A DNA stretch of 64,000 nucleotides from an uncultured Planctomycetota bacterium (GCA_963823665.1 CAWGMQ010000010.1:1088001-1152000), one strand, 5' to 3'. Counted from the stretch's first letter, positions 1 through 64,000 are shown. The notes: generated by a model from the sequence alone, not told the origin. Numbers and translations: made by a program.

Positions 1-204
1 CACCATCAAACTCGGCATCGTGCTCTTGTCCTTGTAGATGGGGACATACTTGTGCGCGAATGCCGTTCCTTCTTCTTCAGCTTCGGCCTGGGCCGAAATC
101 ATGGAGGCGAGCCCGATCACGGCGACCAGGAGCGTCGCGCCGACGGCTCGGGTGCTCCGGGTAAGACGTCGAGGCATCGCGCAGGTGTTTCCGCTGTACG
201 TCAT
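1..204 (-). CDS. Secreted hypothetical protein, 5' part (runs off window)
   Basis: Manual translation MTYSGNTCAMPRRLTRSTRAVGATLLVAVIGLASMISAQAEAEE...; signal-peptide-like; AAGGAGG RBS upstream. Confidence 0.6.
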   Translation of the reverse strand, partial: MTYSGNTCAMPRRLTRSTRAVGATLLVAVIGLASMISAQAEAEEEGTAFAHKYVPIYKDKSTMPSLMV

Positions 205-269
205 GGTTGATGTACCTCCTTATTCATCTAGGCGTCAGCGCATTCCGGGTCGGCCCGACAGCGATGCGA

Positions 270-3118
270 TTACCTGGACGCCTTTCCGACGACTTGCAGG
301 ATGGCGTTGGCGAAGTCGAGCGTGTAATTCTTGTTGATGAGCTTCAGCGTTCCGTGCTTGACGACGATCGGATACCGCCCTGGCGGGCTCTTCTTGGTGG
401 CGGTCGTGGAGACGGCCGGGGCGCCTTTGAACGCCTGCTTCGTGCTCTGGCCGAGGACGAGGCCATTGACCTCGAACGCCAGGCGCGGGTTCTTGGCCTT
501 GAAGTTTCTCTCGAGATAGAGCGCAGTGAAGGTCAGGGCCTCAGGGACGATGCGCAGTTCGCCCGGAACGTAGTTTACGGCATAGTTCCGCGAGGAAACG
601 CCGTCGGCAGAAACCGCATAGCTTCCGACGTTGCTGCCGGGCGCCGCGGATGTATCAAACGCCAAACCACCGGAGAGCACGTCCGGGCCCTGTCCGCTCA
701 CGAAACCACTGTACGTCACCGTGAAGGTGGAATTCGCCAGACCGTAGGACCGGGTTGCTGGGTTGACAGCCACGGTCAAAGGCGCGGGAAGAACGTTGAT
801 CCTGGTCGTGCCCGTGGAGGAGTTGTACGTGGTTGGGTCGCTCGGCGTGAAGAGAACGGTCAAGGTCTGGCTCGACCCGGCGTTCAGCAGGCCCCCCAAA
901 CCCGCCGGGTAGGTGTACTTGTACGTGCCCGCGATCGTCTGCCCATCGTAAGAAGCGGTCGCATCGAGTTGACTCGTGCCGAGCGCGGTTCCATAGATGA
1001 TCGGGTCGGGCGTCGTCCATGCGATCGTGGGAGTGATCTCGACCGTCGTGTCCGTGAGCGTGACGGTGCTCGGGGTGTAGCTCACCGTCAGGCTGTGGCC
1101 GTTGAACGGGATGACTGCGTTCTGAGCCAGGCCGTTGAATGTGCCGGTGACGCTCGCCGCCCTCACGATGGTGAACACGTCGCCGCTCGCCGACAGGAAA
1201 GCGCCAGCCAGATTGAGCTCGGCGCTGGCCAAGTTGACGGTGCCGGTGGAGCTCAGTTGGGAATACTGGGTTCCGGCCGTCGTGCCGTTCAAGAAGGCGT
1301 CGAAGTTCGCGCCGCTGGCGAGCGTCGGGCTCGCTGTGTTCAGGATGCCCGGGTCGTCAACGGCATCGCCGGGGGCGAGGTGGCCGCCAGCCTGCACGTT
1401 CACGGTGCCGCCGATCGTTCCGACGCCGTCCAGCGTCGCGCCGGTCGAAACCGTCACCGCGCTGCCGGACGCGAGCGTTCCGTCCACCTGAAGCGTGCCG
1501 CCGCTCCAGGTGTAAGTGCCTGACGAGGCAATGTTCAGCGTGGCGCCGCTCTTGATTTGCAGGGTGCAGGACCCGCTCTGATTGATCACGGAGCTATTGG
1601 TCAGCGTCATGTCGCTGAGGCTTAATGTGCCGCTCGTCAAGTCCACTGTGCCGGTGTTGGTGAAGGCCACGCCGTTGTCGGTCACCGTACTCACGCCGGC
1701 CTGAGCGCTAAAGCTGCCGGCGTTGTCGAATGTCGGGGCTGAGCCGTCGCTCCGGTCCAGTGAGGCGCCGGGCTGCGCGTTGAAGGTGGCCGCGGCAGCG
1801 CTTGTGAATCCGGCGCTGTTGTCGAAGGAGAGAGAGCCGCTCAGGGTGGTCGTCGCGTCGCTCGTGAACGAGCGGGTGTCGAGTGTGGCACTGCTGATGC
1901 TGACGGTGCCCTCGGCGATGGTTTCGCCGGTGCCAGCCATCGTGCCGCCGGACCAGTCGAGGGCGCCTGAGACACTCAGCGTGCCCGTGCCGGTCAATTC
2001 CCCGCCGGAGAGGTCAAGGCTCTCCACGCTCAGGCTGTTGCTGCCCAGGTTGGCTGTGCTGTAATTGATTTTCAGCTCGTTGCCCAGACTGGTCACGGGC
2101 GCGTCGAAATTGACCGAGCCGTCCAGGAGCGAGGTGGTGCCGTCGCCCGAGCCAAGCGTGTACGCGCCGTCGATGGTGGCTGAGACGTGATTGGTGAAGA
2201 GCACGGTGCCGTCCCCGCTGATGCTGGACTGCGAGCTGAGCGTGACCGCCGTCTCGCCAAAGGAGAGCGTGGCGTTCGAGGCCACCGTGAACGACCCGCT
2301 ATCCGTGCCGCCCGGGTCCTCAAGGTCAAGGGTTCCTGTCGAGACGGCGACGGTGCCCGAGTTGGTGAAAGCGACGCCGTCGTCGAGCACCGAATTTTCC
2401 GCGCCGACGTTGACGGTCAAGTCACCGGCATTGCTGAACGTCGGTGACGAGGAGTCGTCGTCAAACATGTCGGCGCCGTAAAGAGCGTCGACGGTGGCCG
2501 TGGCCGCGATCGAGACGCTGGCGCTGTTGTAGAAATCGAGATAGGCGCTCAGGGTAGCCGTGCCGTCGATCGTGAACGAGCGGGTGTAGATTATGGCGTT
2601 GCCGATGCTGACGTCGCCCGTGGCGATGGTCTGGCCCATGCCGGCCATCACGCCGCCGTTGTCCCAGGTCATGGCGCCGGCGACCGTCAATGTGCCCGCG
2701 CCTGCAGGGTCCCACGCAGCAGGTCGAGCGTGCCGTCGATCGTCGACGCAGACTCGATCGAGAGGATGCCGCTCGAGATCGACAGCGTGTCGGCCGCGGC
2801 CAGGCTGAGAGTGTTGACCGAGTCGGTATCACCCTGGGAGTGGGTGACCGTGATCCCGGGCGAGAGGTCAATGGTCACATCATCCGACGCGCCCGGCACG
2901 CTGCCGGTATTCCAGTTCGATGCCGTGTCCCAGTCGCCGCCGGCCGGGTTGATCCAGCTCACGGCGGACAGCAGGGTCCGGCGTTCCAGGGCGAAAAGGT
3001 CTGATCCTGGTTGGAACTCCGAGACGGCCTTGCGGCCTGGCCTGGGGCCGTCGGGCCGCGTTTGCCGGGAGGGAGAGTGGACGCGTCCTGATCGCATCGA
3101 GTCCAGCATGGTCATCAT
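270..3118 (-). CDS. Planctomycete secreted repeat protein (LERRTLLS motif, beta-helix-like repeats, C-terminal MBG-like domains); one frameshift near 2705
   Basis: ORFs 2687-3271 and 270-2690 join if one G is restored at CAG G(G)C GCG GGC; GGDWDTASNW motif; APLTVAVNPATRSYG MBG-like segment. Confidence 0.8.
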
Positions 3119-3377
3119 CTCACGATCCTCCTCATTGAAGTGCCCCGTCGATATCAGTCGTGGCTCTATCTCTTGAAATGCGGGTCGGGGCCGATCGTCC
3201 ACAGGCCGGCGCGTTCTTTCCCCGGAACCGCCTCCGGAGGCGCGCTCGCCTGAGCGCATCCCGGATGTCACGGTCTCGCTCGACGGCTCATTCCGGCGCT
3301 CCCTGGTCGCGAGGAAGCCGCGCGCGGGTCCGTTCGTGCCGATCCAGTCTCATGAAGACAACCTACCGGGACGCCTT

Positions 3378-5463
3378 TCAGAGGACTTGCAGGATGGCGT
3401 TGGCGAAGTCGAGCGTGTAATTCTTGTTGATGAGCTTCAGCGTTCCGTGCTTGACGACGATCGGATACCGCCCTGCCGGACTCTTCTTGTTGGCGGTCGT
3501 GGACACGACCGGGCGCCTTTGAACACCTGCTTCGTGGTTTGGCCGAGGACGAGGCCATTTACCTCGAACGCCAGCCTCGGATTCTTGGCCTTGAGGTTTC
3601 TCTCCAGATAGAGCGCACTGAAGGTCAGGGCCGCAGGGGCGATGCGGAGTGCGCCCGGGACGTATTTCACGGCATAGTTCTGCGAGGAAAGGCCGTCGAC
3701 CTGCACCGCGTAGCTTCCGACTTTGCTGCTGGGCACGGCGGTTGTATCAAACGCCAACGCACCGGAGAGCACGTCCGGGCCCTGTCCGTTCACGAAACCA
3801 CTGCACGTCACCGTGAAGGTGGGATTCGCCTGGCCGTAGGATCGGGTTTCTGGGTTGACGGCCACGGTCAGAGGCGCGGCAAGAACGTTGATCTGGGTCG
3901 TGCCCGTGGAGGAGTAGTACGTGTTTGTGTCGCTCGGCGTGAAGAGAACGGTCAAGGTCTGGCTCGACCCGGCGTTCAATCCTCCCCCCGAACCCGCCGG
4001 GTAGGTGTACTTGTACGTGCCCGCGATCGTCTGCCCGTCGTAAGAGGCTTTCGCGTCGAGTTGAGTCGCGCCGAGCGCGGTTCCAAAGACGATCGAGGCG
4101 GGCGTGGTCCACGCGATCGTGGGAGTGATCTCGACCGTCGTGTCCGTGAGCGTGACGGTGCTCGGGGTGTAGATCACCGTCAGGCTGCGGCCGTTGAAGG
4201 GGATGACTGCGTTCTGGGGCAGGCCGTTGAACGTGCCGGTGACGCTCGCCGCCCGGACGACGGTGAACACGTCACCCGTGACCGACGCGAAGCTGCCGGG
4301 CAGGTTCAGCTCGGCGCCGGCGAGGTTAACGCTGCCGGTGGAGTTCAACTGGGAATACTGGGTTCCGAGCGTCGTGCCGTTCAAGTAGGCGTCGAAGTTC
4401 GCGCCGGTGGCGATCGTCGTGCTCGCCGTGTGCAGGATGCCCGGGTCGTATACGGCATCGCCGGGGGCGAGGTGGCCGCCAGCCTGCACGTTCAGCGTAC
4501 CGCTGATCGTTCCGATGCCGTCGAGCGTCGCGCCGCTTGGAACCGTCACCTCGCTGCCGGACGCCAGCGTTCCGTCCACCTGAAGCGTGCCGCCGCTCCA
4601 GGTGTAAATGCCCGATGAGGCATTGTTCAGCGTGGCGCCGCTCTCGATTCGCAGGGTGCTGGAGCCGCTCTGATTGATCGCGGAGTTATTGGTCAGCCTC
4701 ATGTCGATGAGGCGCAAAGTGCCGCTCGTCAAGTCGACGGTGCCGGTGTTGGCGAAGGCCACTCCGTTGTCGCTTACCGTACTGCCCGCGGCGGCCTGAG
4801 CGGTAAAGCTGCCGGCGTTGTTGAACTCGGACACTGAGCTGTCGCTCAAGTCCAGGGACGCGCCGGTCTGAGCGTTGAAGGTGCCGGTGACTGCATTGTG
4901 GCCGTGCCGTCGTTCGTCAACGAACGAGTGTCGAGCATGCCGCCGTCGATACTGATATCGCCCATGACGATGATCTGGCCCGTGCCGGTCATCGTGCCGC
5001 CCTCGCCCAAGGTCATGGCGCCGGTGATGGTCAGTGTGCCGGCGCCCTCCAGGGTTCCACCCGTGAGGTTGAGCGTGCCGTCGATCGTCGAGGCAGATTC
5101 GATCGAGAGGCTGCCGCTCGAGAACGACAGTGTGTCGGCTCCGGCCACGGTGAGATCGTTGACAGAGTCGGCATCATTCTGGGAGTGAGTGACGGTGACC
5201 CCGGGCGATAGGTCAATGGTCACATTATCCGACGCGCCCGGCATGCTGCCGGTGCTCCAGTTCGAGCCCGTGTCCCAGTCGCCGCCGGCCGCGTTGATCC
5301 AGTTCACGGTGGACAGCAACGTCCTGGGTTCCAGGGCGATCGGGTCCCATCCCGGGTTGAAGTTCAGGACGGCCTTGCGCTCTTGGCGGCGCCCGTCGTG
5401 CTTCGCTTGCCGGAGGCGAGGGTGGACATGGCGAAATCGCAGCGAGTCGAGCATGGTCATCAT
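3378..5463 (-). CDS. Shorter tandem paralogue of the 270-3118 protein; frameshifts near 4870 and 3510
   Basis: ORFs 4846-5583 and 3437-4849 are near-identical to the neighbouring copy over long stretches; LEPRTLLS motif. Confidence 0.78.
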
Positions 5464-5712
5464 CCCACGATCCTTCTGATAGCAGTGCCCCTCGATTTGA
5501 GTCGTGGCCCTATGTCTTGAAATGCGGGTCGGGGCCGATTGTCCACAGCTTTCTTGTAACGGACCCGGGCGCGCTGTACGCATCGCTCCGCGCGGAATTC
5601 TCTGGACAACGCCGACGCTGGGGATTAGCCTGCCGGGTGAGTTGCTTCATTTCGCGAGAACGCACGACGGACTTCGGATTCCTGATGCCCAACATGGAGA
5701 GGAGAAGTCTAT

Positions 5713-6948
5713 ATGAGTGACGAACGCGGTGAACTGCCGGGAGGGATCGACCGGCGCGGGTTCCTGGCAACCGGAGCTGGCGCAATGGCGGCAGCCACAG
5801 CACTCGCAGAAGGACAGTCCGCCTCCGCGGACGAGGTGGCGAAGAAGAACGGCCAACCCTCCGTGCTAGCCACTCGGACCTTGGGCCGAACGGGCGCCAA
5901 GGTGACGATCCTCAACCTCGGAACGTGGATGAGCCCTGGGGGTGAGCGGCTGCTGCGCTATGCGTGGGCCAGCGGCATCCGCTACGTCGACACAGCCAAG
6001 AGCTACGGATCTGAGCCCATGATCGGCCGCTGGATGCAAGCGGCGAGCGTGCCCCGCAACCAGTTGTTTCTGGCCACGAAGGACCAGCCGAACGAGCCCC
6101 GCCAGCTCATCGAGCAACTGGACCAGCGACTCGAGGCGCTTCAGACCGACTACGTCGATCTGATCTACCTCCACGCCCTGGGCGACAGGAACTTCGAGCT
6201 CGAGATGGGGTGGCTGACGAGCCCCGAGCTCAAGGCCACGGCCGACGCGATTCGCAAATCCGGCAAGGCGAAGTACGTCGGTTTTTCGACCCATCATCCG
6301 GCGCGCCACCTGTTGCTCCGGGCTGCCGTGCAGGGCGGGTTCCTCGATGTGATCATGCTTCAGAACAATCCCTGGCTCGCGGCCGACGACGATATGAACC
6401 GAGCGCTCGACGCCGCCGCCAAGCGAGGAATCGGCCTGGTATCGATGAAGCAAGTCGCGGGCAACGTGAACCTCGAGGAGATCGGGATGGCCCTCGAGGG
6501 AAGCACCAAGATGCTCCTCACGCCCTACCAGTCGCTCTTGCACGCGATCTGGACCGACCAGCGATTTGCGTCGGTCTGCGTCTCGATGCGCAATACCGAG
6601 CAGATCCGCGAGAACGCCGCGGCGGCGCGAGTGTTCCGGCCGCTGAAAAAAGTCGAAATCGAGCGGCTGCACAAAGCGTGCGTTGCCGCCGGGCCGACGA
6701 TGTGTGCCTCGTGCGATGGGCGATGCGGCCGTGCTGCCGGGACGCCTGCCGAGCTGGGGAACCTGACGAGGTTTCTCACTTATCACGACCATCACGGCTA
6801 CCGAAGTGAAGCCAGGCGGCTCTATGGCGAGCTCGGCGCAGAGGCGCGCGAATGGCGCGGCGCCGACCTCGAGGCGGCCCGTCAGGCCTGCCCCAATCAG
6901 CTCAATTTTGCCGAGTTGCTGCCGCGGGCGGACAAGGTCCTCGGCTGA
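5713..6948 (+). CDS. Aldo/keto reductase family protein with Tat signal and C-terminal Cys cluster
   Basis: DRRGFL twin-Arg motif; RTLGRTG, YVDTAKSYG, LATK, LQTDYVDL motifs; CASCDGRC. Confidence 0.88.
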   Translation: MSDERGELPGGIDRRGFLATGAGAMAAATALAEGQSASADEVAKKNGQPSVLATRTLGRTGAKVTILNLGTWMSPGGERLLRYAWASGIRYVDTAKSYGSEPMIGRWMQAASVPRNQLFLATKDQPNEPRQLIEQLDQRLEALQTDYVDLIYLHALGDRNFELEMGWLTSPELKATADAIRKSGKAKYVGFSTHHPARHLLLRAAVQGGFLDVIMLQNNPWLAADDDMNRALDAAAKRGIGLVSMKQVAGNVNLEEIGMALEGSTKMLLTPYQSLLHAIWTDQRFASVCVSMRNTEQIRENAAAARVFRPLKKVEIERLHKACVAAGPTMCASCDGRCGRAAGTPAELGNLTRFLTYHDHHGYRSEARRLYGELGAEAREWRGADLEAARQACPNQLNFAELLPRADKVLG

Positions 6949-7244
6949 TACGACTGACGATGACACGGACGCGCCGCGGAGATCTTCGCTGCGCGGCGTT
7001 TGTTTCGTTCATGCCAAGGAGGGATCGGTTCCGGCGTCACCGAACTTGTTCGCGACCGGCACACGCAGAAGTCGTCGATCGGGAGCCCGCCCTGTTGGGA
7101 AAACCAGGGAGTTAAGTATGGTGCCGCCCGATCCCCAACGACTCCGGAACTCCCGCGACGTTCACCGGCCCGGCCAACGCATGAACGCACCCGCGAAGGC
7201 GCGCGCATGACAGCACGTCAACCCCCAGCGACGGCCGAAGGTCG

Positions 7245-7598
7245 TCATTCATCTCGCGGGCTGAGTGCGTCGGGCTCGACCGGTTGCCAGGGGCGCGACG
7301 CCGCACGCTCCCATTTCGCTTGCATCGCCGAGTGATAAGTCGTTAACGCTGGGACAAACGGCGGCCCGCCCGGCCAGGGATACGAGGCGCCCATGCCCTC
7401 GCGCATCAGAGTCCAGCGCCGCTCCCAGTACTCGATCCCCCCGGGAACCTCGTGGATTGTTCGCAACCGATTCCGGTGCTCCCCAGCGCGGTCAAGATAC
7501 TCCCAACGGAGGAGACATAGCCGCCCGACAGCCACCACGGCGACCAACGCGGCGATCGCCGCCGCCACCCGCCACTTTGCCATCCCCGCAAGGCGCAT
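7245..7598 (-). CDS. Small membrane-anchored hypothetical protein
   Basis: N-terminal hydrophobic helix; C-terminal KWERAASRPWQPVEPD. Confidence 0.5.
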   Translation of the reverse strand: MRLAGMAKWRVAAAIAALVAVVAVGRLCLLRWEYLDRAGEHRNRLRTIHEVPGGIEYWERRWTLMREGMGASYPWPGGPPFVPALTTYHSAMQAKWERAASRPWQPVEPDALSPRDE

Positions 7599-8305
7599 CG
7601 CTCGATGACCCCGCGCCGCGGTACGGTGTCTTGACAGAATCTGGCCCGTCTATATCAATCCAACTTTGCGTCGAGAAGCACTTACATTGTACAAGGCGCC
7701 GAATCAGAAGGAATCCGACACCGATTTTTCCGTCGAGGAACCCCAGACGCATTGGCTCTCAGGGACGAGCGCGAAGTCCATCGGCTCGTAGGGGGAGATC
7801 CGACGCCCGTTGTCGCAGAGTGAATCATCCATGGACGCCTCGGACCCACCAGACGAACGGCGTCTTGAAACTCGTCGTCAGGCCAGAAGGTTGGTGTCTC
7901 CATAGATGCTCAAGTCGATCGTTCGAGCCTCTCCCGCGCCGATCGGCCAATTCCCCGATTGTAAGAGTGCAATGCATCCCGCAACACCCTCGCGTCGGAT
8001 TCCTCGGCGCTTGGCGCATTGCCCCGCTTCTTGTCGCCTCGTTCACGTAAGCGGAGCCTCCTTTCCGGTGACTGCGAGTCGGGCCGAAACGGATTCCGCG
8101 GCCGTCCACTTCCGCTGGTGGTATTGCTGCTGCTCATTGACCTGGCCATGCCAGAGGAGCCGTTCACGCACTGACCGCGCGTACGACAGGGACTCGCCGA
8201 TTGTCCCGATTCAGATCAGCGTGGGCACAGGAGTGTGCCGTGGTGCCTCTTGGGACGCGGTGCGGAGCATGTTAGACTGCCTGGCTCTCAGCCAGACACA
8301 GGCCG

Positions 8306-8944
8306 TTGATCGATTCGAGGAGGCGCATTGTGTTGTGGTGGATTGTCGGACTGGCGGTGGTCGCTGTTCTGGGGTACGTGATCTGGATGTACAACCGGCT
8401 CGTGGGTTTGACCAAGCGCGCGGACGCGGCATGGAGCGATATCGACGTGCAGCTCAAACGGAGGTGGGACCTGGTTCCCGCTCTTGTCGAGACGGTCAAG
8501 GGTTATGCTCATCACGAGTCGAGCACGCTGGAGGGTGTCGTCCTGGCCAGGGGCCAGGCGGTGCAGCCTGCTTCGATCGCGGAGCGCGGCGCGCGCGAGG
8601 AGGGTCTGTCGGCGGCCGTGGGGCGGCTGTTCGCGGTGGCCGAGGCTTATCCCGATCTCAAAGCCAGCCAGAACTTCCGGGACCTGCAACACAACCTCGT
8701 CGAGATCGAGAACACGATTCAGTACGCTCGCCGGTATTACAACGCCGTGGTACGTGACTGGAACTCGCTGGTCGAGGGTATCCCGTCGGGATGGATCGCG
8801 GCGGGGGCGGGATACCGCGAGCGGCCGTTCTTCCAGCTCGACAACGAGGCAGAGCGTGCTGTACCCAAGGTGACGTTCGGGTCGTCAGGGGCGACTGGCG
8901 GCCCCGAGGAAGCGACGCCGCGAGGCCAAGGCGGTGCGGGTTGA
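8306..8944 (+). CDS. lemA: LemA family protein
   Basis: N-terminal TM; YNRLV, AWSDIDVQLKRRWDLVP, AEAYPDLKA, ARRYYN motifs. Confidence 0.92.
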   Translation: MIDSRRRIVLWWIVGLAVVAVLGYVIWMYNRLVGLTKRADAAWSDIDVQLKRRWDLVPALVETVKGYAHHESSTLEGVVLARGQAVQPASIAERGAREEGLSAAVGRLFAVAEAYPDLKASQNFRDLQHNLVEIENTIQYARRYYNAVVRDWNSLVEGIPSGWIAAGAGYRERPFFQLDNEAERAVPKVTFGSSGATGGPEEATPRGQGGAG

Positions 8945-10784
8945 CGTTAAGGGGATGGAGGCGGTCGTGCCAAGATCTTGTTCATCGACCGGACGATGGC
9001 CGGTCTGGATTTGCCTGTTCATCGCGCTCACGGGCAACGGGCTCGCGATGGCCCCGGCGCGCGGTGATTCCGGCTGGACGGTGCACAAGTTCGAGGTCAC
9101 GCTCGACGTGCGGCCCGACGCGGCGCTCGAGGTGACCGAGTTGATCGACGCAGACTTCCAGGTTCCCAAACACGGCATTTACCGCGAGATCCCGATCCGA
9201 TACGCGGTCGGGATGCAGCAATATGCCTTGCGATTTCATTTGCTAGGCGTCGACGACGGCGCCGGAAAGAGATATGGGACCGCGGTTTCGTACGAGGAGA
9301 ATCGGGTCCGGATCCGGATCGGCAGCGCGGCTGAGACGCTCAGTGGTCCCGTACCATACCGCATCCGCTACCGCGTCGAGCGGGCGATCCTGTGGGAAGG
9401 AACGCGCGCCTGGGGCGGAGAAGAGGGGAATCGCGATCACGCGATCTTGCGCTGGAACGCCACCGGAACCGAGTGGGGGGTGCCCATCCGACGGTCGACG
9501 GTGGTGGTCAAACTGCCACGCGAGCTCGACGACTCTCAGGTACTCTACGACGCCTGGACCGGGGTCTACGGTGCCAAGGGCAAGGACTTCACCAAGCGGC
9601 GGGTTGATGCGCGGACGGTCGCCTTTGATACCAACGAGCTGCGCGGCGGCGAGGGGATCACGGTCGAGGTGACGATGCCCGGCGACGCAGTCGCACGACC
9701 TGGCTGGGTGAGCGAGGCCTTCGCGTGGCTGGTCGACAACTTCCCGTACGCGATCTTCCCCGCGACATTTTTCGCTTGTATTGCCGCGTGGTTCTATCGC
9801 GGCCGGGACCTGCCGGGCCAGGGTACAATCGTTGTCAACTACGAACCTCCGGATGGGTTTTCACCGGCGGAGGTCGGCACCTTGATCGACGAGCGAGTGG
9901 ACCTGCGGGACATCTCCGCCGTGATCATCGACCTCGCCGCGCGAGGGTATCTCTCAATCAAGGAGATTCCGGCGAAGTCCGTGTTTTCGTCCCGTGTCGA
10001 TTATCAGTTCGAGCGCGGCGAGGCCTCCGGCAGTCTCAAGCCTTTTGAGGCGGAGATTCACAGCATGCTCTTCAAGGGCCGGGACGAGGTCCTCATGAGT
10101 GATCTGGAAACGAAGTTCTACCCGGTGATCGCCAAGGTGAAGCATCATCTTTATCAGGGTCTGAGCAAAGGAGGATACTTCGACGGCAACCCGACGACGG
10201 TTCGGGGCACGTTTCTCGGACTCGGCCTGCTCTTGCTTTTGATTACTCTAGGCGGCTCCGCACTCTTCCAATTCTGGATGATCGGCCGGGTTTTCATCGT
10301 GCCGATCGCGATTGCGGGCGTGCTCTCGGCGATCGTGATCATTGTCACCAGCCGTGTCATGCCGCGCAAGACCAGGAAGGGGCGGATCGCCTGGGAGCAG
10401 ATCCACGGGCTGGAGGAGTACATCCGCCGTGCCGAGGTCGACGACATCCAGGCCCAGGATCGGCGCGGAATCTTCGAGCGTCTTCTGCCTTATGCGATCA
10501 TCTTCGGACTGTCGAACCGATGGGCCAAAGCATTTGCAAACCTTTATACCGAACCGCCCAACTGGTACCAGCCTGCCGACGCGCTCAATTACTCGACGCT
10601 CAGATTCGTGAACGACATCGACCACTCGGTTTCCTCGATGAATCGCACGTTGCCGGCGATGCCGCGCTCAACCGGCACCGGCGGCGGCCCGACGGGAGCG
10701 GGCTATGCCTGGTCGAGCGGGGGATTTTCGGGAGGCGGCTCGTCCGGCGGCGGATTCGGTGGCGGCGGCGGCGGGTCGTGGTAA
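8934..10784 (+). CDS. DUF2207 family membrane protein
   Basis: HGIYREIP, WNATGTEW, DLAARGYL, ERLLPYA, Gly-rich GGGGGGSW C-terminus; directly after lemA. Confidence 0.88.
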   Translation: MRVDVKGMEAVVPRSCSSTGRWPVWICLFIALTGNGLAMAPARGDSGWTVHKFEVTLDVRPDAALEVTELIDADFQVPKHGIYREIPIRYAVGMQQYALRFHLLGVDDGAGKRYGTAVSYEENRVRIRIGSAAETLSGPVPYRIRYRVERAILWEGTRAWGGEEGNRDHAILRWNATGTEWGVPIRRSTVVVKLPRELDDSQVLYDAWTGVYGAKGKDFTKRRVDARTVAFDTNELRGGEGITVEVTMPGDAVARPGWVSEAFAWLVDNFPYAIFPATFFACIAAWFYRGRDLPGQGTIVVNYEPPDGFSPAEVGTLIDERVDLRDISAVIIDLAARGYLSIKEIPAKSVFSSRVDYQFERGEASGSLKPFEAEIHSMLFKGRDEVLMSDLETKFYPVIAKVKHHLYQGLSKGGYFDGNPTTVRGTFLGLGLLLLLITLGGSALFQFWMIGRVFIVPIAIAGVLSAIVIIVTSRVMPRKTRKGRIAWEQIHGLEEYIRRAEVDDIQAQDRRGIFERLLPYAIIFGLSNRWAKAFANLYTEPPNWYQPADALNYSTLRFVNDIDHSVSSMNRTLPAMPRSTGTGGGPTGAGYAWSSGGFSGGGSSGGGFGGGGGGSW

Positions 10785-10847
10785 GCCGGACCCGCCGCAC
10801 GGCCGTTCGCGTCGAGAAAGCCATCAAGGCATGCGTGAATGGTCAAC

Positions 10848-12177
10848 TCAGCCGATCTCATATGGCGCGCGCTGGGGTCGAGAAAGCAGGGCATTGGCCT
10901 CGGAGTCGCCGGTGATTTCTTCCTTCGCTGGATCCCAGGTGAGCTTCTGACGACCGAGTCGCAGCGCGATATTCGCCAGGTGGCACGTGGTGAGCGCCCG
11001 GTGGTGCGACCAGACGTCGGAAACGGGCTCCGAGCGGTCGCGGATGCACTCGAAGAAATTGGCCATATGGCCATCCACAGTCTTGCCTTTGCGCAGCTCC
11101 TTCAGAAGCGACTCGGGAACGGGGTTTTTGTAGAGCGCATCCACCGCGCCGCCGTCGAGGTCGATCCGGTCGCGAGTGACAAAGATGTGGCCACTTGAGC
11201 CTTCGATCTTGACGCCGTTCTCGAGGTCGTGGCGGATATCCAAGACGATGCCGCCTGCAAAGCGGGCGCGGAACAGGAACTCGGTGGCGGTGTTGTAGCG
11301 ATCGTCGACAGTCGGGTAGCCAGCTTTGAATTCGACCGGAAGCACACCCTTCACAACCTCAATACTGTTCGGTCCGGAATTGTCCATGCCGATGGCCCAC
11401 TGGCCGATGTCGACGTGGTGGGCGCCCCAGTCGGTGAGCTTGCCTCCGGAGTATTCATACCACCAGCGAAACTCGGCGTGGCAGCGCTTCGTACGATAAG
11501 CGACCTTGGGCGCCTGGCCGAGCCACATGTCCCAATTCAGCTCGGAAGGGGGATCGACCGCGGGGAACGGGCCGCCCGAGGGCCCGCCGCCGATGGACGC
11601 GGTGACCTTGCGGACCTTGCCGATCCGGCCGTCCCGCACCATGGCAACGGCGAGCAGGAACACGCGGTTGTGGTCGCTTCGCTGCTGCGTGCCGACCTGC
11701 ACCACGCGTTTGGTTTCCTTCGCGACCTGGCCGAGCTTCTTGCCTTCGTCAATCGTGAGGGTGAGCGGCTTCTCGCAATAGATGTCCTTGCCTGCGCATG
11801 GCGTCGATGCAGATCTTGGTGTGCCAGTGGTCGGGCGTGCCGACGATGACGGCGTCAATGTCGTTGCGGTCGAGGAGCTTGTGGTAGTCCTCGTACACGT
11901 CGGCTTTTCCCTTGCCGATGCGCCGGTCGTTCTTGGCTTTTTCGGCGTGCTTGCGGTCAACGTCGCAGACGGCCAGGAAATCGCCGTGGCCGCTTGCACC
12001 GTGCGCATCGCCCGAGCCTTGCCCGCCCGCGCCGATCAAGCCGAGTCGCGGCCGGTCGTTCTTGGCCCTTGTCTCGTCGCCCACGGCGCGCCCGAAAGGC
12101 GCGAGGAACGGTAAGAGCGCGGGGCTGCTCGCCGATACACGAAGGAAATCGCGGCGGTTGCGGTTGCGGGGGCTCAT
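10848..12177 (-). CDS. Gfo/Idh/MocA oxidoreductase with Tat signal; frameshift near 11790
   Basis: [21 protein letters not shown] in ORF 11749-12222 continuing into [17 protein letters not shown] in ORF 10848-12008. Confidence 0.88.
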
Positions 12178-12441
12178 CGTGATTATTCCTCGAGCAAAAG
12201 GATGACCCGGCCGGGCTCGCACGTGCCACGCGCTCCGGGGCCACGGCCTTGATCGTTGAATTCGAGTTTAACGTCCAGATGGCGCTAAGGAAATGAGGAT
12301 GCGGATTGTGCAGGACGACCGGCAGAGCCGAAGCCGACGCCAGCGAACCGGCTCCACTGTGGAGCTGAGGGCGACCACGGCAGCGCTGTTCTTGGACGCG
12401 GAGGTTGATATCATCCTTGATGAACGCGATTCATCTCATCG

Positions 12442-14685
12442 TTGAGGCTCCACGTGCAGTTGAACCCGGCATCGTTGCCGTTCTTCGTGGCTGCGGCCCT
12501 GTCGGGCTGGCTGGTCGTTCTTGCCTGGCCGCGGCGCAACGAGCCTGCGGCGCCTCCCCTCCTCTCGCTGGTCCTGTTCGAAGGGCTCTGGGCCTTGTGC
12601 GAGGCGCTCGAAGCAGTCCTGCTCGACCCGTCGGCGAAGGCCGTGATCTACGGCTTGAAGCTCTCGTCGGTGGCCCTCGTGCCGCCTTCGCTCCTCTTCT
12701 TCATCCTGGAGTACACGGGCCGAACCGGCGCAGCGCCACCGCGCTTCAAAGTGCTGATCCTGGCGGTGCCTGCGATTTCCATCAGCCTGATCGCAACGTC
12801 CGGGGAACACCGGCTGTTCCTGGCGGGCATGGAACAGGTCGATGTCGGAGGCTACCAATTGCTGAGCCCCAGGTACGGCCCTGCGTTCTGGATTCACACG
12901 AGCTATTCCTATGCCCTCTTGTGCTTGTCTGCGTGGCTGCTCGCCCGCTCGGCGCTGGCACTGGGCGGGGTGCTCAGGAAGCAGATGCTGTTCTTGTCGG
13001 CATGCCTGCTCATCCCCCTGGTCATCAACGTAGCGGACATGCTGAAGATCATCCCGCTACCCTATCGAGAGTATGACCTGACGGCAGCCACGTTCGTGGT
13101 GACGGGCGTGCTCGGCTTTGTGCTGTTGCGGCGGTTCCACCTCATCAACGTCGCTCCCGTCAGCTATTCACTGGTTGTGCAGGAGATGCTCGACGCGATC
13201 ATCGTGCTTGACGCCTCGCGGCGAATCGCGGGCGTGAACCGCGCTGCCCTTCGCCTGATGAGGCGCCTTGATAAGGACATCATCGGACTCCCCAGCGAAT
13301 TGATTCCGGCATGGCTGCAGATCCCCGAGCACCTTTCGCGACTGGAAGGAGCCGCCGAGCTGTCGTATCGCCTCGGTGTGGACTCGCGCGATTCCGGGTA
13401 CGTCTACGATGTCCGAGTCTCTCGTTTTCCGCACGGCCGCGAACCGGGATGGCTGATCATCATTCGCGACATCTCGGCCCAATCGCGGGCGGAATCAGAG
13501 CAGACTGCCCGGATCGCGGCCGAGCAGGCCAATCTGGCCAAGGACGCATTCCTGGCCAAGCTGGGCCATGAGTTGCGGACACCGCTGACGCCGGTGCTGG
13601 CGATTGTTTCCGGCGCCCTCGATCAAGGCCCGGTCGCTGCGGAATTGCGATCCTCCCTCGAGATCGTGCAGAGAAATGTCCGTCTCGAGGCGCGTTTGAT
13701 CGACGACCTGCTCGACCAGAGCTTGATATCGCTGGGGAAGCTGCGGCTGCGGACGGAGCTCGTCGATGCGCATGTGCTCCTCCGTCAGAGTCTGGAGGAC
13801 TGCGCACCGTTCCTCCGGGAGGCCAACCTCATCGCGCGGCTCGATCTCTCCGCGACGGATAGCCGGATCGCCGCCGACCCCGGCCGACTCGGGCAAGTCT
13901 TCTGGAACCTGATCACCAACGCGGCGAGAAACTCGCCTGCTGGACGTCAGCTCACGATCCGCACGCGAAACAACCCGCCAGGCTCCCTCGCGATCGAATT
14001 CCAGGACGAGGGCCGCGGCCTCAAGGCTTCGCAGTTGGACGAGATCTTCGAGCCTTTCATCCAGGGCACAGCCGATGGTGCCGAACGACGTCCGGGCCTG
14101 GGCCTGGGGCTATCGATCGGCCGGTGGATCGTCGAAGCCCACGGGGGAACGCTTGTTGCGGAGAGTCCGGGCCCCGGGAGAGGATCCACTTTCCGAATCG
14201 TCCTGCGTACCGCAGATGTCACCGAGGTCACGACGCTCGATCAACCGAGGGCGAGCGGCGCGACCGCCCTTCTGCCCGCCGCGGTCGAGCCCGACGGGGA
14301 CGGCAAGTCCCGGATGGCCACAACGATCCTCCTGGTTGAGGACAATCCCGATTCCCTGCGCGCCCTCTCGATGTCGCTGTCGCTGCTCGGCTACAAGGTT
14401 CGACCTGCAAACAGCCTGAGAACGGCTTTGGCCGCCGCCGAGAATGGAGGATACGATCTGATCTTGAGCGACCTTGAACTGGGCGACGGGACGGGCCTTG
14501 AGCTATTGCGTTCGATGGGCCCGGGGCGTTCCGCCCCGGCGATCGCCATCACTGGTTACGGCTCCGAGGAAGACCGGCAGATGTGCCTGGAGGCGGGCTT
14601 CGTGACGCACCTGATCAAGCCGGTTGAGACCAGGCAACTGGACGAGGCGATTCGGAGTGTCATCCAAAAGCATTCGATCAATTAG
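12442..14685 (+). CDS. Hybrid sensor histidine kinase (7TM N-terminus, PAS, HisKA, HATPase, receiver)
   Basis: Seven hydrophobic segments; GHELRTPL, NLITNA, DEGRG, GLGLGL boxes; LLVEDN...LSDLEL...KP receiver. Confidence 0.93.
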   Translation: MRLHVQLNPASLPFFVAAALSGWLVVLAWPRRNEPAAPPLLSLVLFEGLWALCEALEAVLLDPSAKAVIYGLKLSSVALVPPSLLFFILEYTGRTGAAPPRFKVLILAVPAISISLIATSGEHRLFLAGMEQVDVGGYQLLSPRYGPAFWIHTSYSYALLCLSAWLLARSALALGGVLRKQMLFLSACLLIPLVINVADMLKIIPLPYREYDLTAATFVVTGVLGFVLLRRFHLINVAPVSYSLVVQEMLDAIIVLDASRRIAGVNRAALRLMRRLDKDIIGLPSELIPAWLQIPEHLSRLEGAAELSYRLGVDSRDSGYVYDVRVSRFPHGREPGWLIIIRDISAQSRAESEQTARIAAEQANLAKDAFLAKLGHELRTPLTPVLAIVSGALDQGPVAAELRSSLEIVQRNVRLEARLIDDLLDQSLISLGKLRLRTELVDAHVLLRQSLEDCAPFLREANLIARLDLSATDSRIAADPGRLGQVFWNLITNAARNSPAGRQLTIRTRNNPPGSLAIEFQDEGRGLKASQLDEIFEPFIQGTADGAERRPGLGLGLSIGRWIVEAHGGTLVAESPGPGRGSTFRIVLRTADVTEVTTLDQPRASGATALLPAAVEPDGDGKSRMATTILLVEDNPDSLRALSMSLSLLGYKVRPANSLRTALAAAENGGYDLILSDLELGDGTGLELLRSMGPGRSAPAIAITGYGSEEDRQMCLEAGFVTHLIKPVETRQLDEAIRSVIQKHSIN

Positions 14686-14865
14686 CCGGAGTGATCACAC
14701 ACCCACGCCTCCGAGCCTTCCTGCCTCGTGTCGCCGGCGAACGACGCGCTATTTCGAGACGATGGGTGGCCGGGTGTTTGGCTGGCAACGCGTGGAGCCC
14801 GAGCCCGGCGCAACGTATGATGCGCACTGGCTCATGGAATATTCCACTTCCACAAGGCATGTAAG

Positions 14866-15999
14866 ATGAAAGCCACGAGCAAGCTCCGAAGCGCCGCGCA
14901 CCTGGCCATGGTTCTGATGACAGTCACCGCATCCTCGGGTGCACAAGAGGTAACCCGTTGGGCAGGTGAGGCGGAAGGCTTCCTCAATCGCCGACCGGAC
15001 CCGGCGATTTCGGGGACAAGCCTTCGGGGCGTGCGTTCGATACGACTCGCAGGTCAATCCCCGACCGCCGGCGCCAGGCGCGGCAATCGCGGCAAGACCG
15101 CGAATTCGCCCAACCCCGCCTCGAAGCTCGATGGCCGAATCATGTTCCACCGCTACTCGAATTACGATGCCTGGGACGGCCGCCTCTATCTGTACGACTT
15201 CAGGACGAAGCGGCTCAGATGCCTCAGCGAACTCTGGGAGATCGACCACGCCATCAACGGCAATTTCTCCCCTGACGGCAAACAGATCGTCTTCATGGGA
15301 GTTCCTCGAGGCCAACATCGCGGCGATGCGTGGAATGTCTACCTGTGGAAAGTGGACAGCCGGGCGAAACCCATCAATCTCACCGAGGAAGCCGGCACGC
15401 GAGATGAGGATCCACGGTTCGCACCGGACGGCAAGCGAATCGTCTTCAAGCACGATGGCGAGCTGCGGATCATGGATCTCACGACCCGGGAGATCGAGTC
15501 CATTCCGTTTGGCGGTGCGAGAGCCGAGCGATCGATGCCGATGTTCACGCCGGATGGCGAACAAATCATCTACGCCGAGGGAGCACGCAAAGATTCGGAT
15601 CTGTTTCTGGTCGAGGTAGCCAACGGCACGCGGCGCCCTCTCGCGATCGAGCCGGAGCTCCAGGAATACTTCCCTGTGCCGCTTGACGCCTCCCACTTGC
15701 TATACGTGCGCTGGACGAGCCGGGCAGACCATCACGATCAGGTCTGGATCAGTTCGCTGGATGGTCGAACACGCGGGCCGCTCCCTTTCAATCAGCCCGG
15801 GTCGAACAGCTCCGACCCTTATCCTATTGACGACCGCCTCGTCGTCTTTTCGAGCACTCGCGCAGGAGGGCAGGGCGGGTATGACCTGTATCTTGGCGAT
15901 CGAGAGGATGGAGCAAGCTGGTCGCTCTCCTCGCTGGGAATCAACAGCGGTCAGGAAGAGCTGGGTGTGTGCTACGATCGAGGGCCGGTGAAGAAGTAA
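14866..15999 (+). CDS. TolB-like PD40 beta-propeller protein
   Basis: Repeated FSPDGKQIVF / PRFAPDGKRIVF / FTPDGEQIIY motifs. Confidence 0.8.
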   Translation: MKATSKLRSAAHLAMVLMTVTASSGAQEVTRWAGEAEGFLNRRPDPAISGTSLRGVRSIRLAGQSPTAGARRGNRGKTANSPNPASKLDGRIMFHRYSNYDAWDGRLYLYDFRTKRLRCLSELWEIDHAINGNFSPDGKQIVFMGVPRGQHRGDAWNVYLWKVDSRAKPINLTEEAGTRDEDPRFAPDGKRIVFKHDGELRIMDLTTREIESIPFGGARAERSMPMFTPDGEQIIYAEGARKDSDLFLVEVANGTRRPLAIEPELQEYFPVPLDASHLLYVRWTSRADHHDQVWISSLDGRTRGPLPFNQPGSNSSDPYPIDDRLVVFSSTRAGGQGGYDLYLGDREDGASWSLSSLGINSGQEELGVCYDRGPVKK

Positions 16000-16550
16000 T
16001 GAGTCTCAGCGAGCCTTCAAGTAGCCCACGTAATCGAGACTACTATCGAATCCGCTGGCGGAGAGAATCTCGCCCTGAACGGCCGCGCGAAGCTTGCCCT
16101 TGAGCCGTCGCGCTCAAGCTTCAGGCGACGGCATCGGCGGTTCGGTTCCTGCGAACCACGCCGTGCAACTGAGGACTGTCGCCAGTTCCGGCGCTCCCTG
16201 CGAGGCGTCATGGGTCGCCTCGCACCGCGGCCAAGCCTGCGGCGTGGACCAGCCGGGCTTTTCGACGCGGCCGATGCAGGTCGAGCGACATACGTCTTTG
16301 ACGCGTGCCGGGCTTGACGGACTTATTGGAAGTTGTCACTCCGGAGATGACCATCTTTCGGTCGCTGGCTCGATCAGAGGATTAACTCGGTGAGCCTTTC
16401 ATTCTTCGACGGCTTCGAAGCGCTTTATGGATGTCGAACGCGTGCTAGCCGAAGTTGCGCGACTGGATCCGTGAAGCCGATGGAAACGTCTGGCACCAGC
16501 CCGCGCCCGGTTCCGAAAACATTCGGATTTTTGAACAACAGGAGCATGAT

Positions 16551-18122
16551 ATGCCCGCGAAATGGACAACAATCTCGCTACCCAATAATTCGGCAGGCTT
16601 GCCGTTCACCGCTGACACGATGATTCTGCTCACCGATGGCTCGGTACTGATCCACCACGCCGAAAATCCGGCGCCGCAAAAAGACTGGTTGCGGTACAGT
16701 CCGGATCCAAAAATGGGATACGCAGCCGGTCAGTGGAGTCAAACGCCAATCACGATGACCCACGCGCGGCAATTCTTCTCTTCCGGTGTGCTGAAGGATG
16801 GACGCGTCTTCGCGATCGGCGGCGAGTATTCCGATGCCGGCGACGACAGTCCGCTCGGTGAAATCTTCGACCCAGTAACCAACGTGTGGTCACCGCTGAA
16901 TAAGCCCTCGACCTTCAACTACATCCAGGGAGACATTGCGGCGAGCGTACTCGCCGATGGGCGAGTCATCATGGGCGCGATCCTGGCGCAGCCGACTGCA
17001 CTAGGTTCGGCTACAGCGAATTCGGCCATCTGGGATCCGGCAGCGAACACCTGGACGCAAGCCGGGACCCATTTTGGCACGACTGGCGATACCAAGGACG
17101 GCATTCCAACCGATGAAGAAACCTGGACCCTTCTGGCCGATGGCAGCCTGTTGACCGTGGAAGTTTCGCCGACCAAGGGCGGAGCAAACGCGGCGGAGAG
17201 ATACCTTCCTGCGACCGATGAATGGGTGAAGGCCGGCAACACTCCGCATCCGCTGGTGGTCGCGTCCATCAAGGGCACCTCGGTCGAGGAGATTGGCCCG
17301 GCGATCCTGCTCCCGGATGGAAAGCTCTTTGCAATCGGTGCGACGGGGAACACCGCGATCTTCAATCTGCGCACAGGCACGTGGACGCAGGGACCAAGCT
17401 TCCCCAAGGACACGAGCGCCTCGCCGCTCCAAACGCTTCAGACCGCGATCGACGCACCGGCCGTGCTGCAGCCGAGCGGCAAGGTCATTTGCGTGGCGGG
17501 GAACACCATCAGCGAGACGTCTAACGGCCAAGTCAGCTATTGGTCGAACCCGACGACGTTTTATGAGTTCGATCCGAAGACGTTCAACGCGGCGAACCCG
17601 GGAACTTTGCCGCAGCTCGCGGTGCAGCCTCCCATCGGCTCGAACAGCGGCGATACATGGGAGGCTCGCTTTCTGCTTCTGCCGACCGGCGAGGTTCTCT
17701 ACTCGGCACAATCCAACGCGATTTATCTCTATACGCCAGACCCGGCCGACACTCCCGACCCGTCGTGGAAGCCGGTCATCGCGACATTTCCGTCGACCAT
17801 GGCGCCGGGCCAGGTGTACACGATCACGGGTACGCAATTCAACGGTCTCTCGCAAGCCTGCAGTTACGGCGACGATGCGCAGATGAGCACAAACTATCCC
17901 ATTGTGCGGCTAACCAGCACCACGGACCGGTCGGTTGTTTATTTGCGCACGTTCAACTTCTCGATCATGGGCGTCGCAACAGGCTCAACAGTCGTGAGCA
18001 CGAATGTCGAGGTTCCACGATCCATCGCCCCGGGGCAGTGGAATATGGCAGTGATCGCGAACGGAATCGCATCGGACCCGTATCTCGTTTGTGTCGCCCT
18101 TTCGAGTTGGCCAGCGCGCTGA
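16551..18122 (+). CDS. Kelch-repeat beta-propeller protein with C-terminal Ig-like domain
   Basis: Repeated L[LA]xDG[RSK]V and DPxTNxW motifs; GGAG RBS before ATG 16551. Confidence 0.78.
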   Translation: MPAKWTTISLPNNSAGLPFTADTMILLTDGSVLIHHAENPAPQKDWLRYSPDPKMGYAAGQWSQTPITMTHARQFFSSGVLKDGRVFAIGGEYSDAGDDSPLGEIFDPVTNVWSPLNKPSTFNYIQGDIAASVLADGRVIMGAILAQPTALGSATANSAIWDPAANTWTQAGTHFGTTGDTKDGIPTDEETWTLLADGSLLTVEVSPTKGGANAAERYLPATDEWVKAGNTPHPLVVASIKGTSVEEIGPAILLPDGKLFAIGATGNTAIFNLRTGTWTQGPSFPKDTSASPLQTLQTAIDAPAVLQPSGKVICVAGNTISETSNGQVSYWSNPTTFYEFDPKTFNAANPGTLPQLAVQPPIGSNSGDTWEARFLLLPTGEVLYSAQSNAIYLYTPDPADTPDPSWKPVIATFPSTMAPGQVYTITGTQFNGLSQACSYGDDAQMSTNYPIVRLTSTTDRSVVYLRTFNFSIMGVATGSTVVSTNVEVPRSIAPGQWNMAVIANGIASDPYLVCVALSSWPAR

Positions 18123-18283
18123 ACTGGGACCGCCGGCTGCTGGTCGGTGACACCGCTCCCGAAGCGGAATCGCTGAAGCCCGGGAAGTTCCGGGGGGGGC
18201 GAGACTCCCGCTATCGACCACGCTTCGGTCGTGCGCTGGGACATCGCCCTCCTCTTGCCGCCGCGAGCTGGCTCGGCGAGAGC

Positions 18284-19564
18284 TTAACTCGAGGTCGAGT
18301 TAATTCGTGGCGGCGAGCATTGTTTGAGGAACTCCCGACCGCGTTTTGTCAGGACGTACTTGACGCTGACCCCATCGTCTTTATCGCGTTCGCGCACGAT
18401 AAGCCCAAGATCGTTCATGCGAGAAATCGCACCTGTCCGCTGCGACGCGAAAAACGACTTGCTGAGCTCCTGGGCACGGCTATCGTCCACGTACGCTTTG
18501 AGCGCTTTGTCGATCTTCTCGGGAGTTTTTTTTTGGGCCGCAACGGCTTCCAGGATCGCGCGGAAGGCGAAAACCTCATTTGGTACCGACCTGATGATGT
18601 GGTCGAGAAGGATCTTCTGCTCCGTCGGTGAAAACTTCTGGGTGGTATCAGATACCGAAGAGTCGAGCACCGGGTTCTTTAGCCTGGCAAATTCCCAGGC
18701 CACGCGCGTCGGAACGATCAATTTGTCGTCCTTTCTTGTTGTCACGACGCTCACGAACTTCAGGTCCCACATGAGCCCGGAAAGTTTCCCTCCGCCGTCC
18801 CGGTAGACGACGAATTGTCTGGCGTAGCGTGACCTCCCCTTGTGAGCGTCTTCGCCGGTGGTCCTCGGAAACGCGGTCGCCAACGCGTCGTCCCGCGATC
18901 GCTCTCGAGACCTGTCCAGCATCGCGAGGTAGTCGCCGAGTTTCGCGGCTTCTTCGGCGACACGGTTCGCCGTCTCACGGATCTCAAGGATGGGGAAACC
19001 CTTCGGGTGTTCCTCAACGAACAGCCGGATGAGCGCCCGAGCGTTCGCTTTTGCCGGCAGGAGTCGGTTGTACTGGCCGAGAACCCAGTGGTCTAACAGA
19101 ACGCGTTGCCCCGGACGCAACTTATCCGTGGGGAGACGAACCAATCCGTTTGGTGGCTCCATTGGAAACCTGTATAGCTTGAATGAATCGGGAACAGCAA
19201 GGTGCCGGGCGGAACTTGCGACCGCCGCCGGACGACTCTCATCGCCCTTTATCGAGTTGTTCGGGATGTCGGTTTCGTTGCGCCGAGTTCCTCGTTCGGC
19301 CTCAGGCACGAGTACCGGTGCCGTTGGCCCTGGCTCGCCCATCACGGCCATGAACGAGACCGCCCCGTCTGGCGAGGTCAGTTTCTGCTGGGGCGCGGAG
19401 CGATTGATGACAATCGGCCCTGTCTCCGCAACTTCTTGCTCCATGAGGGCTTGGTTTCTGACTGCGGCGACAATCACCTCTCCGTAGTCGCGGTATGATC
19501 CCTTCGCAACCAATCGATCCAGCTCGTCTCTCGTTGCCGATGGACACTCGAAGCAGATGATCAT
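18284..19564 (-). CDS. Hypothetical protein with N-terminal RHH-like and C-terminal winged-helix-like segments
   Basis: MIICFECPSATRDELDRLVAKGSYRDYGEVIVAAVR resembles ParD/CopG-type RHH; GAISRMNDLGLIVRE...YVLTKRG resembles wHTH; long open ORF. Confidence 0.6.
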   Translation of the reverse strand: MIICFECPSATRDELDRLVAKGSYRDYGEVIVAAVRNQALMEQEVAETGPIVINRSAPQQKLTSPDGAVSFMAVMGEPGPTAPVLVPEAERGTRRNETDIPNNSIKGDESRPAAVASSARHLAVPDSFKLYRFPMEPPNGLVRLPTDKLRPGQRVLLDHWVLGQYNRLLPAKANARALIRLFVEEHPKGFPILEIRETANRVAEEAAKLGDYLAMLDRSRERSRDDALATAFPRTTGEDAHKGRSRYARQFVVYRDGGGKLSGLMWDLKFVSVVTTRKDDKLIVPTRVAWEFARLKNPVLDSSVSDTTQKFSPTEQKILLDHIIRSVPNEVFAFRAILEAVAAQKKTPEKIDKALKAYVDDSRAQELSKSFFASQRTGAISRMNDLGLIVRERDKDDGVSVKYVLTKRGREFLKQCSPPRINSTSS

Positions 19565-19614
19565 CTGACAGTCCTTTGCACCGCTCCAGAGCATGATTCC
19601 GCTTCAAAGCATTC

Positions 19615-19718
19615 TTACAGCAAAGGAATTCACGGTCCATGTCACTTCGCCAAACTGGCTACAGTAAAGTCGGAAACGAAAATGGTGTGCTTACTGTAAT
19701 CCGCTGTTCTACAGTAAA
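19615..19718. promoter_or_regulatory. Array of TACAG(T/C)AA boxes including a perfect 8-bp inverted repeat (putative operator)
   Basis: ttacagcaaa 19615, ctacagtaaa 19659, ttactgta-N11-tacagtaa 19691-19717. Confidence 0.5.
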
Positions 19719-20053
19719 CGGATGGGCGAGCAGCTACGTTTCACTGCAACGCTTGGCCGCCAACTTTGAAATCCAAAGGAGTCGGCTTGACCAAAACGTT
19801 CCGGCCGAATATCGTTCGGGGCTGATGAGTGTCGCGAGACGATTCCGGACTGCCCGAATCATCTCAAGTGTTGCCTTCCCGCATGCGGGATTACCTGTCG
19901 GCGAGTTGCGCTTTCTTAGGAAACAAGGACTGCAAGCGTACCCACGATGCGAAGGCAACGCTCAAGAGTTTCAGACTCCATCAGCGAATGAGAGGGAATG
20001 GTCGGGTCCACGATCTGTCCTGCCACGACATCAACAACAAGGAGGAATAAACG

Positions 20054-20398
20054 ATGCTCGTTCGCAAAGTACAATTCGATCGCGCAGGCTGGGGCAAAGA
20101 CGCCTTCCGTTGCAGGTGTGGGGATTGGTCGTTTCTGATGATGTTCAGAGCGGGGCGTCCGATTACCCCGGTTGTGTTCGTCGACGGCGCAGAGATCTCG
20201 TTCCCATTTTTTTCCGAAGACCAACCTGTGCGCATCACGCGATATGGATGCACATTTGAGCTGGCCGCACTCCGCGGGCGGCGCGTCGGCCTGACGGGCG
20301 ACGGATGGGAGTTCGATCGTATTGAATCGCGATTTTGCACGCGCCGCGACGAGAAGCGGATCACGTCAACCAAGAAACTCCACCGCCCCGCTGGATAA
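20054..20398 (+). CDS. Hypothetical protein
   Basis: Strong AAGGAGG RBS before ATG; no recognisable motif. Confidence 0.45.
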   Translation: MLVRKVQFDRAGWGKDAFRCRCGDWSFLMMFRAGRPITPVVFVDGAEISFPFFSEDQPVRITRYGCTFELAALRGRRVGLTGDGWEFDRIESRFCTRRDEKRITSTKKLHRPAG

Positions 20399-20445
20399 GG
20401 GGACGAAGGGTACCTGCGGCTGGTGGCAGCGGCGCGGAACGTAAT

Positions 20446-20550
20446 TGGAGCGGGCATGGTCATTTCTTCGCGGCGGCGGCCACCGCCATGCGGCACATCC
20501 TGGTCGAGCGCGCCCCCAAGAAGCAACGCGTGATCCACGGCGGCGGCCGC
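20446..20550 (+). pseudogene. Internal fragment of a planctomycete ECF-type sigma factor
   Basis: WSGHGHFFAAAATAMRHILVERA.K...HGGG resembles the conserved core of that family; no start or C-terminus. Confidence 0.6.
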
Positions 20551-21023
20551 CGGCCAGGTTCAGGGAACACCATACATAACTCAGCGCCGCCCCCGGGCCC
20601 TGGTAGCCTGCCTCTGTTTCCGTCTTTGAAAAAAATAAAGAAGTCTGGAAGCCACTAGCCTATGGACCACGCTGGCAACCGCCGTAAAGTGGTAGTCAGG
20701 ATCAACTCGGGCTACGGGCACGAACGGAAAGCCGACACTGGGCTCTGAGCGGGCTCAAATCGTTGCCGTTCGGTCGGGACTCTCGTCGCAAATCACATCG
20801 CAGAATGCAAATGCGTTGCGCCTGAATTCTTCAACACGGCGAATCAGCAGAATCCGGCTGCGTCGCTGGTGTTGCAAAACCTGAGAGTTTTGCGAGGCGT
20901 CACCCGTCCACTTCCGCTCTGTCGGTTTCTTGTTCGATTACTGCCGGTACCCGAAATCCACCAGGTCGTGGGTGGTTTTGAAAAGCGCCCATGAGTGGCT
21001 GGCGTTTAGCGCCGGGTGCGACC

Positions 21024-22200
21024 ATGTTCGCAAGAGTTCTCCATAGACCGGCATTCGCGATCGTCATCTCTATCGTCCTCTTATTCCTGGGGATGCTGGG
21101 GATCAAGAACCTTCCGATCGCGCAGTTCCCCGACATCGCGCCGCCGACCGTCATGGTTTCCATTTCTTATCCCGGCGCCAGCGCAAATGTCCTGGTCGAA
21201 TCGGTTCTGATTCCGCTTGAGCAATCGATCAACGGCGTTCAGAACATGCGCTTCATTACCTCCTCCGCCATCAGTGCCGGCGAGGCAGCGATCATCATCT
21301 ACTTCGAGCCGGGCACGGACCCAAACATCAATGTCGTGAACGTGCAAAACCGGGTCAACATCGTGCTGTTCCAGCTCCCGCCCCTGGTGGTGCGGGACGG
21401 GATCCTCGTGAGCCAAGTCGTGCCGAGCATGCTGATGTACGTGAACATCTTCAGCACGGATCCAGACGCCGACCAGAAAGACCTTTTCAACTTTGCCAAC
21501 GTCTACGTCATGCCCCGGCTCAAGCGGATCAAAGGCATGGGCATCCCCAGGAATCTCGGCAATCGCATCTTTGCCATGCGGGTTTGGCTGAATCCCGACC
21601 GGATGCGTGCCTACAAATTGTTGATCTCGAAGAAAAATGCCGCCGGTTGAGCAACGTGAAGCTCGAGTTCTTTGAACCGCCCGCGGTTCCCGGCTTTGGC
21701 ACCGCCGGGGGTATCTCCATGCTCGTCCTGGACAAGACGTTCTCCGCTGATTACCAGCGGCTTGGAGAGGTGACCGAGAAGTTCATGGCCGCCCTGAAAA
21801 AGCGCAAGGAGGTGACGAACCTGTTCACCTTCTACGCCGCCAACTATCCGCAGTACGGAGCTGGTCATCAACAACGACATGGCCATGCAGAAGGGCGTGT
21901 CGCTCCACGAGGCGGCCGTCGCAGGCGCAAAACTGCGCTTCCGGCCGATTCAGATGACCTCCTTCGCCTTCATCGCTGGTCTGCTTCCGCTGGTCGTGGC
22001 TACCGGCGCCGGGGCGATCGGAAACCGCACAATTGGCACCGCCGCAGCCGGCGGGATGCTCACGGGCACCTTGATTGGGGTTTTAGTCATTCCCGGCCTT
22101 TATTACTTGTTCGGTCGGATTGCCGACAAGCGGAACCTGATCAGCGACGAGGCGGACGAGCCTCTTAGTGAGGTTTTCGAACGCCAAGCAAACGAAGCAC
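21024..22200 (+). pseudogene. HAE1/AcrB-type RND permease with two large internal deletions
   Basis: N-terminus (LPIAQFPDIAPP...AMRVWLNPD), mid segment (FEPPAVPGFG) and C-terminus (LRFRPIQMTSFAF) compressed into ~1.2 kb. Confidence 0.85.
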
Positions 22201-22315
22201 ACGGTGGCGAGCGCACACACGATCGCGTTAGCAATGGTTTGCCGCTTCGCTGCGAAATCGCCGAATCTCCTGCATCGCTATTTTCCAAGGCCGTAATTCG
22301 ACGCCCGTTCCCCCT

Positions 22316-22382
22316 GGAAATCCCTGAGAGTACGGAAGAAAAGTCAACAGAGGAAATCCCTGAGAGTACGGAAGAAAAGTCA
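22316..22382. repeat. Exact 31-bp direct repeat (period 36)
   Basis: ggaaatccctgagagtacggaagaaaagtca x2, separated by acaga. Confidence 0.9.
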
Positions 22383-22440
22383 TCCGACGCGAGGCGTGTC
22401 CTGCCCGGTGAAGAACCAGTCTCGAACAGAAGCCAACGAA

Positions 22441-22548
22441 ATGAACGAGTCGTTTCGCAGACTCGCCGAGGAGAGCCGACGGGAAGCGGATGAGGGTCGC
22501 GGCTCGACGCTGGCCGACGTTCGCAAGAGACTTGAGGCTTCCTCGTAA
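22441..22548 (+). pseudogene. Antitoxin-like C-terminal remnant
   Basis: MNESFRRLAEESRREADEGRGSTLADVRKRLEASS* resembles antitoxin C-termini. Confidence 0.35.
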
Positions 22549-22748
22549 ACCGGAGCTTCCCGGTCTCCGCGACCGATCAAGCCGCCAATCGTCTTGCCCA
22601 GTCTTCGACGTGGGTCGAACTTAGGACGTCTCCTGAAGTCAGGACCGGTTCTCGATCCAAGAAGAATGGATGCTTGGCAAGGGTCGCTTCGCGCCAGGGA
22701 AGGGCGGGTGTCTGGCATCCCCCGACTTGCTCTTGTGATATTATCGTC

Positions 22749-22798
22749 GCATTGGGCTGATACTGCCAGTACTGTTCCCAGTTTGTTCCCAAATTGAC
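22749..22798 (-). repeat. Arm-only copy of the tRNA-Leu att-like repeat
   Basis: gcattgggctgatactgccagtactgttcccagtttgttcccaaat matches 36379-36424 gcattgggctgatattgccagttctgttaccaatttgtcgccaaat. Confidence 0.7.
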
Positions 22799-23216
22799 CG
22801 CATGGCGATAGCGGTGGCGTTCGGGCAAGATGGACGCCAAGCACGACCGCGGCCCATGACCATCAATGAACTCCGACGTGGGCTAAACATCTGATGTCGA
22901 CCAACGACCCTGACTTCTACGATGCTCGTAAGTTTTCGCCGGAACCTTCCGCTGCGGCGCCCCGCCAGCACGGGTGCCTTTACGGGTGCTTTTTCCACGG
23001 GTGTCTCATCGTGAGTATCCTGGCGCTGCTCTATGTGATCATCGCGTTGTTCCTCTTATGGGGTCATTCGTCTGGAAGACTTGGTGATTAGTCATTGATC
23101 ATTGACAGATGGGGATGAGCACGCCAGGAGACCGAAATCCTTTCCTCTCGACAAAGCCTCCGACTCGTGATAGCATTTCGCTATCGTTCCTTCTACAGAC
23201 GCCCCGGGAGGTATTT

Positions 23217-23450
23217 ATGGGCCAGGTCTTGGTACGTGGACTGGACGACACCGTGATCGAGCGACTCAGGCAGCGAGCCGAAAGTCATCATCGCTCGCTG
23301 GAAGCTGAGTTGCGGGAGATCCTGGAGCAAGTGTCGCGGCAAGTTGATGTCGCGACGGCGCGGGATCTGGCTGATCGAATCCGCAGCAGGCTCGAGGGTC
23401 GTCTCCATAGTGATAGTGCGGAATTGATCCGCGAGGATCGCGAGCGATGA
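23217..23450 (+). CDS. FitA/Arc-like RHH antitoxin
   Basis: MGQVLVRGLDDTVIERLRQRAESHHRSLEAELREIL; ends DSAELIREDRER; overlaps toxin start (ATGA). Confidence 0.85.
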   Translation: MGQVLVRGLDDTVIERLRQRAESHHRSLEAELREILEQVSRQVDVATARDLADRIRSRLEGRLHSDSAELIREDRER

Positions 23451-23908
23451 GCAACGGAGGAACCTCGAACGGATTGCCCCCCACCGTCGACGTGGTGGTC
23501 GACGCCAGCGTCGCCGTGAAGTGGTTTGTCCCAGAGATCTACTCCGCTGAGGCGCTACGGTTGCTCGACGCGGGTGTTCGACGCCACATCCCCGTCCTGC
23601 TCCACACCGAGTTCGGCCAAACCATCTGGAAGAAGGTATATCAGCGAAAAGAGATAGTGCCGGCAGATGGCCGGTTGATTCTTCGTGGACTGATGGTGAC
23701 GCCGTTGGAGGTCCACGCCGTGATGCCACTGGTCGAACCCGCCTTCGACATCGCCTTGGGCACGGGCCGAACGGTTTACGACAGCATTTACCTTGCGCTG
23801 GCTGTTGCACTGGGCTGCAAGTTGGTGACGGCGGATCAGAAACTCTACAACGCCCTCCGAGCCAGTGTGTTCGCTGCTGATGTGACCTGGGTGGCCGACC
23901 CGATTTGA
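23447..23908 (+). CDS. vapC: PIN-domain VapC toxin
   Basis: VVVDASVAVKW, TVYDSIYLALA, LVTADQKL motifs. Confidence 0.9.
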   Translation: MSNGGTSNGLPPTVDVVVDASVAVKWFVPEIYSAEALRLLDAGVRRHIPVLLHTEFGQTIWKKVYQRKEIVPADGRLILRGLMVTPLEVHAVMPLVEPAFDIALGTGRTVYDSIYLALAVALGCKLVTADQKLYNALRASVFAADVTWVADPI

Positions 23909-24306
23909 GCGCCCTCAGACGTAGATTCTTTCATCGCTGACCCGAAAAACTCGCATGGATTCGTCGAGCTGACGTCAACCGACAATCGCCTGGCGAGCAC
24001 ATTCGACCTCCTCCATCAACTCGTCCACATCGACAACCGGCAACCGAAAGGGCCGGACACAGATAGGCCAAGCCTGAACCACGGCGCCACACCTCGACTC
24101 TACATCTCCAGGCATTGCCTGCCTGAGTGGCCATTGGGTGTGGCCGAGCGCGGACTTCAGCGGCATCCCGATCACCGAGCGACCGATCGAGGAGCGCTGC
24201 CGCGCGGTGTGGGTCATCAACATCGAACCCGGCCTGGTGGTGGCGTGTGTGATCTTCGAGGACGGTCGGGCGATCAAGCAAGGTGCGATTCACCCCAAGT
24301 CGCCAA

Positions 24307-24480
24307 TACCGAAGGTGGGACTTGAACCCACACCCTCTTGCAAGGACCGGATTTTGAGTCCGGGACGTCTGCCATCGGCCTGATATTGGCGACACGTTGC
24401 GGTGATACTTGAGGTACTTGATTTCGAGGCCGTTACGGTGCGGCCTCGATCTGCGCGTGTTGTCGCCACATTGGGCTGAC
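24307..24480 (-). repeat. tRNA-Leu(CAA) 3' fragment (24307-24374) plus arm; att-like copy A
   Basis: Reverse complement tggcagacgtcccggactcaaaatccggtccttgcaagagggtgtgggttcaagtcccaccttcggta; lacks 5' acceptor/D stem. Confidence 0.85.
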
Positions 24481-24792
24481 TCCTACCCGTTTGATTCCTT
24501 CTCTGGTCTGACGATCGACACTGGTGTGTTCAACAGCACTGACGGACAACTCGGAATCGCATTTACAACCACATCCACAGGATTCACGCAGGGTGGTTCT
24601 ACTAACAACATCGCGGGCATCTGGACTCCCTTAGCGGCCGTGCCCGAGCCCGCCTCAGCGATGCAGGCAGGAATCGCCGTTGCGATCGGCCTGGCGATGG
24701 CCGCGTTCCGCAAACGCAACGAGGCGACAGCGGCCAGTAAGGCCACTCGACGCAAACCAATAAGCGTTCGACTCGCACCAAGGCACGATTGA
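24481..24792 (+). pseudogene. 3' remnant of a PEP-CTERM surface protein
   Basis: ...AAVPEPASAMQAGIAVAIGLAMAAFRKR; no N-terminus, begins at the att arm. Confidence 0.7.
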
Positions 24793-25173
24793 TCGGTCGT
24801 GCTAAACACGTCGGCACCTACGGCCCGCCCGCGGGGGAGTCGCTGGGCGGCCATCAGCAGCGCCGCGGCCGCAGCCGATGTCGATGAGCCGCTCGTCGCC
24901 TTTGAGCTCAAGCCGATCGAGCAGCTCAGACCAGACGGCGAACTTGCCGGCGCGGGTGGCGTAGACGTAGCAGCCTGCGTTGAGAAACAGCCAGCGGGCG
25001 CCAAAGCCCAGGCCGGCAATGGAAATTCGGCACGGCACCACTGTCGCGCCCTCGCCGTGCCACAGCCGCCACACCAAGAGGGCAAGCAGGCAAGCGCCGC
25101 CGAGGACCATCAAGAGCGGAGCGTATGGTGCGTCGACGCCCTATGCGCCGCGGCGCGGCGGGATGGAGGTCAT
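24793..25173 (-). pseudogene. Truncated class I SAM methyltransferase
   Basis: MTSIPPRRGA*GVDAP..., LELKGDERLIDIGCGRGA; in-frame stop, frameshift, 3' truncation. Confidence 0.7.
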
Positions 25174-25228
25174 GGTAGGATCAACCGAGTGCGGGCGAGC
25201 CGCATCATATTCTTGGGGCGTGTGGCGT

Positions 25229-25252
25229 TAAAGGTTCCTGACACCTTTGTTC
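25229..25252. repeat. REP-like palindrome AAAGGTTCCTGACACCTTTGTTC (second copy 34851-34873)
   Basis: AAAGGT...ACCTTT inverted ends; near-identical copy aaaggtgtctgacacctttgttc. Confidence 0.65.
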
Positions 25253-25259
25253 TTTCCTG

Positions 25260-25470
25260 TGCAGCGGCCCCGCCGCCGCTACCGCGACGTGCTGCGCGCG
25301 CAGGTCGCCGCCACGCTTGAGAACCCGGACAAGGCGGCCGTCGAGGAGGAGCTCCGCGCCCTGTTCGCGGCCCTGGGGGGCTGACCGGAGCAAAAAATCG
25401 GCGCGCTGCGCGTCAGGTTCGGCGACGATTCCGTTACTTAGCGGGGTGGGCCCCGCGCCGCCCGCATGGG
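25260..25470 (+). pseudogene. Duplicated 3' end of the ECF sigma gene plus its downstream intergenic region
   Basis: Closely similar to 28409-28620 (RRYRDVLRxQVAATLExPDxAAVEEELRxLFAALGG*). Confidence 0.8.
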
Positions 25471-25592
25471 ACGGCCCCCAGAACCCAGGGCGGTACACGG
25501 CCGGCCAACGCCCGGGCGCTCGGTCTGCGCGCCTGCGGCGAACACGTTGCCATTACAACGCAGACGCATGGCACAAGGGGAGCAACAACACG

Positions 25593-27335
25593 ATGAGTTA
25601 CATCTTGAAGCGGGATCAGCGGAGCGGCGGGCGGGGTAGGTTCCACGGACGGCAACGGTGGCGAATGCGGCCGACGTTTCTGGAACTGGAGGGACGCGCG
25701 CTCTTGTCCACGATTGTCGTCAACAACCCCACCGACACGCCCGTCGCCGGCGAGACCGACCTGCGCCAGGCGATCGCCCTGGCGAATACGAACGGAGGAG
25801 CCGAGACGATCACGTTTGACAAAACGGTGTTCCGCACGCCGCAGACGATCAAACTTGATCCGGCCCTGGGCCAGCTCGGGCTGAGCGACCAGACCGGGAC
25901 CGAGACGATCACGGGCCCGAGGGCGGGCGTGACCGTAAAAGGCAACTACACGACGCCGGGCGTCACCAACAGTGTATTCGAGATCGAACCGGGCGCCACG
26001 GCAACTATTTCGGGCCTCACCATCACGGGCGGGAATAACAGCCACTACGGCGGTGGCGTCGACAACCAGGGCACGGTGACGCTCATCGACTGCACCGTCA
26101 GCGGCAACACATCCAATTACAGCGGCGTGTTCAATTACAAGTACGGCGGCGGCGGCGGCGTGTTCAATTCCGGCACGGCCGACCTCATCGGCTGCACGCT
26201 CAACGGAAATACCGCCTACAACAGAGCATACGAGTTCGGCGGCGGCTACGTCAACATCGCCGAGGGCGGAGGCGTGGAGAATTCCAGCACGGGGAGCCTG
26301 ACGCTGACCGGCTGCACCGTCAGCGGCAACTCCGCCGGCACGGGCGGCGGCGTATCGAGCTACGGCACGACGACGCTCACAGGCTGCACGATCAGCGGCA
26401 ACTTCGCGGCCTTCGGCGGCGGCGGCGTATCGAACTATTCCGGCACGACGACGCTCACAGGCTGCACGATCAGCGGCAACTCAGCAGCCTCGGGCGGCGG
26501 CGTGATCAACTACTTCGGCACAGCCACGCTCACCAATTGCACAATCGGCGGTAACACGGCAACGAAAAGCGGTCACTCCATCGGCGTTGCCGGCTATGGC
26601 ATCGGCGGCGGGTTGGACAACGCCGCCCCCAACGGCACGCTCAAGCTCACCAACTGCACCGTCAGCGGCAACTCCGCCGGCTTCGGCGGCGGGGTGGCCA
26701 GCGACTTTTATGGCGGCGCGGTCACGGTGACCAACTGCATCATTAGCAACAACCAGGCCACGGGCGTCAACGGCGAGGCATTGGGGGGCGGGATCTTCAT
26801 GGCGGCCGGGACTCTCGCGCTTTCCAGCAGCACGCTCGTTGGTAACTCGGCAACGGGCCCGAGTGTCGTCGGTGCCGGCGGCGGTGGTCTCGAGCTCGAA
26901 GGAGCGAGCGCGACCGTCACCAACACGACATTCCTGGGTAACATCGCCAAAGGCGGTGCCGGGGGAGCGGGAGCCAACGGCGGCGATGCCGTCGGCGGCG
27001 GGATTAACGTGGGCGGATCGACTCTGGATCTTTCCGGGGGCATGCTGATCGGCAATGTGGCCCAGGGCGGCGCGGGCGGCTCGGGAGCCAACGGCGGATT
27101 CGGCTACGGTGGGGGAATCTTCGTCAGCGCGGCTAGCTCGGCGACCCTCGAAGACACGGTCGTCAGCCTGAACCTGGCTTTGGGCGGCCTGGCCGGCGCC
27201 GGCGGTAGCGCAGGCGACGGCATCGGCGGCGGCCTCTACATCTGGCCCGGCGGCGTGGTTACCCTCAAGAAGACGACGGTCACGCTCAACTTCGCCTCCA
27301 CCAGCAACGACAACATCTATGGCACCGTGAGCTGA
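25593..27335 (+). CDS. Planctomycete secreted parallel beta-helix protein
   Basis: LELEGRALLS motif; repeated (L)TGCT(I/V)SGNxA..GGG units. Confidence 0.82.
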   Translation: MSYILKRDQRSGGRGRFHGRQRWRMRPTFLELEGRALLSTIVVNNPTDTPVAGETDLRQAIALANTNGGAETITFDKTVFRTPQTIKLDPALGQLGLSDQTGTETITGPRAGVTVKGNYTTPGVTNSVFEIEPGATATISGLTITGGNNSHYGGGVDNQGTVTLIDCTVSGNTSNYSGVFNYKYGGGGGVFNSGTADLIGCTLNGNTAYNRAYEFGGGYVNIAEGGGVENSSTGSLTLTGCTVSGNSAGTGGGVSSYGTTTLTGCTISGNFAAFGGGGVSNYSGTTTLTGCTISGNSAASGGGVINYFGTATLTNCTIGGNTATKSGHSIGVAGYGIGGGLDNAAPNGTLKLTNCTVSGNSAGFGGGVASDFYGGAVTVTNCIISNNQATGVNGEALGGGIFMAAGTLALSSSTLVGNSATGPSVVGAGGGGLELEGASATVTNTTFLGNIAKGGAGGAGANGGDAVGGGINVGGSTLDLSGGMLIGNVAQGGAGGSGANGGFGYGGGIFVSAASSATLEDTVVSLNLALGGLAGAGGSAGDGIGGGLYIWPGGVVTLKKTTVTLNFASTSNDNIYGTVS

Positions 27336-27344
27336 TGACCTGAA

Positions 27345-27400
27345 TGTGGGACGGCCGCCGCTATGACCGGACCGGACAGCCGGGGGCGGCTGTCCCACAT
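27345..27400. repeat. REP-like hairpin
   Basis: tgtgggac...ggacagccgggggcggctgtcccacat inverted repeat after the stop codon. Confidence 0.55.
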
Positions 27401-27783
27401 CGGTTGATTTTGACCTGTCGGGCGGATTAAACTTCGGGTCGACTATTCACTTGCCCGCTCGGGCGTAAAACTCGTGCCGGAAACGGAGCTGTCGATTCGG
27501 AGGGGGGAGGCATCTATAATCTCGGCACGTTTTCTATCGATACTCTCTCCGTGGTCATCGGCAACTTTGCCTCCACGAGCAACAATAATAAGTTCGGGGT
27601 CTGAATCATCTGGCGCGATTCTGGTAGGGTTCGACGGCTTCCGTTCGCCGCGGCAGGCGCGGCTCAACCTCGCGGCAGCATGGGGGGGTTGGATTGCCGG
27701 GCCGACATGCCGTACAGTGGGTTAAGGTGCCGGTCGGGACGGCGACGCGGACCCGCTCGGCCCGCGAACCCGAGAGGCCCGCC

Positions 27784-28534
27784 ATGTCCGACCCCGAGGC
27801 CAACCCCTCCCCGAAGGCGCCGTTCCCGACGACCCGCTGGAGCCGGGTGGCCGCGGCCGTCGACCCGGCCGAGCCCGGGGCCCGTGCGGCCCTGGAGGAG
27901 CTCTGCCGGGCCTACTGGTATCCGCTGTATGCCTTCATCCGCCGTCAGGGATGCCGGCCCGACGAGGCCGCCGACGTGACCCAGGAGTACTTCGTCCGGC
28001 TGCTCGACACCGGCCTCCTCGCCCATGCCGACCGCCGCAAGGGCCGCTTCCGGACCTTCCTCCGCACCGACTGCGGCTTCTTCCTGGCCCACCGGGCCCA
28101 ACGCGGCCGGGCCCGGAAGCGCGGCGGCGGGGCGGCGCCGCTCTCGATCGACGCCCGCGACGCGGAGGGCCGCTACCTTCGCGAGCCGGCCGACCCGGGC
28201 CTGACGCCGGACCGCCTCTTCGACCGGGCCTGGGCCGTGCGGCTGCTCGACGGCGTGCTGGAGCACCTGGCGGGCGAGTACGCCGACTCCGGCCGCGCCG
28301 CCCAGTTCGAGGCCCTCCAGGTCGTCCTCAGCGCGGTGCCCCGCTCGGTCCCCTATGCGACGCTGGCGGCCCGGCTCGGAACGACCGAGGGGGGCGTGCA
28401 GGCCGCCGTGCAGCGACTCCGCCGGCGCTGACCGCGACGTGCTGCGCGAGCAGGTCGCCGCCACGCTTGAGGACCCGGACGAGGCGGCCGTCGAGGAAGA
28501 GCTCCGCGACCTGTTCGCGGCTTTGGGGGGTTGA
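27784..28534 (+). CDS. ECF sigma factor, STK-associated type; +1 base near 28430
   Basis: FPTTRWS, ALEELCRAYWYPLY, KGRFRTFL, FDRAWA; cgctgaccgc versus cgctaccgc in the 25280 duplicate. Confidence 0.85.
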
Positions 28535-28630
28535 CCGGAAAAAAATCGTGGCCCCGCGCGTCACATTCGGCGACGATTCCGTCACTCAGCGAGGTGCGCC
28601 CCGTACCGCCTGCATGCGAGGACCTCCCTC

Positions 28631-31600
28631 ATGGCCACCGCCGCCCCCGACCGCTGCCCGAGCTGCGGCGCCCAGCGCCCCGCCGACGCCCCCCGCGGCC
28701 ACTGCCCCCGCTGCCTGCTGCGCCAGGGGCTCGACGGCGCCTCGCTGAGCCTCTCGCACGCCGGCGAGCTCGGCGCCGGCGTTGACTTCTGCGGCTCCCG
28801 CGTCCTGGAGACGCTCGCCGCGATCGTGGGCCCTGTGCCGCGCGTCCTGCTGCGCGATAGCGACGACGGTGCCGAGCCCCCCGTCCTCGTGTTGCCCGAC
28901 CGGGCCGCCGCCGACCCGTCGGTTCGCTACCGCATCGACGGCGAGATCGCCCGCGGCGGCATGGGCGAGGTGCTCAAGGGCCGCGACCCCGACCTCGGCC
29001 GCGACGTCGCCATCAAGGTCCTCCGCGACGACCTCAGCGGCCGCCGCGAGATGGTCCGCCGCTTCGTCGAGGAGGCGCAGATCGGCGGCCAGCTCCAGCA
29101 CCCGGGCATCGTCCCGGTCTACGAGCTGGGCACCTTCGCCGACCGCCGGCCGTTCTTCTCGATGAAGCTGGTCAAGGGCCAGACCCTCGCGCAACTGCTG
29201 GCCGCCCGGCCGTCGCCGGCCGACGGGCTGCCGCGGTCCCTGGGCATCTTCGAGCAGGTGGCGCAGACCGTGGCCTACGCGCACGCCCGGGGGGTGATCC
29301 ACCGGGACCTGAAGCCGTCGAACGTCATGGTCGGCTCGTTCGGCGAGGTCCAGGTCATGGACTGGGGCCTGGCCAAGGTGCTGCCCCGCGGCGGGGTAGC
29401 GGATGACGCGGCCGCCGGCCGGGAGCCCGATCGCGAGACGGTCATCGCCACGGTGCGCAGCAGTTTCGCCCCGGACGCGGAGCTGTCGCGGGCCGGCTCG
29501 GTGCTGGGCACCCCGTCCTACATGGCGCCGGAGCAGGCCCGGGGCGAGATCGCCGCGGTGGACGAACGGGCCGACGTCTTCGCCCTGGGCTCGATCCTCT
29601 GCGAGGTCCTGACCGGCTCGCCCGCGTTCACCGGCCGGACATCGGCCGAGACCCAGCATAAGGCCGCCCGCGGCGACACGGCCGAGGCGCTGCTTCGGCT
29701 CGACGCCTGCGGGGCCGACGCCGAGCTCGTGGTCCTGGCCCGCGACTGCCTGGCCGCCGAGCCGCCCGACCGGCCGCGCGACGCCGGGGCCGTCCGCGAG
29801 CGGATCACGGCGTACCTGGCCGGCGTGCAGGAGCGGCTCCACGCCGCCGAGATCGAGCGGGCGCGCGCAGAGGCCAGAGCCGCCGAGGAGCGGAGGCGGC
29901 GCCGGCTCCAGCTCGGCCTGGCCGCGTCGCTCTTGGCGCTGACGACCCTCGGTGGCCTGGCCTTCACCTACGAGCTGCAAAGGCGGCAGGCCCGCGCCGC
30001 GCGGGCCGACCGGCTGCTGACCGAGGCGACGTTGTTGCGCAACCAGGCCCGCGCGCAGCGCGAGGACGTCGCCCGCTGGGAGCGCGCCCGGGAGGCCCTG
30101 GACCGGATCGGCGAGGAGCTCGGCCCGTTGGTTTCGGCCCCGCTGGCGGCGATGCGCCGGGAAGTCGGGGCCGGGCTGGGGGCCGCCAAGGCCGACCGCG
30201 CGCTCCTGGATCGGCTGGTGGACATCCGCTCGGCCCAGGCCGACGACCCGGACGGCTCGGCCACCGACGCCGCATACGCCGACGCCTTCGCCGACGCCGG
30301 GATCGACCCCGACGGCGGCGACCCGGCCGGGGCCGGCGCCCGGGTCGCCGGCCGCCCGAAGCCGGTGGCCGCGGCCCTGGTCGCGGCGCTGGACCACTGG
30401 TCCGCCGTCCGCCGCGCCCGCCACCCGAAGGGCCCGGGCTGGGCCCGGCGGCTGGCCGCGGCCCGCGCCGCCGACCCCGACCCGGACCGCGACGCCCTGC
30501 GCGCGGCCCTGCTCGTGGAGGACAAGGCGGCGCGGCTGGGTCGGTTGCGGCCGCTGGCCGAGCGGGCCGACGCGGGGTCGTGGGCGCCGGCCAGCCTGGT
30601 CCTGCTGGGCGAGGCCCTGGCCGCCGCGGGCGACGCGGACGCGGGGATCGCGGTACTGCGGCGGGCTTCGTGGTCCCACCCGCAGGACGCCCGGGTCCAC
30701 TACGCGCTGGGCCAGTTGCTGGAGCGGGTGCGGCCGCCGCAGCCGGAGGAGGCGATCCGGGCTTACTCGCTCGCCTGGAGCCGGCAGCCGGAACTGGCCG
30801 GGCACGAGCTGGCCCACGCGCTGGAGCGGCGCGGCCGCGGAGCGGAGGCCGAGGCGGTCTGGCGCGACCTGGTCGGCCGCCGGCCCGACGACGGCCGCCA
30901 CCTGGGCTGCTATGGCCGCCACCTGACGGAGCGGGGCCGCGGAGCCGAGGCCGCCCCGATGCTCGACCGGGCGGTCGAAGCGTGCCGCGAGGCGATCCGG
31001 CTGCGGCCCGACGACCCCGTGGCCCGCAACAACCTCGGCAACGCCCTGCACATCTCGGGCGACCGGCCCGGGGCCATCGCCGAGTACCGCGAGGTGATCC
31101 GGCTGCGGCCCGACGACCCCCAGGCCCCCTATAACCTCGGCTTGGCCCTGGACGATTCGGGCGACCGGCCCGGGGCCATCGCCGAGTACCGCGAGGCGAT
31201 CCGGAGGAAACCCGACTACGCCGAGGCCCACACCAACCTCGGCTTGGCCCTGGAGGCCTCGGGCGACCGGCCCGGGGCGATCGCGGCGCTCCGCGAGGCG
31301 ATCCGGCTGAAGCCCGACCTGCCCCAAGCCCATTACAACCTCGGTTCAGCCCTGAACGACTCGGGTGATCGGCGCGGGGCGATCGCGGCGCTCCGCGAGG
31401 CGATCCGGCTGAAGCCCGACGACGCCTTGGCCCACAGCAAACTCGGCCTGGTCCTGGACGACTCGGGCGACCGGGCCGGGGCGATCGCCGAGTACCGCGA
31501 GGCGATCCGGCTGCGGCCCGACGACCCCGTGGCCCACAACAACCTCGGCTTCGCCCTGGACGCCTCGGACGACCGGCCCGGGGCGGTCGCCGAGTACCGC

Positions 31601-32488
31601 GAGGCGATCCGGCTGAAGCCCGACATGCCCCAAGCCCATGCCAACCTCGGCTTCGCCCTGGAGGCCTCGGGCGACCGGCCCGGGGCGATCGCCGAGTACC
31701 GCGAGGCGATCCGGCTGAAGCCCGCCGCCGAGGCCCACACCAACCTCGGCGACGCCCTGCGCACCTCGGGCGACCTGCCCGGCGCGGTCGCGTCGTATCG
31801 TGAGGCGATCCGGCTGAAGCCCGACTACGCCGAGGCCCACTGCAACCTCGGGCTCGCCCTGCGGCAGCAGGGGCTGTACGCCGAGTCACTGGCCGAGTTC
31901 CGCGTAGGACACGAGCTCGGCTCGAAGCGGGCCGACTGGCGCTACCCGTCGGCCAAGTGGGTCGCCCGGGCCGAGCAGCTCGCCGCCCTCGCCGACCGCC
32001 TGCCGGCTATCCTCCGAGGCGACGACCGCCCCGCGGACAACGCCGAGCGCCTGGCCCTGGCCTCGATTTTCTACGCCACGAAGCGTCACGCCGCCGCCGC
32101 CCGGCGCTGGGCCGAGGCGTTCGAGGCCGACCCGAAGCTCGCCGACGATCTGCCGGCCGCCCGCCGCTACGCCGCCGCCTGCGCCGCGGCGCTGGCCGGT
32201 TGCGGGCGGGGCAAGGATGACCCGCCGCCCGATGAGTCGGCCCGCGCCGAGCTCCGCGGCCGGGCCCTGGACTGGCTCCGGGCCGACCTGGCGCTGCACC
32301 GCAAGCAGCTCGACACCGACGCCGCCGCGTGCCGCCGGGCCCTGGACCACTGGCGAATGGACCCCGACCTGGCCGGCGTCCGCGACGTCGCCGCCCTGGC
32401 GGCCCTGCCGGAGGCCGAGCGCGACGAGTGGCGGGCCCTCTGGGTCGAGGTGAACCGCCTGCTGAAGGGAGCGGGAAAGGCCCCCTGA
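28631..32488 (+). CDS. Ser/Thr protein kinase with N-terminal zinc ribbon, TM segment and TPR array
   Basis: CPSC..CPRC; GGMGEV, VAIK, HRDLKPSN, DWG, YMAPE; about nine 34-aa REAIRLxPD repeats. Confidence 0.93.
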   Translation: MATAAPDRCPSCGAQRPADAPRGHCPRCLLRQGLDGASLSLSHAGELGAGVDFCGSRVLETLAAIVGPVPRVLLRDSDDGAEPPVLVLPDRAAADPSVRYRIDGEIARGGMGEVLKGRDPDLGRDVAIKVLRDDLSGRREMVRRFVEEAQIGGQLQHPGIVPVYELGTFADRRPFFSMKLVKGQTLAQLLAARPSPADGLPRSLGIFEQVAQTVAYAHARGVIHRDLKPSNVMVGSFGEVQVMDWGLAKVLPRGGVADDAAAGREPDRETVIATVRSSFAPDAELSRAGSVLGTPSYMAPEQARGEIAAVDERADVFALGSILCEVLTGSPAFTGRTSAETQHKAARGDTAEALLRLDACGADAELVVLARDCLAAEPPDRPRDAGAVRERITAYLAGVQERLHAAEIERARAEARAAEERRRRRLQLGLAASLLALTTLGGLAFTYELQRRQARAARADRLLTEATLLRNQARAQREDVARWERAREALDRIGEELGPLVSAPLAAMRREVGAGLGAAKADRALLDRLVDIRSAQADDPDGSATDAAYADAFADAGIDPDGGDPAGAGARVAGRPKPVAAALVAALDHWSAVRRARHPKGPGWARRLAAARAADPDPDRDALRAALLVEDKAARLGRLRPLAERADAGSWAPASLVLLGEALAAAGDADAGIAVLRRASWSHPQDARVHYALGQLLERVRPPQPEEAIRAYSLAWSRQPELAGHELAHALERRGRGAEAEAVWRDLVGRRPDDGRHLGCYGRHLTERGRGAEAAPMLDRAVEACREAIRLRPDDPVARNNLGNALHISGDRPGAIAEYREVIRLRPDDPQAPYNLGLALDDSGDRPGAIAEYREAIRRKPDYAEAHTNLGLALEASGDRPGAIAALREAIRLKPDLPQAHYNLGSALNDSGDRRGAIAALREAIRLKPDDALAHSKLGLVLDDSGDRAGAIAEYREAIRLRPDDPVAHNNLGFALDASDDRPGAVAEYREAIRLKPDMPQAHANLGFALEASGDRPGAIAEYREAIRLKPAAEAHTNLGDALRTSGDLPGAVASYREAIRLKPDYAEAHCNLGLALRQQGLYAESLAEFRVGHELGSKRADWRYPSAKWVARAEQLAALADRLPAILRGDDRPADNAERLALASIFYATKRHAAAARRWAEAFEADPKLADDLPAARRYAAACAAALAGCGRGKDDPPPDESARAELRGRALDWLRADLALHRKQLDTDAAACRRALDHWRMDPDLAGVRDVAALAALPEAERDEWRALWVEVNRLLKGAGKAP

Positions 32489-32691
32489 GCGTTCCGGGCG
32501 CAATTCCTCCGCGGCCGGGCCCGCGCCGGAATGCACTCGCTGACGCTTCGGGCTCGTAGGATCCGATCTTCGCGTTGCCAGTGGTTCGGGGGCAATTTTT
32601 GCCCGCCGGTCGCGCTAGCGACCGCCCCTGGTTGACGGAGCACACGCCTGTGGTCCCCGGAGAGGAAGGACACGCATCGCATTGGATGGCT

Positions 32692-32805
32692 CCGTCGACT
32701 ACCGCCGCACGGATGCGTCGACCCTTGAGGAACCGGGTCCTGTAATTCGAGCCAGGGCGCGGCTCCAGGTGTTGATAGTGTGTTTCGGTACTGGGCGTCG
32801 TGACG
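32692..32805 (-). pseudogene. Partial duplicate of the 5' half of the 33799-34092 antitoxin gene
   Basis: gtaattcgagccagggcgcggctccaggtgttgata shared with 34032-34067. Confidence 0.7.
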
Positions 32806-32822
32806 CGTCCTTTGTCTTCGGA

Positions 32823-33587
32823 CTATGTTGACGTGCTTTCTTGAATCTCGATCCTTCTGAGTAAATCATCGGTGTGATCTTCCAGAGGCAACGGAGGCTC
32901 TCCGAGGGCGGTTCGTACTCGCGTGCGCGCGAGTTCGTGCGCCAGTTTCGGGAGCTTGCCTGCGACCGCGGTTGTGCGCAGACGATCGTCCATCGACTTC
33001 GCGAAGTCGAGTCGCACCCGCGCGGGATCGGCCGAGATGCCGAGGATCGTGCCGCACATTCGCCGGATTTGCTTCTCCCTTCTCGTCATCTGAAGTGGGA
33101 ACAGATAGGTGCCTAAACCGAGGGCCGTTCCGATCGCTAGACAGGCGCCGGTGCACATGACAATCAACCGCTTTTCGTCGTCGAACGGTTCGCCAGTCAA
33201 CCACGTTATGAACATCGTGAACGTGCCCATGAAGCCGCCGATGGCGATCGCGCCCAGGACACCGCGGGCATAGGCCATGACGACGGACAGCTTGTTAACG
33301 CGCGCGAGCGGAATTCCCTTGATGTTCGCCCAGTGGGCCCGGGCGATGAATGGAATGCCTTCCGAAGTCGACTCGCCGAGTCGGATCAGATAGAACGATT
33401 CGAGCGGAAGAACCGGGAACAGCGAAACCATGAAGAATTTGGTGACGATCGGCATCGAGCCAACTTTCTTGACACGACCATACGTATCTGAACCGATATG
33501 CACGTGATACATAAACCGGACTGTGTTCGATGGCGCGGCAGGAAGAGAGACGGGGCATGAGCCTTGACGCATGAGGCAACCGGCCAT
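32823..33587 (-). CDS. Hypothetical membrane protein
   Basis: YGRVKKV...IVTKFFMVSLFPVLPLESF; two C-terminal TM helices; true start probably downstream of the ORF start. Confidence 0.6.
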   Translation of the reverse strand: MAGCLMRQGSCPVSLPAAPSNTVRFMYHVHIGSDTYGRVKKVGSMPIVTKFFMVSLFPVLPLESFYLIRLGESTSEGIPFIARAHWANIKGIPLARVNKLSVVMAYARGVLGAIAIGGFMGTFTMFITWLTGEPFDDEKRLIVMCTGACLAIGTALGLGTYLFPLQMTRREKQIRRMCGTILGISADPARVRLDFAKSMDDRLRTTAVAGKLPKLAHELARTRVRTALGEPPLPLEDHTDDLLRRIEIQESTST

Positions 33588-33665
33588 GGATCACTGGCGA
33601 AGCCAGTGGCACCCACCTCAGTCGGATGATTGTGCAATGGTATTTAGAAGTCGCTGGCGGACTAC

Positions 33666-33802
33666 TCATCGCCACTCGTTCAGTGGGTGAATCCGGTCGA
33701 GTATCGGAATGCCGGAAGACTCCAGCTTGCTGATCGCGGTTGCGATTCCCCGATCGGTCAGGTTGTGACGCCGACGAGGTTTTCGTCGAGCAGGAATTTC
33801 AT
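33666..33802 (-). pseudogene. DUF5615-like PIN toxin with internal deletion
   Basis: MKFLLDENL fused to RHNLTDRGIATAISKLESSG...LNEWR*; overlaps antitoxin stop. Confidence 0.65.
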
Positions 33803-34092
33803 TCCGGCGGTGGATCGAGGAGACCTCGGGCGCGGAGCCGGGAGGCCTCGCGGTCCCGCTCTTGCTCGATGAGCGGCCGGTTCTTTGCCACATAGTCGAG
33901 AGCCTCGATGACCGCCTCGAGGGGGACTTGATACTCCCGGGCGAGTTCTTCCGGCGTGAATGGATCAGGACCGCGGATGGCCTCGTCGACCACCACCGCT
34001 CGGATCCGTCGACCTTTGAGGAATAGGCTCCGGTAATTCGAGCCAGGGCGCGGCTCCAGGTGTTGATACTGTGTTTTTCTCTTGGGCGTCAT
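33799..34092 (-). CDS. DUF433-like antitoxin
   Basis: FLKGRRIRA...TPEELAREYQVPLEAVIEALDY. Confidence 0.75.
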   Translation of the reverse strand: MTPKRKTQYQHLEPRPGSNYRSLFLKGRRIRAVVVDEAIRGPDPFTPEELAREYQVPLEAVIEALDYVAKNRPLIEQERDREASRLRARGLLDPPPE

Positions 34093-34101
34093 GACGCCTC
34101 T

Positions 34102-34708
34102 CTACTGTACAAGGTTCGTGCCGGCGTGCTGTTCTGATCTGAACCCGTTAGAGCTTTGCTGAATACGATCCCTCGATGCCTGGATCACCTCGATGATTAG
34201 TTCGGGGAAAATCTCGACGACGCGTTCCGGGCATTCGACCTTGGCGAATTGGTAGACCGAGCGCAGTACGCTGTACAACCTCCAACCTCGTTCAAGGAAG
34301 AAAGATTCCTCAACCTCGGAGCATGCTTCCATCACGCGTGCCATCTTGGAAATGTATTCGACGGAAGCGTAGTGACCGAGAGCCCGACAAAGGAGAATGG
34401 CACCCACCCCTCTACATTGGTTGCAAGTCACCCGGCCAGCGCCCCGACATTGCGGACACCGCGGACCCACGCGACCCTTTCCGCGTTCGTAATAAGTCCC
34501 TCCGCATGCGAAACAACCTTGAAGTTTCTCGAGGTTGTACCACCCGCTCCCTTCACAGCGCGCACATCTCGGGAGTAGAACTTCGATTGAAACCGCTCCC
34601 AATACATTCGGCGCAGCGAACCTGTCCATGTTCACAAAGCGGACACTCGATCGTGTCATCGGTTTTGAGCACGCAGACATCAACGGGGAGTTCCATCGGG
34701 TCACCCAT
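34102..34708 (-). CDS. DnaJ-type zinc-finger repeat protein; frameshift near 34570
   Basis: CPLCEHG, CAECIGSG (ORF 34553-34810) then CARCEGSG, CFACGG, CPQCRGAG, CNQCRGVG. Confidence 0.65.
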
Positions 34709-35038
34709 GTAGTGCCGTCGCTCGCCATATTGTGCCGTGGCGGTGAGATGCGAGCGCGACGGCTCTATTAGCCTCTTTTGGATTCTGAACGATCCGATCC
34801 GGGACTGCAAGGTCGTGGTTCGGAGCCTCGTGATCCCACCGGGGACTGTTAAAGGTGTCTGACACCTTTGTTCCAGCCGTTCGCGCCTCAGGGCCGGGCT
34901 TTCCCGCTTTGCTCAGGTAAGCAACGTTGCTCCGCGAACGGCTACGAGCTTAGAATCAAAGGCAGTCGCAAAAGGGGGCGACATGGCGATTGAGTCGCTT
35001 TCGTTCCAGAGACTTTGATCAGCTCGAGAGAATGACCA

Positions 35039-35299
35039 ATGGCCACGGCGACCGGCAGGATCTTCAAGCAAGCTGATCGTCAGGGCGGCGACGCCTGCGT
35101 TAAGGGCACGCGCATCCCGGTTTGGGTTCTGGACAACTGTCGCCGTCTGGGTATGCCCGATGCCCAAATCCTGTCGACCTACCCATCGCTCTCGCCTCCC
35201 GACCTGGAAGCCGCCTGGGATTACGTCGCAGCCAACCGGGAAGAGATCGAGCAGGCCATCCGCGAAAACGAAGAGGGCGACGACGGCCGCGTGGAGTAA
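35039..35299 (+). CDS. DUF433 antitoxin (copy 1); partner toxin truncated after MLLYADEDFA
   Basis: GGDACVKGTRIPV...YPSLSPPDLEAAWDY; nearly identical to 59034-59294. Confidence 0.88.
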   Translation: MATATGRIFKQADRQGGDACVKGTRIPVWVLDNCRRLGMPDAQILSTYPSLSPPDLEAAWDYVAANREEIEQAIRENEEGDDGRVE

Positions 35300-35407
35300 C
35301 GGCGGATGCTGCTCTACGCGGACGAGGACTTCGCTTCATCTGGGTGATGAGACTACCTACTCCAGGGAAACCTGGGCCGATAGAATGGGAAGAAAGGAGC
35401 TCACCCG

Positions 35408-35730
35408 TGTACGCCCGGATCATCGACGAGAGTAATCCACGCTACCGCGGGCCCCTGCCCAAGCCACGCGGACTCCTTCCGGTGCCGCCGGAGATCGCCG
35501 AGGAGATCGCCCGGGAACAAGCGTCAGAGCAGCCATACTACACTGATAATTACGCGAAATTGACACGCGACGACTGGACGCTGAGGTACTACTACGAAGG
35601 AGAAACCGTCGCGAGCCGAAGCACGCCGGAGGGGATCGAGGTGCTGGCCGTCGGTCCGGAGGAGGTCCGCCGGTTCTACCAGGAGACGCCGCCCGAGAAT
35701 CGGCAAGGCGTGATGATTCAGCACCCGTGA
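35408..35730 (+). CDS. Small hypothetical protein, partner of the retropepsin-like gene (copy 1)
   Basis: GTG start after AAGGAG; MYARIIDESNPRYRGPLPKP...YYYEGETVASRSTPEGIEVLAVG. Confidence 0.7.
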
Positions 35731-35742
35731 GGTGTCGCTCCG

Positions 35743-36189
35743 ATGAGTCGTCTCGAAGTCCCTCTGCAACAGCGGACGCTCCGCGCTACGGGCGATACGG
35801 TAATCTGGGCTGATCTCGTTCTGACCTTGAAGACCAACCGCGGTGCTTGGGAGGAGGTTCCGTTCCGAGTGGATTCCGGAACGGAAATGACCACCATGCC
35901 AGCATTCGATGCCAAGTCGCTGGACTTGCCGATCCCGAAGAAGCCAGTGTCGAACCTACTTCTTTACGGCCAAGAGGTCCGTTCCGGCCTGCTCCGGGCG
36001 CGGGTTGTCGGTATGGACCTGACCGAGTTCGTATTCCCCTGCTACTTCATTGGCGACCCGGATGTTCTCCCGCCGACGCAAGCGCGGAATCTCATGGGAC
36101 TGACCGGTGTGATCAACCAGATCTGCCTCACCTTCGATGGCAGGTCGACCGTGCGCTCGCCGCGCGGCGTCTTGGTGGTGGAGAAGTGA
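35743..36189 (+). CDS. Retropepsin-like aspartyl protease
   Basis: FRVDSG catalytic motif; C-terminal NLMGLTG; 148 aa. Confidence 0.75.
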   Translation: MSRLEVPLQQRTLRATGDTVIWADLVLTLKTNRGAWEEVPFRVDSGTEMTTMPAFDAKSLDLPIPKKPVSNLLLYGQEVRSGLLRARVVGMDLTEFVFPCYFIGDPDVLPPTQARNLMGLTGVINQICLTFDGRSTVRSPRGVLVVEK

Positions 36190-36217
36190 TCGCAGCCGGC
36201 TGGCCGGCTCGACCAAA

Positions 36218-36424
36218 TACCGAACGTGGGACCTGAACCCACACCCCTTGCCGGGGCCGGATTTTGAGTCCGGAGCGTCTGCGATATGCGTGGTATTGGG
36301 AGACACGGTGCAGTGATACTTAAGGCCCTTGTTTTCAGGGCAGCTACGATGCCGCACTGAGCGACGCACATTGCAGCGGCATTGGGCTGATATTGCCAGT
36401 TCTGTTACCAATTTGTCGCCAAAT
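36218..36424 (-). repeat. tRNA-Leu(CAA) 3' fragment plus arm; att-like copy B
   Basis: taccgaacgtgggacctgaacccacaccccttgccggggccggattttgagtccggagcgtctgc. Confidence 0.85.
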
Positions 36425-36604
36425 CGGCCAACCTGGCCGATCTGTGAACAACCGGTTGAGGTGGCGGTTCGGCGGTTCCGCGTCAACGGCCGCTGGATTC
36501 CCGCCGCGTGATCACCGACCGGAAGCCTTCCGCGAGCTGGCTAATGCCGGGATCGTAGACCAGCTCCATTACTTACTGGCGGGAGTTCGGTATGGTGTCC
36601 CCTG

Positions 36605-36890
36605 AACAAAGGCGCCTACGTCGCGTCAAGGCGCACGTCGCTCGGGGTCGAGGTCTTGGCCGTTGGTTGGGATGAGGTCAGCGAGTTTATCAAGCATCAC
36701 CCTCCCGAGACTCGGCACGACGTACGGATTGGGACGGTGTAGATGCCGCGACTTGAGATCTCAATTCCGGGCCGGTGCGGCCTCGGAGCCTGCTCGGCGT
36801 CACGGGGGTCATCAATAAGATCCGCCTCACGTTCGACGGCACACCAACGCCGGTCGCCCAGAAAGGGGTTCTCGTGGTCGAGAAGAAGTA
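36605..36890 (+). pseudogene. Degraded second copy of the small-protein/retropepsin pair
   Basis: ..TSLGVEVLAVGWDEVS..; atgccgcgacttgagatc start; LLGVTGVINKIRLTFDG...GVLVVEKK* end; middle deleted. Confidence 0.7.
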
Positions 36891-36900
36891 GCCGGCGCAG

Positions 36901-37070
36901 TACCGAAGGGGTCACTTGAACCCGCATCCTCTCTGCGGAGACCGGATTTTGAGTCCGGAGCGTCTGCGATATGCGTGGTATTGGGCTGGTGTTGATTTGG
37001 CGTGGATTCCAGGGATTTCTTAGGGGTTTACGACAACCCCTGGTGTTCTTCGCATTGTAGCCGTGGGTTC
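36901..37070 (-). repeat. tRNA-Leu(CAA) 3' fragment plus arm; att-like copy C
   Basis: taccgaaggggtcacttgaacccgcatcctctctgcggagaccggattttgagtccggagcgtctgc. Confidence 0.83.
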
Positions 37071-37274
37071 TGGGGACACCTTGACGATCTCGGGGGCTGG
37101 GCTAAACCGCTTCGCGGTAGGGAAATGTCATGGTTGCCGATCAGGCAGTCATTCCCAAGCTTTCCGTTCGAGGAGAAACGCGTGGACCTGCGCCCCAACC
37201 GTGATGACCGTCGTCGAAAACTCCCTATTGCAGGGAAACTTCGTCCGATACAATCAGAAGGAAGGAGCCTGGCC

Positions 37275-37598
37275 ATGTACGCCCGGATCATCGACGAGAG
37301 TAATCCCCGCTACCGGGGGCCGTTGCCCAAGCCACGCGGGCTGCTACCGGTGCCGCCGGAGATCGCCGAGGAGATCGCCCGTGATCAGGCAGCACATCAG
37401 CCGAACTATACAGACGATTACGCGAAACTGACGCGCGACGACTGGACGCTGAGGTACTACTACGAAGGCGAGATGGTCGCCAGCCGGAGCACACCGGCGG
37501 GAGTCGAGGTTTTGGCGGTCGGATGGGAGGAAGTCAGCCGGTTCTTTGAGCAGACACCAGATGCAGAGCAGCAGGGTGTTATGATCCGGCATCCCTGA
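37275..37598 (+). CDS. Small hypothetical protein (copy 3); following retropepsin gene truncated after ~20 codons
   Basis: Near-identical to 35408-35730; followed by MRRLEIPLQQRMFRA at 37611. Confidence 0.7.
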   Translation: MYARIIDESNPRYRGPLPKPRGLLPVPPEIAEEIARDQAAHQPNYTDDYAKLTRDDWTLRYYYEGEMVASRSTPAGVEVLAVGWEEVSRFFEQTPDAEQQGVMIRHP

Positions 37599-37697
37599 GG
37601 CGACGGTTCCATGAGGCGTCTCGAGATCCCTCTCCAACAGCGGATGTTCCGGGCATACGACCGTGGCGAATAACAGGTTCTGTCGGCCCCAGCTTCA

Positions 37698-40600
37698 CTA
37701 CACCCGAACCGCCGCAATCATGCGTGCGAGCCGCGCCAGCTCGCGTCTGGGCCCCGGGTCGTTGGGCAGCAGGCGGACTGCTTGCTCACACGCGGCCCTC
37801 GCCTCCGTCAGCCGGTCGCCGTCGGTAAGGGCGTAGCTCAGGTTGAAAAAAGTCGGGCCGTAATTCGGCCGGTGCCGTAGCGACTGGCGATACGCCACCA
37901 CAGCTTCCTCGTGGCGGCCGTTCCTCATGAGGACCACGCCCAGACTGTGGTACGCCGTGGCGTCGATGGGGTCACGTGCTAACAACGCCCGAAGCGCCTG
38001 TTCGCCTTCCTCGTCCGTTCCGTGATGGAAGAAGAAATCGCCGCTCTCTCGTACCGTCCCGAAGTCGCCGGGATTTTCCGCAAGCGCGGTTTCCAGCGCG
38101 GCGCGCGCCGCGGCGAACTGCTGCTTGGCCCACTCCACACGACTCTTCAGCAAGTGCCCCTCAACGCGAACGTGTGGGTCCGTCAGAAGCTCGTCCGCCA
38201 CTTGGTCTGCATCCGCCAGGCGCTCTAGCTGGATCAGGGTCTCGCCCAGCTCGCGCCAGGCCAGGCGATAACGCGGCACCTCGCGAACGACCGCGCGCCA
38301 CTGACGCTCGGCCCCGGGCAGGTCACCCATCGTCTTGAGCAGCAGGGCGAGATTCCGGCGGGCCAGGTAGCCCTTCATGCCCAAATTGATGCTCGAAAAC
38401 TGGAATGCGCCGCTCCCCCCATCATCGAGCAGAGCCAAGTACGCATCGCGGGCCTCGGCCAGCCGGCCCAGCTCTTGTAATGCACCGGCCTCGCGGAACC
38501 GAAGCTCCACATCGTGCGGCTGAAACTTCAGGCCCTGCCGGCAGGCCGCGAGGGCTTCCTCGGGCCGCTTTTGCTGCATCTCGGCTAACGCCAAAAACGC
38601 AAAGGCCTTCTTCACGTGGGAATCACGGGGGTCGGACGCGCGAATGCTCCGGCGCAGGCAGTCGGCCGCATCGGAGGGACGATTCAGATGAAGCAGCGTC
38701 ATCCCGATGTTGAACAACGTAAACGTGTGCTCGGGCCGCTCGGCCAGCTCCAGTGAGAGCAGCCGCATGTCGCGCTCCAGTTTCTTCGCCTGCCCGGCGG
38801 GACTTCGATCGGAGCCGGAATGAACGACGTGCAGGTTGGTCGGGACAACGCGGGCGTTCATCCTGTTGATCGCGGTCAGAATTTGCTCGTGCATCCGCCC
38901 GTCAAACCGCAATTCCGGCAAGTTGCGAAACAGCTTGACGTGGTCAACCGCTTCCAAGCCTATCCCAGCCTGCTCCTCCTCCAGGGAACCCAGGCAATGC
39001 ACCTGCATGACATACCCAACGATGTTCGGATCATTCTGATGCTCGACAAGATGTCTCAGCCCGTGGCCGCATTCGGCCGGAATGGTGTCGTCCGAATCCA
39101 TCCAGAACAGCCAATCGCCCGTCGCGTGGCGCAGTGACTCATTACGCGCAGCCGAGAAATCATCGCACCACGGAAAGTGAAAGAGCTTGGCGCCGAACGA
39201 CTCAACAATCCGCGGCGTTTCATCAACTGAGCCGGTATCAACGACGATCATCTCATCAACCCACGGCCGGATGCTCTCGAGGCATGGACCAATCGTCCGT
39301 GCGTTATCTCGCACGATCATGCAGAGCGAAAGCTTGGGCGTTTTGAGGTCGAGCCGCAGCCGCAGCCCGCCCTCGGGCGCCATGTCGACTGCGAACGGCC
39401 CCGGCCCGACCCGCGGCGAGCGTGTGACCCAGTTCATCGGCGACGGATGAAGGCGCTCGCCGTTGCGGCCATGGCCGTTGGCCGACCACTTTGCCAAGAA
39501 TCGTGCGTGGTTCTCGCGCATGAGCGAGCCGGCGTCGACGCCGCTGCCCAGGAATGTGCGACTTCCAAAGTGATGCACGAAACTGTCGCCGGCGATCACC
39601 GCCCGAAACCCCGCCGCAATCGCCCGCAAGCAGTAATCATCATCCTCAAAGCACCCGATCCCGAACTGCTCATCGAGCAACCCGATCGCGTCGATCAATT
39701 CGCGCTTGATCAACAAGCAGAACCCCACCAGCCGGCTCACCTCGACCATCACGCCGTTTTGGACCTTGCCGAAATCCCACGCAAAGCCATCCAGCTCAGC
39801 GATATTGTCGTACGACACCTCAATCTGCTGGGGCCCACTCACAAAGTTCGATCGCGGCCCAACCAGCCCGACGCTATCATCACCGCCGCGAAGCGCCCGA
39901 AGCATGCGCCCCAGCCACCCTGTCGTGACCACCACGTCGTTATTGAGCAGCAGCACTTGCTTGCCGGCCGCAACGCCTATCCCCTGATTGGCCGCTACCG
40001 GGAAGCCGCGGTTCGACTCATTCTCGATCAACCGCACGTCGCCCATCGCCCGCAGGTATTCGACGCTTCCATCGGTCGAGCCGTTGTCGACGACGATGAT
40101 CTCGTATGGCTCATCGGTCAGCAGCCGGATGCTGTCCAGGCACTGTCGGGTAAAGGTGATCTCGTTAAAAGTGACGATCACGATCGAGGTCAGGCCGTAT
40201 TCGGGCGCCGGCAACGGCTGTGCGCGGACGAGGAACTGATACGTGTAAAACTCATCGACGTCGCTCTGAGAGAGTCCACCAATGGAAAGCCCGCCGAGCT
40301 GGACTGTCCCATTCGCGCCATTTCGTTGCGAGAGGTCGTCACCCGGTCCACGCACCGACCACATGCCGTCGATGGCAAAGCCTGCACGATGAAACAGCTT
40401 CTCGATTTCGCGGCGAGTGAAGAATCGCAGATGGGTGCGATCGAGCAGCCCGGCTGATTCGTAGGTCCAGTTGCCTTGCAGCAGCGAGCGAACAACGCTG
40501 TGATGCCGCACGTTGGGAATGCTCGCGACGATGCAACCGTCAGGCGCGAGCCAGTCACGTATCTGTTTGAGCACCCGCGCCGGCTCGCGCAGGTGCTCGA

Positions 40601-41864
40601 GAACGTCGGCGCAGACGATCGCATCGAACGATCCGGGCGGGATCTCGAGATCAAGCTCCTCGATATCGCCGGCCCACACGTGGTCAAGCCGCTCGCGCGC
40701 GCCAGCGGCGGCCTGGGCATCGAGCTCGATGCCCGAGACAATTGCGTTCTGCCGCTGCTTGATCGCCTCGCCGAGCCGGCCCGCGCCGCAGCCGATGTCG
40801 AGCACGCGGCGGGCGGTCTGTGGCACAAGCGCGACGACCTCGGGGCGGGGATACCCGAAATAGAACGGGTCAGGCGTGCCCATTCTAGATCCTGGATTTT
40901 GGATTTTGGATTGGGTGTTGTCGGGATCGGATTCACCGGGGCCGTTCCAGAGCGCGAGCGCTTTGGGTGCGCGCTCGCCAACCCCGTTCGAGTCCACCGC
41001 GAGTGGCTGGACCATCGTGCGCGAGAGCGTCTCCTCCGCCCGCCGAAGAATCGCCTCCATCCGATGCGCATACGTGTGCTTGGCGATCGCCTCGTCCCGC
41101 CCCGCGGCCGCAATCCGTTCGCGCAACGCCTCGCGCTCGATATAGAACGCAAGCTTATCGAGCAGGTCATCACCGTCGCGGTAGGTCGCGAGGTGCACGC
41201 CATCGCGAAACAGCTCGGCCAGGCCGTTGTCGCTCAGATCGTTGGTCATGAGCAGCGACCCGCAGGCAACGGCCTCGAACACGCGCATATTCACGTCATT
41301 GCGGATGCTGCGATTGAACGCGATGCGGGCAGCCGAGTAGGTGCGTGCCATGTCGTCGAAATAGCATTGGCCGATGAACGAATTCCGGTAGCGTCGCTGA
41401 ATGATTCCCAGCAATTCGGCTCGTGTCCCCGGAAAAACATTCCCAACGAACGCGACGTCGTACTGCTTGGCCAAATCATCGTGCTTGCGATGAACACCCG
41501 GATCACAAGCCAGCGGCAGCCATGAAGCGGATCGAACTCCGATGCCGCGGAGCAAATCGACGCCGTCGCGCTGCGCAGCAAACACCAGGTCGAACCGCGG
41601 CGCCTTCTCGCGGCAGCGGTCAAAATCAAGGTGTGTATCGATCGCCCAGAAAGCGCTGGGCCGGCAATCCGCGGGTAAATGATAGCGCAGTCCGTCATCG
41701 ATATTCAGGTAGAGATCGAAGCCGGTGCGAGGCATGCGCTCGAGCTCGTGAGGCTGAAAATGCTGAACCTCGACGAAGCGCTCGAGAGCGCGGTGACAAT
41801 AAACGCCGGCAGTTTCCGGCCGCAGGGTGGTATCAAAGACAATGGCGACGCGTCGAATGTCCAT
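37698..41864 (-). CDS. Multidomain glycosyltransferase: GT-B (CgeB-like) + SAM methyltransferase + two GT2 domains + TPRs
   Basis: NMRVFEAVACG; VLDIGCGAG; SIVIVTFN/LLNNDV; LSLCMIVRD/WMDSDD; C-terminal TPR helices. Confidence 0.9.
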   Translation of the reverse strand: MDIRRVAIVFDTTLRPETAGVYCHRALERFVEVQHFQPHELERMPRTGFDLYLNIDDGLRYHLPADCRPSAFWAIDTHLDFDRCREKAPRFDLVFAAQRDGVDLLRGIGVRSASWLPLACDPGVHRKHDDLAKQYDVAFVGNVFPGTRAELLGIIQRRYRNSFIGQCYFDDMARTYSAARIAFNRSIRNDVNMRVFEAVACGSLLMTNDLSDNGLAELFRDGVHLATYRDGDDLLDKLAFYIEREALRERIAAAGRDEAIAKHTYAHRMEAILRRAEETLSRTMVQPLAVDSNGVGERAPKALALWNGPGESDPDNTQSKIQNPGSRMGTPDPFYFGYPRPEVVALVPQTARRVLDIGCGAGRLGEAIKQRQNAIVSGIELDAQAAAGARERLDHVWAGDIEELDLEIPPGSFDAIVCADVLEHLREPARVLKQIRDWLAPDGCIVASIPNVRHHSVVRSLLQGNWTYESAGLLDRTHLRFFTRREIEKLFHRAGFAIDGMWSVRGPGDDLSQRNGANGTVQLGGLSIGGLSQSDVDEFYTYQFLVRAQPLPAPEYGLTSIVIVTFNEITFTRQCLDSIRLLTDEPYEIIVVDNGSTDGSVEYLRAMGDVRLIENESNRGFPVAANQGIGVAAGKQVLLLNNDVVVTTGWLGRMLRALRGGDDSVGLVGPRSNFVSGPQQIEVSYDNIAELDGFAWDFGKVQNGVMVEVSRLVGFCLLIKRELIDAIGLLDEQFGIGCFEDDDYCLRAIAAGFRAVIAGDSFVHHFGSRTFLGSGVDAGSLMRENHARFLAKWSANGHGRNGERLHPSPMNWVTRSPRVGPGPFAVDMAPEGGLRLRLDLKTPKLSLCMIVRDNARTIGPCLESIRPWVDEMIVVDTGSVDETPRIVESFGAKLFHFPWCDDFSAARNESLRHATGDWLFWMDSDDTIPAECGHGLRHLVEHQNDPNIVGYVMQVHCLGSLEEEQAGIGLEAVDHVKLFRNLPELRFDGRMHEQILTAINRMNARVVPTNLHVVHSGSDRSPAGQAKKLERDMRLLSLELAERPEHTFTLFNIGMTLLHLNRPSDAADCLRRSIRASDPRDSHVKKAFAFLALAEMQQKRPEEALAACRQGLKFQPHDVELRFREAGALQELGRLAEARDAYLALLDDGGSGAFQFSSINLGMKGYLARRNLALLLKTMGDLPGAERQWRAVVREVPRYRLAWRELGETLIQLERLADADQVADELLTDPHVRVEGHLLKSRVEWAKQQFAAARAALETALAENPGDFGTVRESGDFFFHHGTDEEGEQALRALLARDPIDATAYHSLGVVLMRNGRHEEAVVAYRQSLRHRPNYGPTFFNLSYALTDGDRLTEARAACEQAVRLLPNDPGPRRELARLARMIAAVRV

Positions 41865-42019
41865 GGTCGTTGTCCGGGTGTTTGGGCCACAAATCGGAGC
41901 TGTTTCGTATCAGAACAAACGAATCCACAAATACGGTCAGCCACCGATGAAGCGCGTATCAGAGCGCGAGCAATCGGACAGCAGAAGGCGCCTCTGACGA
42001 AAAGAGAACCCAATGCACT

Positions 42020-42310
42020 TAGCCACGGATGAGACACTGATGAAACACGGATGGGAACGAGAGGCGGCGGGAGGAGCAGTCGGATTTTGAACCACAGAGG
42101 ACACTGAGTTCACTGAGGTAAAGCAGGGCGGAACCGCATTAACCAAGATGATGGGGACCCGCACCCTCATCTTCGTTTCCTTCGTGGCCTCATGTTCAAA
42201 GACCTATTGAATCACCGGTTAACGCGAAGGGGCCATGTTGTCTAAACTGGGCACTTTGCCCGCCCAATTCATTGATTTTGAACAGAAGGTCGCAGAGGCA
42301 ACTAAGAGCG
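42020..42310. repeat. Cluster of short-period intergenic repeats
   Basis: gccacggatgagacactgatgaaacacggat; accacagaggacactgagttcactgag; cttcgtttccttcgtggcctcatgttcaaa; ttgaacagaaggtcgcagagg. Confidence 0.65.
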
Positions 42311-42467
42311 GACCGGAGCCGAAAACGGAGGTTGAACAACAGGGGCCACGGTGTCTGATCCGCAGTCGATTCCAACTCTCCGCCTGGCCAGTGCGAGGGT
42401 CGCGCCGAGCCATGCAGGCAACCGCCTCACCAAAAAATCAGTGTTTCCCAGAATCGCGAAACTCGAT

Positions 42468-44474
42468 TTACCGCTGTTGCACGCGCCGTGGCAGCAGTGG
42501 CCGCCAGTATCGCTTGATGACATCCGGCCACATGAAGTCCTCTTCAAATCGCCTCCGCCCCGCGAGGCCCATCTGACTGCGAAGATGAGGCTCATCCAGC
42601 AATCGCCCGATCTTCTCAGCCAGATCAAACGCATTCCCCGGCTCAAACAGCAACCCGGTTAATCCATCGCTCACCGTATACGGCAACCCGCCGATCCGAC
42701 TGGCGATCACGGGCTTGCCCGCCGCCATCGCCTCAACCGAAGTAATGCTCAGCGCATCCTGAGCGATCGTGGGCACCAAACAAATATCCGCGTCTCGATA
42801 ATGCCCAGGCAATTCATCCTGCGAGCACCAGCCAACAGAACGAGTAAACTCATCGATCGGCCCCGGCGGGTCGAACGTGACCACCAATTCAAAGTCACTT
42901 CGCGTCTCGCGCAAAATCCGGCAAGCCTCGTGCGCGACGTGAAACCCCTTGATGACCTCTCCGGCGACGGCCGCCATGAACAATGTCACGAGCGGGGGCG
43001 CCTCGAGGCCGGCGTCAGGCCTCCCAGGGTTCACACCCTGGGCTTTATGATGTCGCCCCGGTTGGGGCTCGGTGGATTGAAGGAGTTCAGCGCTGTCGAT
43101 CGTTAACCCGGGATTCACATCCGGCGCTGTATGATTTCGCCCCAGTTGGGGCTCGGAAGACTCGCGGTTCGACTCGCCGGCGACATCGCTCCCCACAACA
43201 GAAGGGGTGTGCTCGCCGGCCCGAAGCTTGGGATCTTCCCCGTCGGCGGGCCAGGGAAATCTCGCCGGATCGATGCCCCACGGGACGATGCAAACGCGGC
43301 GGGCGAATGGCTCGACCAGTGCGGCTGTGATCGGATTGAGCACGAGCACGGCCTCGGCCTCGAATAACATCTGCCGCATGAGGCCGTCATATTCCGCCGT
43401 GCCAACCCCAGCCAGCGCCCGCTCAACCTGATGAAGCGCCCCCGAATGCTGCCCCCGTTCGGCGAGGCACTGGTGGCAAACCTGCGGAGTCGCGAGCTGA
43501 TTCCTGGGGCACTGCTCAGCCTTCACCGGCCCGATGCCGAGCAGTCTCAGGTTGTTGAGCGGGCACAAGCACTCCTGCGCCTGCATGAGCAAAATCGCGG
43601 GATACCCGCGCATGGCGTCGGCCAGGTGAGGCTTCATATTCCAGGTATCAGAAATCACAACATAATCCGGCCCGAACGCATCCACCGCCACGCGGAACCG
43701 CTCCCGAATCGAGGCAACGTTCCACTCAGTTTCGGCGAAAGCAAGTGCCTCGCTGGCGACCAGGTCGTCGCGGGTGACTCGCCCGATTCCCCACGGCTCG
43801 TACTGGGCGTAGAAATGCCGCACCGCAAACCCATCCCGCCCGAGGAAGTCAACCAGGCCGGCCGTATGCATATTCCCGCCACCAGTCGACGGCCAGTTAA
43901 ACAGCAAGCTGAGCACAGCCACGCGCACCGGCCCCGGCTCGCGCGCCCCGGGATCTCCCCGCCATCCTCCCCATTCCGATTTCGAACTTCGAATTTCCGT
44001 TTTGATTTTCGACGTTCGAATTTCCGTTCGCAGCCGACCAGATCATTTCCGCGCGAACGAGCCCAAAATTCAGCCAGGCCGGCAGACACGCCTGATCACC
44101 TTCAACCACCCCGCGCCACTGCTCGCAAGCCTCCTCAAACTTCCCCTCCAACGCGTCAAGAACCGCGAGATCATTCTGAACGAGCGCCCGAAGCCGAGGG
44201 TTCGTGCTTCTCGAAAACTCGCGCGCAGCCGCAGATACGCTGCCCGAGCGTCCTCATACCGCCCCTCTCGCGCCAGCTCGCAAGCCCTCCAGTACCCCGC
44301 CGGCAGCCCGTTCCGAGCGGCCACTCTGCCTCCATCGTCCCCATTCGAATTTCGAGTTTTGGATTTCGAGTTTCCTGCTAATCCTTGTCGGATTTCGGAT
44401 TTCAAATCTCGGGTTTCCCCCCGCGGTTCCTTCGCCTTCTCACCCCTCCCAGATGCCTTCCCGCGCTTAGCCAT
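42468..44474 (-). CDS. GT4-family glycosyltransferase, probably with a frameshifted N-terminal TPR extension
   Basis: RVAVLSLLFNWPSTGGG, KGFH, EAMAAGKPVIASRIGGL; TPR-like text in ORFs 44070-44474 and 43897-44151. Confidence 0.82.
43023..43154. repeat. Two REP-like palindromic units inside the GT4 reading frame
   Basis: cccagggttcacaccctgggctttatgatgtcgccccggttggggctc and a diverged copy at 43107-43154. Confidence 0.8.
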
Positions 44475-44703
44475 CGCCGCCCCCGACCAATTTTGGATTT
44501 TGAGTTGCTGAGCTCAAGCTATGTTTCTGTCCCACTCCGCCGCGCCTTCGAGAACCCGTTCGGCATCGCCCGGGTCAGTGACAATCCTGGCCCAGCTCGT
44601 TCCGCTCAAACCCGCCCCCTTCCTTCCCCCGAATTCTTCCGTGAAAATCCGTGCCTTCCGTGGTTAAAAATCTTGATTCTTGTCTTTTCTTAGTTCGGTC
44701 ATC

Positions 44704-44889
44704 TCAACTGCGCCCCATCGGCGTATTCTGCTGGCTACGCACGGGAACGCCCAGCAACTCGAGCTCGCGCACCAGGCACCGCTCGTAATTGCTCTCCAAC
44801 AAGACCGGCCCCATGATCCGGTGCACTTCGATGACGGCTCCGATGACTTCACCAGAGAGGTTGTCTGCTTTGGGAAAAAACGGGTGCAT
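44704..44889 (-). pseudogene. Truncated GxxExxY (PD-(D/E)XK-type) gene
   Basis: LSGEVIGAVIEVHRIMGPVLLESNYERCLVREL; stops after ~55 codons. Confidence 0.8.
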
Positions 44890-45318
44890 AACGCCGGCTC
44901 CATTCTGGAACAGGAGGAAACGAAGGAAACAAAGGAATCTCGGGTCGCGAAGTCGTCGGAGAGCAGGCTTTTCATTCCAAGAGTCCTTGCCATCTCGGAT
45001 CTCGGACCGACCTCTGCTGCCCCCCTTCGTTAACTTTGTTTCCTTCTGTTCAAGGCTGGTTTGCACCGGGGAGGATCAGCCTCGAACGCCCGTCCGCAAG
45101 CTCGGGACAAGTCTCCGGCCCCTCGTCGTTCCCTTATCTCCGTTAAATGCTATCCGTGGTTAACCAGCAGTTCACACCTGCATTGTCCCAACGCCCTCGT
45201 GTCTTCCCTGGTCCTGTCATCCCATCTGCGTCCCATCGGCGTCATCTGCGGACAAATCTCCGGTTCCTCATCGCTCTCTCATTCCTGCCCAACCGCTGAT
45301 CCGCCATCTTCCATTCGC

Positions 45319-45701
45319 TCAAGTCGGTTCCTTCTGCGGACCGGGCCAGTGGGCCAGCGCATCCTTGAGCGCCCAATCGCCAGCGCCGGGCAATGCAGCT
45401 TGTCCGGCGGCATGCCATCCAGGGCTTCGATCAGATTTTCAATCGTCAGCTCCCGGCAGTGTGCGATCGATTTCCCGCGAATCATCTCCGTCAGCATTGA
45501 GCCACTCGCAATCGTCGGCCCGCACCCGACTGTGTGATACTTCGCCGCCGCGATTCGCTCGTCTTCAATCCTCAAGTAAAGGATCATGAACGCTCCCCGG
45601 CCTGGCGCGCCAGCATGGCCGGTCAGGTCAGGGTTTTCGATCGACCCGCCGTTTCGAGGGGCCATCACGTGTTCAGTGAGCGCTTCGGAGTACTTCCCCA
45701 T
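45319..45701 (-). CDS. IscU/NifU-N-like scaffold protein lacking the first Cys ligand
   Basis: YSEALTEHVMAPRNGG, GCGPTIASGS, MPPDKLHC; GAPGRGA replaces GxPxCGD; frameshift near 45372. Confidence 0.82.
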
Positions 45702-45799
45702 GATCGAAACTCACGCACCGCGAATCGTAGACCCAAGCCTCGTCAAAGTATGTTGAAACGACGTCTGACCGCCTGAGCGGCCATTGCGCGCTCATTTCC

Positions 45800-46204
45800 A
45801 ACACGCTGGTAAGGCTCGGTGTCCTCAGTGTGGTTCCAACTTCCCGCCCACAACGCGGCGTCCCCTTCGCTCCACGGGGTCCGGAAGGCCGTTCCCCCGC
45901 TTCAGTACTACTATGAGGCGCTGCGACTTCCTGACAGTCGTTTCACCGCGCTTCGTTTCCTTCGCTTGGTGATACATCGGAGCGTCTGCGATTCGTCCCC
46001 GTTCGGCCTCAGACGCACGGCCGGCGGATCCCTCAGGAGTTTGTTGTACCGGTTGCTCCTGGGCCGGTAGTCTTCGAAAAACTGTCAGGATCTCGCTTCC
46101 GGCTGCTGGCCCGGCTCTGCCGGGCGGGATTGGGTACCCGCAGGGTTCCACTAAAAGGTTTCACATTTGAGATGATCCTCCTTTTCCGAGCTTCTTGGCG
46201 CAAC
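45800..46204 (-). mobile_element. Group II intron 5' fragment (partial DI, DII, DIII), ORF-less
   Basis: Begins (G)TTGCGCCAAG; CCTGACAG...CTGTCAGG helix; AAGTCGCAGCGCCTCATAGTAGTACTGAAGCGGGGGAAC...CCCCGTGGAGCGAAGGGG DIII-like; no RT ORF or DV/DVI. Confidence 0.75.
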
Positions 46205-46228
46205 GTCTGCTTTTCTCGCTTTCGAACC

Positions 46229-46657
46229 TCACTGGGTTCGCGCTGGATCGGCCGTGGACGGTGGTTGTCTGCTTTCCTTGCTTTCTTGCATGCCGCGCGC
46301 CTGGCTTCCCGCTCCATCGAGTCCAGACAATGGGCGTCTTACTTCCCCCGCGATCCCGGCGCTCGGACGTGGTGACGTAACGACGGACGGGGTCCAGATA
46401 ACATACAGTGCCAAGAAGGCCACGAATATTGCGGCGAGTTGTGGCCGGGACAGCAGCCCGCAGATGCGGTGCATTAGGGCGGTGCTCGCCAACGCCCCGC
46501 AGCCCCAAATGGTCAACACAATTCCCACGCCCAGAAACCACGGAGGCTTCGCAAGCCGGTGCAAGTTGAAGTTCAGGGCCACCACGAGGCCCTGAATCGC
46601 CGCGATCACGATCAAAAACCCGAAGGCTCGGAAAAAACTGGCCCACTTGGTACGCAT
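46229..46657 (-). CDS. Three-TM protein, candidate RHS immunity protein
   Basis: MRTKWASFFRAFGFLIV...; first ORF downstream of the RHS tip on the same strand. Confidence 0.5.
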   Translation of the reverse strand: MRTKWASFFRAFGFLIVIAAIQGLVVALNFNLHRLAKPPWFLGVGIVLTIWGCGALASTALMHRICGLLSRPQLAAIFVAFLALYVIWTPSVVTSPRPSAGIAGEVRRPLSGLDGAGSQARGMQESKESRQPPSTADPARTQ

Positions 46658-46973
46658 GATAGTGTTCTCGTGTGTTTCGCCGCGGCAAAGCTCCAGCACC
46701 GCGACTTCCGCGAGGTAAAGCCGGGAGATGACTTGGCTCGGTCGCTCCGATGTTTTGCCCGAAGTATGAACAGGAAGCGCTGGAATCCCAAAGCGGGGCT
46801 GAGTCCCCTGCGCATCTGGCGCCCCGGCGCGGGTCGGCCGCAGCAACTTGGAAGCTTCACCCGGCGGGTCCGTGCGGCGGAGACTTGCCAATTCGGTAAA
46901 CTAGGTCTCGCAACGCGCCGCTTGAGTTGCGAGTGAAATGCGCGATCCGCGCCGCTGTTAATCGCCATAGTGT

Positions 46974-49900
46974 TCACTGCCGCACTATTGGTGGTGGAAT
47001 GTAAGGAAAACTGATGTTCAGGCCTCCGCCATCCGTGCGCCATCCGCTCAGCTCTGTGCTTCTTTCAGCCTCTAGCGCCGCGATGCAAGTGGCTTGGTTC
47101 GCACAGAAACCGTTAGAAGCCAGCGCATCGCAAATCGAATAACGGTAGTTTTGCAAGAACAGACGTGTCCAGAGGTAAGCCGGTGCCTCTGTCTCCGGGC
47201 GTGTGTGTTCAAAGAACGGCCATCCTGCCCACTGGGTCTGGTGGAAGCATTCGTGCACGAACGTTGTTAGCAAGTGCAAGAACGACGCGCAGCTTGAGCA
47301 GTTGATAGTCGTGTTGCCTATCATTGTTATGTTGAAGCAGCCATTGTAGACTTCCGTGTCGCCCCCGGTTCCAGTCCCGCACCAGGTGTTTCGATAACAC
47401 CCCCCCCCAACCAGGGTGCCAACCCGCGATGTCCATGACCTGAAGGAAATTTCGGGTCGCCATCAGGCAGGCCGTCTCATAGCCGGTGCAAGGCCTGCCT
47501 CCTTTCAAGTTGTAGAACGCTTTCCGGCGGCAGTAACACCCGGTGCCCAAGGCCGCGCCCGCGGCTGAGGTGATGGCGATCCAGATCAGGTAGCCGACGG
47601 GGACGGCGAAAAGCCCGGAAGGGTCCGCGTGCGATGTCACAGCGCCACGCACATAGCGGTACAGGTTCGGGTCTCTGGTTGATGGTCCGATGGGATCTCG
47701 TGTAGGAAATATGCCGAGAGTTGGGTTGTAGTAGCGAGCGCGCAGGTAGATGGATGGCATATCCGGCTGAGCGTAGTAGCCGAGAGCTCCCACAAATCGG
47801 AATGGATTAGTCGTCACGCCATTGCTGGCGATCGTATTCCCCCATGAATCGAAAACGTAGCTATCCGTGACCGTGCTCGAAGCGTTCAATAACTGTCTTG
47901 TCGAACCAAGTGCGTCGAGCAGGTAGAAGGACGCGCTCGAGTCGCGAAACTGCGAAATGAGCTTACCGTACTTGTTCGGTTCCAAGGTGTACACGGCCTG
48001 GATGTCGCCATTCGCAGATGTCTCGATTATGACGTTTTGGTCGTCCCAGACGTGGTTTGTGGTGCCAGTCGAATCCTGTTTCTGCACTCTCTGCCCGTCG
48101 CCGTTGTACGTGAATGTGTTCGCTGTCCCGGTCGGCAACGCAACCCCAATGAGCCGGTTTTCCCCATCCCAGGTATTCGTGGTTGATTGTGATCCGGGTG
48201 CCAACGCCGTCAGCAAATTACCGGAGCCGTCGAACGCGTACGTCGTTACGCCCGCGTTGGTCTGGCTTATCGTTAACTCGTTGGCAGCGTTGTAGGAGTA
48301 AGTTTCCGGCGAACCGTTATTCACCAGCAACGTGCGATTACATACATTATCATCACCATATGTAATGTTATAAGTGTTCGTCCCACTACGTTGTTCGTTG
48401 GTCAATTGGTACGTCGGATCGTAGCTCCAGGTCACGACGGAGCCATCTGCCTCGATGACCCGAGTGCGATTGTTAACCGTGTTGTAGGTGTAAGCGAAGC
48501 TGGAGAGGGTGGTACCGCCGGGGCTCAGATTTGCGAGGATGAGTTGGCGGTCGGCGGTGTCATACAAGTTTGACACAACGACACCATTGGCGAGCGCCTG
48601 GCGCGTGACACGGCTCCCCGCATCGTAGGACCAACTCGTCACCTGCGCCTCTGGATTCGTCAGGGTACTGATTCGGCCCACTGCATCATAGCCGTAAGTG
48701 AACGTTCCGGTTGGATGTTTCATCGTGGCGCGTTGGCCGACGGCGTCGTAGGTGTAGGTTAGCGCGATGCCCGCCGGGTTGACGACTGAACTGACGCGCC
48801 CCACTTGGTCGTAGCTCGTTGTGAAGGATCCCGTCCAGTCGCTCAAAAGTGTGCGCCTACTATTCGCATCATAGGAGAATGTGGCGCGTGTCGTGTCCTG
48901 AAATTGCTGGCCTGTGAGCCGGCTCGCTGCGTCATACGTGTAGCTCGTGAGCAGGCCGCGGCCGTCGATACGAAGGACTCGCCTGCTCGCAGCATCATAT
49001 TGATAAGTGACTTTGTTGCCGAGCGCGTCCGTGGTGCCTGTCTGCCTGCCAGATGCGTCCCATACAAAGCTTGAGCGATTTCCGCTGGCGTCGATGATGG
49101 CGATCCGTTGGCCAACCGGGTCATAAACTTGGGTCGTGGCGAATGTGCTGGCGTTAACGCTGGCCAACGTTCTGCCATCCGGATCGTAGATCGTCGTGCT
49201 GACATTGCCCAATGCGTCGGTCATCGACACCTGCTGGCTAGCGGCGTCGTATGCAAACGAATTCCGGTTTCCGACTGGGTCGACGTTCGCGATCAATCTG
49301 TTGCCAGCGTCGAACACGCTGGTGATCGAGTTGCCGAGAGGATTGATCCTGGCCACGGGTCTGCTTGCGGCATCAAACACGGTCGTGGATCTGTTGCCCA
49401 GAGCGTCAATGGAGGCGACCGGCCTGTTAGCCGCGTCGAACACCGTCGAGGACACAAAACCCAGAGCGTTCGTCGTGCTTACTGGCCGGCTGGCCGCATC
49501 GAATCCAGCTGTCGTCCGGTTGCCGAGCGCGTCTACGTTCGCGACCACCCGGCTCGCGCTGTCGTAGACGGTCGAGCTCCGGTTACCAAGCGGGTCGATC
49601 TGAGCGACCGCGCGGCTCGCGCCGTCATAGACCGTCGTAAATGTGTTCCCAAGTGGATCGATTCTTGCCGCCGGCCGGCTTGCAACATCGTAAGCAGTGG
49701 TCGAGCGATTCCCCAAAGCGTCCACGGATGCGACGGCGCGGCTTGCGGAATCAAACACCGTGGTGCTGGCGTTACCCAACGGATCAATGGACGCCACGGG
49801 CCTGTTAGCGGCATCGAACACCGTCGTCGACACGAAGCCCAGCGCGTTTGTGCTGGTGATCGGCCTGCTCACGGCGTCAAAGCCCGTTGTGGTCCGATCG

Positions 49901-52900
49901 CCCAGCGGGTCAATCGTCGCGATCGGTCGCGAGCCACTGTCAAATACTATTGTTGATACGCTCCCAAGTGGATCTGTTCGGCTGGTGACTCGGCTGGCCT
50001 GGTCGTAGCCGATGCTGTTCCGATTTCCAAGCGGGTCGACGGTCGCGAGGGGTCGATTTGCGGCATCAAAGACGTTTGTACTGGTGAAGCCGAGCGGATT
50101 GGTCGAGCTCACAAGCCGGTTGGCCGCGTCGTAACCGAGCGAAGAACGGTTCCCGAGGGCATCGACTGACGCCACCACACGATTCCCAAAGTCAAATACG
50201 GTCGTGGATATGTTCCCAAGAGGATCGGTCATGCTCACCGGACGACTCCCGGCATCATAACTAATCGACGTGGTATTCCCCAGTGGATCAACGATGGCCA
50301 CCACTCGCCCAGCCTGGTCATAGACGCTCGAATTCACGTTCCCCAAAGGATCGGTGAAACTGACCGGCCGATTGGCCGCGTCATATCCGAAGGTCGATCG
50401 GTTCCCCAGCGGATCAACGCTGGCGCTCGGCCTTCCCCCGCCGTCGTAGACCATGCTCCAGACGGCCCCGATCGGGTTGGTCATCGAGACCCGATTCCCG
50501 GAATTATCGTACCCATATGATGTTGTGTTCCCAAGTGGATCAATCGAAGCGACCGGGCGCTGCAAAGAGTCATAATTCGCGGTCCAGACGTTACCCAGTG
50601 GGTTCATCATCGCCATGGGCAAATTCGCGGCGTTGTACGAGTAGCTCGCCCGATTTCCGAGCGGATCAACGCTGGCGATTCGCCGGTACTGGCTGTCAAA
50701 GACCCCGGTCGTCCGATTCCCAAGGGGATCAACCCGGGCCGTCAAATTGTTGGCCGCATCCCAGACAAACGAACTCGTGTTCCCAAGCGCGTCAATCCGC
50801 GCAATGAGCTTGCTGGTCGCGTCGTAAACCATCGTGCCGATGGCACCGAGCGGATTGGTCGAGCGGATCAAATTGCCTAGCACATCGTAGCCGTAGCTCG
50901 TCGTGTTCCCAAGCGGGTCCGTCTGGGCGATCAGCCGCCCGCTCAGGTCATAGGCCATCGACCAGATCGCACCCAGCGGGTTCGTCACCGAGATCAGACG
51001 GCTGTTCGCGTCATATTGATATGTGGTATTATTTCCAAGTGGATCGATGTAGTTCGTGAGCCGGTTGACCTGATCACTCAAATACGTCGCGACCGCCCCC
51101 AGCGGGTTCTGCACGGTCTGCACGATCCCGTTGGCGTTGAAGGTGTAGCTGACCGCATTGCCGAGCGAATTGATCAGTGCAATCTGCTGGCCGAGCGAAT
51201 TATAAACGAGGGTAACCAGTTGCCCGAGCGCGTTCTGGACGGATACGAGTTGACCAATGCTGTTGTACGAATACGACGTCGCGTTGCCCTGTGCATCGAT
51301 CGCCGCGCTCCGCAGCCCCGACGAATTCCACGCGAGCGTCGTGGTGGACCCGAGCTGATCGGTCAGCGCCGACACCTGGCCACTGCTGTTGTAGGCGTAG
51401 GTGAAAGTGCCGCCCAGCGGCTGCGTGATCGACGAGAGATACTCAATCTTGTTGGTCGCATTGGTCACATAGCCAAAGCTCGTGACGTTCCCCAAGCCGT
51501 CGCCGATGCTCAGGAGGTGACCGGTACCGTCCCAGGAGTAGCTCGTGACGTTCCCCACCGCGTCGGTGGCGCCGACCAGGTTGCCGTTCGCATCAAAGCC
51601 GAGTGTCGTCACATTCCCTGAAGAATTCGTGACGTTCGTGAATGTTGTTCCTGGTGTGCGAGGACGGAACGCTCCGCCCGGCACGGCCTGATTGAGCAAC
51701 GTGGTCACCGCGCCCAGCGGCGAAGTCACCACAAGCTGCGAGCTACCATACGCAAAGCTCGTCCTGTCCCCGAGCGGATTGATCCAGGCCGTCATGCGGT
51801 GGCTCGAATCGTAAACCATGCTCGTGACGCACAGCTCAGGACTGAGCACTTGCACCAGGTCGCCGGAGCCGTTGACCGTGATCGTCGTCGCCCTGCCAAA
51901 CGGGTCGAGAATGCTGGTGATCTTGCCCGAAGTCGCATCGTACGCAAACGTTGTGCGGCGAGTAATTGGGTCCGTGACAAAGCTGACGCGCCCGCTACCG
52001 TCGTACGTGACAGTCCACCGCGCGCCTGCCGGGTTCTGAATGTATTGTAACGACAGACCACCGCCCGACGCCGAGCCGTATTGAAACACAGTCCCGTCGG
52101 GTTGCGTCTCGGTTGCAGTGCTCGCGTTCATCGGTGTTTGCAGCGAGTTCATCGTGCTGGACGTCGGGCCATTAAAGCCCCCAAGCTGGGCTCGTTGGTA
52201 CGAAAACGGCTGGCCGGCGCCAGTGACCACGGTCAGCGTACGGGACCCGACCTGAACCTGTCGCTTGAACGTGTGCACCCAACCGGTGCCGATTTCATTG
52301 ACGATGGCGGCGTTCTCGTTGCTATACGACGACACCGGCGCGATGTAGAAAAGGTCGCCGGCGGGCGGGGAAATCTGCATGGCCATGCTGGGATTGGCCG
52401 GATTGATCACGCACTGGCCGCCCAGCGAATTGCAGCCGCCGGCCGCGAAGGTGAGCGGTGGAAGGGCACCGCTGCGGGCGATCGGAGGCATGAGCGCCGC
52501 ACGCTGGAGCGCAGCAGCGCCGCCGCCGAGGGGAGTCGGCACGGGCGGTGGCGTGGGCGATTTGTAGGTAGGAGCGCCGCCAAAGATCGGCAGGCCGCCG
52601 ATACCACCGCCGGGTGCACCTGACTGAGCACCGCCGCCAGCACCGGGATTCGGACAACTGCCGCCTTGCGATCCGCAAGGCCCAGTGCTTCCCGAGCCGC
52701 CGGGGCCGGTTATGGGGCTCGGCCCGGGGCCTGGTCCGCCCGGTCCAGTGATCGGGCCGATGGGTCCGTCCTGGGGCGTAGGAATAATGCCGGCCAGGCC
52801 TCCGCCCGCGCCTCCGCTGCCCTTGAGCGTCCAGCGCGGCCCGGTACCGCCGCCACCACCGCCGCCCAACCCGCCACCGCCTCCGATGCCGCCGCCACCG

Positions 52901-53337
52901 CAGCCGCAACCCGCGCCACCGCCTTGCGACAGCGGCCCAGGAATCGGCGCTGGGCCAATCGGACCGTTCAGCGGCATGATCGTAAGCGAACCGCCGGGCC
53001 GGGCCGAAAACGAGCCGCCACCACCCGGCCCTCCGCCCTTCAATACCGGGCCCGGGCTCGGTGTGAGGCCCGTGCGCCCGCCACCACCACCCATCGTGCC
53101 CCCGCCGCCTGTCGTCCCTCCACCAGGCGTCGTGCCGCCCGTCCCCGTCGTACCGCCCCCTCCGGTCGCCCCGCCGCCGGCGGTGCAACCCGAGCCCTGG
53201 TTAGACCCGCACGACGAATTCAGCGAACACTGCCCTTGCAATGTCAGCGGCGAACTGCCGTTGCCGCCAGCCTCGCCGGTATTGCCCAGCGCGGGCGGTG
53301 TCGGCTTGGTGTTATCGGGCGTGAATACGTTGGCCAT
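46974..53337 (-). CDS. RHS/YD-repeat polymorphic toxin with C-terminal HEXXH domain; frameshift in the C9 tract 47400-47408
   Basis: Many YDxxxR...DPLG repeats; YLRARYYNP...DPIG...NLYRY...DPSG core end; removing one base links to HECFH...ETEAPAY. Confidence 0.9.
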
Positions 53338-53384
53338 GGTTCAACCTCCTCGCTCTCCATCAGAGGCCCGCTGTTCTACATTTG

Positions 53385-53819
53385 TCAGTGATCGGTCGCA
53401 AAAAAATCGCTCTGCATGATTTCCCGGAGGAGCTCCTCCGCCCTTTCCATCCCTACGAACCGGGCGGCCTCGACTTTGAAGGCGTTTGGCGTGATTGACC
53501 GGGGCCGGCTCGGCCGCATCGGCGGCCTCGTCCCCCACATGCCCGTGGTCCCGGCAATGCCCGTCTTGCCGTCTCGCGTATCGGTGAACGTGATCTGTCC
53601 ACTTTTGCTCCGGTTGACGCGAAAGCGAACAGACTCGCACCCCGGACGGAAAATCTCGACGACGTTCGACCACACCGTGATTTCCTTGACGGGCCTGAAG
53701 ACCGCGAACGCGCTGTACACAAAACCGGGCCGGCCAGGGACAGGAACTCCACGCTCAATCGCCTCCGCGAGTGCCTTCTCTGCCTCGGCTCTCTAAGCCC
53801 GAGGAGGTTTCGCTTCCAT
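53385..53819 (-). CDS. Hypothetical protein upstream of RHS (in-frame TAG at codon 9 or a later start)
   Basis: MEAKPPRA*RAEAEKALAEAIERGVPVPGRPGFVYSAF... continues into ORF 53385-53720. Confidence 0.45.
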
Positions 53820-54188
53820 GGTCCACGCCACCAACTTCCGGCGGACTTGCCAACAGGGCATCGGTTCTAACCGATCGGTAGCCATCGAACCCCATCCTGT
53901 ATTAATATATATAGCACCATTTTTGCGCGGAATCTTGGTCCGCCGCGAGTGCGTTCGTTCCGCAGCTTACTGAAATGACACAGCGAAACGCATTCGCCCA
54001 AGCTGCCGCGCGAGCAACCCGGCGATCACCGCATTTCGCTCAAAACGCCACGACCAGAACCAGAAAAGGCCCCCGCGGCAAACCCTGGCTTCCATGCGAA
54101 GCCAGCCGCATTCCCGGCGCGGGTCCACGCGCCACGGCATCCCAACACATCCACATTCATATTGCTATTCTAGGCTTCTTATTTACGC

Positions 54189-54216
54189 ATCGTACCTCCG
54201 GAAAAGACGATGTCAA
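54189..54216 (-). promoter_or_regulatory. Sigma70-like promoter facing the RHS cluster
   Basis: TTGACA-N16-TACGAT on the minus strand with an A-rich upstream tract. Confidence 0.45.
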
Positions 54217-54511
54217 GGGAGCCCTCAGGGTTCTGAGAATTTTTATTTTTTAGAGTGTTCGATGCATCTGCCACGTAGCGATTTTGGGGCCCAGGCCCGG
54301 CTTCCGGATAAATGGGTTGCCTGGCGAATATGTAACGCACTTTCAACGGCAGCCAGGAAGTGAGCCACTTTCGCAGCCAGAATTGAACCACTTGAATGGT
54401 TGCCGCGTGAAGCACAGACAAGGTGCTTCGGGATGTGACGGCCGTCGTTCGATGAAGCGTGGATCAAATCAAGTCGACTGGCTGATCCCTAGCTCCGGCG
54501 TCGACGCTATT

Positions 54512-55327
54512 TCACTTCTTCGGTCGCTTGACGGCCGATGCTTGTTCGCCCCGATGCGCCCGATACGACTTGCCGTTGATCTTCATGATGATCGCTCCGT
54601 CGACAACTCGGTCCAAGAACGCCATTGCCAACGGTGGATCGCCCCAGTAGTCGCCCCATGCGTCGAAGTCGATGTTCGTCACCAATGCCGTCGACCGCCC
54701 ACTGCGGACGTTGATCAGCTTGTACAACAGGCTGGCCGCTTGGGGCGATTCGATCCGTTCCAGTCGGTCGAAGCCGACCTCGTCGAGAATCAACAGATCG
54801 AATTTGGCATAGTATCGCAAGTGGCTCGGCAACGTCTGGTCCGCCAGCGCTGCTGTCAGTTTTTGCAAAATTGAGCTGCTGGTCTCGTACCGCACCCGGT
54901 AACCCAGCACACAGGCACACTGGCCAATCGCTTGGATCAGATGACTTTTGCCGACGCCGCTTTGACCCACCCAAACCAGACTTTGATGCCGGCCGATGAA
55001 CTCCCCTTCGGCTAATGCCTCGATCCGCACTCGATCGATAACCGCCGCATTGAACTGCCAATCGAAGTCAGCCAGCGTTTTGTTTTCAGCGAAGCTGGCT
55101 TCGCGGATACGGTGGGCAATCCTGCGATCACGACGCCCGTTGGCTTGCTCGCTGATCAGCAACCGTAGGAATTCCAGGTGGGATAGCCCGTCGCTCTCGG
55201 CACGGCCTACAACCGCGTCGAGTTGCTCGGACCGCAGGGGAATGCCCAGCACCTCGAAGTCCTCAAGGATCTTCTGGCGCAGTTCCGTCCCCGCCGGCTT
55301 CGCCTTGGGCGCTGGTCGGGTCTTCAT
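54512..55327 (-). CDS. istB: IS21 helper ATPase
   Basis: GQSGVGKS Walker A, LLILDEVG Walker B, LDRVV, GKSYR. Confidence 0.93.
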   Translation of the reverse strand: MKTRPAPKAKPAGTELRQKILEDFEVLGIPLRSEQLDAVVGRAESDGLSHLEFLRLLISEQANGRRDRRIAHRIREASFAENKTLADFDWQFNAAVIDRVRIEALAEGEFIGRHQSLVWVGQSGVGKSHLIQAIGQCACVLGYRVRYETSSSILQKLTAALADQTLPSHLRYYAKFDLLILDEVGFDRLERIESPQAASLLYKLINVRSGRSTALVTNIDFDAWGDYWGDPPLAMAFLDRVVDGAIIMKINGKSYRAHRGEQASAVKRPKK

Positions 55328-56825
55328 CCTCGTGCTCCTCCGGCTCGCAAAGGTATTGGTAGCCTGACGTCGGGCGCGGGGACACCTTATCCTCGCCCAG
55401 CCAAGGAGGCAGCGGACGCTCTTCGTCGGCCAGCACCTCCAAGATAGTCTTCGGTCGAGCTTGGACCGACAGGATACGTGCCGCCGCCGCATGAGAATAA
55501 GCACCATATCGGACCGCTCGCTCCAACGCGGCGATCACGTCTGTTCGGGTGTAGGTTCCCAATAGTGCCAGCACTCGCTGCGCCTGGTCCTTACCGTATC
55601 GCTGAACTCTCAGCAGCCCTTCCAGGAACCGACGGCCCACTTCGCCCAGCTCGCCAAAGCGTTCCTCCAGTTGCGCCTGTCGCCGGTGTGTGCTTTCGTT
55701 AGGCCGGTGCTCCTTGTGCACGCTCCGTTGCCCTCTGGCCGTGCGCGGCAACAGCGCGTGCCGGGTGATCTCCTCGACCTGAGGACCGTAAACGATCACC
55801 TCGGTCTCGGTCACCCGCACCGGCAACACGCAGCCGATGTACCGCCAAGGCACTGAGTAGCCGTTCTGGCAGTAAGTGACCAAGCCTTCGACGTCGACTG
55901 TGCGATAGATAACCGGGGCGACCACATAAGCTTGGTTTGGTAACGGGATCAGGTGGGGAAGTTCCTCCTGATGCAGCTGCAAGGGCGTCTTGCCGGCGGC
56001 GCGGAGCTCGCGGACATCCGCGACCTGCGCCAGCCACCAATCGGTGGTCTCATTCAGATGACTGAGCGATTCGAAGCTGCGGCCGTTGAACAAGCTGGTT
56101 TCAACGTAATAAAACGGGCGTTCCACCTTTCCCTTGGTTTGAGGCCGCCGCACGCGGCAGGCCACTGGCCGGAATCCGTAGTGGGTGGCGAAGGCCAGGA
56201 ACCGCGGGTTGTAGATCGGCACGTCATCCTCGTGACCACTGACCACAACTTTCATATTGTCATACAAGCAGGTAGCGGCCACGCCTCCCAGATGCATAAA
56301 GGCCCGCACGTGCTCACGCAGGGTGGTCACCATGTCCTGGGCCTCGACGAAGCGCAGATACTGCCGCCGTGAATAGCCCAGGATGTAGCTGAACAAATTG
56401 ACGCGGCGCCGGCCTTCACAAGTGAAGTCCAGATCGTAGACGGCGTAATCCATCTGAGCCTGGACACCCGGCCCAGTCTCAAAGCGGATGACCGGCTGTG
56501 GTCCCGAGCCCGGACGGAGCTCGCGTAGCCGCTGGCGGACCGTGCTATAGCTGCCCGGGAAGCCCTGCTGGCGCAGCTCTTCCAAGAGCCGTACGCCGGT
56601 CAAATCGGGATATCGGCCCAGGAGCTCGAGGATGACCGGCTCGTAGGGATCGAGCTGGCTGGGTCGTCTGCGCGAGGTCGACGCCTTGCCGGCCCGCTGG
56701 GCATCAATCCCGACAAGCACCCGGCTCACCGTGTTCCGTGCCAGTCCCAACTCGCGGGCGATCTGTCGCATTGATGCACCGCCGCGCCAGCGGCTGACAA
56801 TCTCATTGCGCTTTTGCTCGGTCAT
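55263..56825 (-). CDS. istA: IS21 DDE transposase
   Basis: HTH SMRQIARELGLARNTV; FETGPG.QAQMD, LYDNMK, TKGKVER. Confidence 0.93.
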   Translation of the reverse strand: MTEQKRNEIVSRWRGGASMRQIARELGLARNTVSRVLVGIDAQRAGKASTSRRRPSQLDPYEPVILELLGRYPDLTGVRLLEELRQQGFPGSYSTVRQRLRELRPGSGPQPVIRFETGPGVQAQMDYAVYDLDFTCEGRRRVNLFSYILGYSRRQYLRFVEAQDMVTTLREHVRAFMHLGGVAATCLYDNMKVVVSGHEDDVPIYNPRFLAFATHYGFRPVACRVRRPQTKGKVERPFYYVETSLFNGRSFESLSHLNETTDWWLAQVADVRELRAAGKTPLQLHQEELPHLIPLPNQAYVVAPVIYRTVDVEGLVTYCQNGYSVPWRYIGCVLPVRVTETEVIVYGPQVEEITRHALLPRTARGQRSVHKEHRPNESTHRRQAQLEERFGELGEVGRRFLEGLLRVQRYGKDQAQRVLALLGTYTRTDVIAALERAVRYGAYSHAAAARILSVQARPKTILEVLADEERPLPPWLGEDKVSPRPTSGYQYLCEPEEHEDEDPTSAQGEAGGDGTAPEDP

Positions 56826-57735
56826 GATTGTTCAACTCTCCGATGAGGTCCTGAGCCAAAGAGGCCACGCTGGAGGCATCACGCGCCAACTTGGAGAATG
56901 CTGACGTCAGCACCAAGTGATCGCAGGGGGTCAAGCCGGCGCGGCCCTGACTGCGCAGCCAGGTCTCGATGCGACCCAGGTCCTCAAGGACGTAGGTGAG
57001 ACGTCGCGCCACGCGGTTGCCCGAACTGCTTAGCCTTGGGTCCCAGGCCCAGCCAGTCTCCTCCCGTGCTTGCCGCAAGGCCTGGCGCGGCTGGGCCAAG
57101 ATGTACTCTTCCTGAGTCTGACCGGGCGCCGCTTGGAGCAGATTCACGACGCCATCGAGCTCGGCAGCCGTCAGCTTGTCGCGGCGGAGCGTTGCAAGAA
57201 GCTCAGGTTGGTTGCCGGCCGGCAACCGCACCAGCGAGCGAGCGGCCGTGACCGACAACAGCCCCAATCGCAGGTCGTTCTTGGCCGCGTCGGCCAGCTT
57301 CTCGACCAGGGCCAGCCGACGGCAGACCCAGCTCTTGTGGTGGGAGAGCAGCTCGGCGACCTCCTCCTGCGTCAGACCGTCCTCGCGCACCAAGGCGTGC
57401 ACGATCCAAGCTTCCTCCCACTCTTGAGTCCGCCTGCCGGTTTGATTGAGGCCCAGGATCGTCGCCTTGGCCAGGCGCTCATTAACTTCCACGACCCGCG
57501 TGCTGACGGTCAGGAAACCGAGTGTCTGCGCGGCTGCCAGACGCTTGAAGCCGTCGAGAACCTCGTATCTTTCCTCTCGCAGGCAGACGACTACGGGAGT
57601 TTGCTGTCCATAGCGACTCAGGGATGCCGCCATGGCGGCCTCGGCGTCGGGATCGGGAAGGCGATAGCGCCGATACCGCTGACCCAGTTGATCCACCGCC
57701 ATGAAGCGGATGTCCGTCGTGTACGAGTCTGTCAT
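56803..57735 (-). CDS. ParB/Srx N-terminal domain + HTH protein inside IS21
   Basis: SLSRYGQQTPVVV...YEVLDGFKRL; LTQEEVAELLSHHKSWVCRRL; overlaps istA start. Confidence 0.85.
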   Translation of the reverse strand: MTDSYTTDIRFMAVDQLGQRYRRYRLPDPDAEAAMAASLSRYGQQTPVVVCLREERYEVLDGFKRLAAAQTLGFLTVSTRVVEVNERLAKATILGLNQTGRRTQEWEEAWIVHALVREDGLTQEEVAELLSHHKSWVCRRLALVEKLADAAKNDLRLGLLSVTAARSLVRLPAGNQPELLATLRRDKLTAAELDGVVNLLQAAPGQTQEEYILAQPRQALRQAREETGWAWDPRLSSSGNRVARRLTYVLEDLGRIETWLRSQGRAGLTPCDHLVLTSAFSKLARDASSVASLAQDLIGELNNHDRAKAQ

Positions 57736-57840
57736 GAGAAACCTGGTCACAAAGGCCCAATCCGAGTAAGGAAACGGGAGACCGGAGGGCCCGGCCCTCC
57801 CGCTTCCTCCTCGGTTCTTGGGCAAGAACAAACATAAGTA

Positions 57841-58557
57841 TTAGGGGGTAACGTCCTCTATACGTGACGACATGAGAAGGGGATGTTGAGGCGGTCCGCG
57901 GCGATGCATATAACGGGGAAGAACCCCGCGCCGGCGTCGTTGCCGGAGTCGAAGTTCGCGTTGTCGAACTCGTCGTAACGCTTGGTGGCACGAGTAGGAA
58001 CAGAATTTCTGATCGGGAGAACGCCCCGAGGGAAGGAATAACATGTAGCAGCCAGGTCTGTGGCAAGGCAGACCGCAAGATTGTTCGGGTATTTTGGCTG
58101 GGCGCTGGCCCTCGGCGGGTGTTGAGGCGAGCGGAGGCGGCTCGGATGCGGTGGATGTCTGCGACTCGACGACTGGGGAAGTCAGCTCGACGTCGCAGGC
58201 TGGCGGCGCCGGTTCAGCAAGAAATGATCGTTGCTGGAGACGGATTCGATAGCGTCGGGCCTGCTCTCGCCGGATTGCCTTCCCATGGGTAGTAGCCTTG
58301 AAGCGCTGGCAGGAAAGCCAGCGGCGCCAGCGGCAGGCGGATTCCTGACAGGCCGGGCTGCAATATCGCGCCTGAGGCCGGCACGGCAAGAACCAGACTT
58401 CACAGCCTTTGAGCAGGCAACGGTGGCAGTTGGGGTGCCAACGCCGAGATCGGGGTGATTGACCCGACGGTGATGCGCGCGGAAACTGAGAATGGCCCAC
58501 GGGAGGGATTGCTCCCGAGCGGTCAGGCGGCGGGAAGGTGGAACTTCCCGCCGCCAC
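57841..58557 (-). CDS. Cys/Arg-rich protein with two putative zinc fingers inside IS21
   Basis: CLLKGC..F......YCSPAC and CHRPGC..LF......KFCSYSC. Confidence 0.6.
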   Translation of the reverse strand: MAAGSSTFPPPDRSGAIPPVGHSQFPRASPSGQSPRSRRWHPNCHRCLLKGCEVWFLPCRPQARYCSPACQESACRWRRWLSCQRFKATTHGKAIRREQARRYRIRLQQRSFLAEPAPPACDVELTSPVVESQTSTASEPPPLASTPAEGQRPAKIPEQSCGLPCHRPGCYMLFLPSGRSPDQKFCSYSCHQALRRVRQRELRLRQRRRRGVLPRYMHRRGPPQHPLLMSSRIEDVTP

Positions 58558-59033
58558 TTTGCGCCGTGGATTGAAAGAGCCGTCATCGGCGACTGAGCGG
58601 CAATTACACTCCAGCCTACCTGCATTGAATCACACGTGCCAGAAACTTGGTAAAGACGCTGAGAGAGAGCCAAACCCACCATCGACCGATCGCGGAATGG
58701 CTCAGGTGGCTCTGCGATAATGGCTCAGCGTTTCGTTGCTGCTGACAACGCACCGTACGACTCGCGCCCTACCTGCTGCCGCACGCGCCACGCTCCCAAG
58801 GTCTATTTGTTGGCGCTTCGTTGAGCTCTTTCTCCGGTTCAGCACAGCCCGTATGCGACCTGCACGCCCAGAAGAACTTCAGGTTATCGGTTTTGAGCTC
58901 ACTCTTCGCGGGCAAGCAACATTGCTCCTTGAACGGCTACGAGCTTACAATCAAAGGTAGTCGCAAAACGGGGCGGCATGGCGATTGTGACGCTTTCGTT
59001 CCAGAGACTTTGATCGGCTCGGGAGGATAACCA

Positions 59034-59294
59034 ATGGCCACGGTGACCGGTAGGATCTTCAAACTAGCTGATCGTCAGGGCGGCGACGCCTGCGTTCATG
59101 GCACGCGCATTCCGGTTTGGGTTCTGGAGAACTGTCGCCGTCTGGGTATGCCCCATGCCCAAATACTGTCGACGTACCCATCGCTCTCGCCTCCCGACCT
59201 GGAAGCCGCCTGGGATTACGTCGCAGCCAACCGGGAAGAGATCGAGCAGGCCATCCGCGAAAACGAAGAGGGCGACGACGGCCGCGTGGAGTAA
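59034..59294 (+). CDS. DUF433 antitoxin (copy 2)
   Basis: GGDACVHGTRIPV...; near-identical to 35039-35299. Confidence 0.88.
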   Translation: MATVTGRIFKLADRQGGDACVHGTRIPVWVLENCRRLGMPHAQILSTYPSLSPPDLEAAWDYVAANREEIEQAIRENEEGDDGRVE

Positions 59295-59300
59295 CGGCGG

Positions 59301-59639
59301 ATGCTGCTCTACGCGGACGAGGACTTCGCTTTTCCCGCGGTCGAGGAACTTCGAGTACGGGGTCACGACGTGCTAACGGCTCAGGAAGACGGTCAAACGG
59401 CGATGCCGGATGCTGTCATTCTGGCCCGCGCCTTTGCGCTTGGTCGTGTCGTTTTGACTCACAATCGACGCCACTACGTACGCCTGCATCATCGAGGGGC
59501 GGCGTACGTCGGTATTCTGGCAGCATCGCAGGATTCCGATCATCTGGCCCTGGCCAGTCGGATCGGTCGTTCTGCGGACACCATACGCAACTGCCCCAGG
59601 AGTTCTGGTGTTCTGCATACCATCATTGACCCAGCCTAA
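59301..59639 (+). CDS. DUF5615 PIN-like toxin
   Basis: LYADED, LRVRGHDV, VVLTHNRRHY motifs. Confidence 0.82.
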   Translation: MLLYADEDFAFPAVEELRVRGHDVLTAQEDGQTAMPDAVILARAFALGRVVLTHNRRHYVRLHHRGAAYVGILAASQDSDHLALASRIGRSADTIRNCPRSSGVLHTIIDPA

Positions 59640-59711
59640 CCGCGCAACCAAAGTTGCCCGGTTCGCGGTTGGGCATGTTTCGCCACGGCCGGAGTCTGCT
59701 AACATCGATTC

Positions 59712-60440
59712 ATGGCGAAAGCGAAGAAGAAACAGCCTTTACGGAAGGCGTCAGAGCCGCCCAGCGAAAGGCCAGTCGAGGCCGTATCCGTCACGTCGGC
59801 AGACAAGCCGCCTCCGGCCACCGGCGAGCTCAGCAAATCGTCGGCCGCTTCTGGCCAATTAGCAACCAGAATCGAGGGAAGCCCCAACGCGGACGAAAAG
59901 CATCGATTACTATACCAAGGTGCGAGCGGTCAGATGGCCGTGATGTCCGAGTTCCTCTTCCGGCTCATCAATGTGGCGGTCCCCGAGGTGGATGTCGGGG
60001 ATGACGTCTTCGTTGTCCGGGAGAAGGACGAAGCGGTTACCCGCGTTCAAGTCAAATACGCGGCGGCGGACGAACAGCAGAACGGCGAATATGTCGCACA
60101 ATTCTCGCTCCCATGGAAGCAGCTCGATCGGCCGGACGACACGCCGGCTCTGGTTTACGTGCTTGCCGTCCGATACACCCAAAAATGGACCGATTTCATC
60201 GTAGTCCGACGTTCGGTCCTGCGGCAGTTACAAGCAAAGTATGCTGTAGGGTCTATAGCCAAGAAAGACGGGGATGCGGTTGCTCTGGCGCTGCGACTCG
60301 TGTTCACGACGGAGAGCGTGAAGGGCAAAGGAAAGTTCTCGTTTCAGCCGCACCGAAACGCGTTTGATCCTTGGCCGCCACCTCAGCTATCTAACGAGGC
60401 CGAAGTATCAACGCTGGGAAAGGACGTTAGCGAGCGCTGA
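59712..60440 (+). CDS. Putative PD-(D/E)XK-fold nuclease
   Basis: GASGQMAVMSEFL...PEVDVGDD...RVQVK. Confidence 0.6.
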   Translation: MAKAKKKQPLRKASEPPSERPVEAVSVTSADKPPPATGELSKSSAASGQLATRIEGSPNADEKHRLLYQGASGQMAVMSEFLFRLINVAVPEVDVGDDVFVVREKDEAVTRVQVKYAAADEQQNGEYVAQFSLPWKQLDRPDDTPALVYVLAVRYTQKWTDFIVVRRSVLRQLQAKYAVGSIAKKDGDAVALALRLVFTTESVKGKGKFSFQPHRNAFDPWPPPQLSNEAEVSTLGKDVSER

Positions 60441-60456
60441 GCGCGGACGCGTCTCC

Positions 60457-61002
60457 TCATGTCTTAAGCGGCTCGTCATGAAATACCCTCTTCCCGGCGG
60501 GGTCTACCACTCGGTAACCTCCCAGGCTTTCGATTTGCGGCTCGGACAGTCCAGTCAGAATCATCGCGACCTGGTCCAAAATCGGTCCGTGTGCCGTCTC
60601 GAGGTCGAATTGAGTGATCGTGGCAATGAAAAGATTCGGGGCGAGGTTGGCTCCAGGAAAGCTCTTGAGGATCAGATTTCGGCTCGTCGGGCTCAGACTG
60701 TAGTTACACCCGTCGCTGCGACAACTTACGAGGATCTCGATTGGGCCCAATGGTCCCGGTACGCCGCCATGTGGCAACGGATACACTTGCCACCTGTCAT
60801 TCTCGGTATCGCACCTGAGCTCGGCCGCAAACTTCTTGGCTGCTGATTCCTTATCCCAAGCGTAAAGCCACCTCTTTTTTGTCACCGGGTCCGCGACTCG
60901 TTGGGCGTTGGCAACATTGACGCCGTTTTTCTCCAAGAGGCGAATGTACGCTTCGAACTCGAAGTCACGAGCGCCACCCGGAAGACTGACGGTGAAAACC
61001 AT
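60457..61002 (-). CDS. Hypothetical protein
   Basis: 181-aa ORF with globular composition; no recognisable motif. Confidence 0.55.
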   Translation of the reverse strand: MVFTVSLPGGARDFEFEAYIRLLEKNGVNVANAQRVADPVTKKRWLYAWDKESAAKKFAAELRCDTENDRWQVYPLPHGGVPGPLGPIEILVSCRSDGCNYSLSPTSRNLILKSFPGANLAPNLFIATITQFDLETAHGPILDQVAMILTGLSEPQIESLGGYRVVDPAGKRVFHDEPLKT

Positions 61003-61507
61003 GACATCATTCTCCGGGCCTACAGGTCGTACGATTGGCGATGACTGCTGTTCCAGATATTATACAGCGAGTTGACTCGGCATTCAGCCTCGTCGCCGCG
61101 ATTGTGCGTTGAGCCGCGAACGTGTCCGAACGGAAGGTTCCGAGCTTCGGTGGACACCATAATGATCTGCACTCCGCCTGGCCCCGGGCCGCATCATGAC
61201 CATCACCCTTCTTGAGTCCTTCGCATTGCCAATTGGCGCGGGCGAGAGTGGACTCGGGTTCCCGGGCACACCATGCCGACCTCCAACTTCGCCTGGCTCC
61301 AGGCCGCGCCATGGCGATCATCCTAGACCGGCGGGACAGCCAATCGGCACCGCCGAGAGTCGGCCCGAAGAGGTCCCGATCGCCGGGCTGCGATTCGAGA
61401 AGTAGGGCCGCAGGGCGTGGTTCGCGAAGGTCGACGCGGGCGAGCCCTGCTGGCTTTCACGGACTGGCGAACAACGAATCCGGCCGTGATTCGCCTCGAG
61501 CAACGAA

Positions 61508-61680
61508 TACCGAAGGTGGGACTTGGACCCACACCCCCATTACAGGGACCGGATTTTGAGTCCGGCGCGTCTGCCATCCGTCTGACGTTGGGCTGATGTT
61601 GATTTGACGTTGATTTCAGTGATTTCGCAGGGGTTTACGATAACCCCCGCTGTGATTCGCATTGTAGTCGCATTGGGCTG
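61508..61680 (-). repeat. tRNA-Leu(CAA) 3' fragment plus arm; att-like copy D
   Basis: taccgaaggtgggacttggacccacacccccattacagggaccggattttgagtccggcgcgtctgcca. Confidence 0.85.
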
Positions 61681-61917
61681 GCATGGGCAACATGTGCAGA
61701 AGGATTGCAGAAAGGCTATCACTTTGTCGGGCGAATGAAAGTGAGGGTGGGTGCCCATGACCGCGGCAGAGGAGCGCTGCTGCGCCGACGTCGCACTTGG
61801 TTCATCAGCCGAGCGCCAAGGTCCTGGCCACGGTGCCGTCCCCCTGAGGGAAGGTCCGGACACTGGCCCCGCCTCTGGTGCTGTTGCGGACTGATCCATC
61901 TCTTCCCAGACACGCGG

Positions 61918-64000
61918 TCATTTCGTGTGGGGCTGCGCCGCACCGGCGGGGGTCGCGTCAAACTGGATCAAGGCCTTCGCTTCCTTGTAGGCCAGCCACA
62001 TGATCAGCTCGTCCGCGTCGGCACCGCCGGCCAGCGGTTTCTGCTCGTCGACGGGCAGCGGTTTCATCTTCGCGGCCGCTTCGGTCGCGAGCTTGCGGGC
62101 AAGCTCGGTCTTCCCCTGTCGAAACAGGCCCATCGCGCGGTAGAACGCGGAGGTGCTTGATACAGTGTTATTCTTACCTGGATCATTCATCGCCGCGGTC
62201 AAAGCGGCGTCGGCTTCCGCGAAGTGTCCGCTACGGTATTCTGCCATGCCGAGGGCCATCTCGAAATAAACCAGCCACTGGGAACCCTTTCCATGTTCCA
62301 CCGCGCGACGGGCGAGAACCAGCGCGGATTCGCACCGCTTGGGGTCGGCCTGGCGCAGGCTGCAACACTTCGCCGCCTTGTCGGCGAGCCCGAGATGTTC
62401 CGTCTCTTTCGCGAGCGAAAGAAGTTTCTCACAAGTGGAGGAAAGCTCCTTGTCCTGCCCAAACCACGCGTGGAGGGCAGCTACCTTCAAATAGTGGTTG
62501 GACAGGCCATCGCGGAGATCGAGGTCAGAGGGGTTGTCGTCGACCAGTTTCTGCCGGATCGTCAGGGCCTTGCGGAACTCGGCCTCCGCCTCCGCTGGCC
62601 TGCCCGTGCCCGACAGCAGGATGCCGAGGTTGAGGTGGCTGTCCGCCAGTTCGCTGCGGTAGTCGGCCAGCTTCTGCCAGAGTGCCAGCGCCTTGCGGTA
62701 CTCGGCCTCCGCCTCCACTGGCTTGCCGGTCTTCGACAGCAGGTCGGCGAGCGCGCGGTGACTCCACGCCAGGTCGCTGCGGTTCCGAGTGACGGCGGGG
62801 TCGTCGTCGGCCAGCTTCTGGTAGAGCGCCATCGCCTTGCGGTACTCGGCCTCCGCCTCCGCCAGCTTGCCCGTGTTCCACAGCAGGCCGCCGTGGTGGA
62901 AATGGGTCAGCGCCAGGGAAAAGCGGAAGCGGGACTCGGCGGGTTGGTCGTCGGCCAGCTTCTGGTAGAGCGCCAGCGCCGTGCGGTACTCGGCCGCCGC
63001 CTCCGCTGGCTTGCCCGTCCTCGACAGCAAGTAGCCGAGGAAGTAGTGGCTGTGCGCCAGGGAGAAGCGGAAGCCGGTGACGGCGGGGTTGTCGTCGGCC
63101 AACTTCTGGTGGAGCGCCAGTGCGTTGCGGAGCTCGGCCTCCGCCTTCGCCGGCTTGCCTGTCCTCGACAGCAAGAAGCCGAGGTCGTGGTGACTCGACG
63201 CCAGGCTGCTGCGGAAGCCGGTGACGGCGGGGTTGTCGTCGGCCAGCTTCTGCTGGATTTGCAGCGCCGTGCGGTATTCCGCCTCCGCCTCCGCCGGCTT
63301 GCCCCAGGCCGACCGGTAGGCGAGGCCGTTGTGGATGCCCGCCAGGCTGCTGTGGAAACTGGTGACGGCGGGGTTGTCGTCGGCCAGCTTCTGCCAGAGT
63401 GCCAGCGCCTTGCGGAACTCGGCCTCCGCCTCCGCCGGCTTGCCCGTGTTCGACAGCCGCCACCCGAGGTTTTCGTGGCTGACCGCCAGGCCGCTGCGGA
63501 ATTCGGTGACGGCGGGGTTGTCGTCGGCCAGCTTCCGCCAGAGTACCAGCGACTTGCGGTACTCGGCCTCCGCCTCCGCCTGCTTGCCCGTGTTCAACAG
63601 CCGCAACCCGAGGTCGTTGTGGGTCCACGCCAGGTCGCTGCGGAATTGGGTGACGGCGGGGTTGCCGTCGGCCAGCTTCTGGTAGAGCGCCAGCGCCCAG
63701 CGGTACTCGGCTTCCGCCTCCGTTGGCTTTCCCGTCTCCGCCAGCAGGCTGCCGATGCGATAGATGGTGTCCGCCAGGTCGTGGCGGGCGTCGCCCGAGG
63801 CTTCGGGAGCGGCGGCCAGCGCCTCCTGGTCGGCCCGCGCCAGCCGGTAGGCCGCCAGGGCGTCGGCGGACTTGCCCGTGGCCTTCAGGAGCCAACCCAT
63901 TTGCGACCGGCAGGCCGCCAACGCGGCCCGCGCCGACGGATCGGCACCCGCCGGGCCGGCCAGCAGCGACTCCGACCGCCGGTAGGATGCTAGCGCCTCG
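61918..64000 (-). CDS. C-terminal TPR array, probably of a Ser/Thr kinase (5' end outside window)
   Basis: ~49-aa repeats GKPAEAEAEYRxALALxQKLADDNPAVTxFRSxLA. Confidence 0.8.
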   Translation of the reverse strand, partial: EALASYRRSESLLAGPAGADPSARAALAACRSQMGWLLKATGKSADALAAYRLARADQEALAAAPEASGDARHDLADTIYRIGSLLAETGKPTEAEAEYRWALALYQKLADGNPAVTQFRSDLAWTHNDLGLRLLNTGKQAEAEAEYRKSLVLWRKLADDNPAVTEFRSGLAVSHENLGWRLSNTGKPAEAEAEFRKALALWQKLADDNPAVTSFHSSLAGIHNGLAYRSAWGKPAEAEAEYRTALQIQQKLADDNPAVTGFRSSLASSHHDLGFLLSRTGKPAKAEAELRNALALHQKLADDNPAVTGFRFSLAHSHYFLGYLLSRTGKPAEAAAEYRTALALYQKLADDQPAESRFRFSLALTHFHHGGLLWNTGKLAEAEAEYRKAMALYQKLADDDPAVTRNRSDLAWSHRALADLLSKTGKPVEAEAEYRKALALWQKLADYRSELADSHLNLGILLSGTGRPAEAEAEFRKALTIRQKLVDDNPSDLDLRDGLSNHYLKVAALHAWFGQDKELSSTCEKLLSLAKETEHLGLADKAAKCCSLRQADPKRCESALVLARRAVEHGKGSQWLVYFEMALGMAEYRSGHFAEADAALTAAMNDPGKNNTVSSTSAFYRAMGLFRQGKTELARKLATEAAAKMKPLPVDEQKPLAGGADADELIMWLAYKEAKALIQFDATPAGAAQPHTK

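Follow-up and report, generated by a model that had tools for sequence, protein, structure and literature searches.

How does a row of tRNA gene fragments come to stand where the tRNA gene itself is missing? The question is raised by a 64-kb stretch of DNA (the window) from an uncultured Planctomycetota bacterium with a 16-Mb genome. A sequence-only reading had described there four tRNA-Leu(CAA) 3' fragments in the same orientation, each joined to a conserved arm, and had suggested an integron-like platform on which integrase-free blocks are stacked by an integrase acting in trans.

tRNA-Leu(CAA) fragment sites and their arms

The 17-mer core of the anticodon stem-loop occurs in four exact copies (24347, 36257, 36942 and 61549) in one orientation, against a chance expectation of 0.02, which bears out the four fragments and their invariant stem-loop. 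The core-to-core distances of 11,910, 685 and 24,607 bp agree with the intervals of about 12, 0.7 and 24.6 kb given before. All four sites, named A to D, are minus-strand copies of tRNA-Leu(CAA) that start in the D-loop, at tRNA position 15, and run to the 3' end. The 64-kb window contains no intact tRNA, and an Rfam search gave no match at the four sites. Identity to the host tRNA is 96% at site A (24305-24375, core 24347-24363), 89% at site B (36216-36285, core 36257-36273), 86% at site C (36899-36970, core 36942-36958) and 92% at site D (61506-61579, core 61549-61565). Site D carries a foreign variable-arm allele, the one found in the intact tRNA of five other genomes of the family. The T-arm decay described earlier was thus overstated, and part of it is, judged by sequence, a matter of foreign tRNA alleles.

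The motif CATTGGGCTG is found exactly at 22750, 24469, 36380 and 61671. Since this 10-mer alone stands at chance level (7 matches versus 4.5 expected), the arms rest on profile matches instead, which recovered an arm at each of the four sites as well as an arm-only copy, and divided what had been taken for one shared motif into two classes. Class A, on the minus strand like class B, comprises the arms of site A (24378-24523; inverted repeat 24424-24449, distal direct repeats not found) and site B (36288-36438; inverted repeat 36335-36360, intact direct repeats at 36422 and 36411), together with the arm-only remnant (22723-22807; profile armA positions 8-92, E 2.5e-13; direct repeats at 22792 and 22781), which has lost its core and tRNA part. 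Class B comprises the arms of site C (36973-37118; inverted repeat 37022-37041, degenerate distal repeats) and site D (61578-61727; inverted repeat 61627-61650, direct repeats at 61712 and 61701). The distal direct repeats are therefore kept only at 36257, 61549 and 22750.

Each site is ordered as arm repeats, TGGCAGANG, a free 2-nt spacer, the 17-nt anticodon stem-loop and the tRNA 3' part. The attR side is complete at B and D and degenerate at A and C; on the attL side, P' repeats are absent at all four. At site A, about 45 bp past the tRNA part resemble the left end of the IME described below, and the match ends before the P' repeats. The inverted repeat of the arms covaries in a register-fixed count, the only analysis in which it is visible: RNAalifold on mixed arms gave no structure. 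The whole-site folding z values are -0.9, -1.6, -3.3 and -1.5. The arms are predicted to be integrase-binding arms. Sites A to D are, on this sequence anatomy, attR-type junctions (arm, anticodon core and tRNA-Leu(CAA) 3' part) of an Isosphaeraceae tyrosine-integrase clade.

Cognate integrases

The only cognate integrase in the host genome (G000) lies within a 39-kb IME on contig C4, behind a fragment site. This element encodes Int, an HTH_17 Xis, a TraG/VirD4 coupling protein, a TrwC relaxase, RepA and ParA, and is closed by a class A site 38.9 kb on; no mating-pore families were detected in the 30 of its 36 ORFs that were scanned. The integrase belongs to PF00589, its R, K, HxxR, H and Y residues are legible in the sequence, and the HTH_17 ORF is convergent with it. 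No oriT-like piece common to the IME and small blocks was seen; the matches were integrase stubs, left ends and, in larger blocks, relatives of the rep/relaxase region.

The P' arms of two integrase lineages, 57% identical, contain the class A or the class B repeat, and the arm repeats of the window are the P' repeats of these cognate integrases. Both lineages follow either an intact tRNA-Leu(CAA) or an arm-plus-fragment site, which can be of class A or B. Among six readable Int loci in metagenomes, four lie behind the intact tRNA and two behind arm-plus-fragment sites of the other arm class; in all, integrases behind fragments were found at three independent loci. Integrase stubs of about 9 to 42 codons, along with one internal piece, record stepwise loss. 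The Int model has an N-terminal three-strand-plus-helix domain of the arm-binding type and fits Tn1549 and lambda Int better than IntI, and the integron-integrase profile TIGR02249 scores 39.5 bits versus a cut-off of 265. The cognate integrase is not IntI.

Blocks between the sites

The intervals are integrase-free as claimed: no tyrosine or large serine recombinase was found among the scanned ORFs (65 of 275) or in six-frame genome searches. No integration or transfer genes were detected in the window blocks, the largest of which has only an IS21. The last block (1.5 kb) carries a FitA-like RHH antitoxin and PIN toxin pair on the plus strand (23109-23908; PF22513 and PF01850). The 11.9-kb block (24524-36215) contains an ECF sigma gene (27694-28431), a Ser/Thr-kinase-TPR gene (28631-32488), small uncharacterised ORFs and a protease-like ORF (35743-36189); the labels kinase and protease were assigned by reading the sequence, and Pfam gave TPR and weak sigma matches. 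Its left end is 80% alike to a block end in another genome (G033), and it holds a partial duplicate of a module at 58911-59331. Between sites B and C, 685 bp core to core, lies a relic mini-block (36439-36898) with a remnant (36633-36723) that is a 70% paralogue of the left end (35621-35711) of the block following site B. The 24.6-kb block (37119-61505) encodes GT2/TPR/methyltransferase, GT4, PD-(D/E)XK and NifU-like proteins, two ORFs of no known family, an RHS protein (47209-53337), an IS21 with a ParB-like gene (54512-57831) and a DUF5615-type toxin-antitoxin-like module (58911-59563). Beyond site D, the 3' part of a kinase-TPR gene from an ECF/kinase unit (61918-64000, minus strand), 83-89% alike to units of the array on contig C6, links the upstream tRNA-Ala island to the site. 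Across 62 core-to-core intervals, lengths range from 0.7 to 38.9 kb (median 5.0 kb), with genes on both strands.

Block mobility and the crossover point

The left end of the block behind site D (59144-61577, minus strand) has a second copy on contig C3, 99.5% identical over 2,405 bp, which follows a different class B arm (84.6%), so that the close match breaks off abruptly at the core. Between G001 and G033, members of two genera, an entire integrase-free unit of 4.6 kb is 95.6% identical, and a 3.6-kb unit is 97.6% identical between the host genome and G033, compared with 80-90% for syntenic DNA of the same genus. Among site-informative pairs, which derive from about ten blocks and are not independent, 19 of 20 break at a site, and 16 of 43 alignment ends fall inside sites (null mean 0.03, maximum 2 in 2000). 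Blocks move, by these sequence comparisons, as units with borders at the sites, and the serial integration of movable blocks is upheld both within the genome and across genera of related soil bacteria.

The spacer differs from the tRNA in 52 and 55 of 88 sites and the stem-loop in 0 to 4, a core conservation inflated by choosing regions around 17-mer matches; TAA/CAA hybrid sites also exist. The variable spacer, constant stem-loop and hybrids place the crossover in the anticodon stem-loop, as had been proposed.

Some ends lack the tRNA part. An inverted copy of the left core motif was present in 8 of 29 sites without a T-arm and in 0 of 76 with one. A search of 121 genomes for an empty target of two tRNA-less left ends yielded none; the ends were present in 3 of the 121, always preceded by an arm or core. 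A second left-end search returned 15 matches, nine att-joined and six unrelated coding matches. The idea that such ends are captured ECF promoters was dropped, since only one of nine precedes an ECF gene.

Genome-wide dispersal

The host genome contains 31 tRNA-Leu(CAA) fragment sites in 15 clusters on seven contigs. The sole intact tRNA-Leu(CAA) is on contig C8 with no array beside it, the window array is on C10 and the helper IME on C4. An intact tRNA-Leu(CAA) and a tyrosine integrase had been expected beyond position 64000; in 187 kb upstream on C10 there is neither an intact tRNA-Leu nor a cognate integrase, and the anchor is the only tRNA there, tRNA-Ala(TGC), within whose island the array sits. 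Synteny with G001 holds on both flanks of the locus, so the array did not arrive by rearrangement, and in a sister genome the matching locus is without any such site. Scattering of copies with no link to the tRNA or an integrase had been named as what would speak against the first reading: the copies are scattered and the intact tRNA is on another contig, but they stay tied to the integrase family. The array is not one single tRNA-anchored platform.

A tRNA-Ala att lies about 270 bp behind Leu cores, and a tRNA-Pro-like 3' end upstream of some arms. For the host clusters on C3, C4 and C6, no tRNA gene was found within 20-40 kb upstream (default ARAGORN settings), so passenger spread is documented for some clusters only. 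Similar dispersal occurs in five more genomes of 12-16 Mb, while other large genomes have one to three copies, and the tie to genome size is a correlation only; all high-copy genomes are incomplete assemblies (73-93%). One genome (G089) has 25 copies and 99% duplicated units without a full cognate integrase. The layout is canonical in the relatives G014, G018 and G086, the last with canonical arrays at the intact tRNA. The site pattern was absent from viral contigs and hence gives no support for a phage vehicle.

Origin of the arrays

A three-step accretion model has been set out for CIMEs (PMC5704250). Here, the sites are probably attR-type junctions of tRNA-Leu(CAA)-targeting tyrosine integrases, and the blocks likely IME deletion relics, likely moved in cis by a visiting IME that docks at fragments and excises with its neighbours. 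Deletions would strip IMEs of int and the P' arm and turn them into CIME-like blocks, the tRNA fragment of which may act as a new attB. Islands with other targets (tRNA-Ala, tRNA-Leu TAA/CAG and tRNA-Pro) would carry fragments along to new places, off-target recombination might also spread them, and the fragments would then seed local arrays. The IME relaxase and coupling protein, together with an outside conjugation helper, could carry composites between genera; the core-bounded sharing of units would be an indirect sign of such co-transfer. The roughly thirty scattered fragment sites would thus likely be extra landing sites for a passing integrative element, and such piggy-backing accounts for the data within known biology. 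Neither an excised circle nor an empty-site allele of this strain was seen.

It is rather unlikely that the arrays form a CALIN-like dispersed network, in which an integrase supplied in trans by a resident or passing IME would cut out individual P'-less blocks flanked by two fragment sites and reinsert them at any further fragment, making the blocks genuine non-autonomous cassettes. Complete core-to-core units with different neighbours on both sides (the 4.6-kb unit of G001/G033; 1.29 kb in G089) would fit it, but serial cis-mobilisation likewise alters both neighbours. Two host arrays without an adjacent integrase have the 99.5% left end in common, the inverted left-core ends cannot restore a tRNA, and the arms carry the covarying inverted repeat. 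In the Int subclade, a basic stretch of about 30-40 residues is also inserted ahead of the C-terminal catalytic box, a region in which IntI carries an extra domain (PMC4889954). Against this stand the arm-binding-type N-terminus and low TIGR02249 score of Int, the convergent Xis gene and arm repeats, which point to attL/attR chemistry, and the large, multi-gene blocks. Only 7 of 101 fragment sites keep P' repeats, and under lambda-type recombination rules a missing P' arm would argue for cis over trans. CIME accretion, in which a visiting IME mobilises blocks in cis, is hence more probable than an integron-like enzyme in trans. Of the platform first proposed, the tRNA-derived att sites and integrase-free moving blocks remain; stacking by an enzyme in trans is left unsupported by an integrase that is not IntI, the multi-gene blocks (median 5 kb) and the 94 of 101 sites without a P' arm. 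A genome-wide, tRNA-independent cassette network, with domesticated tRNA-Leu halves as landing pads, some of them symmetric and tRNA-less, and the IntI-like-insertion subclade shuffling P'-less signalling and toxin-antitoxin cassettes in trans, is similarly doubtful.

That the fragments no longer recombine, being passive relics of islands piled at tRNA-Leu in past hosts, decayed and then spread by gene transfer, insertion sequences and rearrangement, is less probable again. Sites A and C lack distal repeats, many sites are truncated, IS21, DDE and RIT-type genes occur in arrays, and canonical arrays stand at the intact tRNA in G086, but the sharp identity switch at the core, the integrases behind fragments at three independent loci and the flanking synteny argue otherwise. 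Chimeric joins at a short repeat during assembly or binning, as a source of both dispersal and cross-genus sharing, are highly improbable. High-copy genomes are all incomplete, contigs end inside arrays in G033 (three) and G089, the C12/C15 duplicates of G089 may be two haplotypes of one locus, and 8 of 76 pattern matches are in records titled as other phyla. On the other side, the sites differ mutually by 15-30% and lie inside contigs of 1.8-3.1 Mb, the locus is syntenic with G001, common blocks differ by 2-6% between genera, and 556 bp of the site D left end are unchanged in a public soil run covering only 34% of the stretch, the most reached in any public run, as contigs only.

Comparison with known systems

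The closest likeness is to CIMEs of the ICESt1/ICESt3 type (PMC5704250), with blocks that have no integrase and lie between att junctions, an arriving IME integrated at one of these junctions, decay through deletions, and composite transfer as the explanation of sharing. The window blocks likewise have no integration or transfer genes and are bounded by att junctions of a related autonomous element, but they do not lie in tandem with a helper at the target gene. The tandems described there stand at the target gene, whereas here 15 clusters lie away from the empty target, one within the island of another tRNA, with two cross-inserting integrase lineages and P'-less and tRNA-less ends. Dehalococcoides ssrA islands (PMC3146451) share many target-gene fragments and a conserved motif upstream of each, and 15 of them lack an integration module and are interpreted as CIMEs; there, no repeat is farther than 100 kb from ssrA, a given island does not occur twice in one strain and a serine recombinase does the work, in contrast to the genome-wide sites, duplicated blocks and tyrosine integrase here. 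Prochlorococcus tycheposons (bioRxiv 10.1101/2020.12.28.424599) are also transient elements with lasting partial tRNAs, integrase fragments and growth from a tRNA seed, but their partial tRNAs stay in the island of their own tRNA, and integrase, host and transfer route differ.

Integrons and CALIN (PMC4889954) resemble the arrays in having sites without a nearby enzyme and units swapped between arrays and genomes. Here there is no IntI, the sites are tRNA-derived with arm repeats, and units are multi-gene (0.7-39 kb); the integron hallmarks of IntI, attC and mostly single-ORF cassettes with attI and Pc are not seen, attC being judged from the tRNA-derived sites and folding z only. The anticodon-centred class of Islander tDNA islands (PMC4383910) shares a 3' tDNA fragment displaced by a tyrosine integrase, and crossover in the anticodon stem-loop is found here too. 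The Islander method would reject the window blocks, since they lack an integrase and their contig carries no cognate tDNA; the combination of integrase, fragment and intact tDNA inside 200 kb of one replicon is not seen. Among its 3,919 islands, only four tandems of three or more are reported there. Our literature search, outside which most subscription papers fell, turned up no paper describing arrays of this kind in planctomycetes, or cognate fragments scattered away from their tRNA. What is new here is the genome-wide dispersal, the nesting in islands of other tRNAs and the tRNA-less symmetric ends.

Implications

The usual picture of accretion is of elements heaped up at a single target gene. 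The arrays described here indicate that target fragments leave their gene, settle inside islands that belong to other tRNAs and go on attracting elements, which gives a single integrase specificity 15 points of entry into a 16-Mb genome. Such arrays are missed by island finders that need a tRNA and an integrase. The variable arms of the fragments record earlier hosts, and the blocks are testable substrates for an arm-dependent integrase moving P'-less passengers in cis or in trans. Should the network in trans prove true, it would be an integron-like system made from island parts and helping to drive genome expansion.

tRNA-Leu(CAA) fragment sites and their setting

The window contains four exact copies of the 17-mer, all in a single orientation (24347, 36257, 36942, and 61549, defining sites A to D), versus 0.02 expected by chance. 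In every copy, read on the minus strand, the 17-mer is the tRNA-Leu(CAA) anticodon stem-loop (the core), with the 3' strand of the D-loop before it and the tRNA 3' part after it; the 64-kb window has no complete tRNA. Based on a profile of the genome copies, arms (predicted integrase-binding repeats) were located at 24378-24523 (site A), 36288-36438 (site B), 36973-37118 (site C), and 61578-61727 (site D), together with an arm-only remnant at 22723-22807. Arms fall into two classes, told apart by their direct repeats (TTGGGAACA-type in A, TTCTGCA-type in B). These repeats are whole at sites B and D and in the remnant; sites A and C yielded none. Scans of 65 of the window's 275 ORFs, plus six-frame searches, detected no tyrosine or large serine recombinase in it. 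Thus, the sequence-only reading was right about both the four same-orientation repeats and the integrase-free blocks (DNA between cores).

The arms of sites A to D also share an inverted repeat, two 8-bp halves flanking a 6-nt NNCGTA loop (24424-24449, 36335-36360, 37022-37041, and 61627-61650). Among 48 distinct arms, it covaries across lineages (82% paired; 54 double-change cells versus 9-21 in slid controls; 69% Watson-Crick pairs versus 52% when halves are shuffled), and covariation is weaker in 25 further arms. With few clades represented, it is a candidate hairpin or a lineage-specific protein site.

The intact tRNA-Leu(CAA) anticipated beyond position 64000 did not materialize: no tRNA-Leu was found across 187 kb upstream of site D, and an intact tRNA-Ala(TGC) lies there instead, on the same strand and 20 kb upstream of site D; between it and site D come two tRNA-Ala fragments, each with an arm of its own, and then ECF/kinase units. 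Synteny with the sister genome G001 extends up to window position 20,404 and resumes around and past the tRNA-Ala; the gap between these flanks holds 33.7 kb of different DNA in G001 versus 60.9 kb in G000, the genome containing the window. As G001 is syntenic on both sides and its gap filler yielded no Leu site or arm, the Leu array is an insertion within a tRNA-Ala hotspot.

Several other features were observed in the window: a tandem pair of paralogous genes for MBG-domain surface proteins (270-5583; 89% over 1.5 kb); an AcrB-family gene in three pieces, with internal deletion (20991-22493), with near-identical paired relatives elsewhere in G000 and in four relatives; an Acido-Lenti-1 RNA match (41.5 bits) with a similar second copy close by (43023-43069 and 43107-43156); within the largest block, an RHS/YD protein of 2,042 aa (47209-53337), whose C-terminus had no match in the family search; and a ParB-like gene followed by IS21 (54512-57831), together a three-gene unit 74% alike to one in G001.

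Distribution across genomes

The G000 assembly (16.46 Mb, 12 contigs, 92% complete) has 28 17-mer matches (≤1 mismatch) spread over 7 contigs and, including diverged copies, 31 fragment sites in 15 clusters (50-kb linkage). Its sole intact tRNA-Leu(CAA) sits on contig C8, and no arm, fragment, or integrase was found in the 39 kb behind it. Of the proposed ties to an integrase and an intact tRNA-Leu, the search of G000 and its relatives upheld the former, while the copies are genome-wide and the intact gene is bare. Among 121 family genomes, 88 have an intact tRNA-Leu(CAA), single copy in all but one, and exact 17-mer counts are mostly 0-3. The six top counts (G089, 25; G000, 23; G033, 16; G086, 12; G030, 11; G001, 9) all come from genomes of 12-16 Mb with few contigs; remaining large genomes have 1-3. 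In G086, a canonical array follows the host's own tRNA-Leu(CAA), and further clusters lie elsewhere. Of 76 matches to the arm-plus-core pattern in the genome collection, 68 belong to records with Planctomycetota or Isosphaeraceae in the title; together with an integrase homologue named from Singulisphaera, this points to G000 as an Isosphaeraceae planctomycete. Three sites (L227, L230, and L273) share a single 854-kb contig in a record titled Actinomycetota, reflecting either mis-binning or a broader host range.

Crossover point and mobility of blocks

The comparison with the tRNA covered 88 of 92 arm hits followed by a core. Over these 88 sites, each of the 17 stem-loop positions differs from the tRNA in only 0-4, a conservation inflated because regions were picked around 17-mer matches, versus 52 and 55 for the two bases immediately 5' of the stem. 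Two loci are hybrids, with a TAA-type left stem and a CAA-type right stem (L166) or a CAA loop on TAA stems (L071). As the sequence-only reading had supposed, these patterns place the crossover within the anticodon stem-loop, like the anticodon-centred class described in PMC4383910.

The claim that blocks move as units bounded by sites also gained support. Site D plus 2,405 bp is duplicated on contig C3 (99.5% identity; the two arms, 84.6%), with perfect identity starting at the D-loop motif. A 4.6-kb core-to-core ECF/kinase unit without integrase is 95.6% identical between G001 and G033, with different neighbours, and a 3.6-kb unit ending at a core is 97.6% (G000/G033) and 94.7% (G000/G021) identical; the baseline for syntenic DNA between G000 and G001 is 80-90%. 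In 22 site pairs, one flank aligns over ≥600 bp at 88%; similarity ends at the site in 19 (in 2 of these, at the outer end of the arm), continues through it in 1, and meets a contig end in 2. Alignments between arrays have 43 ends, 16 of which lie within a site in both aligned sequences, against a null mean of 0.03 and a maximum of 2; both counts stem from about ten distinct blocks. The variable arm of site D equals the intact tRNA-Leu(CAA) allele of five other genomes, and of 101 fragments, 14 are exact matches to a foreign allele and 13 to the host allele (G021, whose own allele is unknown, was excluded from the foreign count). Variable arms thus preserve a record of past hosts.

Dispersal of sites

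We infer that adaptors join different att systems and so disperse sites. On contig C6, tRNA-Ala att sites lie about 270 bp behind Leu cores, and in G030 a tRNA-Ala fragment lies about 340 bp behind one. Some class A arms have a tRNA-Pro-like 3' end upstream, beside what we take to be a serine-recombinase C-terminus, and a CAA array in G021 is located behind tRNA-Leu(TAA). G000 also has sites of CAG, TAA, and Gln type whose arms are related. In the same genome, fragments of tRNA-Ala(TGC) are likewise scattered, and tRNA-Pro 3' ends turn up apart from tRNA-Pro genes (C10:1161683-1169333; C5:506862, 1119890, and 1135301; C6:341978 and 353061); such pieces probably form a multi-tRNA att network.

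At many sites, tRNA likeness ends directly after the stem. The left core motif is also present in inverted form at 8 of 29 sites without a T-arm versus 0 of 76 with one, and one such end recurs in five genomes, behind a core every time. These ends may have arisen by off-target capture or by selection once restoring the tRNA was needless; an empty target for them was sought and not found.

Other tRNA-related observations include a tRNA-like gene directly upstream of the C8 att cluster (L052:18711-18814; C8:196711-196814, minus), not found in five relatives, whose anticodon loop is enlarged by ~33 bases and which scores 49.5 bits with the Rfam tRNA model but escapes ARAGORN; several tRNA gene arrays close to tyrosine recombinases, in a region that includes one Leu att cluster (G000 C5:829164-950717); and a ~90-bp repeat-rich insert between core and T-arm (L148; G086 C5, site at 2220559), to which the insert beginning one G030 site is related.

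Cognate integrase and proposed mode of mobilization

G000 has only one cognate integrase, P0001 (C4:535074). Upstream of it are a class A arm, a core, a tRNA part (not intact), and a class A repeat copy in P' (attP-side arm repeats beside the integrase). P0001 stands at the head of a 38.9-kb element that also carries genes for an HTH_17 excisionase, TraG/VirD4, TrwC relaxase, RepA, ParA, and restriction, and whose far end is a second class A site; judged by gene content, it is a putative integrative mobilizable element (IME). Homologues in relatives are found behind intact tRNA-Leu (CAA, TAA, CAG, GAG, TAG) or tRNA-Gln. Among 14 metagenome integrase loci, upstream DNA was readable in 6, in 4 of which an intact tRNA-Leu(CAA) precedes the integrase. 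L308 (class A P') sits behind a class B arm and fragment, and L314 (class B P', 57% identical) behind a class A arm and fragment, so each arm class has an enzyme, and either enzyme docks at sites of the other class. A basic insertion of ~30-40 residues in P0001 (residues about 325-360, L056), ahead of the C-terminal catalytic box, is confined to a well-supported 13-member Isosphaeraceae subclade; IntI has an extra domain in the matching region (PMC4889954), a positional likeness, with sequence compared through family scores.

P' repeats lie behind only 7 of 101 fragment sites (6 with a whole or stub integrase), and the left end of site A matches that of the IME, ending short of P'; the blocks thus look like deletion products. 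Excision by lambda-type rules requires P'. An IME docked at a fragment could supply it, leave together with downstream blocks, use its relaxase to carry them onward, deposit them at a further fragment, and then depart alone. An integron-like system, with an integrase acting in trans on blocks, seems improbable to us. G089, with its 25 copies and 99% duplicates yet no full integrase, counts against cis carriage. Whole shared units are no proof of trans action, since repeated accretion rounds alter both neighbours. P0001 scores below the integron-integrase cut-off, and its predicted structure (pLDDT 87; N-terminal three-strand-plus-helix domain) matches Tn1549 and lambda Int ahead of IntI. The array is not an integron; of the integron-like platform once suggested, the integrase-free, att-bounded blocks remain.

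We therefore prefer cis carriage by a docked IME, with excision as a proposed step. It corresponds to the three-step accretion model of PMC5704250. PMC3146451 gives Dehalococcoides ssrA islands the same accretion reading; unlike in G000, their repeats all lie ≤100 kb from the target and none is duplicated. A literature search that covered few subscription papers returned no account of this system or of cognate fragments scattered away from their tRNA. In its workings, the system resembles CIME accretion (a CIME being an integrase-less block between att junctions) with an IME as helper, but the window array lies away from its target gene, where a CIME is expected to stand.
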